Shown: piece after piece, positions 1 through 64,000 of the stretch
Numbering within the stretch: the stretch's first letter is position 1
Layout of the letters: every line of letters begins with the position of its first letter
Notes under the pieces: model-generated
Database searches by the model: none
What the model was told of the DNA's origin: nothing
The model's input: the letters and a program-made list of their open reading frames with translations, nothing else
From: a virus
Length of the DNA stretch: 64,000 nucleotides
Strand: one strand, 5' to 3'
IMG/VR virus record: IMGVR_UViG_3300033153_008530
Location: 23,012-87,011 of that record
Position numbers and translations under genes: made by a program

Positions 1-71
1 GTTACTGCAATAAATAATAATAATGCAAAAGTAGTCTTACGACCACCACAGAAATTAAATAACTTTTCCAT
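1..71 (-). CDS. Partial small membrane protein, possibly holin-like (runs off window start)
   Basis: ATG at 71 on - strand reads MEKLFNFCGGRKTTFALLLFIAV: basic RK followed by a hydrophobic stretch, with an A/T-rich leader; not in the ORF track. Confidence 0.4.
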   Translation of the reverse strand, partial: MEKLFNFCGGRKTTFALLLFIAV

Positions 72-109
72 AATTTTTAATTTAAAATGTAACATAATAT
101 ACAGAAAAT

Positions 110-595
110 ATGACACTTAGAAAAATAAAAATAAAAGAAGCTGAAGAACTTATAGATAGTTTTAGATCAAACTTTAAAGAATTAATAGGAACAGACGTAA
201 TAATTAAATATATGCTTAAAGACGATTATACAAAAGAAAATCTACCCATATTGAATCTTATTGAACTTGAAGAAATTGTTAATAAATTTCTATTAGAAGT
301 ATTTCCAAGTGGAATAAAAGATACTATTAAATCCAGAAAAGGTTCATATATTATGTATAAACACATATTTTGTAAACTTGCATATGATATGAATCACACA
401 ACAGTTGAAATTGGAAAATATTTAAATCAGACACATTCAACAGTATGTTGTGGAAAACTTAGATGTAAAGATCTTTTATTCTCTAGAGATAAAGAATATG
501 TTGAAACATATACTAAGATAGTAACCTATATAAAAATAATTTATGGATATGATGACAATGTACAACATACTGATAAAGAAGAATGTAACACCTAA
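110..595 (+). CDS. DnaA domain IV (C-terminal HTH)-like DNA-binding protein
   Basis: KSRKGSYIMYKHIFCKLAY..TTVEIGKYLNQTHSTV resembles the DnaA domain IV pattern SRxxxxxxxRQ..EIGxxFxxDHSTV; no AAA+ domain. Confidence 0.6.
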   Translation: MTLRKIKIKEAEELIDSFRSNFKELIGTDVIIKYMLKDDYTKENLPILNLIELEEIVNKFLLEVFPSGIKDTIKSRKGSYIMYKHIFCKLAYDMNHTTVEIGKYLNQTHSTVCCGKLRCKDLLFSRDKEYVETYTKIVTYIKIIYGYDDNVQHTDKEECNT

Positions 596-1136
596 TCAAT
601 TCTATTTGATGTATTGTATTAAAGAAAATCTTGATACACCCTTAATTAATATATCACTTGAATTAAGATTATTAAAGAAAAATGACTGGATAGATAACCA
701 AAATACTCTATTACCAAAAAGTCTAAAACTTATTGATGATATAGAAAGTTATTTTAAAGTTTCTAAAACTAAAACAAACAAAATTATATTAGGTAATAAG
801 TTTAGTGATAATATAAAAATATATAGAGAACTCTTTCCTAAAGGATTGTTACCACACGGTAAACCAGGAAGAAGCTCTATTAAAAATTTAGAAATAGGAT
901 TTAGATGGTTTTTTAAAAACTTTTCCTACACATGGACTATTATATTAAAAGCTACTGCAATTTACGTTGATGAATATGAAAAAGCCAACTATAAATTTAT
1001 GCAGACATCACAATACTTTATAAGAAAACAAGCAAGTGATAAAAGCTGGAACTCAACATTAGCTGATTATTGTGAAATTGTTGATTCTGGTGAAGATATA
1101 GAAGAAGATACACACTTCTCAGAAAATGTAGTATAA
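543..1136 (+). CDS. Putative replication initiation protein
   Basis: 197 aa; wHTH-like N-terminus and helical C-terminus (YRELFPKG..ILKATAIYV..MQTSQYFI); lies just upstream of the helicase. Function is inferred from position and architecture. Confidence 0.4.
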   Translation: MDMMTMYNILIKKNVTPNQFYLMYCIKENLDTPLINISLELRLLKKNDWIDNQNTLLPKSLKLIDDIESYFKVSKTKTNKIILGNKFSDNIKIYRELFPKGLLPHGKPGRSSIKNLEIGFRWFFKNFSYTWTIILKATAIYVDEYEKANYKFMQTSQYFIRKQASDKSWNSTLADYCEIVDSGEDIEEDTHFSENVV

Positions 1137-1318
1137 TGGAAAAAACAAAAACAAAAACAAAGTCACATTTTAAAAATATTTTTATAGGAATTATATGCTC
1201 ATTATTAGCATTTACACTGATAAATCTTTTGATAATTAACATTAGCATTTATCAATATATATTCCTTGAAATATGTTTTGTAATGTGTCGTAAATTACAT
1301 ATATTAGCACAAGAGTAA
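1136..1318 (+). CDS. Small membrane protein
   Basis: 60 aa; basic N-terminus plus long hydrophobic segment(s); TAATG overlap with the upstream stop. Confidence 0.45.
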   Translation: MEKTKTKTKSHFKNIFIGIICSLLAFTLINLLIINISIYQYIFLEICFVMCRKLHILAQE

Positions 1319-1364
1319 ACTGACGATACTCCTATATATGCTATAAACCAATAAATTTAACTAT

Positions 1365-2396
1365 ATGTCAAGTATGGCCCTTAAACCGTGGAAAAAACAA
1401 AAGGAAGGGTTTGAAGATTCATTAATATATTTAAAAGGCAGACAGAAAGGTATAATCACAAGTATCAAAACACCTTGGTTAAAGGTAAATGATGCAACAA
1501 CAGATGGTATAGAATGGCATTCTATGACTGTTATTGGTGGAAGACCAGGTAGTGGCAAGACGTTAATGAAAGATCAGCTTATAAAAGAAGCTTTTCCTTT
1601 AAATCCAGCGGAGAATTTCAGATGTTTAGAATTTCAATTAGAAATGCTAGCAAGAACATCTGCAATCAGAGCGTATTCAAGTGAATTAGGAGTTACATAT
1701 AAATATTTATGTAGCGCTGATGGTAAGTTATCTGAAAATGACTTATCAAGATGCTATGAATATGCTAAAAAGAGGATTAAATATCCTATAGATATTGTTG
1801 AATTAGCACCAACAGTTGAACAATTAAAAAATATAATTGAAGATTATATGAATGTACATAGTAAGTACATTGAAAAGACAATTAAAAAAGAAGGGGTTGA
1901 ACAAATAGTTAAACTTAAAGAGTTTACTAAAACTATTATAACTCTTGATCATTCAATATTAATAAAATCTGCAAAATCACATAAAGGAAAACAAGATACT
2001 TTATATGAATTAGGTGAAGTACTTACTGAACTTAAAAGAAAATATCCTATAGCGTTTATTATTCTTAGTCAATTAAATAGAGGAATTGATAAACCAGAAA
2101 GAAATGAAGATGGAAAGTATGGGAACTATGTATTAGATTCAGATATATTTGGAGCTGATGCTCTATTGCAACATGCTGATACTGTGATTGGTCTTAATAG
2201 ACCAGGTAAGCAGAAAATACGTTTTTATGGCCCTGATAGATATATCATTGAAAATGATAAAGTACTTGTTATGCATTTTTTAAAATGTAGAAATGGAGAC
2301 GCAAGAATGAGTTTCTTTAATGCAGCATTTGAAAGAATGTCAATTGAAGAAATGGCAACTCCTCCTACAATGGATAGAAGATCAAATAGAATGTAA
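1365..2396 (+). CDS. dnaB: DnaB-like (SF4) replicative helicase, ATPase domain only
   Basis: Walker A GGRPGSGKT, FQLEM, ITLDH, LSQLNR, SDIFGADALLQHAD, KCRNG; lacks the DnaB N-terminal domain. Confidence 0.9.
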   Translation: MSSMALKPWKKQKEGFEDSLIYLKGRQKGIITSIKTPWLKVNDATTDGIEWHSMTVIGGRPGSGKTLMKDQLIKEAFPLNPAENFRCLEFQLEMLARTSAIRAYSSELGVTYKYLCSADGKLSENDLSRCYEYAKKRIKYPIDIVELAPTVEQLKNIIEDYMNVHSKYIEKTIKKEGVEQIVKLKEFTKTIITLDHSILIKSAKSHKGKQDTLYELGEVLTELKRKYPIAFIILSQLNRGIDKPERNEDGKYGNYVLDSDIFGADALLQHADTVIGLNRPGKQKIRFYGPDRYIIENDKVLVMHFLKCRNGDARMSFFNAAFERMSIEEMATPPTMDRRSNRM

Positions 2397-2397
2397 A

Positions 2398-2922
2398 ATG
2401 AATTTAGAAAAAAAGAAACCAACACCTCAAGAAAGAAAACATATTACAGAAGAATTAAGAAAAAAACATAAGCCAATTTTTGATAAATTAGATGCACCAG
2501 ATGCATTATATATCCCTAAAATGGCATATGTACCAAAAGGACTTAATGAAGTGTGTATGGGGTTCTTTGAGAGTGAATTAGATAACGGTGATATTTACAC
2601 TGAAAAAGTAAGTATGAGTATGGAATCAGAAGATCCATCAAGAACATTGTATAAAATAAAATATAATCCTTATTACAAGGATGAATATGCAGCAAGTGAG
2701 CCTAATAACATTACGGGTAACGTAAGGTATTATGTACCATTTGCGGAAATGGAGGTAGTTCAAGAACCTGAAGAAGAAAGTGAGTTTAACTTAATAGATC
2801 CAGATGAAGACATGCCTTTAGACCAAATGACTATGAGAGATTTTGCTGCCATTGTGCTGGTTGAACCAGTGAGTAAAAAAGAATGGCTAAATAAGATAAT
2901 TAAGAATGTAAATATAAAATAA
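2398..2922 (+). CDS. Hypothetical phage protein
   Basis: ATG at 2398 directly after the helicase stop; C-terminal QMTMRDFAAI segment; operonic position. Confidence 0.7.
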   Translation: MNLEKKKPTPQERKHITEELRKKHKPIFDKLDAPDALYIPKMAYVPKGLNEVCMGFFESELDNGDIYTEKVSMSMESEDPSRTLYKIKYNPYYKDEYAASEPNNITGNVRYYVPFAEMEVVQEPEEESEFNLIDPDEDMPLDQMTMRDFAAIVLVEPVSKKEWLNKIIKNVNIK

Positions 2923-2939
2923 CCAACAAATAAGTAAAT

Positions 2940-3623
2940 ATGGCACAAAGTATTTTGATCATTGCTGAGTCTGGAGCTGGTAAATCCACTGCAGGTAGGC
3001 ATTTAAATCCAAAAGAAACATTTTGGATAAACGTAGCAAATAAACCATTACCATTTAAGGGATGGAAAAAGAAGTATAAAAAATTAAATAAAGAAAATTT
3101 AGATGGTAATTTATCATCTGTTGCAACACCAACTGGTATTATTAAGGCCATGGACTATGTAAGTAATGAGAGACCTGAAATTAAAGTTCTAATTGTAGAT
3201 GATTGGCAATATATGTCAGCATTTGAATATTTTGATAGAGCAGATGAAGTAGGTTATGCTAAGTTTACTGACATTGGTAAATGGTTAGCCAAAGTTGCAA
3301 AAAAACCTATGTCATTAAGAGAAGACCTATTTATATTTTTCATGACTCACTCTGAAGAAACAACAGACTATAAAGGAAAAAGAAAACAAAAAGCAAAAAC
3401 AATTGGTAAGATGGTAGATGAAAAGCTTACCCTTGAAGGTTTATTTTCAATTGTCCTTTATGGAAAGATAAAACAGAATGAGAATGGTGAAACTGACTAT
3501 GTATTTGAAACAACAAGTGATGGATCAAATACATGTAAAGCACCTATGGGAATGTTTAAAACAGAAGTTATACCAAATGATCTGAAAATTGTTAAAGAAG
3601 CAATTATTGAATACGAAAAATAA
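2940..3623 (+). CDS. AAA_24/Sak4-like P-loop ATPase (recombination)
   Basis: N-terminal Walker A AESGAGKST, Walker B LIVDD, FMTH, C-terminal KAPMGMF; adjacent to the SSB-like gene. Confidence 0.75.
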   Translation: MAQSILIIAESGAGKSTAGRHLNPKETFWINVANKPLPFKGWKKKYKKLNKENLDGNLSSVATPTGIIKAMDYVSNERPEIKVLIVDDWQYMSAFEYFDRADEVGYAKFTDIGKWLAKVAKKPMSLREDLFIFFMTHSEETTDYKGKRKQKAKTIGKMVDEKLTLEGLFSIVLYGKIKQNENGETDYVFETTSDGSNTCKAPMGMFKTEVIPNDLKIVKEAIIEYEK

Positions 3624-3630
3624 AATAAAA

Positions 3631-4320
3631 ATGATTAGTACAAAAAACATTAGTAATGGTGGTTCTATTTCAAAAGTATTAGAACCAGGGAACAAAGTAA
3701 TTAAAATAAATTCAATTAAGCTTGAAGAATATCCTTATAGAGATAATGCATATCATTTTGTAATGCATTGTGAAGGTCAGGATCTTGGGAAAGATTTTGA
3801 AGGGTTTTATATTGACCCCGCTAAACCAAAAACAGGAAGATATAAAGGACAAGTAGGGAATGTAAAAGCTGGTGAATGGGCCTTTAGTGATTTTATCACA
3901 CAAAGCGGTATTGAAATCAGTAGAGATGAAGAGATACTTAAGTTTGTTAAAAACCTTTGTGATTTATTTGATTCAGAATGGTTAGATGCACAAGATAATA
4001 AGCATGAAACTATTGAAGAATTAGTAATCCAGTTTAATGAAGATAAACCTTTTCAAGGTGCCTTCTTTAATGCATGTCTATGTGGTAAAGAATACACAAA
4101 TAAAAATGGATATACTAATTATGATATATTTCTACCAAAGTTTACAAGGAATGGTCTTCCATTTGAACCTGAAGATGTAGATTCATCTATCTCACGTGTT
4201 TATACTTTTGATCCTAATGAACATATTAGAAAGAAAAAAGTATCAAAGGAAGTTGATTCCTTTAAGAAGGAAGAAGAAAAAGAAGAAACTACTACAAAGT
4301 CTGATGATTTTGAGCTATAA
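3631..4320 (+). CDS. Putative single-stranded DNA-binding protein
   Basis: Beta-rich body with acidic C-terminal tail ending DDFEL; lies between the AAA ATPase and primase; ATG at 3631 preferred. Confidence 0.55.
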   Translation: MISTKNISNGGSISKVLEPGNKVIKINSIKLEEYPYRDNAYHFVMHCEGQDLGKDFEGFYIDPAKPKTGRYKGQVGNVKAGEWAFSDFITQSGIEISRDEEILKFVKNLCDLFDSEWLDAQDNKHETIEELVIQFNEDKPFQGAFFNACLCGKEYTNKNGYTNYDIFLPKFTRNGLPFEPEDVDSSISRVYTFDPNEHIRKKKVSKEVDSFKKEEEKEETTTKSDDFEL

Positions 4321-4327
4321 TTAACAC

Positions 4328-4359
4328 TAATGAGGAGGTACTAACCTGCCTCCTCATTA
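4328..4359 (+). promoter_or_regulatory. Intergenic 13-bp stem-loop (weak terminator or RNA processing/stability site)
   Basis: TAATGAGGAGGTA-ctaacc-TGCCTCCTCATTA with one G-U pair; no U tract follows on the + strand. Confidence 0.6.
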
Positions 4360-4373
4360 ATAACCTTCTAACT

Positions 4374-5321
4374 ATGATAAGAACTAAGATTGATATTGAC
4401 AAAATACCATCTAATTGGATATTTGAATATTATTGTAAAACAACTGAAAAATTACATGGACAGGACTTAAAGATACTATCATTATTTAATGAGTCAGATA
4501 CAGTACCTTCTATGTGTATTTATGTTAAAGATAATAAGTATAAATTTAAAGATTTTTCATCTGGTTACGGAGGAGATGGCATACAACTAGTGTCCTTACT
4601 TTTTGATATTAAATCAAAAGACAGAGTTATCCGTAAGATTATTGATGACTATGATCAACAAGAAAATGTAATTCCAAATGACATTAAACCAGTTTCTAAA
4701 TTTAAAATAACATCACATATAAAAAGAAAATGGAATGTTATTGATGCAAAATACTGGTTAAACTATAATATAGATTCAGATATACTTCAAAAGTATAATG
4801 TATTCCCTTTAAAAGGAGTAACTCTAAGTAAAAATATTGATGATAACATTGTTGAATTTAAAAGAACAAATAATCAAATGTATGGTTACTTTAAGAAAGA
4901 TGGTACTCTATATAAAACATATCAACCAAAAGATAAAAAGAGGAAGTTTTTTAATGTAAGTTCCTATATTCAAGGTACTGACCAATTAGAATATAAGAAT
5001 AAAACATTAGTTATAGCCTCTTCATTAAAAGATATGATGTCTATTGACTCATTGAAACTTGCAGTAGATTTGGTTGCTCCAGGAAGTGAAAATACACTTA
5101 TTCCAAAAACAAATATGTCGTCATATGTATTAAAGTATGATAACATGTATACATTATTTGATAATGATGACGCTGGTTTCAGAGCATCAGATAAATATGA
5201 GAGTGTATATGGAATTAGTAGTATATACTTAAATCTTGCTAAAGACGTATCAGATTCAATATATGAATATGGCGCAAATACTGTTAAAAATTGTTTAAAA
5301 CCTTTAATTCCAATATTATGA
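4374..5321 (+). CDS. DnaG-like TOPRIM DNA primase
   Basis: Degenerate N-terminal ZBD-like region (PSMCIY..KDFSSGYGGDGI), TOPRIM SSLKD and FDND motifs, C-terminal KDVSD. Confidence 0.8.
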   Translation: MIRTKIDIDKIPSNWIFEYYCKTTEKLHGQDLKILSLFNESDTVPSMCIYVKDNKYKFKDFSSGYGGDGIQLVSLLFDIKSKDRVIRKIIDDYDQQENVIPNDIKPVSKFKITSHIKRKWNVIDAKYWLNYNIDSDILQKYNVFPLKGVTLSKNIDDNIVEFKRTNNQMYGYFKKDGTLYKTYQPKDKKRKFFNVSSYIQGTDQLEYKNKTLVIASSLKDMMSIDSLKLAVDLVAPGSENTLIPKTNMSSYVLKYDNMYTLFDNDDAGFRASDKYESVYGISSIYLNLAKDVSDSIYEYGANTVKNCLKPLIPIL

Positions 5322-5500
5322 GTAATATTACCGTAGAAGAACTTGAAAAAACATATGATGAAATGATTGAAAAATCAGATAGCCCTTTTGAAAAGAATAT
5401 TCTTAAAGCTGAATTAAAACATAAATTATATTTACTTTCAGTAGGATTGGAGAATATAACACCTCCAGATCCAGAAGATTGTATTGCATGTAGCGGATGA
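5318..5500 (+). CDS. 60-aa protein with C-terminal CxxC tail (PEDCIACSG)
   Basis: ATGA overlaps with the primase stop and with the RuvC start, implying translational coupling on both sides. Confidence 0.7.
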   Translation: MSNITVEELEKTYDEMIEKSDSPFEKNILKAELKHKLYLLSVGLENITPPDPEDCIACSG

Positions 5501-5940
5501 AAATATTAAGCTTAGACATAGCATCTACAACAGGATGGTGTATTGATGAACATCTATATGGAACGTGGGATTTTAAAACACGTAAAGATGAATCAATGGG
5601 TATGAAACTCATTAGATTTATGTCAAAATTAAAAGAAGTATATGAATATGAAAAATTTGATATTGTTGTATATGAACGTCCCGCAGGGAGACATGCTCAT
5701 GCTATTATACATCAGGCAAAACTAATTGCCATACTTGAAAAATTTTGTGAAGAAAATAATGTAGACTACAAATCCTATTCTGCATCTGAAATAAAAAAGT
5801 TTGCCACCGGAAAAGGGAACGCAAACAAACAACAAATGATTGACGCAGCAAAAGCAAAACATAATTATCTTGGAAATGATGATAATGAAGCTGATGCAAT
5901 TCATATGCGTTATCTTATAAAAGACGAATTAGGTCTTTAA
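5497..5940 (+). CDS. ruvC: RuvC-like Holliday junction resolvase
   Basis: ILSLD, VVYE, EIKKFATGKGNANKQQM and DNEADA motifs of the RuvC/RNase H fold. Confidence 0.85.
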   Translation: MKILSLDIASTTGWCIDEHLYGTWDFKTRKDESMGMKLIRFMSKLKEVYEYEKFDIVVYERPAGRHAHAIIHQAKLIAILEKFCEENNVDYKSYSASEIKKFATGKGNANKQQMIDAAKAKHNYLGNDDNEADAIHMRYLIKDELGL

Positions 5941-5958
5941 TTTAAAAAATTAATAATT

Positions 5959-7116
5959 ATGGCATACAATCCATTTATAGAATTGGATGATGCTGAGATA
6001 TCAAAACTTGGTTTTGAGTTCAAAGAGCATCCCTATTTATATTATTCTGAAACAACTGGTAAAAATTTAGGAACCATTTATTCAGTTGATGATAAAATAT
6101 ATAAAACAATAATAAAAATACTTGAAGGAGATTCTAATAATACAATATCTAAAAAAGATAAAGTATTTTTTACTCCAGGTTGTAAACTACCGCAATTTAG
6201 AATTAAGGAATATCTTAAATCTATAAAAGCTACAATGACTAGAGATATGTCTAAAGCAACAATAGTTGTAGGGACAGATGATATTGCTGAAAGTGTTCAG
6301 CATGGAACTAATGATTATAAACAAGCTAGACTTGGTAGACTTCTCTTTGAAGATGATACTTTATGGAGAGTGGATGATCTAGATAATTTTAGTGATGATG
6401 ATATAGAAACATTACATCAAGATATAAGAAATGAAATTGGAGGTTATATTAGTGATAAACTTACAGATGATCAACTTTTAAATTTACGTATGTCTAATGC
6501 ATATAGAAATGAAACCTCATGGTCAGATATTTTTGTAAAAGATAGTGAATATTATCTTTATATATATCCAATAACTCTAAAAATCATTTATGAAGTATTG
6601 GCTAATAAATTACCAATAATCCATGAAGATGACTTTTGTTCTATTGCTAATTCAGGAATGAAATTAAATGATCAAGAGACTTTTAACAGTATACTGTTAA
6701 TGTTAGATAGTCAAGACTCTAAAGATAAATCAATGGCTGTTGAGATGTTATGCAATTGTGATTTTTCTGATGCAACATATGAGCTATGGAAAATAGCTAC
6801 AAAGCATTCACATATTCAATATATTAATAATAGTAAAAATTTGAAATATTTTCTAAATGAGTCTAACTTTTGGAAATTGGGACTCATGAATGAGTCAGAA
6901 TTTATAAGTTATTTAAAAGAGGATAATGAATTAACAAAAGATTTATTTGGAAAATTTCTTCCAGACTTTATGAACAGTGCTTTTGTAGAATGGGAAAATA
7001 ATACTCATATGGAGAAATTTTTTGATATAACATTAACTCTTAAAGATAATTGGAAGGACTATTCCTATAAAAAAGATCATATTACTAAAAAAACTAAAGA
7101 ACATGAAATGGAATGA
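5959..7116 (+). CDS. Hypothetical protein, paralogue 1 (possible BRCT-like region)
   Basis: 385 aa; shares KxDKxFFxPxCxxPxxxxxE..KAT and EMLCNCDF-type blocks with the next ORF. Confidence 0.7.
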   Translation: MAYNPFIELDDAEISKLGFEFKEHPYLYYSETTGKNLGTIYSVDDKIYKTIIKILEGDSNNTISKKDKVFFTPGCKLPQFRIKEYLKSIKATMTRDMSKATIVVGTDDIAESVQHGTNDYKQARLGRLLFEDDTLWRVDDLDNFSDDDIETLHQDIRNEIGGYISDKLTDDQLLNLRMSNAYRNETSWSDIFVKDSEYYLYIYPITLKIIYEVLANKLPIIHEDDFCSIANSGMKLNDQETFNSILLMLDSQDSKDKSMAVEMLCNCDFSDATYELWKIATKHSHIQYINNSKNLKYFLNESNFWKLGLMNESEFISYLKEDNELTKDLFGKFLPDFMNSAFVEWENNTHMEKFFDITLTLKDNWKDYSYKKDHITKKTKEHEME

Positions 7117-8242
7117 ATTTGATAATGTAGTTGTCATTGAAAGTCTTCATCATCCTGCCTCTAAAGAGGAAAAAATACATTATTCTAAAAGACTAATGTA
7201 TAAGGATGGGAATACAGATCCAATGTTAACATTAAATAAATATATACCTCAGAAAAATGATAAATTATTTTTTAGTCCAAGTTGCATCGCACCCAGACAT
7301 AAAGTAAGAGAATGGGGTAAAAAGAATGATATAAAAATAACAATTAAATTAGAAAAGGCTACTGCTAATTTTGTTAGTAATAAATGGTTTTTTAATATAT
7401 TTGATTGGTATATTTCATGTTATGCTACTGTTATAAATGCAGATAACATGATTAAGTTTATTGAACTTAATTATCCTGATGAAAAAGGTATTATAAAAGA
7501 AATTATCAATTCAGGAAAAGAAAATATATTACTGAGAAATTCATATGGTTCTACACAAACCATGATAGGTGACAAAGATACCTATGGATCCAACAATCTA
7601 ACCCAAATAAAAAAAGATGAAAAAGGTATTGTAAAGACCTTTTGTGAGATGTTTGGAACTGGCATAATGAATAATAAATTAAAAAGTAGCCGTTCTGTAG
7701 TTGCAGAAAATAAAGTTAGTGAACTTCGTAGATGTTTAAAAGAAACAGAGAATATTCCTTTATATACAGATACATCATTATTAGATTATTTAACTGAAGA
7801 TTGTGTTACTATTAATGATGAGATGTATATACAACTCAGAAATATGTTTGGTAGTCGTGATCATGCAAATTATGTTATTGGAATGGAAATCCTAGCTAAC
7901 TGTAATTATAGAACGTCTATACTTAAGATATTACTTACTCTTAAGGATTATGGACATGTTATGTATGGTACAAAAGAACGTACTCATGTAAACTTTAAAA
8001 GTTTTATAAAGTTTCTTGATGTACGTGATTGGACCCGTTTAACATTTGATGATATAATAAAGTGTATGATGGATAAAAAATATCTTACAGGAAAATTTTT
8101 AAAAGAGATGATGCCTCTTGTAAAGAAGGAAATGGAAAATAATTCAAATGGTAGATATGATAATTTTACTATTAAAACTATAACTGTTTCAGATGATATT
8201 AAAAGTTATTTTGGAGCACAAATTGAAGAAAAAAATAATTAA
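7103..8242 (+). CDS. Hypothetical protein, paralogue 2
   Basis: 379 aa; KNDKLFFSPSCIAPRHKVRE..KAT and EILANCNY blocks match the previous ORF. Confidence 0.7.
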   Translation: MKWNEFDNVVVIESLHHPASKEEKIHYSKRLMYKDGNTDPMLTLNKYIPQKNDKLFFSPSCIAPRHKVREWGKKNDIKITIKLEKATANFVSNKWFFNIFDWYISCYATVINADNMIKFIELNYPDEKGIIKEIINSGKENILLRNSYGSTQTMIGDKDTYGSNNLTQIKKDEKGIVKTFCEMFGTGIMNNKLKSSRSVVAENKVSELRRCLKETENIPLYTDTSLLDYLTEDCVTINDEMYIQLRNMFGSRDHANYVIGMEILANCNYRTSILKILLTLKDYGHVMYGTKERTHVNFKSFIKFLDVRDWTRLTFDDIIKCMMDKKYLTGKFLKEMMPLVKKEMENNSNGRYDNFTIKTITVSDDIKSYFGAQIEEKNN

Positions 8243-8244
8243 TT

Positions 8245-9237
8245 ATGATAGAAGATAAAATTAAAGAATTTTATAATAAAGATTTCTATTTTAGTTACTC
8301 AAGCTTGAATAAGCTTTTGTATTCTCCAACATTATTTTTTGATTGGTACGTATTGAATCAAAGAGAAGACAGAACAGATAAGCATCTTATTGAAGGTAAG
8401 GTGCTTCATTGTCTTCTTCTTGAGAAAGATAAGTTTGATGATAATTTTATCATTGCACCTAATACAGTACCAACCGGGAATAATAAGGCTATTATAGAAA
8501 GTATATATGGACATTGGTTAAACGATAATAAATCATCCAAACTCAGTGATTTCAAAGATGAAATCATTGACTGGTTAAAATATAATGATCTTCATCAGAA
8601 ATTAAGTTCAGATGAAAAAAGAATAGAAAAGATAACTATTGATAAGAATGTTGTTTATTTTGAACATTTAATAAAAGCATCCGGGAATAAAGACATCGTA
8701 GATGAGGAGATGCTTGAAAAATGTGAAGGATATATAAAAGCTATAAGAGGTTATCAAAAAGCTGTAGAGCTTCTAAGATTAGGAGATAGCAGTTTTGAAT
8801 TAGTTGAAGTTTTTAATGAAACCTTGCTAAAACGAAAATTAACCAAGTTTCCGTTTGGAATTCATGGAATAATTGATAACTTTGTAATAGATCACACTCA
8901 GCGTACACTCTACATTAACGACCTAAAGACCACTCAAAAATCACTCTCTGATTTTCCAGATTCAGTTGAATACTATAAATATTGGCTACAAGCTGCCATT
9001 TATAAAACTCTCTGTACTGGTTACCTAAAAAACATCCAAAAAGAAGATTATAAAATTATCTTTAACTTTATTGTTGCAGATAAGTATAATCAAGTGTATT
9101 GTTTTGAAGTTAGTAAATCAACTATGAGAGATTGGGAAATTAAAACAGCAGAAGTACTAAAAAAAGCGAAGTATCATTACAAAGAAAAAGAATATAAGTT
9201 ACCATATGAGTTTGCCCAAGGAAGCGTAGTATTATAG
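8245..9237 (+). CDS. PD-(D/E)xK exonuclease (RecE/ExoVIII/RecB-like)
   Basis: FSYSSL, GKVLHCLLLE, E..GIID..DLKTT and YWLQAAIY motifs. Confidence 0.85.
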   Translation: MIEDKIKEFYNKDFYFSYSSLNKLLYSPTLFFDWYVLNQREDRTDKHLIEGKVLHCLLLEKDKFDDNFIIAPNTVPTGNNKAIIESIYGHWLNDNKSSKLSDFKDEIIDWLKYNDLHQKLSSDEKRIEKITIDKNVVYFEHLIKASGNKDIVDEEMLEKCEGYIKAIRGYQKAVELLRLGDSSFELVEVFNETLLKRKLTKFPFGIHGIIDNFVIDHTQRTLYINDLKTTQKSLSDFPDSVEYYKYWLQAAIYKTLCTGYLKNIQKEDYKIIFNFIVADKYNQVYCFEVSKSTMRDWEIKTAEVLKKAKYHYKEKEYKLPYEFAQGSVVL

Positions 9238-9246
9238 TTAAAATAT

Positions 9247-9837
9247 ATGAAGCCATATAAAATAAAAAATGTATATGAAAAATATTTTCAAAAATCCAGG
9301 GTGTTTTTATATCCTGCGTTGTCAATAAAAAGAGGAACAAGTGTTACTCCAATTGAGACATATGTATCATGGAAAAAAGTAATGGATAGACATGTTGGTA
9401 GAACAGAGATGAAACTAATATGTCTATACCATTTAAGAGATGATGATGAATTTTTAAGATTTGAAGAGCAAAAACTACTTAGTAACCCTTTATTCTGTGA
9501 TTATTTTGAAACAGATAAAAAAGATCAAGCAGTTTATACTTTTAATTTTGAAGATTATGAAAGAGACTGGTTTTACTTTCTGCATGGGAGATATTCAAAA
9601 TTGTCAAATAGTCTTAAAAAATCTATAATGAATTTTTATGGAGAAAATAAGGCAAATTATAAGTTAATTGATAGTTATCTTAACCCACATAAATATTATG
9701 ATCAATATAGTAATCTCCTGAATGTTAGTGTAGAAACACTTGAGAAAGTAATTGAATTATGTAATAAGCCAAATTTTGAAAAAGAAGAGTTAGACTTAAA
9801 AATTGAAAAAACAATTTGTAACATTCAAGATTTATAA
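9247..9837 (+). CDS. Hypothetical phage protein
   Basis: 196-aa ORF in operon; no motif recognised. Confidence 0.7.
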   Translation: MKPYKIKNVYEKYFQKSRVFLYPALSIKRGTSVTPIETYVSWKKVMDRHVGRTEMKLICLYHLRDDDEFLRFEEQKLLSNPLFCDYFETDKKDQAVYTFNFEDYERDWFYFLHGRYSKLSNSLKKSIMNFYGENKANYKLIDSYLNPHKYYDQYSNLLNVSVETLEKVIELCNKPNFEKEELDLKIEKTICNIQDL

Positions 9838-9868
9838 CTAATATTGCACAAACCAATAATTATATATC

Positions 9869-10318
9869 ATGCCAGAAAAAAAATCATATGTTGACCCATC
9901 AATGATGCTTGTAACAAGCAATTGGGGACCAAGTAAAACTTTCAAATTAATGCCTATAAATATTAGTTCTCCATTCATTGAAGGAATATTCAATCCAGCT
10001 GCAAAAGTATTAGCAGTCATTGGGAAGGAGAAGAAAAACGTTTTTCATATGGTTGAAAGACTAGATGAAAATGGTGATCACAGAATAAGAAAAGGAAAAC
10101 CAAACAAAGAAGAACCTTATCAAAAACAAAGAGTTGAAATTGAAAGTTATAGTGAATATTATATTACTGAAGAAAAAGAAATTATTGACTTCATTAAAAA
10201 ATTTACTATTAATCACAAAGAATATGATTATAAAGTACATATGGATGCCCCAAATATGGATCCAACTAATGGTATCACACAAATGGTTCCAGAAATTACT
10301 TTAGATACTAAAGTATAA
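9869..10318 (+). CDS. Hypothetical phage protein
   Basis: 149-aa ORF followed by a terminator. Confidence 0.7.
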   Translation: MPEKKSYVDPSMMLVTSNWGPSKTFKLMPINISSPFIEGIFNPAAKVLAVIGKEKKNVFHMVERLDENGDHRIRKGKPNKEEPYQKQRVEIESYSEYYITEEKEIIDFIKKFTINHKEYDYKVHMDAPNMDPTNGITQMVPEITLDTKV

Positions 10319-10339
10319 TTATATACTTTTCAACATATT

Positions 10340-10365
10340 AGCACGGATAGTCCGTGCTTTTTTTT
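10340..10365 (+). terminator. Intrinsic terminator
   Basis: AGCACGGA-tag-TCCGTGCT stem running into a T8 tract. Confidence 0.8.
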
Positions 10366-10383
10366 GCTTAAAATTTAAAATAT

Positions 10384-12294
10384 ATGGATAACCATTGGGT
10401 AATGGATTATGAAACCATGATCAATTGTTTTGTGGGTGTATTTGAGCACTATAAAACAGATGAACAAAAGATTTTTATAATTCATGAATTACAAAATGAT
10501 TTCATTGACTTAGTTAAATTTTTAGAACAAAATAAAGAAAACGGAGAAAAACATATTTCATATAATGGTTTAGCATTTGATGCTCAAATCACTGAATACA
10601 TACTTAAAAATAGCACAAAATGGGCTAAATTAAGTGGAGATGAAGTAGTTACTGAAATATATAAAATGGCACAATATGTTATTGAAAGATCTAATGCCAG
10701 AGAATGGTTAGATTTCTATGAATATAACATGTCAATTCCTCAATTAGATGTTTATAAACTTAATCATTGGGATAATGCCGCTAAAAGATCAAGTCTTAAA
10801 TGGATACAATTTTCAATGGATTGGTATAACTTACAGGATATGCCAATTAAACATGATGAATTTATTCACTCAAGAGAAGATCTTGATATAATAATTAATT
10901 ATTGTATTAATGATGTAAAGTCAACAAAAGAAATTTTATATAAATCAAAAGATCTCATTTCTTTACGTAAAGATCTAACAAATAAATACAAGATAAACCT
11001 ATACAATGCTTCAGAACCTAAAATATCTAAAGAACTATTTCTACACTTTTTAAGTAAAAAGTCAGGAGTTCCTAAAAATGATATTAAATATTCTAGCACA
11101 AATAGAAAAGAAATAATAGTTAAGGATATTTTACTTGATTATATTAGTTTTAATAATCTTGTATTCAAAGAGTTACATGAAAAGTTTAAAGAAAAAGTTA
11201 TATATGCAGATCAAACCAAAGGAGGTTTTAAAACAACTGTAAAGTTCCATGGTGTAAAAACACATTTTGGATTAGGTGGAGTGCATGGCGCTAGACCAAG
11301 TGGGGTATACGAGAACAATGAAGATATGATGATCATGACTTCAGATGTTACAAGCTTCTATCCCAATTTAGCTATTAAGAATAAATGGTCTCCAGCTCAT
11401 TTACCAAAAGAAGACTTTTGTGAGCAATATGAGTGGTTTTTTAATGAAAGGAAATTAATTCCTAAAACAGATATTAGAAACTACACATATAAGATCATAC
11501 TAAATTCTACTTATGGTCTCTCTAATGATAAGTTTAGTTTCCTATATGACCCGCAGTTTACTATGCAGGTTACAATCAATGGTCAATTGTCATTGATGAT
11601 GTTATATGAAATGATCATGGACGGTATTCCTGGTGCTATTCCAATCATGCAAAATACTGATGGTTTAGAAACTATGATACCAAGAACTTATGAAGATAAA
11701 TATCTTGAGATCTCTAAAAAATGGGAAGAGATAACTAAGCTTAATCTAGAGCATGATAAGTATCAAAAGCTAATTCTTGCAGATGTTAATAGTTATATAG
11801 CTGTTAACACATTTAAAGAAGTTACTAAAGATGAATTTAGTGATCTGAAAAAGAATCCACATAATATCATAAAAGAAGAGGATGGTAAATATTATCATGC
11901 AAAAACTAAATGTAAAGGTAGATTTGAATTTCAAGATTTGCCATTACATAAAAATAAGAGTAACTTAATCTTTGACTACTGTATAGGAGTTAAAATCAAA
12001 GGAAACTGGACATTTAAGATGAGATGGATTGATGAAGAATTAAAAGAAGAAGCTCTTCAGAAAACAATTAGATACTATGTGAGTAATCATGGTAGTAAAA
12101 TTTATAAATGTAATAATGCAGATGGACGTGAAATCCAAGCTGAAAGTGGTAAATGGTTACTTAAACTATTTAATGTATATAAAAAGAAAGCCTGGAAAGA
12201 TTATAATGTTAATGAACAATATTATCTGAAATCTATTTATAGAGAAATAGAAAATATAGCAGGTCCAAAACTAAAACAACTAAAATTATTTTAA
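10384..12294 (+). CDS. polB: Family B DNA polymerase with 3'-5' exonuclease
   Basis: ExoI DYET, ExoII YNGLAFD, ExoIII YCINDV; polymerase motifs SDVTSFYPN, KIILNSTYG and NTDG; C-terminal QLKLF. Confidence 0.92.
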   Translation: MDNHWVMDYETMINCFVGVFEHYKTDEQKIFIIHELQNDFIDLVKFLEQNKENGEKHISYNGLAFDAQITEYILKNSTKWAKLSGDEVVTEIYKMAQYVIERSNAREWLDFYEYNMSIPQLDVYKLNHWDNAAKRSSLKWIQFSMDWYNLQDMPIKHDEFIHSREDLDIIINYCINDVKSTKEILYKSKDLISLRKDLTNKYKINLYNASEPKISKELFLHFLSKKSGVPKNDIKYSSTNRKEIIVKDILLDYISFNNLVFKELHEKFKEKVIYADQTKGGFKTTVKFHGVKTHFGLGGVHGARPSGVYENNEDMMIMTSDVTSFYPNLAIKNKWSPAHLPKEDFCEQYEWFFNERKLIPKTDIRNYTYKIILNSTYGLSNDKFSFLYDPQFTMQVTINGQLSLMMLYEMIMDGIPGAIPIMQNTDGLETMIPRTYEDKYLEISKKWEEITKLNLEHDKYQKLILADVNSYIAVNTFKEVTKDEFSDLKKNPHNIIKEEDGKYYHAKTKCKGRFEFQDLPLHKNKSNLIFDYCIGVKIKGNWTFKMRWIDEELKEEALQKTIRYYVSNHGSKIYKCNNADGREIQAESGKWLLKLFNVYKKKAWKDYNVNEQYYLKSIYREIENIAGPKLKQLKLF

Positions 12295-12295
12295 A

Positions 12296-13645
12296 ATGCC
12301 AAAAAGTATAGAAAATATATCAGAAATGGAGCTTAAACAAGTTCCACTTCCAACAAGTCATAGTAAACAATACGCTGTGGTATCTCATGGATACATAATT
12401 GATATTGTTAAACAAGAATTAGAAAATAATAATCTTGAAATAGATGCTGAGTATTATAGATCTACTCACGATGGTCAAGTAGCACAAGGAATATATCATA
12501 TAAAATATGATAATGACCCTGAATTAGGTCTCATGTTTGCATGGTGTAACTCATATAATAAAACTATGAGATTTAAGTGTGCAGTAGGCGCACATGTGTT
12601 TGTATGCGGTAACGGAGTCATGGTTGGTGATATGGGTAATTATACCAAGAAACACTATGGTGACTCAGCTAAAGTAAAAGGTTTAGTTAAAAATCATATA
12701 GAAACACAAATAGCATCTGCAGATAATTTCTATAATATGTTACAAAAGGATAAAGAGGCAATGAAATTAGTTTGCTTATCTGAAGAGGACATAGCAGGGA
12801 TGATGGGATGTGTATTCTTTAAAGATATAATGACTATTAATCAGTTAAGTATTGCTAAGAAGCAATATGAAAAACCGGATTATGATTACAACGCAGAACG
12901 TAACTCTTTATGGTCTGTATATAATCATATTACTTTTGCTCTTAAGACAAGTCATCCCAAGAATTGGATGGATCAACAAGCAGACTTGCACAAGTATGTA
13001 GTTAAAACATATTTACAAAATAGTTTAACTCCTCCTGTTGTCACGGAGCTAGATCCTAACCAAATCAACATTGTTGATCAGATTGATGAAATAGAAAAAG
13101 AAGATTCTAATGATCAATTAATTGATAGGGAGATAACTCCTAGTCCACTTGAATGTTCTAAACCTGAAGGGACAGAGTTTGATACTCCACATGATATCCC
13201 GGAAGACATAATGGAACAGTATGATGATCAAACTAGATTAGAAGAAGGTTTAGATCATAAAGGTGAATTTCCTGAACATGATCCTGTTAGTTTAAGAGTG
13301 AGAGATGATAAAATAGAACAGTTTGATGATGAAACAGGTGAAGTAGTAAAAAATGAAGCTTTAGATAATGCTGCTAATGAAGAAGCTGATATGATTGAAA
13401 AAGAAGAGATCATTGAAGAAAGAGAAGAAGAAGATCTTGAGGAGTCAGACCTTACGTTTGAGGATTATCTAGGTAGCGAAGATGCTGACCTGGATCCACT
13501 TCATGATACTGAAGCTGAACTTAATAAAGAATCAGAAGAAGTAATTGAAGAGGAAGAACCAGACTTAAGTACTGACAGTGATGTTGGATTAGTTGATGAA
13601 GATTCAGATGAAGGTAAATTGGAGTTGCCAGATTTTGAGTTTTAA
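12296..13645 (+). CDS. DUF932-like protein with a long acidic C-terminal extension
   Basis: YAVVSH..NSYNKT..GAHVFVCGNG..SLWSVYNHIT fits DUF932; the last ~200 aa are very D/E-rich and end LPDFEF. Confidence 0.65.
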   Translation: MPKSIENISEMELKQVPLPTSHSKQYAVVSHGYIIDIVKQELENNNLEIDAEYYRSTHDGQVAQGIYHIKYDNDPELGLMFAWCNSYNKTMRFKCAVGAHVFVCGNGVMVGDMGNYTKKHYGDSAKVKGLVKNHIETQIASADNFYNMLQKDKEAMKLVCLSEEDIAGMMGCVFFKDIMTINQLSIAKKQYEKPDYDYNAERNSLWSVYNHITFALKTSHPKNWMDQQADLHKYVVKTYLQNSLTPPVVTELDPNQINIVDQIDEIEKEDSNDQLIDREITPSPLECSKPEGTEFDTPHDIPEDIMEQYDDQTRLEEGLDHKGEFPEHDPVSLRVRDDKIEQFDDETGEVVKNEALDNAANEEADMIEKEEIIEEREEEDLEESDLTFEDYLGSEDADLDPLHDTEAELNKESEEVIEEEEPDLSTDSDVGLVDEDSDEGKLELPDFEF

Positions 13646-13648
13646 TAG

Positions 13649-13680
13649 AAAAAGGGAGGTGAAAACCTCCCTTTTTTTTT
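13649..13680. terminator. Bidirectional intrinsic terminator between the convergent blocks
   Basis: AAAAAGGGAGGT-GAAA-ACCTCCCTTTTTTTTT: GNRA loop, A tract before and T tract after. Confidence 0.9.
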
Positions 13681-13782
13681 ACTAACCTTTAATCTAACTA
13701 TATAGATTGTAATAAACTTGACGATTGTCAAATATAAACAAAAATTATTTATTAAACAATTTTAATTAACCATTATCTGATA

Positions 13783-16700
13783 TTATCTAAAACGTTGTCT
13801 TATTGCATTATGATTTTTAACAGCATTTGCAGGATCAATACTTGAACCTGTTATACCAAATAGTTTAAAGAAGTGATTCCAAGCTTTTGCAGAACCTTGT
13901 TTCTGCCATGAATATGGGCCAACATCTTGTTGATAGAATCTTCTATCATCTCCTGTAAGACTCTGATAAAAGTCAACTACGAGTTTGCCATAACCATCAA
14001 GAGTAGGGCCAAATACCACTGAAGTAACATTCTTTAATTGTAATAAATCTCCAAGACCATACCCTGGTAGTGGAATAAATTGTTCATTCTCTGCACGTAT
14101 ATTCATTAACAACCATAATCCATGATTGGCCATCCAGCCAGTCCATTGAAAGTCTTCATCTTTACCTTGTTTTGTTCTTAACTTCTTATATTTCTCCTCA
14201 TCGTCTGGATCCCATCCATATAGTAATGCCATTAATAATACAAGTGAACTCAACATAGCAACTTCAACTCCTGTTTTCATTAATGCCTGTTTTTCTTCAG
14301 GTGTAGCATACATCATTTCTTTCCCTCCTGACTTAAGTCCTCTTCCTAACCACTTCATTGACCTTACATAATAACCCATTGATGATTCTCCAAGGCCAAT
14401 ATTATATCTTTCCTGTGGATCCTTCCAACTTCCTTTATATGACCATCTATTTACCATCATTGGTACAAAATATCTTCTTAAGAAACTTACCATTCTAAAA
14501 GCTAAGTATCTCTGAGCTTCAGGTTGATCAAATTTTGAGTATGCTCCTTGTAGATTATTGTTCACCATATGAATTCTATTTTTCATTTGATGAAATTTAG
14601 TACCACCTAGATCCCATGACTTATCTTCTACGTCATCTCTTAATTTAATTTGTTGATCAACTGTCTCATACGCATGTAATAATGATATTTCAGTACCATC
14701 TTTAAGTTTTACTTTCTGATGTTCCATCATCCCTGCAAATGTTTGGAGTGTTGCTTCAATCTCCATCCACTTTCTTGGTGAGTACATCCATGATGTTCCA
14801 ATGGCATCCATTAAAAACCCTCTAGAAGATGAATCTCCTAGTTTAGACTCAGTTCTTCCTTGGACAGCATCATACTCATCCATTAACTGTAATTTATGTG
14901 TTTTTGGACCACGTTTATAAATTTGTGCACTCATTTCTATTGCTGTTGCAGCTGACCATACTCTCCCTTTTGCATATGAGATTGGTGTCATGTATCTGCC
15001 TGCTGTTGTTTCAATAGTTGCTTGAAACATGGCCCCATATCTGTTCTTTAATGCTGACGGTATGTTTAATGCAAAGAAAGCAAACGAGGCACGTCCCATA
15101 ATTGCATTTACTGTCTTATGTAATGTATTATTATCTTTTCCCAATCCTGTCAATGTCTGACCTTCAAATTCCCTTTCATAGAAACCATTCACCATCATTG
15201 CTCTAACATTCTTATCCTTCTTATTACGATATGTAAACATACCTTTATTGAGAAAGTTTTGTTTCTGAATCTCTTTTATCTGATTTGCAGGATCATGTAG
15301 GGTATCTCTTAATGCTGCTGCAACTGGGTTGATCTCAGTTTTCTTAGATTGCTCATTTAAACTCTGATTATATATTATAAGTGCTTTTACTACATCTAAT
15401 GAAACCTGATCTAAAGGTATATCATATATACCTTTTACAGGTATATTTACAGTCTTATCAAATAAACCAGCATTTGTTAAATTATCTGTCTCATCATAGT
15501 TTAAATCATTATAATGATCATATTCTGTCTCAACGAAAAAATCCTTTATTCCCTGCCATATGGTTTTAACTTTACTATATGCTTTTTTACCAGTTCCTTT
15601 GGCTTTTAAATATTCAAAGTTTGACATTGGGAGACGTGGTACATCCAAATATAATCTACTTTCTTCTTCTGAATCACTTTGAAAGTCTAATGAGGCTTTT
15701 ACTAACTTTTCAATTAATTTAAAACGCTCTGGATCTTCACGTTTAATTCTAAAATAATCTTCATTTCTAAAGATATCAGGTACACCTGGGGCTAGATCTT
15801 TCCCTTCTTTTGGTAACCATCTTCCCCTATTGTCAACGGTCTCTCCAACTATTTTTGGAGTTTTTAATTGAATAGTTTCTCCTGTTTCCTCATCCACATA
15901 TGAATCCTTTACTTTTCTATCAAAATACTCAAAGGTTGGGACACCTACAATTGGATCTCCTATTTGCTTACCTTCTTTATCTCTTATTATTGTTGTTTCA
16001 TAATACTCTTCATCATTTGGTCTTACAACTGTCCATGCATAAACAATGTCATATCTTTTAACATGAGATTCACTAGCTTTATCATAAACCTTTTTATCAA
16101 TATGATTCTTATCAAACCAGTCTTTAAATTTATCATCTTGAGATAGCATTTTAAGAACTAAACTTCTATTATTTAAAAATGCAGCAACGTTTGCTTTGGT
16201 TACTTCATTTGTTTTGAGTTTTAGGATCATATCTGTTGTATCAACCTTACTTAAGTAGTTATTTATTATATCTAAATAATATTCAGTTGGCTCTTTATGT
16301 TGAAGTTCATTTAATTCACCAAACAAAGAGAATAACTCAGATCTTTCAAATTTATTGAGACCAATTTTTACTTTCTCACCTGTTATAGGATCTATAGACA
16401 TTCCCTCATCCATAATTTTTCTAAGAACAGACCATCTATCTATTTCAGATTGAGTAGGTTGTATATCATTTTTGAGTTTATATTGTATTTCGTCAAACTC
16501 TTCTTTTTCCTGTAGTGTTAATCCGCTATATCCGGCAACTCTTTCTTTTGCCTCAATTAATTCTTCTTGTAATGCTTTAATATGTGCTATGAGTTTATCA
16601 GCCATATCTGTTCCTTCAGGTTGACCATCAACATCTTTATATGGCCCAATTGAGTCAAAGATTTGAGTATATATATCTGAAAGGTCAAGTTTTTCCTGAG

Positions 16701-19700
16701 TTTCTTCTGGAAGTTTTGATATAAGCTCACTTAATCTTGCACTTATGTCAGCTCTTGTATCATAAAATTCTTTTTTAACCTGGACTCTTGTATTGTTAGT
16801 TACCCACTCTTCTAATTTAACTTTAATCTCATCTTCATTAAGACCAAATCCCTCTAACTCTGTTCTATAATCCTCATACTTTCTTTGCCATAGGTTTGGT
16901 GACTCAGTGTATTCAAAGAACTTACGTGAATCTTCATTATATTGTTTTAATATCATAGCAACATCAAGATCATTATGCGCATCCTTTGCTCCTGCAATCT
17001 TTCTATTACCGTTTAAGTCTGTTAATGATGATAATTGTCTAAGTTGTCTTAAAAGAGCTTTTTTATCATCTAAATTCTCTATTTTTTGTGTTTCATTGCC
17101 TGCTATTCTATCTAGATTTGACAATGCTTCTAATATCTGTTGTCTTCCCGTCCACGCCTTTTGACCAGCAGGTGTATCAAATACTTGCTGTCTATCATAG
17201 TATACTTGGGTAAAAGGTCTCCAATAATAATCTCTTAAAAATTTTCTAAATTTGTTTGATGCATCAATAATACCTGTTTTATTTCCAGTTTCAACAGCAT
17301 CATTTTTTGCTTGTTGAATTGCATTAAGATGTTCCTGATATGCTTTCCTATTTCCAATAAAAGGATTTAAGAATGTATAAATCTCTCTTTCTTCCCATGT
17401 TACTTCACCCTCTTCAGTCTCAACTCTTTTAAGAAGGATGTCTACAAATGTTGTTTTTTCTCCTATTGCTCGTGGATTCATACTTACATTTGCAGCTTTA
17501 ATATCAGCCTCCATTATCTTAAGAAATCCGTTTGTTTCTTTGTTTGTCTTGACAATTATATCAGATATTGCATTTTTTACAAAGACTGCTAATGACGAAA
17601 TAACAGGATCTGCATTATACATAAATCCCTCAAAGAAACTATTTGCCCAATGGGCATCTCCTAATTCTCCTTTAAGAGTCTTGAGCATTTGGGGTTTTGT
17701 CAAGTTTAACTTATCAAAATCTGCTTTTAATTTTTTTAAGTATTTATCTCTTGCTTTTCCTTCTGGTCTTACTTCCTCAGCATGTTTTTTTAATTCTTCA
17801 TAACGTATTTTAATATTTTCTAACATTGGTTCAAGCTGCTCCATTAAAGCATCTTGTAAACCATATAGATATATACCCTTTATTGTTTCCTGAGCATGGG
17901 TGATTTCTGTTCTTATATCTTTTATGATATCAAAAAATGGTGAACGTCTATTTATAGACTTACCTTCTTTATTTAATTGTTCTATTATAGATGTAAGATC
18001 CTTATCAAATTGATCCCAGTACTTAATTATCTCCTTATAATAAAAGGCTTTCTGTAAGTTATCTTTGTTATTTGGATCTCGTGATATCTCATCAAGATGA
18101 TCATTTATCTTTACTAACATATCTCTAGTCTGAAGCATGTTGGTTACTAGACTTTCTTGATGTTGTCTCACATAATCAACGTCCTCACTTAATTTCATCA
18201 TCTCTTTCTCTAGATTCTCTGCAGATAGGTTTTCCATTGTTTGATAGTTACGTAAACTCTTTTGTATCCCAGATAAATAACCACGCCCTTCTTCTGTAGC
18301 AAGTATTTCTTTCATGGCCTCATAATTCTTATTATTAAGAACTTCTTTTATCTGTCTACTAACTGTATCATAATATGCATTTGTTATCTGTAACAAATCT
18401 GAATTTTTTAAATTAGCAAGACTATCAGAAAATTTGTTTAAGTTACTTGCATATGCTGCAACATCTTTATCTGTGATTATCTCAGTGTCAATCTGAAACT
18501 GCTCACTAACTAACATATCTGCAAGTTCACTAAGAGTTGTATTTTCAGATAGATTTTCAATTTTTACTTTTCCAAACACTTTTCTTAAAAGTTGTTTTAA
18601 AGCAAATACTATCTTATTAATTACTTTTTGAAATGCTGATGGGGCTTTTAAGTCTTCTGTATTAACTTTACTCTTCTCCGCAAGGGCCCTAACTATGGCT
18701 TCTTCTTTGAAATATTTGTAAGTTTCATCATATTCTTCCTTTAGATTCTCAATTATCTCTTTTCCTTCCTTTGTTTTTACTAGATCCTCATAGATCTTGT
18801 TAAACAATCTGGGATTCTGAGCCCCAATTGAGCGCACCAATGGATGAGCAAACTCATGTAATACATCTTGTAATGATGCATTATCTCCTACTAAGAACAC
18901 TTTACCATCAAAGAAGAATGCATTCTGGCCCTCATATGGATATATTGTATTTTTTAAAAGGTCAACAGCCTGTTCAGATGTAATAACATTAAAAGGAATG
19001 CCTAGATTAATAGAAAGATGATTGGCAAGCTTGTAAAGGATCTCTTTAGCTTTGAGTTTCTTTTGTGATTCAACATCCATTTCTATTGGTGCTACTTCAG
19101 GATCCTTTTCTTCTAATATAGCTTCTACAACAGTTTCTTCAGTAGTAGATTCCTCTAATCCATACATTAATGGATTTTTATAATTATAATTTGATAAATC
19201 AACTAAATAACCACCTGCATCATTTTTAATTCCAGATATTTTGTGTACATATTTTAACTTAATACCAGGCATTGATGAAAGTGTGTTATAGAGAGCACCA
19301 GTAGTTAAAGGTTGATTGTTTGTTTCAGCAAAAAGAGCCTTTACATATTTCACCATCTTACTATTGTCCTTGTATTTATAAATATTTAAAGCCTTTTTTA
19401 TATCTTCAATTGTTCTTGGAAAATTTATTTCCATCATATCAAAAGTAACGGGATCTTCATCATATAATTTATCAAAAATCTGTCTTATAATATTATCTAC
19501 TTTTTCTTGTTTAACTTGATTATATTTTTTAGTATAGTCTTTTTTACTTATTTTTTCACCATTTTCTCTATATACTGGTTGTTTTCCGTCTTCTAAAAAT
19601 GCAGTATATTTTTCAGCTCCAAATTCAAAACTCTCAAAAGCTACAAATTGTGCTACTTCTTCTGGACCTGCATATATTAAAGCTGTTTGTTTACTTGATT

Positions 19701-22700
19701 GAAGCAGATTTGCTAATTCAAATCCAGAAAAATACATTGGCATATCTTTTCCAAATCTATTTATATGTCTTTGTATAGCTTCATTAACTAAAGGTCTAAA
19801 ATAATTTTCTTCTACAGTAAGTGCTTGAGATAACTGATTTAAATCTGTAGTTTTAACTTTTTCTATAGCTTTATCTCTCTCAACTTCAGCCTTTTGCATC
19901 TCTTCTAATAAAATATAGTCAAGCTCCTGTTTTTTCTTATCACTTATTTTAGTTCTTTTATTAATGATTACATTCTTTAAGGCAGCTGATAAAAAGATTT
20001 GTGCGTTATACTCAATGTTTGATGCATACTTAACAAACATATCTAGTGTCATATGCTTTTTTACATCATTTATTAATTTATGTTTTTTATTGGTTTGTTC
20101 ACTATATATTAGTTGTTGTTTAGCAAAATTTAACTCTTTATATACATGATCTTGATTTCTAATATTTGAAAATCTATTTATAATATTAATATTTGTTCCT
20201 AATTCATCAACTCTTGGTTTTTTTACTACATTTACTTCATAAAAGGGTCTGAATCTTGAATTTCTTTCTTTAAAATATGCGAAATGTTCAGCAAGAAAGT
20301 CATTTATCTTTGCATAAACTGATCCCTCAGTCACACCTTGAGGCGTGTTACCAAGTGCTAGTTGAACCCTATTTTTCCTATCATTCATCCCTACTATCCC
20401 AATATTATTAACCTCTTCAATTATCCTGATAACTTCATCACTTACTTCTTGAGGCATAATATTAAGAATACCACCTTTTCCACGTATTGATAAACTTGTA
20501 GGTTTATTTATGTAATCAAAAATATGTTTTTGAGTATATAATTCATCTACTTTTTTTCTTCTTCTTTTTATTTCTTTATTTACGTCTTCTATATTACCTA
20601 TATATTGAAGATCTTCTTCTAATATTTCTTTAAAGCGGTCAAATAGGTTTTTTTGAGCCTCTTTTGAAACTGTTTTTATTGATCTCTCTATCTGTAAATT
20701 TTTTACTGCTTCATCTATATTTGAAGGATCTATTTGTGAGATACTTATAGTCTTATTATAATAGTTCCTTATACCAATAGCGTGGCCTGCAGCAGATACT
20801 AAATAATTTAAACCTGTACTTATTGCTGGCCCATGCTGGGCAAAAAGCATGTCCCAATCAAAGCTAATACTCTCACTATTTAAGCTATCTAGCTTCTTTT
20901 TCCATCTTCTATTTAAATTAAATAAATGATCATCAAATTCTTCCTCAATTTTTTGATTTATATCTACATCATCATCTACTTTACTTTTAACTAATTCTCT
21001 TATATGTTCTATATGATCATTCTGTATTTCATGAAGAATTACAGCATCTTTTTGAGAAGATGAAGGGTCTGAATAAAAATATGTTAAAGTTGCAAAGGCT
21101 GAAGGAGAACCAAAATCATGCATATAAAAATGTCCTCCACGTTGCATGGCTTCTTTATTAAATATTATTGATATTTTTTCATGTAAAACTTGATCAACAT
21201 GAACAGGAGTACTTTCTTTTAATGTAGTTAATACTCCTGGATCTATCACATCCTGAGCATTAAGAGCTGTAATTAGAAACTGTCGTTCTTCATATGGTAA
21301 ATTTCTTATTTGATCTTCTGTAAGATTATTATAATGATCCATTTGTTCAACGGTTAAAGAGACATCAGCCTGTCTTCCCCCTGAATCTAATCTTGTAAAT
21401 GTGTTATTTACACCATAAGAAAGATGATCATTTTCATTCATAAAGGATAATAAATAATGAGCCTGCATGAATGCTTCTAATTCTTTAATTAATTCAATAC
21501 CTTTTATTGATTTTAATTTTGGATTTTCCTTTTTTATAAGATTAAGAATATCCTGATAAATACCTTTATCAAATTTTGGAAAACCTTCTAATTTAAGAGA
21601 CTGATTAAGTGGAATGGATCTATCCCCATATTTTTCAATAAATTCAGAAACACTTCTTAATGAGGGTACTTTCTCTATATATTTTTTAGAAGTCTCTAAC
21701 CTCTTTACTAGAGTTGGATCAACTTTCTTTTTTAAATCTTTACTTGCATCAAAAGATAATCTAAAGTGTTTTCTAATGTTAGGAGCTGCCAAAGTGGATT
21801 TAATTATTTTATTTATTGTTTTTGGAAGATACCTTGTTCTCTTTTTAAATTGATTATTAAGTTTCTTTATAATAGCAGATGATTCAATAACTAAATCATT
21901 ATTTTCTTTTTCTACAACAGCCTGGTATGACAACATACTTTCATGGAGAGATCCATACATTTTGTGATACTCATCAAAAGTCATTAGATCTGTTAAATCT
22001 GATGTAAGTATTCTATATGCTGCATGATCCCATAGATTATTATCTTCATCTTTTAATTCAGCCGTTAAAGATCTCCATGAACTAAATAAATCCTTAAACC
22101 ATTTAATAAATGCTTTTAAGAAACTATAGTCTTCAGGTGTTGCAGCTTTTTTGTTTTGTACTCTCTCTATGGCATCAGCAATTAACTGACCTATTGATTC
22201 TTCTGTAAGTGTATCTAGTAATTCTGAGGACACGTTAGAAGGGTCAATCACTGGTGTATCGCCTGAATACACATCCTTATATGATACATCTTTTAGTAAT
22301 TCTTGTAATTTATCAGATCTTTTTGCAGCCTCCCAGAGTTCTTTCTTTAATCCAGAATCTTCTTTTAACAATCTATAAAAAAAATGCGCTGCTTCTTCAG
22401 GGACCTTATCCCATGCTTTCTTTCTTTTTGTAATCTCATCTACAATGTCAACAGAACCATTCATAAAGTTGGCCACAGCTAATGCAGATTTTACTACATC
22501 CCCTCTCTCAGATAATATTCTGGGAACTAAGTTTATGTCAACTCCAAGTTTTTCTAAGAACTGTTGAACAACGTCTATTGTACCAGAATAAAATCTCCAG
22601 TTATCTTTATATTCATTTTTTAGGATACCAAACAAACTAGTTTGATCTGTAGTCTCTACTATCTTATCTAATTCACTGTTAGTTAATGCAGGTTTAGTAT

Positions 22701-23043
22701 CTTCAAAATCTTCAACAATATGTAAATATAGCTTTTCAGTTAAGTCTTTTCCAATATAACTTGTGAATATAGGGTCATTAAATAGCTTATCATTAGCCGC
22801 CTCTATTATAATTCTAGATGGCGTATTAGGTGTAAAAGCGTCTCTAGATTCTTCATCCACATATTGATCTAAAAGTAATGCAGCCTCATTAAAATTATTC
22901 TCTAAAAAATTCTGATATAATGAAATTTTAGGTTCTACTATCTCATTGTTTCTTCCCCAGCTCTTCCAAGCTCCATCATCTTTTAGAATCTCAACTGACT
23001 TTTTCCATTCTCGTGTGTTTGTATTTGGACATGTTGCTCCCAT
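13783..23043 (-). CDS. Giant virion/ejected protein (3086 aa) with two zincin-like regions
   Basis: HEFAH..EE (near 18850), degenerate EEAAH..EE (near 22390), LHEIQND motif (near 21020), C-terminal hydrophobic helix; directly downstream of the vRNAP gene. Confidence 0.75.
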   Translation of the reverse strand: MGATCPNTNTREWKKSVEILKDDGAWKSWGRNNEIVEPKISLYQNFLENNFNEAALLLDQYVDEESRDAFTPNTPSRIIIEAANDKLFNDPIFTSYIGKDLTEKLYLHIVEDFEDTKPALTNSELDKIVETTDQTSLFGILKNEYKDNWRFYSGTIDVVQQFLEKLGVDINLVPRILSERGDVVKSALAVANFMNGSVDIVDEITKRKKAWDKVPEEAAHFFYRLLKEDSGLKKELWEAAKRSDKLQELLKDVSYKDVYSGDTPVIDPSNVSSELLDTLTEESIGQLIADAIERVQNKKAATPEDYSFLKAFIKWFKDLFSSWRSLTAELKDEDNNLWDHAAYRILTSDLTDLMTFDEYHKMYGSLHESMLSYQAVVEKENNDLVIESSAIIKKLNNQFKKRTRYLPKTINKIIKSTLAAPNIRKHFRLSFDASKDLKKKVDPTLVKRLETSKKYIEKVPSLRSVSEFIEKYGDRSIPLNQSLKLEGFPKFDKGIYQDILNLIKKENPKLKSIKGIELIKELEAFMQAHYLLSFMNENDHLSYGVNNTFTRLDSGGRQADVSLTVEQMDHYNNLTEDQIRNLPYEERQFLITALNAQDVIDPGVLTTLKESTPVHVDQVLHEKISIIFNKEAMQRGGHFYMHDFGSPSAFATLTYFYSDPSSSQKDAVILHEIQNDHIEHIRELVKSKVDDDVDINQKIEEEFDDHLFNLNRRWKKKLDSLNSESISFDWDMLFAQHGPAISTGLNYLVSAAGHAIGIRNYYNKTISISQIDPSNIDEAVKNLQIERSIKTVSKEAQKNLFDRFKEILEEDLQYIGNIEDVNKEIKRRRKKVDELYTQKHIFDYINKPTSLSIRGKGGILNIMPQEVSDEVIRIIEEVNNIGIVGMNDRKNRVQLALGNTPQGVTEGSVYAKINDFLAEHFAYFKERNSRFRPFYEVNVVKKPRVDELGTNINIINRFSNIRNQDHVYKELNFAKQQLIYSEQTNKKHKLINDVKKHMTLDMFVKYASNIEYNAQIFLSAALKNVIINKRTKISDKKKQELDYILLEEMQKAEVERDKAIEKVKTTDLNQLSQALTVEENYFRPLVNEAIQRHINRFGKDMPMYFSGFELANLLQSSKQTALIYAGPEEVAQFVAFESFEFGAEKYTAFLEDGKQPVYRENGEKISKKDYTKKYNQVKQEKVDNIIRQIFDKLYDEDPVTFDMMEINFPRTIEDIKKALNIYKYKDNSKMVKYVKALFAETNNQPLTTGALYNTLSSMPGIKLKYVHKISGIKNDAGGYLVDLSNYNYKNPLMYGLEESTTEETVVEAILEEKDPEVAPIEMDVESQKKLKAKEILYKLANHLSINLGIPFNVITSEQAVDLLKNTIYPYEGQNAFFFDGKVFLVGDNASLQDVLHEFAHPLVRSIGAQNPRLFNKIYEDLVKTKEGKEIIENLKEEYDETYKYFKEEAIVRALAEKSKVNTEDLKAPSAFQKVINKIVFALKQLLRKVFGKVKIENLSENTTLSELADMLVSEQFQIDTEIITDKDVAAYASNLNKFSDSLANLKNSDLLQITNAYYDTVSRQIKEVLNNKNYEAMKEILATEEGRGYLSGIQKSLRNYQTMENLSAENLEKEMMKLSEDVDYVRQHQESLVTNMLQTRDMLVKINDHLDEISRDPNNKDNLQKAFYYKEIIKYWDQFDKDLTSIIEQLNKEGKSINRRSPFFDIIKDIRTEITHAQETIKGIYLYGLQDALMEQLEPMLENIKIRYEELKKHAEEVRPEGKARDKYLKKLKADFDKLNLTKPQMLKTLKGELGDAHWANSFFEGFMYNADPVISSLAVFVKNAISDIIVKTNKETNGFLKIMEADIKAANVSMNPRAIGEKTTFVDILLKRVETEEGEVTWEEREIYTFLNPFIGNRKAYQEHLNAIQQAKNDAVETGNKTGIIDASNKFRKFLRDYYWRPFTQVYYDRQQVFDTPAGQKAWTGRQQILEALSNLDRIAGNETQKIENLDDKKALLRQLRQLSSLTDLNGNRKIAGAKDAHNDLDVAMILKQYNEDSRKFFEYTESPNLWQRKYEDYRTELEGFGLNEDEIKVKLEEWVTNNTRVQVKKEFYDTRADISARLSELISKLPEETQEKLDLSDIYTQIFDSIGPYKDVDGQPEGTDMADKLIAHIKALQEELIEAKERVAGYSGLTLQEKEEFDEIQYKLKNDIQPTQSEIDRWSVLRKIMDEGMSIDPITGEKVKIGLNKFERSELFSLFGELNELQHKEPTEYYLDIINNYLSKVDTTDMILKLKTNEVTKANVAAFLNNRSLVLKMLSQDDKFKDWFDKNHIDKKVYDKASESHVKRYDIVYAWTVVRPNDEEYYETTIIRDKEGKQIGDPIVGVPTFEYFDRKVKDSYVDEETGETIQLKTPKIVGETVDNRGRWLPKEGKDLAPGVPDIFRNEDYFRIKREDPERFKLIEKLVKASLDFQSDSEEESRLYLDVPRLPMSNFEYLKAKGTGKKAYSKVKTIWQGIKDFFVETEYDHYNDLNYDETDNLTNAGLFDKTVNIPVKGIYDIPLDQVSLDVVKALIIYNQSLNEQSKKTEINPVAAALRDTLHDPANQIKEIQKQNFLNKGMFTYRNKKDKNVRAMMVNGFYEREFEGQTLTGLGKDNNTLHKTVNAIMGRASFAFFALNIPSALKNRYGAMFQATIETTAGRYMTPISYAKGRVWSAATAIEMSAQIYKRGPKTHKLQLMDEYDAVQGRTESKLGDSSSRGFLMDAIGTSWMYSPRKWMEIEATLQTFAGMMEHQKVKLKDGTEISLLHAYETVDQQIKLRDDVEDKSWDLGGTKFHQMKNRIHMVNNNLQGAYSKFDQPEAQRYLAFRMVSFLRRYFVPMMVNRWSYKGSWKDPQERYNIGLGESSMGYYVRSMKWLGRGLKSGGKEMMYATPEEKQALMKTGVEVAMLSSLVLLMALLYGWDPDDEEKYKKLRTKQGKDEDFQWTGWMANHGLWLLMNIRAENEQFIPLPGYGLGDLLQLKNVTSVVFGPTLDGYGKLVVDFYQSLTGDDRRFYQQDVGPYSWQKQGSAKAWNHFFKLFGITGSSIDPANAVKNHNAIRQRFR

Positions 23044-23044
23044 A

Positions 23045-26000
23045 TTATGCTAAACATTTGTTTTTTAATTCTTGAATTTCATAATCACTAATAGGTTGAT
23101 CTTTTTGGATTATGGCTCTTATACTGGTAGATCTTAATGATCCAGGATTAATATAACCAAATTTATCATAAAGTTTACTAGATAAGTGAACATATGTTTT
23201 TCTTGATTTTACATTATCTAACAATTCTTTACCATATCCAGTTTTAATTAAGGCAATAGAATTGTTTCCCTTCATTAAATTAGCTATCTTATCAATAGCA
23301 TTATCAATTAAGATCTTGTTTTCTTCTAATGTTTCATCAGTCATCATCTTTCCATCGTTTATTAATGGGATACCAAGACTGTTATCAAACTCACTTAATG
23401 ATTCATCTCTTCCTTTTTTTCCTCTCTCATTATATATAAAGGTTACTCCACCACTCTGAGTTGCTAAAACTTCATATTTACTTGATGATGTTTGTGCATC
23501 ATATATATAAACATCTTTAGTTTTATACTTTTTTAAGGGTATTCCTTCTTTAACTGGTACTTTCTGCTCAGATGTCATGGTACTTGCCAAAGTTTTATCA
23601 ATCATATAATTTTTAGAGCGCATGTTTAATGATTTAGTTATTGCCCTATTCATTGTTATCATTCTATTTGTATAAAGTGTAAGAATCTCTTCATTTAGAT
23701 TCTTAATATATGATTCATAAGGACCTTTAAGAAGTAATAATATATTACGTTGATCAATAATCCTAGTCATTGAGAGTGGGCTCTTTGTATTTAACCCGGA
23801 TTGTAAGAAGGCGTAGTAGTTAAATCTCTGAAAGAAGTTAGTTATTTTTAATTTATCCTCTGGATCATCTATTTTTATTTCACTTGGATTACTAAGTTCT
23901 AGTAGATTCTCATGATAAACCTCTACTGTATCTGGGTCTAAAACAGTTTCTTTCAGTTTCAAGTTCTTTATTCTTTCACCAGGCTTTGCTTTTGATTGGA
24001 TAATACTTTCCATTAATGGATAATCTCTTGATAATGAGGGATATTTAGCTTTAATATCCATAAACTGATTAACCATACTATTATGTCCATAGAACATATT
24101 TCTAATATTAAGAGTATTGTCAAGAGCTTTGTCACGTAGTATCTCTTCGTAAGTGAGTAATTTCATTCTCTTCTCATACATGTTATCAGTTTCTCCTTCT
24201 TGTCTTTCTGTTTCAATAGAATCAACTTGATTCATGTTTCTCTTAAGTTTTTCTTTAAATTCTTCTTTTTTACTTTCTTCTTTAAAAGAAATAATACTTC
24301 TTAAGTATTCTCTTTCATATATAAATTTGTAAAATTCTTTTTCACTTAAAACATCTCTTGTTTTAAAAGCATCTGGAGTGAGAAGAGCATGTCCTGATAA
24401 CACCCATTCTTTCTTTACACCTTTTCCTTCTTTGTTAATCTTCTGCACCCATCTAACTCTTTTATTTTGGTCTGCATATGTTTTGTTCTTAAACATATCA
24501 TTAAGAGCTTCTTTGTTAACATATAATACATTATCTTTTACATAAGCGCCTACAGTTAATACATCTACTTCTTCAACTCCAATCTTATCATTAACTGTTA
24601 GACTTCTATATTCTTTTGTATTCTTATTAAAACCTTTTATTGAATTTTGGAATATAAAGCTTACAAGATCATTTTTCCATGCAGCAACAAACTTCTCTTG
24701 TTCATTCTGACCATAGGTTGTTCTTACTGCACCTTTTCCAGCGGCTGTATCCAAAAAGTCATATAAGAATTTATTAACTAATTCATGATTACGAAGTGGG
24801 AAATATTTACTCCATACCTCTTCTTGAAAGTCAGGTACTGAGGCAAATGAAGATATTGGACTTTCTGTAAGCAATCTATCTAAAGGTCCTCTTGGAAACA
24901 ATCCATATTTGTTAATTGTTCTCATGTTTCTTCTTCTCTCCTGAACATTATATAAAGAGGCTGCGGGATCTGTATCTAAATTTGTATTAAGTTTTACATC
25001 ACGTACAGAACCAGCTATTAATTCTAACTCAATAAAGTGTAAGAATGCATCTCGTGCTGTATCATTAACAGTTCCATTTAATGCAATCTCTTTAAGTTTA
25101 GCAGGATTAAAGTTTGATGTACGTCTCTGAGCTGTAAGAAGTATGTTTGGTACACTAGGTGTATTCGTTGCATCTAACCCTAATGTGGAATAATTATCAA
25201 ATCCATTACGTGCAATTACATTTACCTTTGCTTGATATCTAGTATACTGAGTTTCATCAGGGGCCATTCCTAGAGGCATTGAAAATGAGCTACTCATAAT
25301 TCTCTGTTCCTTTACGTACTCTTTTATAAGAGGATTAGAAAGGAACATAACTGCGTCAGTCAATGATACACCTGATTCAACTAATAATAATAATATAGGT
25401 GTTAACTCAGTATTACCCTGAAGATGAAAAATCCAAGGATCTTTTTCAACATCAACCCAACCATTTATTAATTGTTCTAGTATTTGAGCTATTTCAACAC
25501 CGTCTACATTATTTATATTAGATAAAGATATTACGTCATTCTTACCAACTTTAAAAGTATTATGATCTAATAAGATTCTTGTATTAAACTCACTCTTGTC
25601 TCTCATAAAAGTTGGCATTAAATACATACCTACTCTATTAAATAATGCATTATAAGTATTTGCAATTGCTCCTTGTCCTAATGTCTTTTTACCAACGTTA
25701 AAGGCCTCATGAATATCTGTATTAAATCCTATTTCTAATATTTTTGTATGACTAATGTTTTCTGCTTCTTCACCACGTATCTGATCTACAACATCCATTG
25801 CAAGATGATTTGAGTTTGGACGAACAAGACTTATAAAGTTATGTGGTAATTCAAGAATTTCTTTCATCTTATACATTATCTCATTCTCCACTCCTCTAAC
25901 ACCTTCAGTAGATAAAATTACTTCACCTTCTTTATTTCTTCTAATATTAGGCATCATTATAGTTAACTTGTCTATGTCAAAATCAGAACCTGATTTAGAA

Positions 26001-29000
26001 ACAATTTCTGATGGTGGAATAATTATGTTACCTGCGGATTCTGGTAAAAACTCATATACTTCCATGAACTCTGCGGAGTTAAGACCCTGAACTGGAATAC
26101 GCACACCCACCATGGTGATTAGTTTCCTATTATCATCTCTATTTAACCACTGTTCATCTTTGATCATTTCATTAAGCCTAAGTCTTGTTTTTATTCTTTC
26201 ACCATCATTATGTGTTAATCCTAATAATTTAATAAAACCACCTTGTAAAGCTATTTTAACTTTCATAGCAGATATGGTCTTACGTATATTACCTTCTGCG
26301 TCAAACATTGAGTATGTAGGTAGATCACTTGATCCCCACTTTGCAATTTCTGCATCTGTAGGATTAGTGAAATTTCTATCAGCGGGGGTGGCCTCATTGT
26401 TTGTAAATAGAGCAGTTGATATCTGAACTAACATTTGTCCATTAACTTTTTGTCTAACAAGCTGTTTATTAACTACTGCAAAAAGAATATTCTCAATACT
26501 CTCTGCATTAACTGACATTCCAAATGGAAATACTAAGTCTCCTTTATCATCAACTTCTAATACATCAAGTTCAGATGCTGTTATATCTTTTCTTTCAAGA
26601 TTTGGTATGATAACTTTATTTAGAAGATCCTGAAGATTTCCTTCTAATTTACCTTTTTCATTATATGACCATCCTGCATCTTTAAGTAATTGATCTTTCT
26701 TATACTTCATTAACTTATCTAATAACTCCTCGTATTCTTTATATTTAGAAAAGTAATCAGATTCATCCTTCATTACTTGTAAACCCTTTTTCTCAATCTT
26801 CTTCCATTCAACACGTCTCTTTGTAAGGCTTGTACCGGGCATAAAGTCAATTGGTACGCCACCTTCAACTAAACCAGTTTCAATTAGTTTTCTAAGCTGA
26901 GTAGAGAATGTTACTTTAGTTTTATGCTTTGAATCAATATCTAATTGATCTTTTAGAAATTCCAAAAACATAACATTAGGTGTATATTGATCTGCAGATT
27001 CAACAGACTTAAAGATCCTTTTTATGGGGTCTGCATAAACTTCATCATAAGTTCCATCTTTTGTAATAGTACTTATTTTTGAACCTGATTCAAATAATGC
27101 ATAATCAAATTTTTGATCAACTAAACTATCATGAAGATCTTGTAATCTAGTATTCTCTATAACGTTTGGTATAAGAGGCATTAAAGAGAACTTATGACCA
27201 GCTATAACTGGTAAACCATCTGTTTTTAAGGGCCCAAAATATTGTACTTTCTTTGGTGGAAAAAATTCTGTTACAAGTCTTGGATCAACATACTCACCAG
27301 CAACAATTTTTTTATAAAGTTGTTCTTGTGTATTACTCCATTTTCCTATTGCAAACTGATATATCCTATATGCATCAAATGTAATCCAACCTTGACCATC
27401 ACCTTCGTTCATTTCTTTGTAAGGTTTTATAGCATGGTAAACCGCATTCTCTAATTTTTTACCTTTTAATTCTGCTACAGTGCTATAATAATCTCTAAAC
27501 GCTTTTTCATATTCTTTAACATATACTGAAGATACTATATGATCCTGAAATACTGCTGACTTAAATGTACCATCAAAGTCTTTATCTTTTATCCCTCTTT
27601 TTATACTGTAATCACCCTTCATATTATTTCTAATATAATTGATAATTGCCTGATCAGTTCTAGGGAAACGTCCTGTTGATGCAACCATTTTGTTTCTCTT
27701 AAAGAACTCCATTCCATTCTTATATTGGGCAGGATCTCCATAAAAGAAAATTAACGTTTCAAAATCACGTATCCATTTATTATAAACAAAAGACTCAAAT
27801 ATTGCTTCTCTTATTTGTGGAGTTGTTGCACTGTGATTCTGATAAGATATTTGTTTTATCAATGAATCAGATATATAGTTAAGATCTCTATATCTTTCAG
27901 TAACATCTTTTACTTGACTATTAAAATACTTAGTTATTTCATCATGTAATCTATTATATAAATCCTGATTAGTTTTTAATTCCTCAAGTAGTTCAACATT
28001 AAGATCTTTTAGTTCTTTCTTTAAAGGATTTGAAAGAATCTTGTCAAATATTGAAAACTCTTTAGCTCTTTTATTATAACCAGGTACATTTTTTACTTGA
28101 TCTGCTTTATTAATTCTAGTTAATTCAGCTTGTATATAAGGAATAATTATTTCTACTGCCTTATCTTCCCCAGTATTTGTAAAGAAATCTTTAGTGTCAA
28201 CATATAAATGCTTATCACTTCCTAATGTGTGAGCTTCAGATATACCTGCAGAATAAGCGCTCCCAGCAGAAGCATGTCTTAATAACTCAGGAGATCCTGA
28301 GACTGGTGTACCACTTAACAGTGTATAATGAAGATCTGTGATTAGTTTTGTATGCTTGTCTGCCTCTACAGTAGTTGAGCTATATCCAATATCTGTAATA
28401 AGATTATCTACTACCATCTGGTTTCCAGATAGATTATTTAAATCTAGTGTAACACCTTTTCTTTTAATACCACCATTTTCAAAATCAAATAAAGAATTTA
28501 ACCATTGTGATGTGCTTTTATTTTGCCCGTTTTCATCCTGATAAATATACGTCCATGGATTACGTTTTGATGAAAGATAAGACATAAAAGGTTTATTAAT
28601 TAACTCATTAAAGGACTTTGAGTCATTAATTTCATTGATAATCACACTTAGCGAACTTTGAAGTGAATATTCATATTGGATATCACCTAATGCATTTGTA
28701 ACAGCTGCAGAAGAATATTTATCTGAGTATTTTAACTGTAATAAAGCTAACTCTTTAAGATTCCCTTTATGACCTTTATGTACAACTCTCCCTTTTTCAA
28801 TTATATCATATTCTAAAGCTTCAATAATATTTCTTACTTTAGTACCTTTTTCATTAAAATATTTTAATCTTTTTACTATTTCCTCAACAAACACTCTGTA
28901 TCTACTCTTACTATTAATATTTTGTTTTAATTTTATATTTCTTGTATCAAGATCAATTCCAATATCTCTTAAGAATACAAACGGATTACCTGATGGAGAT

Positions 29001-32000
29001 GCAAATTTTTTCATGACAGAATTTATGTCAAGATAATTTCCTTCTGTATCTGGTTTTATGTGTGGAGACTCTTTTGTTGTTGCAAAAGAATTCATCCAAT
29101 CAAATCTTATTCTTCTCCAATTTGCAGAGGCATTCCCAATTTTATCCGTGTATGACCATGCATTTTCTGTATCTCCAAATGCACCTTCCCTTGTTAAAAG
29201 TGTTCTATCCATTGTGTATTGGACCAATGGAATTCTTGTTCTGTTAAACGCTTCAACAAATTTATTCCATAACATGGCATCATAGTATGTCTCATGACCA
29301 GGAGTTTCATCACCTTTTTCATTTATAACAACAGGTTTACCAAGGCGCTCTATAAGTTGTTTATAAACTGGAAAGTCTTGAGAATCCTCTTCTAATAGAT
29401 CATATATTTTATTTGAGTCTCTTACTCCCTGTAATAGAGATAATGTATGTTCCCAAGTTACTTTAAAGTTTGAAAGCTTTTTTACACCAAGTTTGTTATA
29501 CACACCGTCAGGATCTTGTGGTGTCACTTCAAAGAGAGTCCTTAAAAGATAAAGCACCTCATTTGAAGCTAAATCTTTTACTGAAAGTTCATTACCTTTT
29601 CTGTCATGACCTTTAATTTTGTTAGATGTCTCCTCTTCAGAAAATTCTGTAATGAATTTATCCTCAAGATTTAAGATTTCAGTTCGTTTTTGATGAAAGG
29701 CAATAACACCTTTAGTTTGTTTTTTAGTTATGAATGATTCAAAGTCACCAAAATTATCAATTGCAAATGTCAATAGATCTATACTATTCTTTGTTACTAT
29801 ATCCTGTGGCTTCTTTTCTTCTTTTGTTCTAAGTTCATTTAGTCTTTCTATGACATATTCATATGCAGTATTTAATCCTGTCTTACTTGATAATAATTTG
29901 CTTATAGCTGCACGTCCTTTCCCGCTTACAATAAACTCTCTATTAGCTTTATCTATAAGTTCTCCAATTAATGAATCAACTGTTTCACTGATTAAAATAG
30001 AATCAGTAAAAGATATTTGTTCGTCATTAAGTCCTTTTATACCACCCTTATCAAGCTTTGCAAACATCATATTATTTAGAGATGGCGTATAATCATTTAT
30101 GTCACCAATATATAATTTGTCATAAAGATCTTTAACTCCTTCAACACTTTGTTGATCAATAACAACTTGGTCAAGAGTTGAATTTCCAAATAGTTGTTTT
30201 AGAAAGTCTAATATCTTTTGGAAAATAGTCTTGGCAGCTGGCGTATTTATTTTACGCTTGCCGTCTGAAAGTACATATAACCTAAAATCTTCAGCTAAAT
30301 ATTCTTCTAACATATAATCAGAAGCCTTTTTAAAACTGATTTTATCACCTAAATAATTTGTAAATGTTCCACTTCTCTTCTTTAAACTATCATATAGATC
30401 TCTTTTTTGTTCAACTGTAAGATACATTTGACTAAATCCGTGCCATGCCTCATGATAGAGATCTGTATAATTAGAACCTTTGTATAATATTATTCCGTTT
30501 TTAGTAAATTCTGCAAAGTTTTTGGAATTGACTATATTGAACGCAGCCTGGTATGGAAGATTTTCTCGCATTGGATGGTTGTTATACCACTCTTCAGCAT
30601 CTCTTATTTGTTTTTTAGTAGCTGCATTATTAATATTTTTGTTTTTATCTAACTTAAGAAATCTATTAAGTGCACTGTCCCTGTTATTGTCAGTGGGATT
30701 TTTCGTGACTGCATTGTAATCTTTAAGAATATTTTGAGTTAACTCATCTTCTAATTCTTGTTCTTCTAATTTAATTACTACAGCGGAGCTCTTTTTAATA
30801 TTTGGGATTTCTCTTCTCTTTATGAAATCATCTGCATTATCTTTATTACCAAATCTACCTTCAATTCTTTTATTACTTGAGGGAACCTGGATTACATAAT
30901 CAGCATGCTCAATAAAATTATACGTACCAGTCAAAATAACTTTACCTTCTTCTTTTAGATCTTTTATTTGCCCTAAGACATCATCTTGTACAAGCTTGTA
31001 ACTTACACCGCTATCTTTTTTCCAATATTCTAAAATAAAATTCTTATCCTTTTTCACTTTAAAATCAGGATCTCTTCTTTTTATTTCAGCTTTTAGTAGT
31101 TCATCCGCATCAATAACACCTTCCATTGTTGGGACAAAAGTAGTCTTACCTGCTCCAGGAGTTGCATAGATTAATTTACCCGTGTATTTTGATTTAGATT
31201 TTTTACCAGCTTTTGGAGTTGAAATAGAAGGATAAGTTGCTGTGTTCTCTAATACTTCACCAGGTTTATATTCAGTGTATATATCATATATGGATTTCTT
31301 TTTTAATGGTATAGTTAAAGAACCATCAGAAGATTTTGGAGATTCAGCTGTTGAATATTCTCTCTTACCAATCCCCTTATTTCTTATTAATTTAGTTGTA
31401 ACTGGAAATATTTTAAGTGTATCTAATACTATTCCTGTACGTTGTCTGAATAACTCAGCGTAGGCATTTAGTTGAATCTCGTCTTGAGCTTGATAATTAT
31501 ATTGTTTGGTTTTATAGGCAATACGTCTATTAAGACCAGATGTTTTAAGATCTACAAGATGAAAGGTTTTATTCTTTTCATGATATAATAACATGTCAAT
31601 TGTACCAGCATAATTAACATTTCCAAGTGTCCCCCATAGGGTTGGTATCTCAGTATATATTCTATAATTCTTCTTAAGTCTTTTCTTTGCCTCAGCATAT
31701 ACATCATAGAGTTCACCTAAAAACACATCTGAAAATACCTCAGTATTTTTTCTTTCAGGGTGTTCAACATACATTTTTTTAAAAGCCTTATATGATGTTA
31801 TCTGATCAGATAATGTAGCTCTAAATAAATCATCAGCAATTGTACCTCTTGTACGTGCTTGTCCTTCATCTCTAGGAGCATCAGCTGGATACGGAATAAG
31901 ATCTCCTTTAAAGGCGCTTACTCTTCTAAATGATTCTCTAGCTTCATCTATATAAAATTCAGAATCTTTTTTATTTACAGTTAATTTCTTTTCTGAAAGT

Positions 32001-33799
32001 GGTTTAAGTGCTTCAGTTGGATTATCTACTTTGCTTATGATCAGATCATCTGGAGTGCTCTCAATTATATTCTTTTTCTTTCTTCCAATTTGTTCTAACG
32101 CCTTATTGGACAAAGCATATGTAAAATATGCATTTAACTTAACAATCTTCTTTTCTTTATTTATAGCTGTTTTAGCTTCAAAATTATCTGTAATCCATAG
32201 ATTATACTCCATTTCTGTTAGAGTAACAATATTATCCTCAACACTAAAGCTATTAAACCTCTGATTGATAAACTTTTTATTTATGTTCAGTCTTGAGGCA
32301 GATGTATTGTTTTTTCTTTCTTCTTGAAGATATTGTATAATCTTATCTCTTACTGCTTCAGGATTATCTGATTTACTTATATTTTCCTTTTTAAACTTAA
32401 ATATAATTGATTTACCTACCTGATCTCTTCTAAAATATATACCATCATACTTTGGGAAATATATAGAGGATAATAGTTCAAATCTCTGTTGAGGTCTTAA
32501 TTCTTCTAAAGTTCCTCTTTTGGTTTTAATGTTAAGAGGCATTGTCATCATACTTGCCAAGTTAAAGATCTGATCATCAATCATCTTTGGTCTGTCAACA
32601 TATATAGGATCAGTACTATTTTCTTCATAGTCAAAATATGTGAAACCTTTATTTTTTCCAAAAGAATTATCAAGTGCTGGATATGGAAGGAAACCAAACT
32701 CTCCAAAATCTATTTCAGAAAGTTTTGTGTTTCTTTCATATGATACAGGACGATATCCTAAACTGCTACTTTCTAATATTGATGCAGTTACAGTTTCTCC
32801 ATTACTTACAGATCTTTGTATTGCTACAATATCTTCTAAACCTTGATATTGAAGTTTCTTAACATGATCAGTTTGCTTTTTAGTTGGTGTATCACCATAC
32901 ATTTTTCTTGCAACCTCATTAACTTGCTGAATATCTGATCTCTCCAAAAATAATTTACCATCACTTTTTCTTATAGGCGTTCTCATTTTAATAGGAATGA
33001 CATAACCATTTTCTTCATTGGTTATTTTTAACTCATCATTAAAATATATAGGATGTCCTTCACTATCAGTAATTATCCATACAACACCTTTTTTTGTTTT
33101 TTCAGGATTTTTTGTAATATACTGTTGTTCACCTTGGGTCCAATTTTTAAGAGGAACATCAGCTGCTAAAACTGCAGTTATATAATAACCCATCTTATCC
33201 CCCGTGTCATCACTACTAATTCTTATTTTACTTATAATATCTCTTATAACAGCATATCTACGTTTTGAAGCTGGATCTTTACTTGGTATATTAGTAAATT
33301 TTCCTTTTTCTGTTTCAGGAGCTTCATTACCTGTTGTTGTATTTGAAGATATTGGTCTTGCTTCAAAATTTCCTTCAATGTCCAGCTCTTCATTGGTAAG
33401 ATCTTTTCTCTCCTCTGGATCAAGCATATTTAATATTCTCAATCTTGTTACAATAATCTCAAGTTCTTTAATATCTACTTCAGGATATACATACTTAAAT
33501 ACATTATCAAGATTTTCAAATGACTCTGTCATCTCAACTAACTCACTGTACTTATTACCAACGTATTTACCTATGGTATTATCATTTGCTGCCAGCTTCT
33601 TTACAAAATCTGGAACCAATTGAACATATGCAAGAACTTTTGCCTTTTCTTTTTTAAGGTCATTAGATGCAATGTTCTCTATATGATTAATGATGTCATT
33701 AAGGTTATATTCAACCTCCTCATTCATCATATTTTTAAGTTTTCTTGCAGTAATAGACAATATTGCTTCTATATGTTTATCTGGTAATCTACATTTCAT
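23045..33799 (-). CDS. Giant single-chain virion RNA polymerase (phi14:2 gp66-type) with accessory domains
   Basis: RIPVQG..GSDFDIDK catalytic motif (25967-25990) and DGQGWIT; also a PD-(D/E)xK domain, P-loop ATPGAGKTT and zincin HEAWH..EEYLAE. Confidence 0.9.
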   Translation of the reverse strand: MKCRLPDKHIEAILSITARKLKNMMNEEVEYNLNDIINHIENIASNDLKKEKAKVLAYVQLVPDFVKKLAANDNTIGKYVGNKYSELVEMTESFENLDNVFKYVYPEVDIKELEIIVTRLRILNMLDPEERKDLTNEELDIEGNFEARPISSNTTTGNEAPETEKGKFTNIPSKDPASKRRYAVIRDIISKIRISSDDTGDKMGYYITAVLAADVPLKNWTQGEQQYITKNPEKTKKGVVWIITDSEGHPIYFNDELKITNEENGYVIPIKMRTPIRKSDGKLFLERSDIQQVNEVARKMYGDTPTKKQTDHVKKLQYQGLEDIVAIQRSVSNGETVTASILESSSLGYRPVSYERNTKLSEIDFGEFGFLPYPALDNSFGKNKGFTYFDYEENSTDPIYVDRPKMIDDQIFNLASMMTMPLNIKTKRGTLEELRPQQRFELLSSIYFPKYDGIYFRRDQVGKSIIFKFKKENISKSDNPEAVRDKIIQYLQEERKNNTSASRLNINKKFINQRFNSFSVEDNIVTLTEMEYNLWITDNFEAKTAINKEKKIVKLNAYFTYALSNKALEQIGRKKKNIIESTPDDLIISKVDNPTEALKPLSEKKLTVNKKDSEFYIDEARESFRRVSAFKGDLIPYPADAPRDEGQARTRGTIADDLFRATLSDQITSYKAFKKMYVEHPERKNTEVFSDVFLGELYDVYAEAKKRLKKNYRIYTEIPTLWGTLGNVNYAGTIDMLLYHEKNKTFHLVDLKTSGLNRRIAYKTKQYNYQAQDEIQLNAYAELFRQRTGIVLDTLKIFPVTTKLIRNKGIGKREYSTAESPKSSDGSLTIPLKKKSIYDIYTEYKPGEVLENTATYPSISTPKAGKKSKSKYTGKLIYATPGAGKTTFVPTMEGVIDADELLKAEIKRRDPDFKVKKDKNFILEYWKKDSGVSYKLVQDDVLGQIKDLKEEGKVILTGTYNFIEHADYVIQVPSSNKRIEGRFGNKDNADDFIKRREIPNIKKSSAVVIKLEEQELEDELTQNILKDYNAVTKNPTDNNRDSALNRFLKLDKNKNINNAATKKQIRDAEEWYNNHPMRENLPYQAAFNIVNSKNFAEFTKNGIILYKGSNYTDLYHEAWHGFSQMYLTVEQKRDLYDSLKKRSGTFTNYLGDKISFKKASDYMLEEYLAEDFRLYVLSDGKRKINTPAAKTIFQKILDFLKQLFGNSTLDQVVIDQQSVEGVKDLYDKLYIGDINDYTPSLNNMMFAKLDKGGIKGLNDEQISFTDSILISETVDSLIGELIDKANREFIVSGKGRAAISKLLSSKTGLNTAYEYVIERLNELRTKEEKKPQDIVTKNSIDLLTFAIDNFGDFESFITKKQTKGVIAFHQKRTEILNLEDKFITEFSEEETSNKIKGHDRKGNELSVKDLASNEVLYLLRTLFEVTPQDPDGVYNKLGVKKLSNFKVTWEHTLSLLQGVRDSNKIYDLLEEDSQDFPVYKQLIERLGKPVVINEKGDETPGHETYYDAMLWNKFVEAFNRTRIPLVQYTMDRTLLTREGAFGDTENAWSYTDKIGNASANWRRIRFDWMNSFATTKESPHIKPDTEGNYLDINSVMKKFASPSGNPFVFLRDIGIDLDTRNIKLKQNINSKSRYRVFVEEIVKRLKYFNEKGTKVRNIIEALEYDIIEKGRVVHKGHKGNLKELALLQLKYSDKYSSAAVTNALGDIQYEYSLQSSLSVIINEINDSKSFNELINKPFMSYLSSKRNPWTYIYQDENGQNKSTSQWLNSLFDFENGGIKRKGVTLDLNNLSGNQMVVDNLITDIGYSSTTVEADKHTKLITDLHYTLLSGTPVSGSPELLRHASAGSAYSAGISEAHTLGSDKHLYVDTKDFFTNTGEDKAVEIIIPYIQAELTRINKADQVKNVPGYNKRAKEFSIFDKILSNPLKKELKDLNVELLEELKTNQDLYNRLHDEITKYFNSQVKDVTERYRDLNYISDSLIKQISYQNHSATTPQIREAIFESFVYNKWIRDFETLIFFYGDPAQYKNGMEFFKRNKMVASTGRFPRTDQAIINYIRNNMKGDYSIKRGIKDKDFDGTFKSAVFQDHIVSSVYVKEYEKAFRDYYSTVAELKGKKLENAVYHAIKPYKEMNEGDGQGWITFDAYRIYQFAIGKWSNTQEQLYKKIVAGEYVDPRLVTEFFPPKKVQYFGPLKTDGLPVIAGHKFSLMPLIPNVIENTRLQDLHDSLVDQKFDYALFESGSKISTITKDGTYDEVYADPIKRIFKSVESADQYTPNVMFLEFLKDQLDIDSKHKTKVTFSTQLRKLIETGLVEGGVPIDFMPGTSLTKRRVEWKKIEKKGLQVMKDESDYFSKYKEYEELLDKLMKYKKDQLLKDAGWSYNEKGKLEGNLQDLLNKVIIPNLERKDITASELDVLEVDDKGDLVFPFGMSVNAESIENILFAVVNKQLVRQKVNGQMLVQISTALFTNNEATPADRNFTNPTDAEIAKWGSSDLPTYSMFDAEGNIRKTISAMKVKIALQGGFIKLLGLTHNDGERIKTRLRLNEMIKDEQWLNRDDNRKLITMVGVRIPVQGLNSAEFMEVYEFLPESAGNIIIPPSEIVSKSGSDFDIDKLTIMMPNIRRNKEGEVILSTEGVRGVENEIMYKMKEILELPHNFISLVRPNSNHLAMDVVDQIRGEEAENISHTKILEIGFNTDIHEAFNVGKKTLGQGAIANTYNALFNRVGMYLMPTFMRDKSEFNTRILLDHNTFKVGKNDVISLSNINNVDGVEIAQILEQLINGWVDVEKDPWIFHLQGNTELTPILLLLVESGVSLTDAVMFLSNPLIKEYVKEQRIMSSSFSMPLGMAPDETQYTRYQAKVNVIARNGFDNYSTLGLDATNTPSVPNILLTAQRRTSNFNPAKLKEIALNGTVNDTARDAFLHFIELELIAGSVRDVKLNTNLDTDPAASLYNVQERRRNMRTINKYGLFPRGPLDRLLTESPISSFASVPDFQEEVWSKYFPLRNHELVNKFLYDFLDTAAGKGAVRTTYGQNEQEKFVAAWKNDLVSFIFQNSIKGFNKNTKEYRSLTVNDKIGVEEVDVLTVGAYVKDNVLYVNKEALNDMFKNKTYADQNKRVRWVQKINKEGKGVKKEWVLSGHALLTPDAFKTRDVLSEKEFYKFIYEREYLRSIISFKEESKKEEFKEKLKRNMNQVDSIETERQEGETDNMYEKRMKLLTYEEILRDKALDNTLNIRNMFYGHNSMVNQFMDIKAKYPSLSRDYPLMESIIQSKAKPGERIKNLKLKETVLDPDTVEVYHENLLELSNPSEIKIDDPEDKLKITNFFQRFNYYAFLQSGLNTKSPLSMTRIIDQRNILLLLKGPYESYIKNLNEEILTLYTNRMITMNRAITKSLNMRSKNYMIDKTLASTMTSEQKVPVKEGIPLKKYKTKDVYIYDAQTSSSKYEVLATQSGGVTFIYNERGKKGRDESLSEFDNSLGIPLINDGKMMTDETLEENKILIDNAIDKIANLMKGNNSIALIKTGYGKELLDNVKSRKTYVHLSSKLYDKFGYINPGSLRSTSIRAIIQKDQPISDYEIQELKNKCLA

Positions 33800-33813
33800 A
33801 ATCTCTAACTATT

Positions 33814-36800
33814 TTAAGTAGGTGAACAAGGGGGTTCATCTTCTAATGCACTAATATCCTCATCATCAGTTTTATCATCAGATAGTTTAATTATCTCTTT
33901 AACTTTATCACTATCATCACCTATATCTAAAGCAGCATCTTTAGTTTCATTTATACTTTCTGCATCTTCTCCTGTTATTACCTCTGTTATCTCTGGTTTA
34001 ACAAACTTAGTCCCTTCAACAACACCTCTTATTTGTTTATCAAATGTTTCTCTTTTTATTACTAATTCATTTCCCTTTTGATCTTGTGCAATAATTTGGT
34101 TTTTAGAAACTTTAACTACCATCACGGGACCTGATATATCTTTACCGGGATTTATTGGACTAAGAAGCATTTTTGCTTTTACATCATCAAAGCTGAATTT
34201 TATTAGTTCTTTCTTTATGTTATACATATCTGTAATTAAATCTGAATTAAGTGATCTACCATCTATTATTATACTACTTCTTAATTTTGAGTTAAGTGTT
34301 AAGAGTTTTTCAGCTGCCTTAGACCATTTCTCTAAATCTTTAAAAGTTTTAATATTTTTATATTGTGATGATAATACTCTATGTATTTGCATATTAATAT
34401 CAATATCTTCTGGATCAGCTTCTTTAATCTCTTTTTCAACTTCAACAATATCATATGCATGTAATTCTCCTTTTTTTAACCATGTTTTTATAGTTGTGTC
34501 TTCAGTATCTACAATAAGATCATCAACAACTATATCTCCTACTGGGATACGCCCATGATGTACTAATGTATATACTTTATCTCCAATTACTATATGACCT
34601 ATTTGGTTTTTTGTTTTTAAACCAATCTGTGTAGCTCTTGTTGCATTTACAACTAAAACCTTTCTTCCTTCTTTTTCTTGTATATTTTCAATTTCTTCAG
34701 GTGTTAGTATATCTGAACTTATACGTATACCTAATTTTTCTTTTTCAATATCTGTTAATCCTTCAAGTTCTTTTGCTGAAGGCATTCCTTCTTTTAATGC
34801 AATGAGCTCATTATTTCTACGATCACTTATCTTTTTTATAAGCGCTTTTTTGCTACTTGCTTCAAGTTGAACTTTTTCTCCATTACTCTTTTCATAAATT
34901 GTTGTAAAAACCTTACGTGATCTTTCATCATCTAAATCTTCTATGTCTTCACTGATATTATCTATAGCATCTTTAGCTCTTCTGGCTATATCATCTTTTT
35001 TAGATAATTTTTTAGATTTCTTTTTAACTTTTTTCTTATCTGTTTTAAGACTCTGATTATATTTTGCAATAATTACAGCGGCAGAATTTGTATTTTCTAT
35101 ATATTCCTTTAATCCAATTGGTTTTTCATCAATTGCTTCTTTTCTCTTATTATGCGTTTCTAAACCTTTTTTAAGTTGCTCTATTAAGGGAGCTGGCAAA
35201 TCTTCAATCTTTGTGTCAGGAGTAAAACCAAGATCAGGTCCATCATTGTCCTTTGGATCTTGTTTACCAGTGTTTGTCTGATCAATATACTCTGTTGTTA
35301 AAGCTATTGTTTGATCTAAAACTGTATTACCCGTTTTGATACCTAATGCTTTATTTAAGAATCTTGTAACAGCTTTAAGGAATTCTTGCCAAGCGGATGT
35401 TTTTGCATCATCCCATTTGATTTCTTTTAATAACTTTTGGAAGTTATCATTTGTCATTGCTTCAGCAACAAATTCTTCAATATCTTTTAACCCATAAGGA
35501 ACTATACCAATTTTACCAGTATTAGCTAAATAATAATCAACTGTTTTTTTCCATATTTCCTCTATTGCTGTTCTATATTCTGTATCTGTTCTTAATCCTT
35601 TAACAGTAAGTCTATGTATTATTTCATGAAGAATTGTATGCTCAATTGCGTTTTGTCCTGCTGTATAGTCAATAGAAGAATATCTTACATCTATATATAC
35701 GTCACCAGATTCTGTATCATAAACACCGGGTGTTGAAAGGTTATTTACAAACTTGATTGTATCAGTTGCGTTTGTTTTCATTAATAATGCAGCCGCTAAC
35801 TTTTTCTCTCGTGGTGTAGATAAAGACCCACTGTCTATAATTGACTGTAATACCACTCTTTGTAATACTGTACTTTCTGCAGAATCAGGATCAAAACCAA
35901 ATTGCTCTGCATAATCTTTATAAGTACGTTTATCATTTTTATATTTACTTCTTCCTCTTGGATCATATCTTGTATCAGCTCTTGCTTCAGGAATTGGCTT
36001 TCCAGTTACTTCACTCCATTTATTGACAATTTCTAATATTTTTACCCAATCTTCTGGATGAGTGTCTTGTGTTATTTCTTCAAGATCTGTTACTCTGTAA
36101 AAGGTAGCTGGTAATATCTTATCTGTTTTAAATGCTTGTGCATCATCTGGATCAAAAAAGTATCCTGCTTCATAAAGAGACTGAAACAAACCATTATCAT
36201 CTGATATATCTTCGTAAAGATTTAATAAGTGAGCTATATCTTCCTTTTTACGTTTGTATGTTTCCTTCATTATAGAAGCTTCTCTCCTAGCGCTATTGAT
36301 CATAGGGGCTCCTGATGGATCTAGTAGTATGTTAACTGAGTTTGTTAGATTTATACTCTCATTTTCTAATTTATAGTAATCTGCTAGTTTTTCAAATGAA
36401 GCTTCTATATCTTCATTAAATACATGACCACTATTTATTTTAGCTATAACTTCTAAATAATTTTTATATTTATCAAATAACTTTTCCTTTGAAGTCATTT
36501 GTTTTTTAACCTGATCAAAATCAAACTCCAATTGACCAGCTTCAACTTTAGCATTAGTAATTGATTCTTCTTCTAAATTGTTTTTATATTCCTCAATTGA
36601 ATCTTTTAACTCTTTTAAAGCATCTAATTTTAATTGTTTAGACTTTTTAACTGCTTTAAATGTTTGATCACCCTCTGAAAATTGTTCAACTTCTTTCTTT
36701 AAGAGCTCTATTTCTTTATAAATTGAACCAAGCGCAAGCTCTGTTGATTCATCTTTTGAATCAAATAAAAGATTAAAGTCATGGGCTTTAGCTTTAGATA

Positions 36801-39078
36801 CAGGTATATCAGTTGATATATCCTGATAAATAGAATCCATTCTTTCTAATGCTCTATCAAATGAATGTGTCATAAAAACTGCACGTTTTAGTGCTTTGTC
36901 ATATGCAAGTTGACGTATACCTTCATCTTCCCATTCTTTAGAACCAAAATCAAATTTGTTTGCATTAAAAGGATTAGTAAATCTTTTTGAAACATATTCA
37001 TATCTTGCTTCTATTCTTTTTGATCTTTCAATAGTCTTATCAATTTTAGCATGAAAATCTTTTTTAGAAACAGCAAGTTTGTCTAATGAGTAACCATAAG
37101 CTTCTTTTAATTCTTCATTGCTCATGTTTTTCATTCCTTCTAACCTTTCTCTATAGAAATTCATTTTTCCAGTTTGAATTGCCGTTACAACATGATTATA
37201 AATACTTTCATCTTTTAAATCTTGCCATGCTTTTCTATCACCATTACGTTCTGCTTCATTCATAGCTGATGCAAGCTTTCTGTTAAGAGACATATTTTCC
37301 ATATCAGGTGCAAAATATTTAAATGGATCAGCATACATCTGATTAAGTTGTTCTGCTACTTTGTCTCTATCTTCTTTACGTTTAGCATTTTTAGCTTTAT
37401 ATCCTTCTTTATCAGACATATATTCTAATGCTTTTGCGCTATATGTAGGTATTTTAATTATTGGTTGTACAAGACCTCCCATTAAGAAACCAGACATAAA
37501 AATTTCAAAACCTTGTTGAGAATACTGTTTAGATATATTATTTGCAATATTTGTATAAATACCACCTCTTGCTGGATCATTCTTATATAGTTCAGTATAG
37601 TAATCAGTTGCAGTACCTCCAATTATTTCCTGCATAGTCTCTTGAATTCCTTCAGCAAAGTTTGCTTTAAAATATGATAAACCTATTCTACCATATGTTC
37701 CAGGCATATATACACTTTTTGCAAGATTTTTAAAATTCTTTTCCTGAAATGAAAAGACATCATCAAGACCTTTTTTTGCTGCTTTTCTATTATATACTAA
37801 CCTTGCACCTAATGCATGTTCAAGCGCTCCTCCTCCTGCTTTAGTGTAAGGTCTAAAACCTCTGAACATATTGTCAAACACTATTCTATTAGAAAATAAA
37901 ATAACTGGTAAATTCCACCCAACTGTAGCAAATCCTGCTTTTTGACCTGTCTCTGCTATTTCTCTTGCTTCCTCAGAAGTTGGATTTTTTCCATTTTCTT
38001 GATAAAAATCATTAAATAACTTTGCAGATACTTCATTAGCTACTAATCCACCTTCAAGTTTAGATTCTGCTAATGCAAAATTAATTTCACGTACATCTCT
38101 ATAAAAAGATCCAAAAAAACTATGTGCTTTTGTAAACTCAGTTATGTTATCTGCGTTTCTAAACCCTTTAACATAATCAAATGTTCTTTCAAAAGGATTA
38201 ATAAATCTACCCGCACCTCTGCCTAAGTTTTTCCAAAACTGTCTTGCTGTGCTAACATCATTTAATCCTTTAAATGCTTTTGTTGTTGACTTTACTGCAT
38301 TTCCAAATTTATTTACAGGTAATCCTTTTGCAATTCTACCCATACCACTTGCAAAACGTGAGGCACCTAATCCAAATGTAGAACCTCCTGTAAGAGCGCC
38401 TACACCTAAAAGAGCTGCTTCTTCCATGGCCATTTCTGCAAGAATACCAAATGTATGTGCACTATTTAGAATCAGATTGTTTGTGAATGCACCAACTCCT
38501 CCTCTTGAACTATACCCAACTGCCATTGCTTTAGCTTGTTCCTCAGCTGTTTCAAGATCTGGAGACATTGGTCTACCTGTGAACATATCACCCCAACTTC
38601 TAAAACCACTTTTAATACCACTCCACATTAAATTAAAAAACTGATCATTACCTCTTTGCCAATCTTCATATGGAGTACTATTTTGATTATAGTAAGAGTC
38701 ATTATTTCTCCATGGATTAAAATCTAATTTTTCAAAAGCTGGATGTGTATAATATCTAGCAAAGTTAGCTCCAGTATAACTTGCATCATAATATGTATTA
38801 GCTCCCATTTTATAGGGGTTAGCAGCATGTGAAGGTGCAGTTTGGAATGAATTCAACATATATGCATTCATATCATCTGGTGAAGGAAGTTCAGGGGGTT
38901 GTGAAAGATTACCTGCATATCTGTTTGACATGGCGTATCTTGAAGGCGCATTTGTACCATACTGGTCTGGTGTAAGAATACCTTGTTGCTGTAATATATC
39001 GTCTACTGCAAGAGAGATCTGATTAGGTCTGTCCCCTAACATCTTATCTAAAGGATCTATGTTATTATTATCTGACAT
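33814..39078 (-). CDS. Large virion/ejected protein (1754 aa) with zincin domain and hydrophobic N-terminal helices
   Basis: LHEIIH..EEFVAE (near 35620); Gly/Ala-rich segments AALLGVGALTGG and IFMSGFLMGGLV; directly upstream of the vRNAP gene. Confidence 0.75.
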   Translation of the reverse strand: MSDNNNIDPLDKMLGDRPNQISLAVDDILQQQGILTPDQYGTNAPSRYAMSNRYAGNLSQPPELPSPDDMNAYMLNSFQTAPSHAANPYKMGANTYYDASYTGANFARYYTHPAFEKLDFNPWRNNDSYYNQNSTPYEDWQRGNDQFFNLMWSGIKSGFRSWGDMFTGRPMSPDLETAEEQAKAMAVGYSSRGGVGAFTNNLILNSAHTFGILAEMAMEEAALLGVGALTGGSTFGLGASRFASGMGRIAKGLPVNKFGNAVKSTTKAFKGLNDVSTARQFWKNLGRGAGRFINPFERTFDYVKGFRNADNITEFTKAHSFFGSFYRDVREINFALAESKLEGGLVANEVSAKLFNDFYQENGKNPTSEEAREIAETGQKAGFATVGWNLPVILFSNRIVFDNMFRGFRPYTKAGGGALEHALGARLVYNRKAAKKGLDDVFSFQEKNFKNLAKSVYMPGTYGRIGLSYFKANFAEGIQETMQEIIGGTATDYYTELYKNDPARGGIYTNIANNISKQYSQQGFEIFMSGFLMGGLVQPIIKIPTYSAKALEYMSDKEGYKAKNAKRKEDRDKVAEQLNQMYADPFKYFAPDMENMSLNRKLASAMNEAERNGDRKAWQDLKDESIYNHVVTAIQTGKMNFYRERLEGMKNMSNEELKEAYGYSLDKLAVSKKDFHAKIDKTIERSKRIEARYEYVSKRFTNPFNANKFDFGSKEWEDEGIRQLAYDKALKRAVFMTHSFDRALERMDSIYQDISTDIPVSKAKAHDFNLLFDSKDESTELALGSIYKEIELLKKEVEQFSEGDQTFKAVKKSKQLKLDALKELKDSIEEYKNNLEEESITNAKVEAGQLEFDFDQVKKQMTSKEKLFDKYKNYLEVIAKINSGHVFNEDIEASFEKLADYYKLENESINLTNSVNILLDPSGAPMINSARREASIMKETYKRKKEDIAHLLNLYEDISDDNGLFQSLYEAGYFFDPDDAQAFKTDKILPATFYRVTDLEEITQDTHPEDWVKILEIVNKWSEVTGKPIPEARADTRYDPRGRSKYKNDKRTYKDYAEQFGFDPDSAESTVLQRVVLQSIIDSGSLSTPREKKLAAALLMKTNATDTIKFVNNLSTPGVYDTESGDVYIDVRYSSIDYTAGQNAIEHTILHEIIHRLTVKGLRTDTEYRTAIEEIWKKTVDYYLANTGKIGIVPYGLKDIEEFVAEAMTNDNFQKLLKEIKWDDAKTSAWQEFLKAVTRFLNKALGIKTGNTVLDQTIALTTEYIDQTNTGKQDPKDNDGPDLGFTPDTKIEDLPAPLIEQLKKGLETHNKRKEAIDEKPIGLKEYIENTNSAAVIIAKYNQSLKTDKKKVKKKSKKLSKKDDIARRAKDAIDNISEDIEDLDDERSRKVFTTIYEKSNGEKVQLEASSKKALIKKISDRRNNELIALKEGMPSAKELEGLTDIEKEKLGIRISSDILTPEEIENIQEKEGRKVLVVNATRATQIGLKTKNQIGHIVIGDKVYTLVHHGRIPVGDIVVDDLIVDTEDTTIKTWLKKGELHAYDIVEVEKEIKEADPEDIDINMQIHRVLSSQYKNIKTFKDLEKWSKAAEKLLTLNSKLRSSIIIDGRSLNSDLITDMYNIKKELIKFSFDDVKAKMLLSPINPGKDISGPVMVVKVSKNQIIAQDQKGNELVIKRETFDKQIRGVVEGTKFVKPEITEVITGEDAESINETKDAALDIGDDSDKVKEIIKLSDDKTDDEDISALEDEPPCSPT

Positions 39079-39083
39079 TTAAC

Positions 39084-42000
39084 TTAAAATTGTGACTGAC
39101 TATCTAATATTTCATTAACTCTCTTTTCCACGTCAAGTGGTTGCCATGGTTTATACACTGCTTGATCTAAACTATTACCCATACCACCGTCTTGTGTAAA
39201 CCATGCAGGCACCTGAGCTTTACCATTTTTAATTTCTCGTGCAAGAATACTCATCTGTCTATTATAGGCATCCTGCATAGCGAACTTATTAACATAGAAA
39301 TCTCTAGTTTTATCTGCATCAACAAAATTAATGGGACCTAAAAACTGTGTTTCTTCTTTTAATATTTTATGTACTAATTGGTTGTTACCCTCTGCATCAA
39401 CTTGAACTTCATAACCTTTTAATTGATATGTTGAAAATAGTCCACCTTCTTTTGCAAATATCTTTACTCTTCCTGCAGTTTTATCATAAGTATCAATTAC
39501 ATATCCTTCATCACCATTTTCTCTTATAAGTAAATCTGTTTTAGTAAATGCAGAACTTGTTTTCATAACATGATCTGTTTTATCTGCTTTTTGATATATT
39601 GTAAAACCTTCTCCACTAGCTAGAAGATTTAAAAACTCAGCATCATTTGAATCTTTAATTTTACCTTTAAACCAATCTTTATGTTTTGCTTGCCATTCCA
39701 AATTTGGTTGAATATGAGCAACAGTCCAGTCTGCGTCATTCCCAGCTATATTTTGATATGAAAAGTTTGCCCATGCTCTATTTGTCTGTTTAAGTAATTC
39801 TTTAGTAGGATTAAATCTCTGTGCATCTCTATCTCCAAAAAATTGCATTGCTATAGTCTGAGCTAAATCTGAATGTTGAGGAATTTTTCCTACAGCTGGT
39901 CCACCAACTGATACATGATAATTTGATTGATCTCCTTGTAGTTGAAGAAAATTTCTTTGTATATCATCTAGATTTACATTAGCAATTGACGTTTTATCAG
40001 CAGGATCTGAATACATATTTGCTGCCATTGTAGTTTCTGCAGTTGCTCCTTTACCCCAGCCTCCATAACCTGTAGCATTTTTCTGATATGAATCTCCATA
40101 TGCGTTTACTAAGTCATCATATAAGTCATTTATATTATTTGTACGAGTAGCAGGATAACGATTTTTAAATTGAACTGATCCAAAATAGTCACTACCAAAT
40201 GTTAGTCCTTTTAAAACAAGATTCCTAAAACTTTTTAAAGTTTGATAACCATCTCTAAGAGATAAGGTTGGTTTAGAATTATAATTATATGCTACTACTT
40301 TGGATAAAGATTGTTCTTTACCATTAATAATGACTTTTTTATTTGGATCAATTCTATCTAAATAAACATTATTATCACCATTTAAGTGTTCTTGATAAGT
40401 AGGCATTGCACTCTCCACTAACTCCCTAAACTCTTCTCTTGTTGGAAATTTAAAATAGTCACCATCTAAATAATTACCCGCCCAGTCCTGACGTCTTGCA
40501 AACATATCAAGGAGCATTGGTGCCCAGTCCATGCCTTCACCTAGAGATATAGGTAAAGCATCCAAGGCAGCTCTATTATTTTTATTAGATAATTTACCAA
40601 TTGCTGTTAAGGTCTCTTGCTTTGTTTTATTATCTTCAATTGCTGTTGCATTCTTAAGGAAAAAATTTGGTATTGATGCGTTTTTATCATTAGCATACCA
40701 GCTTGTTGCAATATCATAACCTTTCCATTTTCCTCCTCTTAATGATATTATTTCATGATACAAAGATTGTTGTTGTGCAGCATCTAAAGTTCCAAGATAT
40801 TTGTCTATTATTCCAGCATACTCTCCTCCTTTAGCTTTTTGAACTTTGTAAAGAACCTCCATAATTTTACTACTACTCTTTTTGTTATTCCATTGCCTAT
40901 TTTCTATATTATCTAGAAAACTTGCTGCAAATGAGCCTGATATGTTTCCTTCTTCCTGATGATGCATTTTAGCATCAATAAACAATTCATTTAAGTAAGC
41001 TCTTGTTATATCATCTGTACCCTTTCCATAGTCATCTACAACGTTTTCTAAATATTTTATATTTTTAGATTTAGTAGATTCCCCTTCATCACCACTTGTT
41101 GTACCTGTTCCTTGGCTATATATAGCTATATTTGCTGCTTGACTACCGTCTTGTAATGCTTGAAGATGTGTATCTTCAATTGCTGCTTTAATATATTCTC
41201 GTTCCTTCCAGTATTTATGATCTAACTTTGCTTTATAATCTATCAACCATTTTTCATCATAATCTAATTCATATTTAGAATCTTTCATTGCATAGGCTTC
41301 AGCAGCAGTGTATGTGTCTTGTTGTCTTAAAAGAGCTGCACTTAACACATCAATTCTACCTCTATAAGCCTCAATATTCATCTTTTGACCATTATTCAAC
41401 ACAATGTCAAGTTTCCTCACAGATGCCTTTGTTTGATTTAAACGATCTTTCTGTTTACTTAATGAATTAATATATTTGTCTAATGAAGGATCTCCTCCAT
41501 GTTTCTCAACATCTTCAGTAAATGTATTTTGTAAATAATCAATAGTTGCTTCCTCAGATTTAATATCACTCTTCATATTGTCCTGAGACTTAATCATAGA
41601 ATTTAAAACATTAGATATGTATTGATCTTCTGCCTGCTGTTCTGTTTCATATTCCTCTTTATGCTGCTGAATCCAGGAATATTTTGATAATTCTGCTTTA
41701 ACATTATAGTATTGCTGTGCAGCAGGATCCTCTGCATAGTAACCATCATAATAGTTATATAGACTAGGAATTAATTGTGCTCCTTTTGTTGCAGTAACTT
41801 TAAACTGTCCATTTGCCACAGGTGGACCTCCAGCATAATCTGCAAAATATTCTGTTACTGGTGCACCAAAAACTTCTTCTGCATCTTCACTTAGTTTTTT
41901 CTTTATATCAAATCTACGTACATAACCAGGAGAAGACATATTTAATGCACCTTCATTAGAAGCATCAATAAATTTTTGTTTCCATAAGCTCAAATAGTCC

Positions 42001-42428
42001 AGACCTCCTTGCCAAAATGTTCCAGCACCTTTTTCTTCATCTAACTCATTTCTTAGATTTTCCCCTTCTTGTATATGTCCTTGCCAAAGTTTAGTTTGAT
42101 GTGTATCATGAATAATATCCTGATCACTATAATATGGTTTAAATAACTTATATGCTGCATCAATGTTAGTAGGATTAGATAAATCTACTCCAGATAATCT
42201 TTTAATTTCAAATTGAGCCCTTTTAAAGAAGTCATCTCTTTTTTCAATATTTTGAGATCTCATCATTGGTGCATTTAACAAACTGTTATATAGCGTGTTA
42301 ACCTTACTCCATCCCTTATCATACTGATGTTGCTTACGTGCCAATACATTCTGATAAAAATTAAAATCAGGTCTGAAAGGCTGTATTTGAGGTATATAAT
42401 CTGTAACTCCTTTTATATATGTTGCCAT
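39084..42428 (-). CDS. Probable virion ejection/structural protein (1114 aa)
   Basis: Long ORF with no Cys seen and a coiled-coil-rich N-terminal part, located in the virion block. Confidence 0.6.
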   Translation of the reverse strand: MATYIKGVTDYIPQIQPFRPDFNFYQNVLARKQHQYDKGWSKVNTLYNSLLNAPMMRSQNIEKRDDFFKRAQFEIKRLSGVDLSNPTNIDAAYKLFKPYYSDQDIIHDTHQTKLWQGHIQEGENLRNELDEEKGAGTFWQGGLDYLSLWKQKFIDASNEGALNMSSPGYVRRFDIKKKLSEDAEEVFGAPVTEYFADYAGGPPVANGQFKVTATKGAQLIPSLYNYYDGYYAEDPAAQQYYNVKAELSKYSWIQQHKEEYETEQQAEDQYISNVLNSMIKSQDNMKSDIKSEEATIDYLQNTFTEDVEKHGGDPSLDKYINSLSKQKDRLNQTKASVRKLDIVLNNGQKMNIEAYRGRIDVLSAALLRQQDTYTAAEAYAMKDSKYELDYDEKWLIDYKAKLDHKYWKEREYIKAAIEDTHLQALQDGSQAANIAIYSQGTGTTSGDEGESTKSKNIKYLENVVDDYGKGTDDITRAYLNELFIDAKMHHQEEGNISGSFAASFLDNIENRQWNNKKSSSKIMEVLYKVQKAKGGEYAGIIDKYLGTLDAAQQQSLYHEIISLRGGKWKGYDIATSWYANDKNASIPNFFLKNATAIEDNKTKQETLTAIGKLSNKNNRAALDALPISLGEGMDWAPMLLDMFARRQDWAGNYLDGDYFKFPTREEFRELVESAMPTYQEHLNGDNNVYLDRIDPNKKVIINGKEQSLSKVVAYNYNSKPTLSLRDGYQTLKSFRNLVLKGLTFGSDYFGSVQFKNRYPATRTNNINDLYDDLVNAYGDSYQKNATGYGGWGKGATAETTMAANMYSDPADKTSIANVNLDDIQRNFLQLQGDQSNYHVSVGGPAVGKIPQHSDLAQTIAMQFFGDRDAQRFNPTKELLKQTNRAWANFSYQNIAGNDADWTVAHIQPNLEWQAKHKDWFKGKIKDSNDAEFLNLLASGEGFTIYQKADKTDHVMKTSSAFTKTDLLIRENGDEGYVIDTYDKTAGRVKIFAKEGGLFSTYQLKGYEVQVDAEGNNQLVHKILKEETQFLGPINFVDADKTRDFYVNKFAMQDAYNRQMSILAREIKNGKAQVPAWFTQDGGMGNSLDQAVYKPWQPLDVEKRVNEILDSQSQF

Positions 42429-42463
42429 AGTCTGCTAATTTACGTAAAATCTTTTTTGTTTAA

Positions 42464-42480
42464 TAAACTTTAAAAGTTTA
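42464..42480. promoter_or_regulatory. 17-bp palindromic box TAAACTTT-A-AAAGTTTA, copy 1
   Basis: Intergenic, 35 nt upstream of the ATG at 42428; identical copy at 50591-50607. Confidence 0.6.
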
Positions 42481-45400
42481 TTACCACCATCCTGAGTTTC
42501 TTCTATCATTCAAATAATTTCTTCTAGAGTTATTTCCATATCCACTATTGTTTCTACTTTTACTATAATAGTTTTTCATATATGCTTCAATTTCCTCATC
42601 TGTTTTATTTAACCCTTCTAATCTAGATTTTTCTGCCCAATAGTCATTAGAAGAATTGCCTGATTCTGCACCAAAGTCTCTTGCCTTGGTTGGATCAAAT
42701 GTTGTGAAACCTCCACTTGGTGTATGAATATTATATTGAGGATATAATTCATTAAGAGTTTGTGCTTGTGCTCTGTTTGTTATTCCAGAAACAAGTTGTG
42801 CTCTCATATTATCCCGCTTCATAGATCTTGCATTATCATATTGTTGATTAGCAACAGTTGTTTCATCATAGAACTGTTTTCTTCCCGCTTGATCAGCTAA
42901 GGAGGCTCTATTTAGTATGTCTGCTCTTGTGTTTTCAAACTGATTAGCAATTCCAACATTTCTTCCTTCATAATCAGAAAGAACATTAGCTGCTCCTGCT
43001 AACCCTTGACCTTGAATATTACTTACTCTAGATCCCATACCTTGTGGTCCAAACTGTGCGGATGCTCTAGCTGCAATACCTGATTGTTCAGCATTGGCTG
43101 CAAGCGCCCTACTTGGATCATAAAACGTTGGATCTGGTGTGAATACATCAGCTGGTTGATAATGAGGCATGTATTTCTTAATTGGTTGTGCAAAAGCTGC
43201 GCCTGCATTTATAACGTCTTGTGCCCACCAATCTGCGTCAGCTCTATCATAATTATATGAAGGATCATTAGGAGTGTCCTCATCTTCAGGATCAAATGTA
43301 ATATCTTCTGATTGCCAATTATCTCCTAATGCTCCTGATAATTGTTGTAATGTTGTATCACCTAAAAAGGCATCTGCTGAACTTAATCCTGCTGCATATG
43401 TTGCCTGATCCCAATCTTTACCAGATAAAGTTTCATCTTGTAATCCCTGTTGATACCATCTCATAGTAGGAAACTTATCTTTTAACATATCAGGATTCAT
43501 TTGGTTAAGAGCATTATATGAAACCTGAAAATCATATGATTGATTTGCGTCAGGTTCAGGTAAGCCCATATCTTCATAAACTTTTGTTATTTCCGCATTT
43601 GAATATTTACCAGTACTACTATCCTTTTTCCAAGCTTTATCCATGGGTCCTTTAGTTCCAGGTGCTATATAATTTGGATCTCCTACATCTCCTTCTCCCC
43701 AATAATATTGATTAAATGTTTTACCACCTTTATAGTCACGTTTATCCATACTCCTTCTAGTCTCAAGAATAATATTTGCTCTTTGTTGATTTACTAACTT
43801 TTCAATTTGTTGATCTGCATCTAACTCATATGTAGCACCTCTTTTATTTGGATTGTCATCCGCATATTTCTGTGCATTTTGAAAAAATTCTTGTTTAAAA
43901 TTGTCATCATTGAATGCCTTTTCATAATTTTGTTTAATATATGCAACTCTTCTTGCAACATCTTTAAGTTCATCATCAGAGTAAGTAGTTCCATCATCTT
44001 TTCTCATATCCAACTTTGTCAATGCAGTTAATGTTTCATTATCATAATTATCCCCCATTGTATGATAAACATCCTGCTCTGTTTGATAACCTGATATCTT
44101 TTTATAACCACCACTTGGTGTTTTATAGTAGAAGTTTCCTGAACCATTTGCAGCTCTATGTGCTGCTTGTGCTGCCGCTTCATTGTCAAACATTTCATTA
44201 TCTGGTATATCTGATAGTTTAACTGAACCACCGCTTTGGAATCTTGGTGTTCCACCACGTCTCTGAATTTCTATTTCTTCTTGTACTTGACCTTCTTCAA
44301 CAGGAATATCAAATCTCTGATTATAAAAATTAGGATTATTCTGTTGTTGATTCTGCATATATCTTAAATAAGCATCTCGTTTATCTTGAAGTTTTTGCTG
44401 ACGTCTAGATAATCCACCTTCATCTTGATCATCTCCTCTAAATATGTCTTTAAAGTTAGATACTTTATCATGTAAGAATTGATTAGGATAATATTTTCTT
44501 GGTCTCCTTTCATCAAAGTCTTCTTTAAATTCATCAATTTCTTGATTAGTTTTTATTCCTGTATCACCAACAAAATTATATGTCCAATCTTCATTAGGAG
44601 TCTCTGGATCATTGTCTACATCAAAGGGTCTCACAATATCTTCTTCAAAAGCATCAAGATTTTCCATATCATTTGCTCTAAAGTATTTTCTCATGTCTCT
44701 TTTTCTAAGATCTCCAGAATGTTTTAATTCAGGAGAAATAGGAATTCTTATACTTTGTTCTTGTGTAAGAAGAGTATCTTTAACAGTTTGATCTAACTCT
44801 TCCCAGTTTCCATCTGGATTTTCACTTAAGTAACGCTCACGTGCAGAGTTACTTAAAGAATCATGAAATCTTCCTTTTTGTTCAAGAGGATATCCCCTAT
44901 CAGTTTCATATCTTTTAAGATATGAATCTCCTTTATAATCATATTGAGTTCCTCCACTTAGATTATCAAAATACTTTTCAGTTGAATAATTACCTACTTC
45001 ACTTGTATAGTCTTTAAATGATTTTCTTATTGTGTTAATTTGATCTTTTGATAAATTATAAGTATTTAACTCAGGATATTCAGATATCTTGAATGCTTCT
45101 TTATCATCCATAGTTAATAGCTTATCTAAAAACTCATCATCTATGTCTACATCTTCTCCTAATATTTGATTTATACCTTGTTTCTTAAACTCATTTAAGT
45201 GAAATAATTCATAATCACCTTTTGATTTGTCATAGTCTTCTACAAATTCATCAGAATAATCTCTCATTCTCTGTCTTTTAAATGCATCCTGACGTCTTTC
45301 TTCTCTTCCAGCAAGCCTTTTCATAATTCTTTGTTTCCTTTTCTCATCATCCCAGACACCACCTCTTTGAAAGTGTCCACCAAACATTGCTTCTTGTTGT

Positions 45401-47034
45401 TCTTGATCCGCAAAAGGGTTCTCAGTAAACGGCATCTGTACAAATTGTGATGCTTGCTGTGCTGATATTGGATGAGGGGTACCTTCTTGTTGTTCACTTT
45501 GAAAAACACCAGCTCCCATATCTGAATAACTAAACTTATCCATTAGTCCTTGTATAACTTCTGGAGGTAAACTATTCATGAATTGATCAGGATTTGCCAT
45601 AATATCCATGTAAAAATTATTCAACATATCTTGTTGTAATTCTTCAGGTGATGGTTGTCTTTGTTGAGGTTGTTGTTGTTGTTCAGGAACTTGTGATTCA
45701 TTACCACCTGGATAACCCCCCTGCATATCACCTCCCATTTGAGCTACATTTAATCCAGGAAATCTTTTTGCCATTCTTTTATTTCCACCGTGAGCTGCAA
45801 ACATAGGAGGATCATAATTTCTTTCAGCTCTATTTTGATCAGTCATCTCTCTTCTTACACCTCTATTATGTCTTCTATTATCTCTTCTATTTGGTGCTCC
45901 TGCTCTCCAATCTTGAAACTTATCTCTAATTCCAAAATTTGGCATTTCTCTACTTGTATCATATTGAGAAGTATTAGATTGAACATTACCTTGTCTTGGA
46001 TTATTAGCTTGCCATGTATCAATAAAGTCTTGACTCATTCTATCTCTTGAATTACCTTGTGAATCTACACGTCCTGGATATGGAGTAAAACCTCCTTCAG
46101 GAGCACTAGTTGGGCGACTAAAATGTTGACCTTGTCCCATCCATTCATTACCTGTTGTTTCCATTCCTGGAATACTTGGAAATCCACCAAGCTGTGCTTG
46201 TCTTAAAGAAGGATATTTAGCATATACTTTAGATTTTATAGCTGAGGGATTACCTGAATGATGAGCTAGCTTTAATGCTGATCTTGCTCTATCAATTGAA
46301 TTAATAGGATATGTTCCATGAGGTCCTGCAAAATCTTTAACATTAGGATATTTACCTGCATTAGACATCCCTGGTCTTTTTCTTAATTTAGATAAGGAAC
46401 CTCCTTTTTGTGCCATTGGTGCTTCCTCTTGTGGTGGCCCCTCTTGTCCTTCTTCTTGCGGAACTATTTGATTTGGGTCAATTCCTGCAGCTTGTAAATA
46501 AGGCATAGCAATAGCAGGTATCCCGTCAGGAAATCCTTTCATTGATTCCTGAACAATAGCAAGTTTTCCAAGTTTCAAATTAAAGTTACTTATCATCTTC
46601 TCTGCAGTATCCCGCTGAAACAAATCACTTATAGGATCTCTTAGTATCTTCTTATACTTGTTTAAGTCATATTTCTTTGCAATTTCAGCTGGTGTATAAC
46701 TTTTAGATCTTCCTTTCTTAGGAACAGGCATGTCAAACTCTTTAAGAATCTCTTTATCCTTAATTAATAATGATCTTGTATCAGAAAATACAAAGGAGTT
46801 TTCAGGAACAAGTAATGGAGTTCCACCATGAGAATGTCTTTTACCACCTACTCTGTAGTTTTCAGGTATACCATCTCCTTCAAGATCTGTTATAACCCTT
46901 TCATTCTTTTCAGCTTCAATATTTGCGTCATCTCTTGGAACAGGTTTAAGAGTGCTTGATACTTCCATACCAGCTTGTCCAAACTTTGTTTTACTTGATG
47001 CTTGCGGAAGTTTGTTGATTCTTACTCTACGCAT
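42481..47034 (-). CDS. Modular virion cargo protein (1517 aa) with QxGG linkers
   Basis: N-terminal NIEAEKNE..GGKRHSHGG..VFSD domain; DUF6582-like YPINSIDRARSAL module; Gln-rich tracts; AQKGG, AQLGG, AQMGG, FQRGG and FQSGG. Confidence 0.65.
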   Translation of the reverse strand: MRRVRINKLPQASSKTKFGQAGMEVSSTLKPVPRDDANIEAEKNERVITDLEGDGIPENYRVGGKRHSHGGTPLLVPENSFVFSDTRSLLIKDKEILKEFDMPVPKKGRSKSYTPAEIAKKYDLNKYKKILRDPISDLFQRDTAEKMISNFNLKLGKLAIVQESMKGFPDGIPAIAMPYLQAAGIDPNQIVPQEEGQEGPPQEEAPMAQKGGSLSKLRKRPGMSNAGKYPNVKDFAGPHGTYPINSIDRARSALKLAHHSGNPSAIKSKVYAKYPSLRQAQLGGFPSIPGMETTGNEWMGQGQHFSRPTSAPEGGFTPYPGRVDSQGNSRDRMSQDFIDTWQANNPRQGNVQSNTSQYDTSREMPNFGIRDKFQDWRAGAPNRRDNRRHNRGVRREMTDQNRAERNYDPPMFAAHGGNKRMAKRFPGLNVAQMGGDMQGGYPGGNESQVPEQQQQPQQRQPSPEELQQDMLNNFYMDIMANPDQFMNSLPPEVIQGLMDKFSYSDMGAGVFQSEQQEGTPHPISAQQASQFVQMPFTENPFADQEQQEAMFGGHFQRGGVWDDEKRKQRIMKRLAGREERRQDAFKRQRMRDYSDEFVEDYDKSKGDYELFHLNEFKKQGINQILGEDVDIDDEFLDKLLTMDDKEAFKISEYPELNTYNLSKDQINTIRKSFKDYTSEVGNYSTEKYFDNLSGGTQYDYKGDSYLKRYETDRGYPLEQKGRFHDSLSNSARERYLSENPDGNWEELDQTVKDTLLTQEQSIRIPISPELKHSGDLRKRDMRKYFRANDMENLDAFEEDIVRPFDVDNDPETPNEDWTYNFVGDTGIKTNQEIDEFKEDFDERRPRKYYPNQFLHDKVSNFKDIFRGDDQDEGGLSRRQQKLQDKRDAYLRYMQNQQQNNPNFYNQRFDIPVEEGQVQEEIEIQRRGGTPRFQSGGSVKLSDIPDNEMFDNEAAAQAAHRAANGSGNFYYKTPSGGYKKISGYQTEQDVYHTMGDNYDNETLTALTKLDMRKDDGTTYSDDELKDVARRVAYIKQNYEKAFNDDNFKQEFFQNAQKYADDNPNKRGATYELDADQQIEKLVNQQRANIILETRRSMDKRDYKGGKTFNQYYWGEGDVGDPNYIAPGTKGPMDKAWKKDSSTGKYSNAEITKVYEDMGLPEPDANQSYDFQVSYNALNQMNPDMLKDKFPTMRWYQQGLQDETLSGKDWDQATYAAGLSSADAFLGDTTLQQLSGALGDNWQSEDITFDPEDEDTPNDPSYNYDRADADWWAQDVINAGAAFAQPIKKYMPHYQPADVFTPDPTFYDPSRALAANAEQSGIAARASAQFGPQGMGSRVSNIQGQGLAGAANVLSDYEGRNVGIANQFENTRADILNRASLADQAGRKQFYDETTVANQQYDNARSMKRDNMRAQLVSGITNRAQAQTLNELYPQYNIHTPSGGFTTFDPTKARDFGAESGNSSNDYWAEKSRLEGLNKTDEEIEAYMKNYYSKSRNNSGYGNNSRRNYLNDRRNSGWW

Positions 47035-47044
47035 AATTTTAATT

Positions 47045-50000
47045 TTAATCTAAATAATCTACTAACCCACCTCCATCTAAGAAGTTTTGTAATTCATTTT
47101 CATCCATATATACTTCATCACCTACATTCCCACCAAAACGGGCCACTTTTCCATAGTTACCAAATGATCCCATTCCTGTATCTGTAGGTCTAAAGTTTGA
47201 TCCTTGTGCGTTCCACAAATAGTCTCCTTCTAATCCAGATGTATCTGCAGATGTTGCTCTATACATGCTGTCACCAACCAATGTATCTTCAAATTCATCC
47301 TGAGCTTTTCTATTTCTTTTTCCTTGTCCAATAGAACCAAGAACATTTAATCCTGCAATACCAATGTTTGCTCTTTCATCTCCTGATAAGTTTGACCAAG
47401 CAGATCCATGTTCTGCTTTTTGTCCTTTTCTCCAAGCTCTCTTATCTGTTCTATACATTTGTTTTTCTTGTCTTTCTCTTCCTCTATCTCTTTTATAGTC
47501 AACAGTACCAGTTCTTGTTGGTGTAAAAGTTTGTTCATTTTTCGTTTCCCAGTCACTTTGCGATAATATACCTGTACCTTGACCTGTTGGATCTACATCT
47601 TGTACATATTCATCATAAGTACCAGCTCCTGTTCCTGGAGCACCTGTCATTCCAAAGTTCCATTCTCCTTTACGTCCAAATAAACCTTTTCTTTGAAAAT
47701 ATCCTGGATCCATAGAAATATCTCCTTCTTCAATTCCCATATCATCTGCATATTGTTGCATTTGATTATATGCATCTCCTTCTTCTAGTGCTGAATAGTA
47801 TCTTGCTGGTTTTGCACCGGGATATGATACACCCCATTGAGCTTTAGGAATATGACCTCCTAATTGCTTGTGTTTTTGCTGTGTATATATGTCTACTCTC
47901 TCTTGTAATTCTCTTTCTATTCTATCTGATTCACTTTCTGTATATTCTTTTAGCATTATTTCCTCTTTCCTTCCCTCATTATATTCTCTTTTTAATTTCT
48001 CTTCATCAGTCTCACCCCACATATAGTCAGCACCCAAATAACCAAGTCCACCTAATATGCCATATGCACCAAAATCAGTTAAATTTCTTGCCCATCTCTT
48101 TTTAAGACCCAAGCCTTGACCTATACTGAATTTTGATGCAACATTAGTTATAGCCTCTCTTACTTTTGGATCTGTTATTTTACCTATCTTCTCCCATGTT
48201 ATATTTTTTACTGTATAACCACCAGATAAGTCAGCTTTAATATTATCTAATATTACTCTATCATAGTCTGAGATAGTAATACCCATACCTTCAAGTTGTG
48301 CTACAGTATGTTCAAAACCTGCTAGACCTGCTTCATTTAATCCATAAATAGTTACTCCGGGTCCTCCATAATGACCAGGCCATGTTGAACTTTTTGTTTC
48401 TGGATCATAACCTCTAGTAATATCCAGTTTAGGATTATAGTCAGCACCTAATATCTCAGCTCCTGGACCAGTAAATTCTCTGTTAAAAAGAGGCAATCTA
48501 TTAAAAGGTGCCATATCTCCTGTAAATTTATTACCATATTGTCCAAGAGGATCATAGTCTAAATCTGTTACACCAGTGGTTTTTTGTCTTGCGGCAGCGT
48601 CAATTAATATATTTTCTATACCTCCAGCTATGTCTTTATATTCTTGAGGAACATCAACACTCTTAATTGCATTATTTTTATCAATAGTTATACTACCTAA
48701 ATCAACAGATTGTGTACTCTTCAATCCCAACCATGGTGTTCCTTCAGTGTTTCCTTGTAAGGTAATACTATAACCAGAGCCTTCAATTGGTGTTATCCTA
48801 AAATTTTCTGAACCCATTTTTATTCCAAAAAGACGTGGATAACCAATCTGTTGTCTAAAAGGTGAACTTAATTCATAATTACCGTGTGGAGAAAGTTTAT
48901 CTCTAGATGGAAACCAACCACCTGGTGGTCGTTTTGGCATAAATCCTCCCTTTTGCATTTGAGGAATATTTCCACCTCTTTGTCTTTTAGATGGATGTTT
49001 TAATGTCTCATCTTTAGGATCAAAGTCAGAAAAATCATTTGTATTATGAATTCTACCATACCAACTATTCATGTAAGCAGGTGACCATTCTCCGTAATCT
49101 CCTTTTATCATTTTACCTTCATCATCCAAACCATAATCATAGTTAGTATTTTTAACACCACTATTTTTATAATACCAATCTCTACCTAGATTGTTCATCA
49201 CCCTTCTGTCATTTTCTTTTAAAGAACCTACAGTTGTTTTATATAACTTATCTATATCATCATCACTCATTGAATTTCTTTCTGCCCAGGATTGTCTTCC
49301 ATACTTATCTTTTGTTATTAATTCAGGATTATTCTTTCTATAGAACTCTTGTATAGCTTGTCTTTTAGGATTGCTTCCGCTATTAAATATAAAATCTGTA
49401 GCTTCTGCTTTTTCCATTGCAGAATTATAATCCGTTAAGTCATCTGATATATCCATAAGTTTATCCATATATTTAGGATCATTATAGTAAGATAAAGGAT
49501 TTCCCTCTTTACTTCCTTGTAATTGTTCATATTGCACTATCTTATTATGCTGATGTCTTAAACTATCAGAATGTGTTAAACCGTATTGAGCTTGAGGAAT
49601 ATGTCCACCTCTTTGTATATATGGATTATAACCCGGAGCAAATGAAGATTCATTACCTTGATTATCCATTCCCCATGTTGTACCTTCTGGTGTATCAATA
49701 CCATAACCATCAGATCCTGGTATGACATTTTTATAATATCCTTTATTACCTTCTTTGTCAACTCCTTGTTTTTTAGGATTAATAAACGGAGAAAGAGTTT
49801 TTACTCCTTTACGTATAGAAGTAGCAAGGGTGTCATTACCTAATTCTTTATTATAAGCACTTTCATAGGCACCTTGTGAAGCACTATTAGGATTATATCC
49901 AAAATCATCCTTTCTAAAATCAACATCACGTATTCCAGGAGTTGGTCCAATATATCCAGATGGAGCACCTCCTTGTTGAAATCCTTTTTTTAATTGTTTA

Positions 50001-50545
50001 GAAGATAAACCAAGCTCTTCTAAATCAGTTGTAATAGTTGCTAAATCTGATGTTTTAACTACGTTCTTTACAAAAGTCTCTTTCTTTTTCTCAAAGAAGT
50101 TCTTTTGATCTGCAGTTGGCATGAACGGATTTCCACCATCTTGCATCATTGGCTGCTCCATTGGAGGTTGCTCCATTGGAGGCTGTTGTTGTTCTTGTTG
50201 CTGAGATTGCTCCTTTATCATTTCAACAACACTCTTTATAATTCCAATTGCTTGTTCTTCTTCAAGTTCAAGTTCTTTAACTAATATTTTAACAATGTCT
50301 TCAGGTTTAGTTCCCTGTTGAATCATCTGAGCAACTTGCATCATCAATTGTTGCTGCTGCTGTTGTTGTTGAGCTTCTTCTTCACTCATCTGAGGTTGCT
50401 GCTGTTGTTGAGGCTGTTGTTGAGGCTGACCTTGCATCATTCCTCCTGGAGGAGGTCCACCTTGTTGAAACACATTACCACCACAATCAAAACATGGCTT
50501 GTTACCACCTTTTTTATATACTCTAACTCGTCTTGTTTTACCCAT
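47045..50545 (-). CDS. Modular virion cargo protein (1166 aa) with QxGG linkers
   Basis: N-terminal CxxC and poly-Gln; seven QxGG motifs; one hydrophobic helix FGAYGILGGLGYLGA; C-terminal acidic helix motif. Confidence 0.65.
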   Translation of the reverse strand: MGKTRRVRVYKKGGNKPCFDCGGNVFQQGGPPPGGMMQGQPQQQPQQQQQPQMSEEEAQQQQQQQQLMMQVAQMIQQGTKPEDIVKILVKELELEEEQAIGIIKSVVEMIKEQSQQQEQQQPPMEQPPMEQPMMQDGGNPFMPTADQKNFFEKKKETFVKNVVKTSDLATITTDLEELGLSSKQLKKGFQQGGAPSGYIGPTPGIRDVDFRKDDFGYNPNSASQGAYESAYNKELGNDTLATSIRKGVKTLSPFINPKKQGVDKEGNKGYYKNVIPGSDGYGIDTPEGTTWGMDNQGNESSFAPGYNPYIQRGGHIPQAQYGLTHSDSLRHQHNKIVQYEQLQGSKEGNPLSYYNDPKYMDKLMDISDDLTDYNSAMEKAEATDFIFNSGSNPKRQAIQEFYRKNNPELITKDKYGRQSWAERNSMSDDDIDKLYKTTVGSLKENDRRVMNNLGRDWYYKNSGVKNTNYDYGLDDEGKMIKGDYGEWSPAYMNSWYGRIHNTNDFSDFDPKDETLKHPSKRQRGGNIPQMQKGGFMPKRPPGGWFPSRDKLSPHGNYELSSPFRQQIGYPRLFGIKMGSENFRITPIEGSGYSITLQGNTEGTPWLGLKSTQSVDLGSITIDKNNAIKSVDVPQEYKDIAGGIENILIDAAARQKTTGVTDLDYDPLGQYGNKFTGDMAPFNRLPLFNREFTGPGAEILGADYNPKLDITRGYDPETKSSTWPGHYGGPGVTIYGLNEAGLAGFEHTVAQLEGMGITISDYDRVILDNIKADLSGGYTVKNITWEKIGKITDPKVREAITNVASKFSIGQGLGLKKRWARNLTDFGAYGILGGLGYLGADYMWGETDEEKLKREYNEGRKEEIMLKEYTESESDRIERELQERVDIYTQQKHKQLGGHIPKAQWGVSYPGAKPARYYSALEEGDAYNQMQQYADDMGIEEGDISMDPGYFQRKGLFGRKGEWNFGMTGAPGTGAGTYDEYVQDVDPTGQGTGILSQSDWETKNEQTFTPTRTGTVDYKRDRGRERQEKQMYRTDKRAWRKGQKAEHGSAWSNLSGDERANIGIAGLNVLGSIGQGKRNRKAQDEFEDTLVGDSMYRATSADTSGLEGDYLWNAQGSNFRPTDTGMGSFGNYGKVARFGGNVGDEVYMDENELQNFLDGGGLVDYLD
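50151..50185 (-). repeat. Short in-frame tandem repeat, 15-bp period, encoding (QPPME)n
   Basis: ggctgctccattggaggttgctccattggaggctg within the Gln-rich N-terminus of the 1166-aa ORF. Confidence 0.6.
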
Positions 50546-50590
50546 GATTTATGCTATATATATAATATACGAAATTTTTGTTAAAACCTT

Positions 50591-50607
50591 TAAACTTTAA
50601 AAGTTTA
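50591..50607. promoter_or_regulatory. 17-bp palindromic box TAAACTTT-A-AAAGTTTA, copy 2
   Basis: 45 nt upstream of the ATG at 50545; its first three bases on the - strand are the TAA that ends the read-through frame. Confidence 0.6.
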
Positions 50608-50799
50608 CATATACTCAATTTCATATCCTTGTTTTTCTAATTTTTTTATTTCTGAATTAGAGAGATTATACTCTCCTCCTTCTTTATAATCTATATTAAT
50701 TTTGTTACCCTCTCTATCATATCCTTGATAAAATTGATTATTAGGTGTATCTAGTAAATCATACTCAGCAGAAGGTATAGACCATAATGGACTTTGTAA

Positions 50800-52962
50800 T
50801 CACCATTGTCCTGCAGTTCTAAGTGCAGGGTTTATATAATCACCAAAAGTCTTACGTTGCAGTTGTCCAGGAAGACCAAACTCACCAGGATAATATGATC
50901 CGTGTTTAGTAAAAGGTTTATAAGGTTTTTGATATCTATTATATAGTAATGAGGGTTTATATGAAATTTGTGCTCCAGGAGGATGAGACCATCCTGGTGT
51001 TTTTTCCAAAGGAGTAACTGTTCTTCTATATATACCTGACGTACTTATTGGTGCCTCCATTCCAACATGTAAAGGTTTCCCCGTATATATACCTCTGTTC
51101 TTTCCTAAACTGATTCCTAAACCATAATTAGCACCTTCTTTAGGAGCGTAATATAAAGGCTTTCCGCCAGGCAGTAAAGGCATCCCATGTTTTTTAGGAT
51201 TCATTAAATATCTCCCAAAAGATGGTATCCTTCCTATTGATTTAAAAAGAGGACTTACAACTTTACCAATAGGAAGGGCTAACATGCCAGCACTAATCAG
51301 GTCCATTCCACTAACACCGTATTGATCATATGCATATTCTCTATGTTGACTATGAAGGCTCCCACTATTGTCATATAGAGAAGAGTCATTATCACCAAAA
51401 AGACCATGTGTATTTCTTATTAGATTTCCATGTTCATCAACTATATTTGTATTTCCTACAAATCCACCAGGTCTATCTGAATCTTTTTTTTTTTTTTTGG
51501 GATTTAATCTTGAATTAAAGAAATAATATGGATTTTGTGCCATTATATTATAATCTTCTGCACGACTATAAGATCCAAATTCAGGACCAGCTCCTGCAAA
51601 GGCTGCTGGTATTGTATAAGCTGTATTACCTAACCAACCAAGCATGTGTGCTGGAGCACCTGCAAAGTTATCCCAAAAATATTTGTCACTTTTTCTTGTT
51701 TCTCCTGTGTAATTAAAAAATCTTCTATCAGATGGTGAAATATCAGAATTACCTGATAAATAATCAGCAGTATGAATAGGATTTGTTAAACCATACCAAA
51801 TATCACTTAACGTTCCTGCTTCTTTTTGTTTATAGTTTTCTTTTCCTTTTTCATATAATTTATGTTGATCCATTGTGCCTTCATGCATATCAACTAATCC
51901 TTGCTCATAAGATTTAACACCCTGTTGAGTCATATCAGTTAATGCCATGTCATAGTGTGAACTTAATCCTCTATTCTCAAATTCTTTTTTTAATGTTTCA
52001 TGAAATACTTTGCTACCTAGATTTCCAAGTTGCTCTTTAGTTTCTTTATTATGTTCAAAATATCCATATGGATTAGAGTTTCTTCCATAATCATAATTAC
52101 CTGGTCCCTCTGAACCATATGAGTTACCTGTTAAAGGATTTATTCCTATGTATCTATTTGTTGCCTCCTCCAAAGTTGCATCACCAAAATAACTACTTCT
52201 ATAACCAGATGCCATTGAATTAATTTGAGATTGTGTTATATGTTGTAAATTAGATTGAGTTGAAGGACGATACCCTTCATTTAAATACTCCTGTTCAGGT
52301 GTTATAGGCCAATTTTTCTTATCATCCCCGTATACTTCTCTCATTATTTTTTCTTCTTCTTCTTTAGAAACATAATTAGGATCATCTGGATCTAAATATG
52401 AACTTCCTATTGTCCAGTCATTACTTGGATCATAATGATAGTATTTTTGATATGTTTTATGATCTCTTAAAATTGGATTTTCAATATTCTCTATCTCACC
52501 CATTATTTTTGTCAACAATTCATTTTCATTTGCTTCAATGTTTGCTGGACTATCTCCTGTTAATCTTTCATATAAGTCTTCTCCCTCCATACCGTGTTTA
52601 GCAAATATTTCTTTTCTATAAGCCTCATCAGCTTTATATGCTGCTTCATATGCTTCATTTATATCCTTTAGATAAATTTGATTTTGAAGATGCTGATATT
52701 GTTTGTTAATTACTTCTTCATCAGATAACTCATTAAAATGATTTATTGTTGCTTCATTCATCGTCTGATCTTGTTTATACATAGGACCTGATGAATCTTC
52801 TTTATATAAACTTATTCCAACATCTTCTGGATTAGTTGGTCTTTTCCATGTTCCGTCATAATAACTATTTTGAAGGTCTTTTAGAGAGTTAAATTTGTCT
52901 GAATTATAATATTTTACTTGTTCTAGTAGTCCTGGATCTGAAGTTACTTCCTCTTTTGTCAT
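50800..52962 (-). CDS. C-terminal fragment (720 aa) of the split cargo gene
   Basis: Starts at the ATG supplied by the duplicated 52-mer (MTKEEVTSDPGLLEQVKY); the frame stays open past its TGA to 50605. Confidence 0.55.
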   Translation of the reverse strand: MTKEEVTSDPGLLEQVKYYNSDKFNSLKDLQNSYYDGTWKRPTNPEDVGISLYKEDSSGPMYKQDQTMNEATINHFNELSDEEVINKQYQHLQNQIYLKDINEAYEAAYKADEAYRKEIFAKHGMEGEDLYERLTGDSPANIEANENELLTKIMGEIENIENPILRDHKTYQKYYHYDPSNDWTIGSSYLDPDDPNYVSKEEEEKIMREVYGDDKKNWPITPEQEYLNEGYRPSTQSNLQHITQSQINSMASGYRSSYFGDATLEEATNRYIGINPLTGNSYGSEGPGNYDYGRNSNPYGYFEHNKETKEQLGNLGSKVFHETLKKEFENRGLSSHYDMALTDMTQQGVKSYEQGLVDMHEGTMDQHKLYEKGKENYKQKEAGTLSDIWYGLTNPIHTADYLSGNSDISPSDRRFFNYTGETRKSDKYFWDNFAGAPAHMLGWLGNTAYTIPAAFAGAGPEFGSYSRAEDYNIMAQNPYYFFNSRLNPKKKKKDSDRPGGFVGNTNIVDEHGNLIRNTHGLFGDNDSSLYDNSGSLHSQHREYAYDQYGVSGMDLISAGMLALPIGKVVSPLFKSIGRIPSFGRYLMNPKKHGMPLLPGGKPLYYAPKEGANYGLGISLGKNRGIYTGKPLHVGMEAPISTSGIYRRTVTPLEKTPGWSHPPGAQISYKPSLLYNRYQKPYKPFTKHGSYYPGEFGLPGQLQRKTFGDYINPALRTAGQW
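51484..51498 (-). repeat. A15 homopolymer in the coding strand (Lys5)
   Basis: 15 consecutive T on the + strand; currently in frame. Confidence 0.85.
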
Positions 52963-55900
52963 ATTTTACTTGTTCTAGTAGTCCTGGATCTGAAGTTACT
53001 TCCTCTTTTGTCATACCAGGTATATAAGGAATATCTGAACCATAATATTTACCATAAATCCCTCCATATTCAGACTCACTTAATAATGTTGTTGGATTTT
53101 TATATAAAGGTTTATCATTTTTATCTACTATTATAACATCCTCATAAAAGGTACTTGATCCTTTATCTGGATTATCTGGATCACGGGGATCTCGTAAGAA
53201 CATTGCATCTTTCTTTGAAACTTTATAAACTTCATTATATGCATCTTTCTTTGATCCATCTCCTTTATACTTATATGTCATATAGTCTTTACCATCTTTT
53301 CCTTTAGTCAACTTAGGAGTACCATCAGTATTAAATACTAACTCTGCATTTTCATGTTCTTTTATATATTTCTCATTAAGTGCTTGTCTTTGATTTCGTT
53401 GATCTTCTTCTTGTATTATTCTTTGAGTATCTTTTTCAACATACTCTTGTGCTGCATTAAATTCTTCTTCATTTTTAAACTTACTGATTGTTAAAGGTTG
53501 ATTATGCCATTCTCCTTTATTATCATAATATCCTCTATCTGAATGGTTTCTAACATTTTCAACCCAAACTCTTTCTTTTGTTTCAGGATCAATATAATAA
53601 TATCCTCCACCATCCTGAAATTTAGGTACTGAGCCTCCTTTTTGGAAATCCCATTCTGGTCTTGATTGATCAATTCCTGGTATTCTTTGATGACCTTTTA
53701 TTGCTCTTTTATTCCAGACTGCTCCTGAATCAACAGACCAATCATCACTCCAACTAAGATCTCTAAGTTCCCTATAAGGAGATATTTCAACACCACCAAA
53801 CCTATTTGCTACTTCACGCCAATCTATACCAGACATCAGTGGTACACCAGGCATTAAACTTTTACCAAATGCATCAGTAAATTGTACAATAGATTCTGGT
53901 CTAGTGAGTTTTACAACTTTATCTGGACCATGACCATAACTTAAGTCTAAACTAAATGGATTAGATCCATGAAACTTTTCTGGCATTTCATATTGTGACC
54001 AATCTCTCCAACTATTACCTTTTCCATACCATAACCCTTCTGGTTTCTTTAATTTACTTGAATTATGCATACCTATTTCTCCAACTTGAGGATAATCTTG
54101 TAATCTCAATTCTGATCCATGAATAGAAGTAACAGGTGCATCTTTATAATACTTTTCAATCATTTGTCTAGTATCATGCGTTTTACCCATACTTTCTAAA
54201 TAGGCAGTTTGTAATTCATGTAATTCCTTTGTACTTCCGTTTACTGTCCAATCCTTATAAAGTTTAGCTAAATTATATGGCTTATTACCATCCTGAGATA
54301 AGTAATAAGTACCTTTTGAAGTAGGTACAGCAGTAAGTCCAAAATGTGAAGCATCCTTTATTAATTGTTTAGCTATTCTTGTATCTAGTGTATTCGTAAA
54401 CCCCTTCTCATTTATATGATATTTTCTTAAAAAATTATTTACAGCAGGTTTTATAACTCCACCTTTTTGTGCTTTAGGAAGTTCATCTATTTCAAATCCC
54501 TGATTTTTGAAATTTTGGATTTGTTCTTCAGTGAGATCAAGATCCATGTATTCACCTCCTAATTGTTCAACAGGTAAATAAGGATCTTCAAAATCAGGAT
54601 TTAAATCAACGTGTGTTTCAGGATTGTAAATATATTTTTTAAAATCATAATATTTATCTGAAAGTGGCTTTATCGCATCATAGCTATCATGTTCTGGATG
54701 CATTTTGTTAATCTGCCTAATATTATCTTCCATTGGCTTAAATTGCTCATTATAATTATCCCAATAATTCCAATTTTTATAATAAGGATCTCCAAAATAG
54801 TAATTAGTCAATCTCTTTAAAAGAGGTACATTACTATAAGCATTACTTTCTGCTACATCTAATTCTTTTTGAAGATTATATTTATCTAAATCAAGATTAA
54901 AACTTTGAAGGTTCCTGTCTCTTATTTTTTTACTTTGTTCTACAAGGTTAGCTAATCCTTCATAACTCAAAGATTCCATTTGCTCTAAAGAAATTGGAGT
55001 AGGATTTTTTTGTAACCAAGCTGTATATTCTTCCTGGTACTTTTCTTTACTTTTTCCCTCTAATACTTGATGTTCATAGTTTTTTCTCCACCACTCTGTG
55101 TCATAGTCAGTAACTTTTATGTCATATGCCTCTGGATCAATAATTTGTAATTTTTTATCATTTAATACTTTTAAATCTTGTTTATATTTATCATCCCAAA
55201 GATTTACGCTTTGATTTGCAAAACCACCCATTGCTTCTAAATATGGTAAATCAGCACTAATATTATCAAACTTTCTAAAATATGGATTATATATTTGTGG
55301 TACTCCTGACCATGAAGTTCTAGTTCCAGTTATAGAAGGAACATTAAATAACTTTTTCCCTATTGTTTTAAGTAAACTACCTCCTTTTTGATATTGATTA
55401 ACAATATTACCAGTTCTATTATCAATAATATAGTTTCCTTTTATATCAAAAGGTTTACCTCCCATAAATCTTAATAAATCTGTATCTTTTAAAAATTTTG
55501 GAATAAATTTAGATTCTGACTTTTGTAAAGGATGTAAATCCCATGTATCATTATATTGAAAACGTGTTTGATCAAAACCAGAACTACCTTTTCCTATTTG
55601 TGGTTGTACATCCCATCTATAACCTCCCATTATGTTATGACCTTCATCATAAACTGAATGAGTAGCAAAAGGATTGTCAAGTGGATATAAAGACTTTTGT
55701 ACAGTTTGTGAAGGATTGTATGCGCTCTCAGATCCAGGACTATTAGATAAGGCATACGTAAAATATGCTTTTTGTTCTTGTGGGCTTAACGTTTCACCTC
55801 TTCGTAATTTATCTTGAGCACGTTCAGCTATTCTTTTATTAAAATTTTTCTGGACACCTTTTAATTCGTTGTTAAGAATCAACGCATCAGCTTCCTTTGG

Positions 55901-58900
55901 ATATTGTTTTAATAAATTAAAATGTTCCATATCTGATAAAAGAGTATTAAAATATTCATCTTTTCCAAGTATAGAATTCTGCCCTGGAGTAAAATCATTT
56001 ATTCTATAACTTCCATCAGGATTTAAAGAAAATGTATTATGTTGTTGATCTAACCCTAAGCCTACTCTAAATGCATCTACTCTAGATTGACCAGACTTAA
56101 GTGTAGCCAATCTCATATTTTCTAATCTTTCAGGTGTAATAAAATAATCGTCTTTTGCCCTTATTGGATCATTCTTATATTGAGATAATGCATAATTGTA
56201 TGCACCCTGACTAAGCATTTCACCCGTCTTCATGGCTCTCTCATCAGCATTAAGCTTTATGTTTTCTCTGTAAACAGAAGGAATATTTTTAAAATGACTT
56301 TTCTTATAACCAACTGGATTAACAGCATTAAACCAAAAGTTTCTATAGGCATTAAGATTAAATGGATTTTTGTATGAGGGTGGGTGAATGGGTTCTACAA
56401 GTTTTAATCCTTTTCCACCTCCACGTTGTAATTTTTGTATCTCTCCTCCCTTTTGCAACTTAATATTATTTACTTTATTTATAAATGCTGGGTCTACTTT
56501 AATTTGCATTAGTTTATATCCAAATTCATCAGTTACTATATTTATCCAATCTTTAAATTCTTTTTGTATAAAGTTTTTATGTGATCCATCATAGTTTCTT
56601 TGGTGTATTGTTATTTCAGGAATAGGTGGGTCTAAAACTTCAAGCAATTGCTTTATCCTTGCTACTTCTATATTCTTTTCTAGTTCTTTCTGCGAAAATA
56701 TTTCTGTTAGCTTATTGTTTTCTCTTACCTTAGTCTTATAAGCTTTATATGAATCTTTATCTATAGTCTCAGTCATCTTTTTAAACCACTCAAGCCTTTC
56801 CTCTCTTATGTACCTATACTCCGTTTCTTCCCCATATCTCATCTTAAAATAATCTTCTGCTAAGACTTCTCCTTTACTCTTTGTTCCAGCTATAGATATA
56901 TTATCAGGCAACATTAAATACGAACTTATATCATTAACCATTTTACTCAATTCTGCATCCTTATCTCGGAATGACTGATAACCAACCTTATCACTAAGGG
57001 ATCCATCTGGATTGTAAGCTAAAAACGTATCAGGATATTTTTTGGCTAGACTCTCTAGTGAATAACCTTTAGTATCTAAATATTTTTGAACTATTTCATC
57101 ATGACTAGACTTTGTGTCTTTCATCTTTTCCTTATACTTAATCCTAACACTTTTATACTTATCCTTTGTCTGTCGTAATAGGCTCTCCTGCTTTTCTATC
57201 TCATTAAAATTATCTTTTTTTAATTTAATTATATCTTCTGTAGTTTGTTTATCATGTATATATTCACTACGATCACCCTGTGTTGATGTAGCTATTTCAC
57301 CTAACGGTAAATCAATTGTTGTATAACCTTCCTTTACTAACTGTTGAAGATATGCGTAAGTATTTAATTTCTGATAACGTCTATCTTTAGCTTTTGTACC
57401 CTTATTACCTTGTAGCAGTTTTAAAAATTTATTTGCATTTGAATTCTTATTAGAAGTTCCAGTAATTGATTCAGCATTATGAGAATAAAATTCTCTCATC
57501 TCATAATCTCGCATTACTGAAGCATCTCCTAGCAGTGTTTTCTTTCCATCTTCTACTCTATACTTTTCTACTCCCCATGTATCATTACCAAAACGTTTAA
57601 AATATCTACTCTCACGTTTTGTTCCATGTATAACTGTAAATTCATTATTATCTTGTTTAAATTCTTCCCAAGATTTAGGTGGTACTAAAACTTCTTTAAT
57701 ATTCTCTCCTCCCTTTCCTGGCTGCATTGGATCTGATTGAGGTTCTACAACAGTGAAATGAGTTGGATCATCTAAATGCTTAAATCCTCTCATATGAGCA
57801 ATTGTTGTTGGACCTGCTGCTGCATGATGACCTGGAGCTAAAGGGGGAATTGTTGTTTCATTACCAAAATGTTTATCTCCAATAACATTTGTTCCAGGTG
57901 TATTTATAGTATATATTGCATACTCATGATTAGGTGAATCTCTATATTCAGCAGGAGTGTAAGTCTCTAAATATGTATCCTGTGGTTCCAGATTGCCTTG
58001 AATAAAATCCCTATAACCTCTAACTCCTACTTCTGAAAGTATTTTATTTTTGGCTCTAAAATCAAGCTTTGGTTTATAAAGCTTTTGAACTGTTACAGGA
58101 AGAGTTAAATCATTATGAATTGAATTAGCAAGATCAATTGGTTGTATTTCTCCAAATAAATTATTATCTAAAACATAATCATCTAATAACTTAAAATCTT
58201 CTTGTTTAAGACCTTTATTTTGTAAGTATTTCTTTTTAAACTGACCAAGATCATATTCATTATTTAATTTGATTGATGGTAATGTAGATTGCAACTTTCT
58301 AATTTCATCAGCTAATCTCAATGTATGATTAATGCCTTCTCTTTGTACTTTATCTATAAGAGGCATACTTCTGTAAGGACCTTGTGGTATCTCTCTTAAT
58401 GCATGACCCCAATCTATAGATCGTGGTTTATAGGATGATGTAAAAGGTTTAAAAGGTACTGTAGTTGTAATAGGATATCTTATATTTGTATATCCTGAAA
58501 CATTTGAAGGTTTAGTTCTTAACTTAAATTTTCCACCAAATTGTGTTTTAGGTAATTCTTCAACAACATGACCACCTCTTCTGTATTCTTCTATCTCTTC
58601 ATCTGTTAAGTCAAGTTCTTCATATTCTCCACCGTCTTGTTCTTCATCTAAATTATGTCTAAATAAAGGAGATACTCTTTTATAATTTTCTTCTGCAAAA
58701 TATTGTGCATCTTCTGGTCTATCAAATCTCATTGCTTCTCTATCTTCAGGACTTGCATCAGTGTTATAAAAAAGTTGACCATCAGGTCCTTCTTGAATAG
58801 AAGGAACTGCATAATTATCTACAGAAAACATATAATGTGATCCTGGATTGCCAGCCATCTCTGGTGTAGTGTATGGTTCTGTTCCTGTAAAAATATAAGG

Positions 58901-59215
58901 ATCATCTAAAGGAGCAAGCAATCTTTTAGCAGCAGGATTTCCATGCATGACTTCATAAGCAAATCTTGCCTTCATCATACCATCTAAGTTTGGTTCACCT
59001 CCTTCTTGTGCCAAAGGTGTTTCTCTTACAACATCTTCATCAAACTGATGTGTTCCTGAATAAGGTGGTAAAATTCTACCATTAGCCCATAATGGAATTC
59101 CAGTTTGAGACATGTCAATAGATCCATCAGGTGTATGAATATCTATATGAGATCTATCTCTATAAGGAGAATCATCTCTATATCCCATTTTTGATATGAA
59201 CTTCTTATTATGCAT
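52904..59215 (-). CDS. N-terminal part (2103 aa) of the split modular cargo gene
   Basis: Ten QxGG motifs delimit unrelated modules; the last ~18 residues are out-of-frame product of the duplication. Confidence 0.7.
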   Translation of the reverse strand: MHNKKFISKMGYRDDSPYRDRSHIDIHTPDGSIDMSQTGIPLWANGRILPPYSGTHQFDEDVVRETPLAQEGGEPNLDGMMKARFAYEVMHGNPAAKRLLAPLDDPYIFTGTEPYTTPEMAGNPGSHYMFSVDNYAVPSIQEGPDGQLFYNTDASPEDREAMRFDRPEDAQYFAEENYKRVSPLFRHNLDEEQDGGEYEELDLTDEEIEEYRRGGHVVEELPKTQFGGKFKLRTKPSNVSGYTNIRYPITTTVPFKPFTSSYKPRSIDWGHALREIPQGPYRSMPLIDKVQREGINHTLRLADEIRKLQSTLPSIKLNNEYDLGQFKKKYLQNKGLKQEDFKLLDDYVLDNNLFGEIQPIDLANSIHNDLTLPVTVQKLYKPKLDFRAKNKILSEVGVRGYRDFIQGNLEPQDTYLETYTPAEYRDSPNHEYAIYTINTPGTNVIGDKHFGNETTIPPLAPGHHAAAGPTTIAHMRGFKHLDDPTHFTVVEPQSDPMQPGKGGENIKEVLVPPKSWEEFKQDNNEFTVIHGTKRESRYFKRFGNDTWGVEKYRVEDGKKTLLGDASVMRDYEMREFYSHNAESITGTSNKNSNANKFLKLLQGNKGTKAKDRRYQKLNTYAYLQQLVKEGYTTIDLPLGEIATSTQGDRSEYIHDKQTTEDIIKLKKDNFNEIEKQESLLRQTKDKYKSVRIKYKEKMKDTKSSHDEIVQKYLDTKGYSLESLAKKYPDTFLAYNPDGSLSDKVGYQSFRDKDAELSKMVNDISSYLMLPDNISIAGTKSKGEVLAEDYFKMRYGEETEYRYIREERLEWFKKMTETIDKDSYKAYKTKVRENNKLTEIFSQKELEKNIEVARIKQLLEVLDPPIPEITIHQRNYDGSHKNFIQKEFKDWINIVTDEFGYKLMQIKVDPAFINKVNNIKLQKGGEIQKLQRGGGKGLKLVEPIHPPSYKNPFNLNAYRNFWFNAVNPVGYKKSHFKNIPSVYRENIKLNADERAMKTGEMLSQGAYNYALSQYKNDPIRAKDDYFITPERLENMRLATLKSGQSRVDAFRVGLGLDQQHNTFSLNPDGSYRINDFTPGQNSILGKDEYFNTLLSDMEHFNLLKQYPKEADALILNNELKGVQKNFNKRIAERAQDKLRRGETLSPQEQKAYFTYALSNSPGSESAYNPSQTVQKSLYPLDNPFATHSVYDEGHNIMGGYRWDVQPQIGKGSSGFDQTRFQYNDTWDLHPLQKSESKFIPKFLKDTDLLRFMGGKPFDIKGNYIIDNRTGNIVNQYQKGGSLLKTIGKKLFNVPSITGTRTSWSGVPQIYNPYFRKFDNISADLPYLEAMGGFANQSVNLWDDKYKQDLKVLNDKKLQIIDPEAYDIKVTDYDTEWWRKNYEHQVLEGKSKEKYQEEYTAWLQKNPTPISLEQMESLSYEGLANLVEQSKKIRDRNLQSFNLDLDKYNLQKELDVAESNAYSNVPLLKRLTNYYFGDPYYKNWNYWDNYNEQFKPMEDNIRQINKMHPEHDSYDAIKPLSDKYYDFKKYIYNPETHVDLNPDFEDPYLPVEQLGGEYMDLDLTEEQIQNFKNQGFEIDELPKAQKGGVIKPAVNNFLRKYHINEKGFTNTLDTRIAKQLIKDASHFGLTAVPTSKGTYYLSQDGNKPYNLAKLYKDWTVNGSTKELHELQTAYLESMGKTHDTRQMIEKYYKDAPVTSIHGSELRLQDYPQVGEIGMHNSSKLKKPEGLWYGKGNSWRDWSQYEMPEKFHGSNPFSLDLSYGHGPDKVVKLTRPESIVQFTDAFGKSLMPGVPLMSGIDWREVANRFGGVEISPYRELRDLSWSDDWSVDSGAVWNKRAIKGHQRIPGIDQSRPEWDFQKGGSVPKFQDGGGYYYIDPETKERVWVENVRNHSDRGYYDNKGEWHNQPLTISKFKNEEEFNAAQEYVEKDTQRIIQEEDQRNQRQALNEKYIKEHENAELVFNTDGTPKLTKGKDGKDYMTYKYKGDGSKKDAYNEVYKVSKKDAMFLRDPRDPDNPDKGSSTFYEDVIIVDKNDKPLYKNPTTLLSESEYGGIYGKYYGSDIPYIPGMTKEEVTSDPGLLEQVKYDKRGSNFRSRTTRTSKIL
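52909..53015. repeat. Perfect 52-bp tandem duplication
   Basis: 52909-52960 is identical to 52961-53012, plus a 3-bp ATA microhomology. Confidence 0.95.
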
Positions 59216-62200
59216 TATCTTGGTGAGAATTGATCTTTCTGATTAAATATTTTAAACCACATTTCTCTATTGGTCTGGTTCTTTCTTCTAAACTTAACCT
59301 TATTCATGTAATGTCTGAATTTTTTTCTTTGATGCGGGGCTTTTGCATAATCTAAATTGTTTTGATTTAGATTTCTTATGTAACCGTTATACTCAGTATC
59401 CCAAATTGGTTGTTGTGAGAAAGCTCCAAACTGATTTATAAACTCACCTCTATCTCGTGTGATATCCCAGAATTGGTTTAATCTATATCTTTGTTCAACT
59501 TTGTTATAAAGTATATCTATATCCTGAGTTGCTAAGTTCACCTGTGGAAAGTTAAGTAAGGCAGGTGCGTCATTCTTTGGTGCAAGGTTTAACTTTAATA
59601 ATCCAGATACTTGTTCTGTATTATATACAACTACCTCATCAAAATTATAATCTAGATCATGAAATTTGTCCATACATTCATTATCCCATATATAACATTC
59701 TAATAGATATTGAAAACTCTTAACAGTGTTTACTGTTTGTCCATATGGAATATCCATTTCAATTTCCCATCCATGCTGTATTCCGTAATATTCACCAAAA
59801 CTATCACATCTTACGTTATGTTTCCATATACCCTCATCTTTGGTTGTCATGAAAAGATTTCTACCAGGTAAAGATAAATCAGGATACCAATCATGGAATG
59901 ATATCCAATATCCTAATTTAGCATCATATGAAACAGTCCAACTTGCATCAATGAAATAAGTTGGATCACCTAATAAAAACTTATATCCAGTAGCCACCAC
60001 CATAAACTTAATTCCCCCTATCCATTCAATTGAACCAGGTACAACTCTAGGATGTAATTTGTAATCCTTTTTACAGAAATACATAATACCGTTACTGTTA
60101 TCATATATAGATTGACAACCTATACCAGCAACAGGATTAGATGTTATATCAAAATCTGGAAAGTCTTCAAGAAGTTTATATGGCATATATTGTTCAAACC
60201 ACCATTTCATTCCTTCAGCAGATATCTCATCAAGCTTGTTTGCAAAATGAAATATTTTTCCTTGATTCTGAGACATATAGAACATCCCTGCAGGAGTATT
60301 TGTAACACTTAGTCTGTCCTGACATGATCCAAATTCAAATGAAGGATCTGCATTAACTATATGTTGAATTGGTTGTGCAAATAGACCACCATCTCCAATT
60401 GTTAATTTTTGCTTCTGATCATACTTCCATGAATCTTCAGCAACAATTTTTGCAGGAGCTTGAGCATCAAATAGTATGTATGCACCACCTAGTCCCACTT
60501 GTCTGACTTCAGTGACCTTACTTGTAAAATCTCTATAGTTATTAACTAAATAGGAAGTCCAATTATCATATCTTAATTCTTTATGCTGTGGTAAAGAATA
60601 TATCATTCTGTTAGGCCAGTATGTAAAGCACTTCTCTGCCTTTTCAGGATCATAATCTCTATACTGTAGACTTCCCCATGATGCAAATTCCTGATAAAGT
60701 CTGGAAACACTTAATGAATAGTCATACTTATAATAGTTTCCTGCTTTAATGATGTCTGTTGCAAACAAGGTTGGAAGATCAGTCAGCTTTTGTGGATCAT
60801 AATATCTCTTTTCTGGAACATTATCCCAATCTCTTAAATCAATATTAATCTCACTCTCAATATAAAAGTCTCTTACACCACTATTAAATAAATAGAAGTA
60901 AGCTTCTTTAATCCAGAAAACGGAGTTTGCCCAACTATCCGCACTTGCATCTGGATCTGGCTTTGTTCCATCTCCTGTGTCATATAAACCCTCATTAAGA
61001 TTACTTCCTCTATCAAAGTTGTGAAAGTTACTTGGTACTATAGTTGAAAAATCCATGTTAAATAAACCAGATATAAATGTATCTGTATCAAAATCTTTTG
61101 AATCAAACCAATAAGTTGAATAAGGTAACATATACCTTAATCTATAATTAAATTCAAAACCATCTGGTTGATTAAACATCCAATCATAGAAATAGAACAT
61201 TGTGTTCTTTTCCGTATAACGTCCTATATATGTATCTCCTCCAAATACAACTCCTGATTCAACAACTGTATCTCCCTGATTAGCTAAAGTGTTATCATAC
61301 TTAAAATCAAAAACACAATTTGATGCAGGAACTTGAATAATACTATCTAATTGTCCGTACTGATTTCTTATTCTGTTTTTCATGGACGTGTAAAAAGCAG
61401 CACTATATGGTCCATCCTCAAAAGCATTTGACCAGGGAGATGTCAAAGTTATATCATCTCCATCATCACCCGCTTCTTCATCATAATTATAATAGTTTGA
61501 ACCTAAATCAGCTATTCTTAATCTTGACTTATCATCATCATCGTACTCATGATAAGGTTGAATATCGTTTGTAACCTGAAGTACAACAGCGTCTCCTCTA
61601 AATAAATTATTAATTCTGTATCTTTTAAATGTAGAAATACCTGTTGTAGGATCTAGTTTATCTGTATTAAAATCCTGTACATGATTATCCAGATAATTTG
61701 CTGCATTAATTAAACGTCTTGTTCCACATTTACTAGTTTCTCCTGGAGTATCGTGTATTCTATTATAAAAACAATGTGATCTTGCTGCTAAGGCATAATT
61801 CTTAAATGGAACTAAGTTTTTAATTAAACGTAAGGCTGCTTCAGTTCCTTCACACCAGTAATATGAAAGCATAGGAATATTAAATATCAATTTTTGTAAG
61901 CCACTAAATCCTCCTGAATTTTGTTCGTATTGAATTGCCCAATCTCCCAATTTTTTTAAATTCCATGTATGAGGAGCTCCACCAGTTATAGGAATGGCAT
62001 AAGCTCCATTTATTGCAGTATCAACGCCTTCTAGTGCACCACCAATTAATGTATCATTACCAGTTCCAAACATTGCACTTAATGATCCACTTATACTATT
62101 TATACCAGCTGTTGCAAGAGCCTGCGCTCCTCCTGCAGCTATATTTGCTGATGCTGTTCCAGCTAAAGCTGACGCACCTGGTCCACCTATTCCAGACCAA

Positions 62201-63999
62201 AAATTTGTTCTTACCCCTCCACCTGGTACAACTGGAGTAAAATTAGTTCCAGTAACAACACCTGTTGAAGGAACACCCAATATTGACCAAGTTCGCTGAC
62301 CTTGTGCTTCAGGATATTTAACTTTATTTGGAGATCTTGTTACATTTCTTTTACCCGTTAATGCTAAGAAGGCTGTTCCCAAACCAACAATAGCAGCCAC
62401 AATAAATGCAAAATTTGATAATACTTTATGTGAGGGATGGTCTTTTACAAGATCATAATTTCCTTCAACATCACCATGTAATAACATATTAATCTTGAGC
62501 TCATCAGCTCCTAAAAAGGGATGTCTGAAATTTGTATCTGCAGCATGAAAAGTGAATGTGTCTTTAAGGAAATTCCATTCATCTAAACCTAATTTATTAA
62601 TATCTGGATATGGTCTTTTAGTTGGATTATCTTTTCCTGGCATTTTCTCCCTGCTAAAAAACATATCCTCATGAAGATCATTATAGGGGTAATTTTGGAA
62701 TAAACCTGTTATGTTATCTTTAGCTACTTTATCCGCTAGTTTATACTGACGCATGTTGTTTATGATCCCTTTTGCAACAATTGTTTTATTACCTTCTCTT
62801 GAACCTCTTAATATCTCGTAACCAACAATACCCGGAATTGGATTTCCATCATTGTCTACAGGTGCTTGTATATTTTCAAATCTAACACCAATTACACGTA
62901 TTGGAGTTGTATCACCAGCATTAACTTCACTTTTAAAATGCGCAGCTTCAGGCATTGGGGCCATTGAACCACCTTGTGGATAAACACAATAATCAGGCAT
63001 CTTATGATGTCTTATGTTTTTACCACATAAATTCCCCCAAATATCTGGCATATTATCAGGATATTTTTCTGTTGACTCCCAATATCCCATGTCACCTTCA
63101 GCAATAACAGTTCCTTCTCTAGTCTCATATTCTGGTGTAAGAGGTGAGGGAAGAGATACCGCATTCATAAATGCTGTATTATAAACTTCCCAGAATTGAG
63201 GAGTATATCCCTGATCAATTTCAATTGCATTAAGACCATATGTAGGTACTACTTCTGCGTTATATGCTGCTCTTCCTGGAATATGATAAGAAGATGATTT
63301 ATCTGCTGTGTTATATATCCATCTAATAAAAAATGAATATTGTTCATCTCTTAAATAAGATGTTATATTACCACCCTTTTCATAATAGTCAGGAGGTAAC
63401 TCAACAGAAACCCATTTAACTTTAATATTATTTGCTCTTATTTGATAATTGAAATCAAATCTTGTTGTAGGAGCTACTCTTAAAAGATATTCTCCATTTC
63501 TATATATACCTTCAGATTTTTCATAGGATGGTCTTATAAGTGGTAAAAACTCTAAAGGAATGGTTTCTAAGTTCTCATTAAATCTGTCTATACTTATTGT
63601 TCCATAAGAAGTGCTATATGTCCCCATTCTCTTGGCAACAGTCTGTTGATTTACAACTCTTATTAAAACCAGTTCAAATTCATCATAGGTTTCATCAATA
63701 TTAGTTATTTCAATATCTAAAGAGCCATTAACATCTCTATGATCAAATAAAGCTTGAACATTTGAAGGAAGGGAATAGTCTGTAACACGCTGCTCATTTT
63801 TTGTATAGGCAATACATACTTGATAAGATCCATTAAGTAACTCTCCTCCATTTGGTCCCTGTGATACATATGTACAGGGCATTTGAGTTAATCTGGCTAA
63901 TCTTGTTTTTTCACAATCTAATTCTAAGGGATAAATAGGTTCACATACTATACAAGGACTCTCTTCTCCTCCCTCACCCACAGGTACGTCTTCACATAT
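59215..63999 (-). CDS. Large tail/stabilisation (nozzle/muzzle-like) virion protein, 5' end beyond window
   Basis: Frame open to the window edge; beta-rich and Cys-containing; GGDTYI and WTVSY..WISFHDWYP..IWKHN..YYG blocks resemble tail stabilisation proteins of crAss-like phages. Confidence 0.65.
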   Translation of the reverse strand: MCEDVPVGEGGEESPCIVCEPIYPLELDCEKTRLARLTQMPCTYVSQGPNGGELLNGSYQVCIAYTKNEQRVTDYSLPSNVQALFDHRDVNGSLDIEITNIDETYDEFELVLIRVVNQQTVAKRMGTYSTSYGTISIDRFNENLETIPLEFLPLIRPSYEKSEGIYRNGEYLLRVAPTTRFDFNYQIRANNIKVKWVSVELPPDYYEKGGNITSYLRDEQYSFFIRWIYNTADKSSSYHIPGRAAYNAEVVPTYGLNAIEIDQGYTPQFWEVYNTAFMNAVSLPSPLTPEYETREGTVIAEGDMGYWESTEKYPDNMPDIWGNLCGKNIRHHKMPDYCVYPQGGSMAPMPEAAHFKSEVNAGDTTPIRVIGVRFENIQAPVDNDGNPIPGIVGYEILRGSREGNKTIVAKGIINNMRQYKLADKVAKDNITGLFQNYPYNDLHEDMFFSREKMPGKDNPTKRPYPDINKLGLDEWNFLKDTFTFHAADTNFRHPFLGADELKINMLLHGDVEGNYDLVKDHPSHKVLSNFAFIVAAIVGLGTAFLALTGKRNVTRSPNKVKYPEAQGQRTWSILGVPSTGVVTGTNFTPVVPGGGVRTNFWSGIGGPGASALAGTASANIAAGGAQALATAGINSISGSLSAMFGTGNDTLIGGALEGVDTAINGAYAIPITGGAPHTWNLKKLGDWAIQYEQNSGGFSGLQKLIFNIPMLSYYWCEGTEAALRLIKNLVPFKNYALAARSHCFYNRIHDTPGETSKCGTRRLINAANYLDNHVQDFNTDKLDPTTGISTFKRYRINNLFRGDAVVLQVTNDIQPYHEYDDDDKSRLRIADLGSNYYNYDEEAGDDGDDITLTSPWSNAFEDGPYSAAFYTSMKNRIRNQYGQLDSIIQVPASNCVFDFKYDNTLANQGDTVVESGVVFGGDTYIGRYTEKNTMFYFYDWMFNQPDGFEFNYRLRYMLPYSTYWFDSKDFDTDTFISGLFNMDFSTIVPSNFHNFDRGSNLNEGLYDTGDGTKPDPDASADSWANSVFWIKEAYFYLFNSGVRDFYIESEINIDLRDWDNVPEKRYYDPQKLTDLPTLFATDIIKAGNYYKYDYSLSVSRLYQEFASWGSLQYRDYDPEKAEKCFTYWPNRMIYSLPQHKELRYDNWTSYLVNNYRDFTSKVTEVRQVGLGGAYILFDAQAPAKIVAEDSWKYDQKQKLTIGDGGLFAQPIQHIVNADPSFEFGSCQDRLSVTNTPAGMFYMSQNQGKIFHFANKLDEISAEGMKWWFEQYMPYKLLEDFPDFDITSNPVAGIGCQSIYDNSNGIMYFCKKDYKLHPRVVPGSIEWIGGIKFMVVATGYKFLLGDPTYFIDASWTVSYDAKLGYWISFHDWYPDLSLPGRNLFMTTKDEGIWKHNVRCDSFGEYYGIQHGWEIEMDIPYGQTVNTVKSFQYLLECYIWDNECMDKFHDLDYNFDEVVVYNTEQVSGLLKLNLAPKNDAPALLNFPQVNLATQDIDILYNKVEQRYRLNQFWDITRDRGEFINQFGAFSQQPIWDTEYNGYIRNLNQNNLDYAKAPHQRKKFRHYMNKVKFRRKNQTNREMWFKIFNQKDQFSPR

Positions 64000-64000
64000 G

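Follow-up and report, generated by a model that had tools for sequence, protein, structure and literature searches.

Paired terminal cysteines in the virion RNA polymerase block of a crAss-like phage: a candidate disulfide chain of three giant proteins

The Gene Trio and Its Four Cysteines

The window, i.e., the whole 64,000-nucleotide stretch of viral DNA analyzed, carries three giant genes on the minus strand, designated A, B, and C. Gene A (33814..39078) is an ORF of 1754 aa and represents the first member of the proposed chain, gene B (23045..33799; 3584 aa) encodes the virion RNA polymerase as its middle member, and gene C (13783..23043; 3086 aa), featuring a zincin-type HExxH motif, is the last one. 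The three genes abut, with spacers of 14 nt between A and B and only 1 nt between B and C.

The B protein was matched by phmmer to PDB entry 6VR4, representing gp66 of phage phi14:2 (E = 1.7e-24). It contains the catalytic RNA polymerase motif DFDID (residues 2606–2610; 25970..25984, minus strand), the aspartates D2606, D2608, and D2610 of which are invariant in an alignment of 36 B sequences (alignment A1). As judged from its homology to gp66 and the presence of the DxDxD motif, B is a Crassvirales-type two-barrel virion RNA polymerase, so the preliminary description of this DNA had named it correctly. A HExxH sequence is also located within B (HEAWH, residues 1116–1120; 30440..30454, minus strand), with H1116, E1117, and H1120 being invariant in A1. 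In tblastn searches, the last 1000 aa of B were matched in the phage collection at about 25% identity, and no match was obtained there for the first 1000 aa.

In C, the HExxH motif (HEFAH, residues 1396–1400) is encoded at 18844..18858 on the minus strand; H1396, E1397, and H1400 were found to be invariant in an alignment of 38 C sequences (A2), and the same applies to E1448. The protein is a putative counterpart of phi14:2 gp65, whose zincin-like domain was noted in the Drobysheva preprint, and of crAss001 gp49, and would share this zincin-like HExxH domain. The crAss001 protein gp49 in turn can be aligned to the proteins encoded downstream in cr118_1 and cr113_1. For A, no match was detected in Pfam, PHROG, or PDB, and it belongs to no known family; its position, size, and cysteine pattern suggest that it is the counterpart of phi14:2 gp67 and crAss001 gp47. 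Neither Pfam nor PHROGs yielded informative matches for the three proteins or for the block upstream of them. By analogy to phi14:2 and crAss001, whose cargo proteins are virion components according to mass spectrometry (PMC10172136; annotation), A, B, and C presumably represent packaged and ejected cargo. The upstream block (39084..59215, minus strand) comprises five large, nearly cysteine-free ORFs (6620 aa, 2 Cys), probably encoding further virion or ejected proteins. It lies outside the chain, since no cysteine was found on either side of its junction with A.

Only four cysteines occur in the 8424 aa of A, B, and C, compared to about 110 expected from the plus-strand genes at positions 1–13645 (1.31% Cys). 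The sole cysteine of A, C1751 (codon TGT, 33826..33828, minus strand), is the fourth residue from its C-terminus (position −4). Two cysteines are present in B, namely C3 (TGT, 33791..33793, minus strand), facing the C-terminus of A, and C3582 (TGT, 23054..23056, minus strand), the third residue from the end, facing the N-terminus of C. The single cysteine of C, C5 (TGT, 23029..23031, minus strand), opens the conserved N-terminal motif C-P-N-x-N. The endings that hold the C-terminal cysteines in the window read P-P-C-S and N-K-C-L, and the two outer ends, the N-terminus of A and the C-terminus of C, are free of cysteine. All four cysteines, with the residue numbers and codon coordinates given for them in the preliminary description, were reproduced by our recount. 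The probability that four randomly placed cysteines would occupy all four facing termini, one each and at a distance of no more than five residues, is approximately 3e-12.

Terminal Cysteines in Relatives, Gene Fusions, and Gene Splits

To follow the cysteines through related genomes, 77 distinct IMG/VR loci obtained by an alignment-based search were compared for synteny; IMG/VR locus searches based on one protein at a time, for which the C-terminal regions of A and of B were used, yielded no relatives. Within these 77 loci, all A>B junctions (56/56) and all B>C junctions (67/67) featured cysteine on both sides, and the upstream>A junctions were bare of cysteine throughout (46/46). Cysteine was likewise never found at the N-terminus of A (0/56) or at the C-terminus of the last member (0/71), and internal cysteines amounted to only 20 in 524,628 residues. 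The terminal-only cysteines at facing ends that had been predicted for orthologous gene trios were thus recovered decisively.

Nearly all of the 120 B homologues listed encode exactly two cysteines, at positions 3–6 and −1 to −7; the C-terminal one was kept in 119 of them, the sole exception being a truncated fragment. Among 66 related B proteins, all but one have the N-terminal cysteine at position 3, 4, or 5. For A, a single cysteine at −1 to −4 was detected in 17 out of 20 homologues from its own lineage (own record excluded), and the cysteines of 57 related A proteins are located at −1 (31), −2 (11), −3 (6), and, for the rest, −4 to −10. The 86 C homologues carry a cysteine at positions 2–9, which usually is the only one, and in 77 out of 77 related C proteins it was found at position 3–6. 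The distance to the terminus therefore varies (−1 to −10 and +2 to +9), with the residue itself being retained at 25–50% protein identity. As alignment columns, C3 of B (A1) and C5 of C (A2) are invariant, like the catalytic residues, and C3582 of B is nearly so in A1. Hence, the terminal-cysteine pattern is conserved across the A, B, and C families.

Three single homologues (P0042, P0044, and P0109) were observed to have no N-terminal cysteine. One B protein that seemed to lack it (locus L079) reflects a frameshift within a poly-A tract, and the usual M-V-N-C start can be read from the sequence.

Gene fusions and splits represent a stronger test than the trios, and the interpretation as a chain passes this one, too. 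The A-B fusions P0089 and P0103, originating from the window's own lineage, are cysteine-free at the joint, no cysteine lies near the mapped joint of the Suoliviridae fusions cr118_1 and cr113_1, and the 4401-aa fusion of Fpv1 features a single cysteine at −2. A module of 574–591 aa carries cysteine at both ends where it is encoded as a separate protein, and only Cys4 or Cys5 where it is fused (P0225, P0220, and P0221). The split-off tail of B (242–261 aa) encodes exactly two cysteines, its third and its final residue; extra chain members in two loci (L086 and L089) also have cysteine at both ends, as does every split-off or inserted module (242–754 aa). The facing cysteine pair is gained with gene splits and lost with fusions.

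Among cultured and gut crassviruses, the same rule is followed by phi14:2 (gp67-gp66-gp65), crAss001 (gp47-gp50-gp49), DAC15, and one p-crAssphage-like genome. In phi14:2, cysteine is the last residue of gp67, is found at positions 3 and −2 of gp66, and at position 3 of gp65; the corresponding terminal peptides are M/A-C-K (N-terminal) and E-C-K (C-terminal) for gp66 and S-C-K (N-terminal) for gp65. The masses of the three crAss001 proteins add up as 262.5 + 276.9 + 154.5 kDa. The blocks of phi14:2 and crAss001 resemble that of the window in comprising three proteins with the RNA polymerase in the middle, the zincin-motif protein last, and the same terminal cysteines; however, the proteins of the window are considerably longer and only remote relatives. 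In crAss001, DAC15, and IAS virus, the A-type and B-type genes lie on opposite strands, yet the A-type gene has kept its lone C-terminal cysteine. In some gut lineages the rule erodes: cr131_1 and IAS virus have many internal cysteines, a fusion in cr273_1 is devoid of the C-terminal cysteine, though the next protein keeps Cys3 (a one-sided junction), and a 1304-aa p-crAssphage-like protein features a lone C-terminal cysteine with no facing partner. Two seeming irregularities were set aside, namely the gene split in IAS virus, which falls in a stretch of ambiguous bases, and the annotated non-ATG start of the 4091-aa Carjivirus protein, which hides an M-S-C start.

Known Ejection Systems and Competing Explanations

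A bond of the proposed kind has been visualized in cyanophage A4 (Anabaena phage A-4L, Saffermanviridae), for which cryo-EM revealed a disulfide between Cys1715 of gp27 and Cys5 of gp26 in the virion (PMC12002296, PNAS 2025); its authors speculate on a chain reaction at ejection. According to the A-4L genome, these residues are the sole cysteines of gp27 (1717 aa; position −3) and gp26 (1114 aa; position 5), which are encoded by adjacent ejection-protein genes. The arrangement is thus alike, with the only upstream cysteine near the C-terminus and the next one near residue 5 (−4/+3 and −3/+5 in the window, −3/+5 in A4). In contrast to the two to four links proposed for crAss-like phages, A4 has one link between two proteins, and its chain is without an RNA polymerase. 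Moreover, the bond was described as locking a folded pentameric ring and was neither presented as a conserved rule nor tied to fusions or splits. Comparison of A4 gp24–gp33 with 222 proteins of the A, B, and C families gave no blastp match at E ≤ 1e-3; the window would therefore work like A4 outside the A4 protein families. Direct physical support for a terminal-cysteine bond comes solely from this unrelated phage.

N4-like phages likewise possess a giant virion RNA polymerase with co-ejected proteins and extreme suppression of cysteine, for which passage through the periplasm has been given as the explanation (PMC11445570). However, their ejection proteins (N4 gp50; DEV gp71, gp72, and gp73) were reported to be without any cysteine, termini included, and the polymerase is of an unrelated type, being T7-like and single-subunit as opposed to two-barrel in crAss-like phages (PMC13434306). 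Fused "polyprotein" forms of the crAss RNA polymerase block were attributed to Yutin 2018 in the Drobysheva preprint. In such forms (P0089, P0103, cr118_1, cr113_1, and Fpv1), the same modules are joined head to tail by peptide bonds, a link that is genetic and permanent unless cleaved, whereas the one proposed for the window would be post-translational and reversible. Within crassvirus particles, disulfides are present elsewhere, namely in the gp57 dimer and in the tail hubs and rings; the crAss001 atlas and the phi14:2 preprint make no mention of cargo cysteines.

That the terminal cysteines have no function, being relics of cleavage sites, by-products of translational-coupling signals in the start and stop regions, or products of chance, might be suggested by the abutting genes and by the fused polyproteins of some relatives. 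However, the fused forms have no cysteine at their joints, so the residues are not part of a polyprotein cleavage site, and a nucleotide signal of the gene junction is ruled out by the opposite-strand A-type genes, which keep theirs. The varying distance to the terminus, with the residue preserved in strongly diverged proteins, and the chance probability calculated for the window alone also speak against this explanation, which is already contradicted by the comparative sequence data and is hardly credible. A split-intein (protein trans-splicing) pair, which calls for cysteine as the first intein residue and as the +1 extein residue, was considered as well and rejected. With cysteines 1–10 residues from one C-terminus and at positions 2–9 of the next protein, no space is left at the junction for intein segments of about 100 and 35 aa, and there is no Pfam domain.

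The thiols could also act elsewhere instead of joining A, B, and C in the virion, for example by periplasmic oxidation after ejection, locking an envelope-spanning assembly, by bonding to a different protein of the virion or the host, or by being modified. A connection has been drawn between the dearth of cysteine in ejected proteins and their passage across the oxidizing periplasm (PMC11445570), and both the partnerless 1304-aa p-crAssphage-like protein and the one-sided cr273_1 junction would be consistent with such a role. We regard it as rather unlikely, since the outer ends never carry cysteine (0/56 and 0/71), inserted members always have one at each end, and precisely the two facing ones are missing from fusions, a balance to be expected solely from pairing between neighbours. 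Furthermore, almost no partner thiols are available in the remaining cargo-block proteins of the window (2 Cys in 6620 aa), and in A4 the virion itself already contains the bond.

If the facing cysteines held a shared metal ion, e.g., Zn or Cu with nearby ligands, in place of a disulfide, their gain and loss in pairs upon gene splits and fusions would fit equally well. Such a bridge could form in the reducing cytoplasm, and histidine often stands beside the C-terminal cysteine of B in relatives (endings K-H-C-F and S-H-C-Y). However, no conservation of the neighbouring residues as ligands is seen across families, as shown by the window's own endings, two thiols alone make a weak site, and the only solved example of this sequence signature, A4, is a disulfide. 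A metal bridge is accordingly considered very unlikely. A single Zn(Cys)4 site common to all four termini was excluded, because fusions drop exactly two cysteines and keep the other two.

A Proposed Head-to-Tail Chain and Its Implications

We consider it fairly likely that head-to-tail disulfides join A, B, and C into one thread serving co-packaging and coupled ejection. The existence of the bonds, their disulfide nature, the timing of their formation, and their purpose are all inferred. The three proteins are kept free of cysteine except for one thiol near each terminus facing the next protein. In the particle, the C-terminal cysteine of A would pair with Cys3 of B, and that of B with Cys5 of C, both bonds most likely being disulfides. 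The result would be one linear thread spanning 8424 residues, a covalent counterpart to the single polyprotein of some relatives, which would fix a 1:1:1 ratio at packaging and let A, B, and C leave the capsid via the tail one after another. Since the cysteines are located at the extreme ends, a joint would be hardly wider than two extended chains, and the reducing host cytoplasm would then separate the proteins.

Several observations were counted against disulfides, among them the erosion of the rule in some gut lineages and the partnerless cysteine of the 1304-aa p-crAssphage-like protein. Particles are assembled in the reducing cytoplasm, many hosts are anaerobes, and no thioredoxin or glutaredoxin genes were found in the 87-kb record (72% complete). 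An Erv1/Alr thiol oxidase model had no match in this record and matched none of the control genomes either, so its negative result is uninformative. Complex prediction for B 3285–3584 with C 1–300, using the window sequences only, returned no answer (score 0.00), speaking neither for nor against binding. In addition, the purpose of a cargo disulfide may be structural rather than threading, given that the A4 bond locks a folded pre-ejectosome ring. Taken together, the chain interpretation of the preliminary description is partly supported. Its authors were aware of no account of such a mechanism; we likewise found none for Crassvirales in the literature searched, although A4 provides an observed case with two proteins (PMC12002296).

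Extended to all crAss-like phages, the proposal becomes more tentative, and we regard it as possible but somewhat doubtful. The virion RNA polymerase would be injected as the middle car of a covalent train, in which disulfides link two to five cargo proteins end to end, following the order of their genes, and the resulting chain of up to about 9,000 residues passes the tail in the N-to-C direction. Thiol reductases of the host cytoplasm would uncouple it, so that the redox state of the host would gate the first step of infection, and the same device would have arisen independently in cyanophage A4.

No phages of the human gut are more abundant than crassviruses, and at issue is how their cargo of about 5 MDa, including the polymerase that starts infection, is stored and ejected. 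In the cryo-EM map of crAss001, the cargo proteins are invisible (PMC10172136). A sequence rule for which ends touch would provide a concrete cargo topology, with A followed by the polymerase and then by C, and would account for the occurrence of these modules in relatives as either fused or separate genes. The prediction is testable in cultured phi14:2, crAss001, and DAC15. If true, it would expand on the single disulfide of A4 by a chain of several links, conserved throughout an entire viral order, and would supply a simple annotation mark for co-ejected proteins. If the A4 device is independent, terminal cysteine pairs may represent a general, sequence-readable mark of linked ejection proteins, and if release needs cytoplasmic reduction, the redox state of the host would be tied to the first step of infection.

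Cysteine content of the RNA-polymerase cargo block

The three giant minus-strand ORFs of the window, A (33814-39078, 1754 aa), B (23045-33799, 3584 aa), and C (13783-23043, 3086 aa), abut one another, with spacers of 14 nt and 1 nt. The cysteine counts and codon coordinates of the preliminary description were reproduced exactly by script. The sole cysteine of A is C1751, at position -4 (counted back from the C-terminus); B contains only C3 and C3582 (-3), and C only C5. All four are encoded by TGT, and the two outer ends of the trio, N-terminal in A and C-terminal in C, lack cysteine. Because cysteine accounts for 1.31% of residues in the plus-strand genes at 1-13645, approximately 110 would be expected in the 8424 residues of A, B, and C. 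The probability that four cysteines each fall by chance within five residues of a different facing terminus is ~3e-12; the pattern is highly non-random.

Comparison of A, B, and C with Pfam and PHROGs gave nothing useful, and A belongs to no known family. B matched the phi14:2 gp66 crystal structure (virion RNA polymerase; 6VR4, E=1.7e-24), and its DFDID (residues 2606-2610) and HExxH (1116-1120) motifs were invariant across 36 aligned homologues. This second motif (HEAWH, encoded at 30440-30454, minus strand), with conserved E1165, E1166, and E1170 nearby, is B's own, besides the zincin motif of C, and points to a metalloprotease-like module within the polymerase protein of this lineage. Among aligned C homologues, HExxH at 1396-1400 is invariant, together with E1448, in agreement with a report of a zincin-like domain in phi14:2 gp65 (preprint 10.1101/2020.03.07.982082). 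A DNA polymerase gene adjoins the block on the other strand of the 87-kb IMG/VR source record, which was judged 72% complete. A-B-C is therefore the RNA-polymerase cargo block of a crAss-like phage from a divergent lineage.

Upstream of A, five large ORFs (39084-59215) contain 2 cysteines in 6620 aa, and the next ORF (59215-63882, minus strand, 1555 aa), matching PHROG 37948 (virion structural protein), contains 15. This sharp end of the cysteine-free block may separate virion proteins that are ejected from those that are not. The only two cysteines of the five ORFs form a C-x-x-C at residues 18/21 of a 1166-aa protein (47045-50545, minus strand). A C-x5-C was found near the N-terminus of the protein upstream of A in locus L030 (20/26); in locus L013 the positions there are 21/27, in a reading frame truncated at its 5' end. 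The protein directly upstream of A (39084-42428, minus strand, N-terminus M-A-T-Y-I) has no cysteine, and many of its relatives have exactly two, at 128/134 (C-x5-C; loci L015, L032, L041, L061, L071, L086, and L088). One close internal pair each is present in crAss001 gp45 (390/398) and phi14:2 gp69 (369/378).

Conservation of facing terminal cysteines

Among the 120 B homologues listed (27-47% identity, 3000-5500 aa), almost all full-length proteins contain exactly two cysteines, at 3-6 and -1 to -7; those without the N-terminal one are fragments, fusions, and a few unexplained cases. A single cysteine at -1 to -4 is present in 17 of 20 A homologues, none of which has one near the N-terminus. 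In C, ~78 of 86 homologues carry a cysteine at position 2-9, usually the only one, which opens a conserved C-P-N-x-N motif. C homologues breaking this pattern look N-terminally truncated, and a C-terminal cysteine was found among true C proteins in P0193 only. In the alignments, the columns holding C3 in B and C5 in C are as invariant as those of the catalytic residues.

An alignment-based scan of IMG/VR yielded 80 loci with 10-kb flanks, 77 of them distinct, in which ORFs were assigned by BLAST against the three families. If the proteins were joined head to tail, as proposed in the preliminary description, orthologous trios should likewise carry terminal-only cysteines at facing ends. In the 77 distinct loci this was the case at both junctions without exception (A>B, 56/56; B>C, 67/67), and where A meets the upstream protein, cysteine was absent on both sides in 46/46. 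No cysteine occurred at the N-terminus of A (0/56) or the C-terminus of the last member (0/71), and just 20 were internal in 524,628 residues. Positions were -1 to -3 in most A proteins, 3-5 and -1 to -8 in B proteins, and 3-4 in most C proteins.

Cultured and classified crassviruses behave similarly. In phi14:2, the sole cysteine of gp67 is the last residue, gp66 has Cys3 and Cys-2, and gp65 has Cys3; in crAss001, gp47 has its sole cysteine at -3, gp50 has Cys5, one internal cysteine, and Cys-9, and gp49 has Cys5. The pattern in DAC15 resembles that of crAss001. The A-type and B-type genes are on opposite strands in crAss001, DAC15, and IAS virus, which rules out nucleotide signals of the start and stop regions, of which terminal cysteines might be a by-product, as their source. 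In a p-crAssphage-like Carjivirus, the pattern involves two members only, a protein of 1956 aa (Cys-2) and, after it, a 4091-aa protein starting M-S-C. For the latter, annotated as 'RNAP subunit' in CrAssphage sp. C0531BW4 (locus L091, 17631-17700), annotation places the start at a non-ATG codon that precedes M-S-C by 21 residues, and the cysteine rule suggests that the shorter M-S-C start is the real one. The same locus encodes a 1304-aa protein (5213-9127) with its sole cysteine at -2, followed by a cysteine-free 857-aa protein; this unpaired C-terminal cysteine lies outside the chain rule.

Exceptions were also recorded. The cr273_1 fusion lacks a C-terminal cysteine, yet the next protein keeps Cys3, and many internal cysteines occur in cr131_1 and IAS virus. 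In these gut crassviruses (L009, cr273_1; L006, cr131_1; L093, IAS virus), the largest cargo proteins contain 10-27 internal cysteines; cysteine avoidance is relaxed in the cargo block and terminal pairs are partly lost. Several of these records show many in-frame stops when read with table 11 and require stop-codon recoding. In locus L081, A is split without cysteines at a 4-nt overlap, which may be a frameshift. The apparent exception in the IMG/VR contig L079 is a frameshift in a poly-A run (8176-8400) that removes the first 48 residues from the vRNAP gene; it reflects misassembly or else a slippery site.

Gene fusions and splits as natural experiments

Where A and B are fused, both joint cysteines are absent and the far C-terminal one is kept. 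The 4625-aa fusion P0103 has its sole cysteine at -3, and in P0089 (4550 aa) the region of the joint is free of cysteine. In the Suoliviridae cr118_1 and cr113_1, the gp66-like part begins at ~residue 1750 without cysteine, the C-terminal cysteine is at -4 or -3, and the following protein starts M-I-C-P-N or M-Y-K-C-P-N. Flavobacterium phage Fpv1 encodes a 4401-aa fusion with one cysteine (-2), followed by a protein with Cys3.

Conversely, extra chain members arising by splits or insertions carry cysteines at both ends in every case. These are a 574-591-aa protein between B and C (L053, L061, L080, and L085), which corresponds to a fused N-terminal module of P0225, P0220, and P0221, proteins with no cysteine but Cys4 or Cys5; a 242-261-aa protein matching the C-terminal tail of longer B proteins (L068, L079, L083, and L084), with exactly two cysteines, at position 3 and the last residue; a 754-aa protein (L086); and, separating A from B in L089, a protein of 501 aa. 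First members thus have C-terminal cysteines only, last members N-terminal only, and middle members both, which is the distribution expected of a linear chain whose members follow gene order. This counts against a single metal site formed by the four cysteines, as well as against pairing with outside partners.

Candidate coupling of consecutive cargo proteins

In the cryo-EM map of the cyanopodophage A4 pre-ejectosome, a disulfide connects gp27 Cys1715 and gp26 Cys5 (PMC12002296). In the A-4L genome, these genes are adjacent in that order, and gp27 (1717 aa) and gp26 (1114 aa) have their sole cysteines at -3 and 5, respectively. The sequence signature found in A-B-C, lone facing terminal cysteines, has thus been seen once as a true disulfide in a virion, in proteins for which blastp shows no similarity to A, B, or C. 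Disulfides occur elsewhere in the crassvirus particle (gp57 dimer, tail hubs, and rings), and the crAss001 structure paper, in which the cargo was not resolved, does not mention cargo cysteines (PMC10172136). In N4-like phages, cysteine suppression in ejected proteins was ascribed to passage through the periplasm; those proteins reportedly contain no cysteine (PMC11445570), whereas A, B, and C keep the terminal ones. No description of terminal cysteine pairs in crAss-like phages was found in the limited library searched, which does not prove absence, and no phage thiol oxidase was found in the 87-kb record (72% complete).

We infer, with good support from the comparative sequence data, that consecutive cargo proteins are probably coupled via their facing terminal thiols. 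By analogy with A4, the coupling would be a disulfide formed after the proteins are enclosed in the capsid, linking A, B, and C in gene order. Since all families, and each new split, place the cysteines at the extreme termini, the joined product would topologically be a single thread, the same as in the fused polyproteins. This topology favours a speculative purpose: the proteins would be packaged together at a fixed ratio and pass through the tail coupled and in order, after which the link would be reduced in the cytoplasm. An equally concrete role, suggested by the A4 structure, would be stabilisation of a folded pre-ejectosome by the terminal bond; this and the threading role are compatible rather than exclusive.

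What has been observed is the pattern itself, how well it is conserved, and the way it appears and disappears as gene architecture changes; the comparative results agree with what head-to-tail coupling predicts, lending that interpretation partial support. In contrast to the one link of A4, the candidate chain would have several links, with the polymerase as its middle member, and would be kept across crAss-like phages.

Follow-up and report, generated by a model that had tools for sequence, protein, structure and literature searches.

In the crAss-like phage crAss001, structural work has shown that short segments anchor the cargo protein gp45: a helix of 14 residues at the muzzle, a helix (residues 214-245) on rings R1/R2 and a domain (residues 425-552) on the portal (PMC10172136). 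Parts of gp45 lie on both sides of the portal, and the cryo-EM model shows no break between A425-F-G-G and the portal-bound domain (PMC10172136). Cleavage of fused crAss giant proteins has been raised as speculation, and a zincin-like domain was reported for phi14:2 gp65 (bioRxiv 10.1101/2020.03.07.982082). Likewise, Iyer et al. 2017 proposed zincin processing of polyvalent proteins (PMC5512222). The N4 vRNAP has HExxH, yet it is packaged whole (PMC5512222; PMC13434306).

Here we analyzed a window of 64,000 nucleotides (positions 23,012 to 87,011 of IMG/VR record IMGVR_UViG_3300033153_008530) from a marine crAss-like phage. An earlier note on this DNA had described three adjacent cargo genes as carrying about 22 SUMO-like QxGG motifs, serving either as sites for cutting after GG or as a repeated loading/ejection tag.

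Cargo block and split first gene

The neighboring muzzle gene identifies the genes that follow it as crAss-like cargo genes. The QxGG-bearing proteins are probably cargo that is packed and injected by the phage. Contrary to the earlier note, the 2103-, 1166-, and 1517-aa ORFs are not adjacent, as the first two are separated by a 720-aa ORF (Table 1). Comparison with relatives indicated frequent fusion and splitting of genes in this block. The cargo modules of relatives are cell-wall hydrolases and host-modifying enzymes, and one chain can mix periplasm-type (amidase, SLT, lysozyme, VanY) with cytoplasm-type (SET, ART, kinase) modules, the compartments being those expected. None of the modules in the window was identifiable.

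The 2103- and 720-aa ORFs are the two parts of a single gene that was frame-shifted and split by an exact 52-nt tandem duplication, in which the peptide MTKEEVTSDPGLLEQVKY is encoded twice. P0003 is one continuous protein covering both halves, and its part matching the 720-aa ORF is located behind the part matching the 2103-aa ORF. The duplication is absent in contigs from two other marine metagenome runs, as the X6 contig skips the 52 nt and the run X1 contig continues in single-copy form. For the in-frame TGA that precedes the C-tag extension, no further case was found among 80 related loci, and none of the metagenome contigs aligned here spans this TGA.

Table 1. Features of the cargo block and of the co-packaged giants (positions within the window; residues refer to the protein named)
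Feature	Position	Strand	Evidence
Muzzle protein gene, 5' end beyond contig	59215..63999	-	Pfam PF25731 crAss_MUZ, E 4e-20; PHROG virion structural protein
2103-aa ORF, 5' part of first cargo gene, 10 QxGG	52904..59215	-	Mosaic homology to P0001-P0011, alignment borders at motifs
QEGG (70-73), end of beta-rich N-module, 2103 aa	58997..59008	-	P0001, P0003, P0009 alignments stop at residues 72-74
Full junction cassette 1 (192-228), 2103 aa	58532..58642	-	C-tag HMM iE 1e-7; pLDDT ~30
Minimal tandem junction QKGG-EIQKL-QRGG (921-933), 2103 aa	56417..56455	-	4 residues after confident domain 655-917
Single QKGG (1276), 2103 aa	55379..55390	-	No homologue alignment across motif
Full junction cassette 2 (1550-1586), 2103 aa	54458..54568	-	C-tag HMM iE 6e-7
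Minimal tandem junction QKGG-SVPKF-QDGG (1858-1870), 2103 aa	53606..53644	-	Sequence, orthologue alignments
Exact 52-nt tandem duplication, 2.1 copies	52909..53015		TRF, 100% match
720-aa ORF, 3' part of same cargo gene, no QxGG, TGA end	50800..52962	-	Matches P0003 residues 2588-3108
In-frame TGA, then 64 sense codons ending in C-tag (KEGGEYNLSNSEIKKLEKQGYEIEYM-stop)	50605..50802	-	C-tag HMM iE 2e-8
1166-aa cargo protein, 7 QxGG, basic N-tag, acidic C-tag at end	47045..50545	-	Sequence, homologues, AlphaFold
N-tag (MGKTRRVRVYKKGG...CFDC...FQQGG), 1166 aa	50456..50545	-	Orthologues begin MSKTRKVRVYKKGG
Single QDGG (135), 1166 aa	50132..50143	-	Orthologues: MEEGG at position
Single QQGG (190), 1166 aa	49967..49978	-	Orthologues: FNTGG at position
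Tandem junction, degenerate second half, QRGG-HIPQA-QYG (311-321), 1166 aa	49583..49615	-	Immediately before confident domain 323-463
Tandem junction QRGG-NIPQM-QKGG (522-534), 1166 aa	48944..48982	-	In low-confidence segment 499-577
Tandem junction, degenerate second half, QLGG-HIPKA-QWG (894-904), 1166 aa	47834..47866	-	Sequence
C-tag (FGG-NVGDEVYMDENELQNFLDGGGLVDYLD-stop), 1166 aa	47048..47155	-	C-tag HMM iE 1.6e-9; next gene start 10 nt on
1517-aa cargo protein, counterpart of crAss001 cargo protein 1 (gp45), 5 QxGG	42481..47034	-	Homologues, alignment
N-tag (MRRVRINKLPQA...), 1517 aa	46969..47034	-	N-tag HMM
QKGG (209), end of conserved N-domain, 1517 aa	46399..46410	-	Aligned with EGGG 262-264 of gp45
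QLGG (281), end of gp45-like module, 1517 aa	46183..46194	-	Aligned with gp45 K-A-F-G-G at same module end
QMGG (432), 1517 aa	45730..45741	-	Orthologues: AEQGG or AQGGG
QRGG (556), 1517 aa	45358..45369	-	Orthologues: AQRGW, second Gly lost
Tandem junction RRGG-TPRF-QSGG (924-936), 1517 aa	44227..44265	-	Sequence, orthologues
HEAWH (1116-1120), 3584-aa giant, candidate zincin site	30440..30454	-	Identical in four complete relatives
HEFAH (1396-1400), 3086-aa giant, second conserved HExxH	18844..18858	-	HEF[A/S]H invariant in four complete relatives

QxGG motifs at module borders

The QxGG peptides proved genuine, and they lie at the joints between swappable modules. Their numbers (10, 7, and 5 in the 2103-, 1166-, and 1517-aa ORFs, respectively) agree exactly with the earlier note, as do the tight pairs that it quoted and its approximate count of two for the three giants (1, 1, and 0 in 8,424 aa). 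The 1114-aa ORF has one copy and the 720-aa ORF none. Together, the three cargo ORFs hold 22 QxGG in 4,786 aa compared to 5 in 21,829 aa of the remaining 87-kb contig, an 18-fold higher density (Fisher p 1e-12). Composition-preserving shuffles (n = 1,000) gave 2.4 copies on average and never more than 8 (Poisson p 2.5e-14), and Q occupied position -2 in 22 of 52 GG sites scored.

Both the comparison with relatives and the AlphaFold models bore out the proposed location between modules and depict these proteins as strings of exchangeable modules with the motif at their joints. When internal BLAST alignment ends were counted as coincident if they fell within 12 aa of a QxGG, this was the case for 27 of 38 ends in the 2103-aa protein (expected fraction, 0.12), 14 of 31 in the 1166-aa protein (0.15), and 87 of 385 in the 1517-aa protein (0.095). 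All 12 motifs within the two AlphaFold models (2103- and 1166-aa proteins) fell in segments with a pLDDT of <50, several of them directly adjoining confident domains, and junction cassette 1 had a pLDDT of ~30. By themselves, the joints are thus predicted to be unfolded; they lie between folded modules.

The 2103-aa ORF has an N-module at residues 1-73 and, besides this, two full junction cassettes, two minimal tandem junctions, and one single motif. Its confident AlphaFold segments span residues 4-70, 513-586, and 655-917, the first of which stops at QEGG 70-73. Cassette 1 reads QDGG, acidic helix, GG, strand, and LPKTQFGG, and cassette 2 reads QLGG, acidic helix, strand, and LPKAQKGG. In the 1166-aa protein, a widely shared module (residues 316-510) lies between QRGG 311 and QRGG 522/QKGG 531, and the N-tag includes the first QxGG together with the protein's sole two cysteines. 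The 1517-aa protein starts with a conserved N-domain (residues 1-212), which is followed by a gp45-like module (213-284), then by a variable middle and, at residues 1265-1450, by a conserved C-domain; its 82 homologues have the two end domains alone in common.

A proposed two-part connector tag on cargo proteins

Locally, a degenerate Phi-[Q/K/E]-x-G-[G/x] hinge takes the form QxGG. This hinge closes a basic N-terminal tag (M-R-K-V-R-I-x-x-L-P-K-A-[Q/K]-x-G-G), found at the start of separate cargo genes in relatives, and stands before an acidic helix-strand C-terminal tag (GGEY.LT.EEI..L..GG.IEYLD). The latter is composed of Phi-[Q/K]-x-G-G, an amphipathic helix of about 15 residues (L-T-x-E-E-I-x-x-L), G-G, and a short strand (I-E-Y-L-D-stop). 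In fused genes, including those of the window, the joint equals the C-tag plus the remainder of the N-tag (L-P-K-A-Q-x-G-G), and some joints are reduced to a stump such as GG-x-I-P-K-Phi-Q-x-GG.

For the tag HMMs, 162 cargo ORFs from 80 related loci were used. The C-tag HMM matched 72 times at the extreme C-terminus and 19 times internally, while 57 matches to the N-tag HMM were N-terminal; the N-tag consensus, derived from 53 N-termini, was MRKVKITKLPKA[KQ]xGG. Internal C-tags nearly always continued into (L)P(K/E)AQxG(G). In 46 distinct relatives, a gene ending in a C-tag of the 1166-aa type directly precedes a gp45-like gene that starts with an N-tag. The C-terminus of P0008 coincides exactly with the end of an internal tag in the 2103-aa protein (residue 221), and the gene border may alternatively fall behind the N-tag strand (GGSV-KRVKIKSLP-stop). 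The connector would thus work split or fused. Furthermore, C-terminal tags have nothing behind them to release and therefore would need a function of their own.

A junction profile matched 941 protein clusters (E <= 1e-3) with 2 to 5 copies per protein, and in this wider family internal copies outnumbered terminal ones (242 versus 111). The tag-bearing phages form a large marine clade of crAss-like phages. Strong helix-type tags numbered 0 to 3 per relative across cargo lengths of 1,100 to 4,100 aa (r = 0.38); such low numbers regardless of length are a weak hint at limited docking sites.

Conservation differed between the proteins. Cassettes of the 2103-aa protein shared 55 to 74% identity between nonequivalent positions (68 to 74% for cassette 2 against cassettes at other positions of P0002-P0006), compared to 30 to 45% for modules. 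In orthologues, its junctions were 58 to 72% identical versus 38 to 43% in the remainder of the same alignments (QKGG-EIQKL-QRGG, 58% versus 38%; QKGG-SVPKF-QDGG, 72% versus 40%). The connector in this protein therefore appears to be under selection. As the two cassettes are just 56% identical as DNA, their likeness is not kept by recent gene conversion or DNA-level homology. Several 1166-aa junctions, in contrast, were no better conserved than their surroundings (22 to 39% versus 32 to 41%).

Uncut connector, cleavage site, or passive joint

Of the two options in the earlier note, the repeated loading/ejection tag matches this anatomy most closely, given that in relatives separate cargo genes carry the same peptides at their very N- and C-termini; cutting after GG was not supported. 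We tentatively favor, at not quite even confidence, the view that QxGG motifs serve as glycine hinges in a conserved two-part connector tag carried by virion cargo (polyvalent) proteins and work uncut. The tags would be handles ordered only once on a partner inside the particle, candidates being the portal, the tail-barrel rings, the muzzle, or a neighboring cargo protein. They could bring every module into the procapsid, fix it there, and link the modules into a flexible string that can be threaded through the tail one module after another, with the Gly-Gly hinge uncoupling each handle from the adjoining folded module. This view is supported by the terminal HMM matches, by joints predicted to be unfolded beside confident domains, and by the short segments, bracketed by Phi-x-GG in our reading, that hold crAss001 gp45. 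However, the handle is repeated many times per polypeptide, which is not obviously needed for loading, the 1166-aa junctions lack elevated conservation, and the precedent is a distant gut crassvirus with clear homology at one module only.

Alternatively, the connector could be a spacer that targets a precursor to the procapsid and afterwards undergoes cleavage at Phi-[Q/K]-x-G-G, to either side of each internal cassette but a single time per terminal tag, to free separate effectors in the particle or after ejection. The protease might be a zincin-like domain of a co-packaged giant, an unrecognized phage enzyme, or a host enzyme. Residues are conserved before G-G and none behind, which has the look of a protease site and counts against an uncut connector too. 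The motifs flank cassettes on both sides, also occur as tight pairs, and lie in predicted unfolded stretches between domains. Gene borders anywhere in the connector would be harmless if it were trimmed, and periplasm- and cytoplasm-type modules in one chain would be released more easily by cutting. A cut between gp45 residues 245 and 425 would, by our own inference, explain its two-sided portal location without threading (PMC10172136). The literature proposals on giant cleavage and zincins cited above point the same way, as do two conserved HExxH sites in the same particle: HEAWH, the only conserved protease-like feature near the cargo block, in the 3584-aa giant (with the DFDID of an RNA polymerase at residue 2606), and HEF[A/S]H in the 3086-aa giant. 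These sites make cutting possible. However, neither HExxH region matched Pfam at E <= 1, whether a peptidase or another family, and a third HExxH (1754-aa giant) is present in 1 of 59 relatives.

The analogy with SUMO/Smt3 was not supported. At equivalent positions in orthologues, the hydrophobic residue and Gly are retained but Q is often replaced by K, E, N, or R, and in only 35 to 40% of family P-x-Phi-Q-x-G-? sites is the second position Gly. To our knowledge, the known diglycine proteases (Ulp1, adenain, C39, deubiquitinases) are intolerant of such variation. Pfam families C48 (Ulp1), C5 (adenain), C39, S78, S77, ClpP, and S49 were all absent from the contig and four 100%-complete relatives. 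No peptidase family occurred among 35 tag-bearing proteins, and the motif-bearing proteins contain no cysteine except in one CFDC, and no HExxH. Cleavage is not known from any crassvirus. The crAss001 papers mention none, and a GG motif of the same type is ordered there, continuous with the portal-bound domain of gp45 (PMC10172136). As both Q and the second Gly vary and the seven protease families are absent from the genomes searched, and as a C-terminal tag is useful without cutting, we favor the uncut connector and regard processing as unlikely.

A rather doubtful explanation, slightly more so than processing, is that tags matter only at free ends, internal QxGG having no function of their own and being gene-fusion scars that persist as flexible Gly-rich linkers and would also offer short conserved stretches for module-swapping recombination. 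Internal cassettes are indeed recognizable as C-tag plus N-tag remainder, stumps shrink from the full cassette via GG-x-I-P-K-Phi-Q-x-GG to degenerate Q-Y-G or Q-W-G, modules are exchanged at joints in a block prone to fusion and splitting, and the poorly conserved 1166-aa junctions fit as well. The strong conservation of the 2103-aa cassettes despite their divergent DNA, the excess of internal copies, and the retained hydrophobic residue and Gly argue against it. As a special case of docking, the acidic C-tag of one protein might bind the basic N-tag of its successor; separate proteins would then exit the tail as one noncovalent string, and fused genes would be its covalent version. The opposite charges, the short strand in each tag, the gene order in 46 relatives, and the fusion of the tags in other phages (a hint of the Rosetta-stone type) are consistent with such a train, which we nevertheless consider very improbable. 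Fused joints retain one strand only, and the two strands therefore look like alternatives rather than partners; some proteins preceding an N-tagged gene lack the acidic tag, and pairing of tag variants across phages was indistinguishable from shared ancestry.

Comparison with known systems

The N4 vRNAP bears HExxH, as do the giants of the window, and is nevertheless packaged whole, which counts against processing. The one solved crassvirus, crAss001, is a distant gut phage with clear homology to the window just at residues 210-290 of the 1517-aa protein, which align with gp45 residues 262-341 (46% identity, E 2e-11). The 1517-aa protein did not match Pfam crAss_CARG1, and a weak profile match links its residues 31-50 to gp45 461-480. 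Two GG motifs of gp45 align with two QxGG of the 1517-aa protein and, in our reading of the gp45 sequence, each ordered piece is bracketed by Phi-x-GG, the portal-bound piece beginning with A-F-G-G.

QxGG motifs at module borders

The earlier note described three adjacent cargo genes punctuated by about 22 QxGG motifs. Its counts proved exact, with 10, 7, and 5 motifs in the 2103-, 1166-, and 1517-aa open reading frames (ORFs) and 2 in the 8424 aa of the three giant ORFs, and the enrichment was evident in per-protein shuffling, which gave a mean of 2.4 and a maximum of 8 motifs in 1000 trials versus the 22 observed. QxGG density was 18 times that of the contig's other 49 ORFs. The three ORFs are not all adjacent, as a 720-aa ORF separates the first two. 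Two residues before the GG, Gln was by far the commonest residue. Of the 22 motifs, 17 had a hydrophobic residue (Phi) directly before the Gln, and a Pro was frequent three places further upstream (L-P-K-A-Q-x-G-G).

The placement of the motifs between unrelated-looking modules was borne out by comparison with relatives. Homologues aligned piecewise, the aligned parts starting and stopping at QxGG, as the counts of internal alignment ends in the table indicate. Two AlphaFold models, built from shallow alignments (mean pLDDT 48 and 54), showed separate confident domains within the cargo proteins. In the 2103-aa protein, a beta-rich N-terminal module (residues 4 to 70) stopped at QEGG 70, and a helical domain (residues 655 to 917) ended four residues upstream of QKGG 921. 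Domain 323 to 463 of the 1166-aa protein was bounded by QRGG 311 and the motif pair at 522/531. The structure-prediction check likewise favored linkers between folded domains, in that all 12 motifs inside the models fell in segments with a pLDDT of <50; the chance of such a placement was estimated at about 0.003 from the models' low-confidence fractions, and low pLDDT may be due in part to the thin alignments.

Residues 1 to 73 encoded by the first cargo gene constitute a conserved small beta module that was predicted with confidence and has the pattern G-Y-x-x-D-S-P...I-I-P-S-x-x-I-T-M...P-x-x-Q-x-G-G. In many relatives, the product of the first cargo gene has this module at its N-terminus or close to it, sometimes after a SET domain (homologous proteins P0001 and P0004), and the module may be a piece that sits at the muzzle.

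Terminal tags and their fusion into a connector

The query for related loci was the conserved N-domain of the 1517-aa protein in the form of an alignment, which yielded 520 related IMG/VR places, of which 80 were taken with 10-kb flanks; the IMG/VR search with one protein as the query gave no match. Among the 80 related loci, the cargo block is divided into genes at differing points. Most cargo genes begin with a basic peptide (N-tag), with the consensus MRKVKITKLPKA[K/Q]xGG. Many close with an acidic helix-strand peptide (C-tag), ...Y-K-x-G-G-E-Y-x-L-T-D-E-E-I-x-x-F-L-x-x-G-G-x-I-E-Y-L-(D)-stop, variants of which include ...Y-Q-x-G-G-W-L-D-x-Y-stop. With HMMs built from these gene ends, C-tags were detected 72 times at termini and 19 times internally, and N-tags 57 times at N-termini. 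A C-tagged gene is followed within a few bases by an N-tagged gene resembling gp45 (cargo protein 1 of phage crAss001) in 46 distinct relatives, and the C-tagged 1166-aa and N-tagged 1517-aa genes of the window are likewise 10 nt apart. After an internal C-tag, the sequence almost always continues with (L)P(K/E)AQxG(G), the remainder of an N-tag. From this anatomy at gene ends and joints, QxGG is therefore both the hinge before the acidic helix and the end of the basic tag.

In the 2103-aa protein, each of the two full cassettes (residues 192 to 228 and 1550 to 1586) is a C-tag fused to an N-tag, and the tight motif pairs, such as QKGG-SVPKF-QDGG, are the same connector minus the helix. The C-terminus of the homologous protein P0008 coincides with the end of the first internal cassette, and in a few phages the gene border lies after the basic strand rather than before it. 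The family can be defined as Phi-[Q/K]-x-GG, an acidic helix L-T-x-E-E-I, G-G, and a strand, followed by a stop or by L-P-K-A-Q-x-G. According to the cassette alignment (A5) and the HMMs, the window contributes two internal cassettes, one C-terminal tag, and one tag past a TGA.

Among 1.84 billion representatives, a cassette profile matched 941 clusters at E≤1e-3 and 440 at E≤1e-10, usually with 2 to 5 copies per protein. Strong helix-type tags numbered 0 to 3 per relative irrespective of cargo length. A tblastn search of 50,697 GenBank phage records with the 2103-aa protein, the 1166-aa protein, the gp45-like N-domain, and the cassette gave no match. Isolated tags retrieved nothing usable from Pfam at E≤10, no Pfam model lying over the tag, and the ESM Atlas search with the cassette gave no usable match.

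Many gp45-like proteins of relatives (at related loci L030, L036, L048, and others) have a hydrophobic end such as ...G-S-N-V-F-P-F-M-F-Y-stop, and the 1517-aa protein ends in ...N-S-G-W-W-stop. Read from sequence, this tail would be a third kind of conserved end.

Neither Pfam nor PHROGs matched any of the four cargo ORFs or the 1114-aa ORF. Foldseek comparison of both AlphaFold models with the PDB gave no match at E≤0.001, the matches seen being only coiled-coil lookalikes and weak Sm/SH3-like ones for the N-module. Tag-bearing relatives have SET, ART-PolyVal, Amidase_2, SLT, lysozyme, VanY, LysM, and protein kinase domains. Cysteine is absent from the cargo ORFs of the window save for one CFDC at residues 18 to 21 of the 1166-aa protein, and 97 of 149 tag-bearing proteins in a wider sample are cysteine-free.

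Genome setting and gene structure

The window is part of an 87-kb contig of an uncultured crAss-like phage with an estimated completeness of 72%, in which head and tail-barrel genes are missing. On the minus strand, the muzzle gene, identified by Pfam crAss_MUZ, is followed by the ORFs of 2103, 720, 1166, and 1517 aa, a 1114-aa ORF (MATY...), and giants of 1754, 3584, and 3086 aa. The DFDID motif of the crAss virion RNA polymerase is present in the 3584-aa giant. In crAss001, the virion cargo proteins C1 and C2 are encoded between the muzzle and polymerase genes (PMC10172136). Given this synteny from muzzle to virion RNA polymerase genes and one module homologous to the virion protein gp45, we infer that the cargo ORFs of the window are packaged in the virion. 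At the start of the contig, outside the window, two ORFs with Laminin_G_3 (concanavalin-like lectin) domains probably encode fibre or receptor-binding proteins.

A single gene of ~2800 aa underlies the 2103- and 720-aa ORFs; it is split because the frame is shifted by an exact 52-nt tandem duplication (2.1 copies, 100% identity) in which MTKEEVTSDPGLLEQVKY is encoded twice. Homologous protein P0003 is a single continuous protein across this region, and the single-copy form was found in short contigs from two other marine metagenome studies. The duplication is either a real variant or an assembly error. After the terminal TGA of the 720-aa ORF, 64 in-frame sense codons lead to a perfect C-tag and then a TAA. 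As none of the 136 tag matches in the 80 related loci lies behind an in-frame stop, this TGA is a one-off, representing a nonsense change, read-through, or an error. Contigs from the sequencing runs covered small shares of the stretch and spanned the duplication but not the TGA at 50800.

An ORF of ~165 aa lies between the gp45-like gene and the next cargo gene at four related loci. Its pattern is M-K-x-L-x-L-T-x-G...D-D-E-D-F-Y-W-L-S-Q-W-N-W, and it looks like a mobile endonuclease-type insert.

Coordinates of cargo genes and associated features (window positions unless a contig or related locus is named)
Feature	Positions	Strand	Internal alignment ends ≤12 aa from QxGG	Expected fraction
Cargo ORFs, whole block	42481-59215	-		
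2103-aa ORF	52904-59215	-	27/38	0.12
720-aa ORF	50800-52962	-		
1166-aa ORF	47045-50545	-	14/31	0.15
1517-aa ORF	42481-47034	-	87/385	0.095
Beta module of first cargo gene	58997-59215			
52-nt tandem duplication	52909-53015			
Codons from TGA to C-tag and TAA	50605-50802			
CFDC of 1166-aa protein	50483-50494			
3584-aa giant	23045-33799	-		
HEAWH, 3584-aa giant	30440-30454			
HEFAH, 3086-aa giant	18844-18858			
HEIIH, 1754-aa giant	35614-35628			
Laminin_G_3 ORFs	contig 1-3210 (G000:C1, locus L082)	-		
~165-aa inserted ORF	L010:3908-4405			
~165-aa inserted ORF	L015:12569-13066			
~165-aa inserted ORF	L019:12522-13298			
~165-aa inserted ORF	L023:13103-13594			

Relation of the 1517-aa protein to gp45

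One module of the 1517-aa protein was 46% identical to gp45 over 83 aa (BLASTP, E = 2e-11). The GG motifs flanking the shared module also align, QKGG with E-G-G-G and QLGG with K-A-F-G-G of gp45. The gene for the 1517-aa protein occupies the same place as in the 80 related loci, within the block that comes after the muzzle gene and precedes the genes for the MATY protein and polymerase giants. Profile comparison of the N-domain with gp45 gave a weak match (E = 0.097), and crAss_CARG1 (PF25725) did not match the 1517-aa protein, for which no Pfam family was found at E≤0.01. Judged from sequence and gene order, the 1517-aa protein is the predicted counterpart of gp45.

Three pieces anchor gp45 in the crAss001 virion (PMC10172136): one helix of 14 residues is located at the muzzle, another helix lies on rings R1/R2, and a domain sits on the portal. 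By our reading of its sequence, each anchored piece is bracketed by GG motifs. The cryo-EM model spans residues 425 to 552 (PMC10172136), a range taken from the text of that paper, the PDB-deposited gp45 sequences being full length. Residues 425 to 428 are A-F-G-G, of the same type as the K-A-F-G-G aligned with QLGG. As the model is continuous (PMC10172136), A425-F-G-G is ordered and uncut in the crAss001 virion. The GG motif of gp45 is without description in published work and was recognized here from sequence.

Proteases and the fate of the connector

The SUMO-like cutting after G-G proposed in the earlier note was not upheld, since both the second Gly and the Q vary within the family and seven protease families were not found. 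The window has G-G at all 22 sites. Across the family, a second G followed the first Gly at only 35% of the 306 sites of the form P-x-Phi-Q-x-G-? and at 40% of the 1412 of the form Phi-Q-x-G-?. Orthologous positions include AQRGW, AQSGY, and AQNGK, and the Q is often replaced by K, E, N, or R. No match at E≤1 to PF02902, PF00770, or PF03412 (C48, C5, and C39) was found in the contig and four 100%-complete relatives, so that the suggested search for a Ulp1/C48-like protease came back empty for these genomes. PF03420, PF04586, PF00574, and PF01343 (S77, S78, ClpP, and S49) were also absent from the contig and the same relatives, as was any peptidase family from 35 tag-bearing proteins.

Within the block from the cargo genes to the giants, HExxH occurs only in the three giants. 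HEAWH of the 3584-aa giant and HEFAH of the 3086-aa giant are invariant in the four complete relatives, have conserved flanks (GSNYTDLYHEAWHGF and HEF[A/S]HP), and are candidate zincin-like sites; neither region matched a Pfam peptidase at E≤1. The HEAWH region probably corresponds to the zincin-like domain reported in phi14:2 gp65 by authors who speculated that fused giants are cleaved (bioRxiv 10.1101/2020.03.07.982082). HEIIH of the 1754-aa giant was rejected as a processing zincin: its SprT-like match was sub-threshold (E = 0.009), and only 1 of 59 related proteins has this HExxH, so that it does not qualify as a conserved catalytic site. The 3584-aa protein has both HExxH (residue 1116) and DFDID (residue 2606). 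In phi14:2, the zincin-bearing protein (gp65) is distinct from the polymerase (gp66), whereas the window appears to encode a fusion of the two.

We tentatively favor a role of the tags as an uncut connector or handle, to which we would give somewhat less than an even chance. This reading is based on the observed tag anatomy, the position of the tags at gene ends and joints, and their spread across many phages. In the 2103-aa protein, the connector is also better conserved than the modules. The tags, which AlphaFold predicts to be disordered on their own, would become ordered on a partner inside the particle, as gp45 of crAss001 suggests by precedent. They would load the modules into the particle and position them, and would keep them as a flexible string that is threaded in order through the tail. 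The small number of strong tags, whatever the cargo length, is a further weak hint of such a handle. Polyprotein processing by a packaged zincin or another protease seems unlikely, even though conservation before the GG and freedom after it is the layout of a protease site, periplasm-type and cytoplasm-type modules share the same chain, and two giants have HExxH sites invariant in the complete relatives. Against it stand the variable Q and second Gly, the absence of the seven protease families and of peptidases among the tag-bearing proteins, and the ordered, uncut A-F-G-G of gp45. Moreover, the motif-bearing proteins have neither HExxH nor, save for the one CFDC, cysteine, and nothing would be released downstream of C-terminal tags. 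As to the giants, the candidate HExxH regions lack a Pfam peptidase match, the third HExxH is not conserved, and the HExxH of the N4 vRNAP is carried in an uncut protein (PMC5512222, PMC13434306). No cleavage at connector motifs is known, and the one same-type motif of gp45 was seen uncut.

It is rather doubtful that the tags are passive fusion scars and recombination joints. Upkeep of cassette likeness by DNA-identity recombination was considered separately and rejected, the two cassettes being only 56% identical as DNA. Least probable is a head-to-tail train in which the acidic tag of one protein pairs with the basic tag of another; when the last 60 aa of the 1166-aa protein were co-folded, as alignments, with residues 1 to 210 of the 1517-aa protein, the score was 0.15, which is below the level that can be read either way. 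A broader form of the uncut connector is conceivable, if somewhat unlikely: one universal plug-in connector in marine crAss-like phages would suffice to load any module and would fix the threading order, with optional trimming after delivery by a packaged zincin-like giant. Were this so, any connector-flanked effector would become cargo. The connector would then amount to a cargo-loading and ejection code for the most abundant phage group of gut and ocean, and to a handle for packing foreign proteins into phage particles.

Significance

No description of the connector was found in the literature searched. New here are the resolution of the motif into an N-tag and a C-tag with internal joints as their fusion, the gene borders shifting within the connector, the lack of conservation of the Q and second Gly, and the protease survey across complete genomes. 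Also new are the alignment of two window motifs with gp45 motifs together with the same-type A-F-G-G uncut at gp45 residue 425, the conserved HExxH sites as the sole candidate protease, and the identification of the 2103- and 720-aa ORFs as parts of a single gene disrupted by a 52-nt duplication. The only solved structure (PMC10172136) raised the question of how crassviruses select, store, and eject several megadaltons of protein cargo, and a connector present in >900 protein clusters, always at joints or ends of exchangeable modules, makes this question testable. The connector would explain the free shuffling of cell-wall hydrolases and host-modifying enzymes among these phages and provides a simple annotation marker for cargo genes without a known family. 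A further caution for annotation is that small events, such as the 52-nt duplication, can split or fuse the "giant ORFs" of such contigs.

Comparison with known systems

The capsid targeting sequences of T4 internal proteins and the loading peptides of encapsulins and bacterial microcompartments are short terminal peptides that suffice to load unrelated cargo into a protein shell. Such peptides are often an amphipathic helix separated off by a flexible linker, and those of microcompartments also occur between domains. The connector tags have no sequence similarity to any of them. T4 signals occur solely at the N-terminus and are cleaved off by the prohead protease gp21, whereas the gp21 family, S77, was not found in the contig or the four complete relatives. 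The diglycine systems (SUMO/Ulp1, adenovirus protease, ASFV pS273R, and the C39 bacteriocin leader peptidases) resemble the connector in having a short motif that ends in G-G with a hydrophobic residue a few positions upstream and in its location at unit borders in virus-particle proteins. However, no such protease was found here, G-G and Q are not invariant, and the hydrophobic residue is at P5 rather than P4. N4 is likewise a podovirus with a giant packaged RNA polymerase bearing HExxH, but its proteins are unrelated, a repeated connector motif has not been reported, and the polymerase is packaged uncut (PMC13434306).

The cargo proteins are polyvalent proteins as defined for phages and conjugative elements by Iyer et al. 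2017 (PMC5512222), with several unrelated domains per polypeptide according to mosaic partial-coverage homology, the separate AlphaFold domains, and the domains of relatives. Like those proteins, they are long chains joining unrelated effector domains and would be delivered by the virion, as the genes suggest here. In contrast, that paper describes no conserved connector peptide, the words "linker" and "crAss" being absent from it. The processing enzyme proposed there is an embedded zincin, a frequent but not obligatory component of polyvalent proteins, whereas the four motif-region ORFs contain no HExxH; the modules of the window also belong to no Pfam or PHROG family.

A close parallel is gp45 of Bacteroides phage crAss001 (Bayfield et al. 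2023, PMC10172136; PDB 7QOG, 7QOI, 7QOJ, 7QOL, and 8CKB). It differs in having 842 aa, Phi-x-GG instead of QxGG, and no second protein of its kind, whereas three genes of the window encode ~5500 aa of cargo, which includes full helix-strand cassettes. It is encoded at the same genome position, after the muzzle gene. Its N-terminus is also basic with a GG at the end, and by our own sequence reading a tag-like M-S-V-E-E-L-E-A-L follows F-A-Y-G-G. In the virion, short ordered segments hold gp45, with unresolved linkers between them (PMC10172136).
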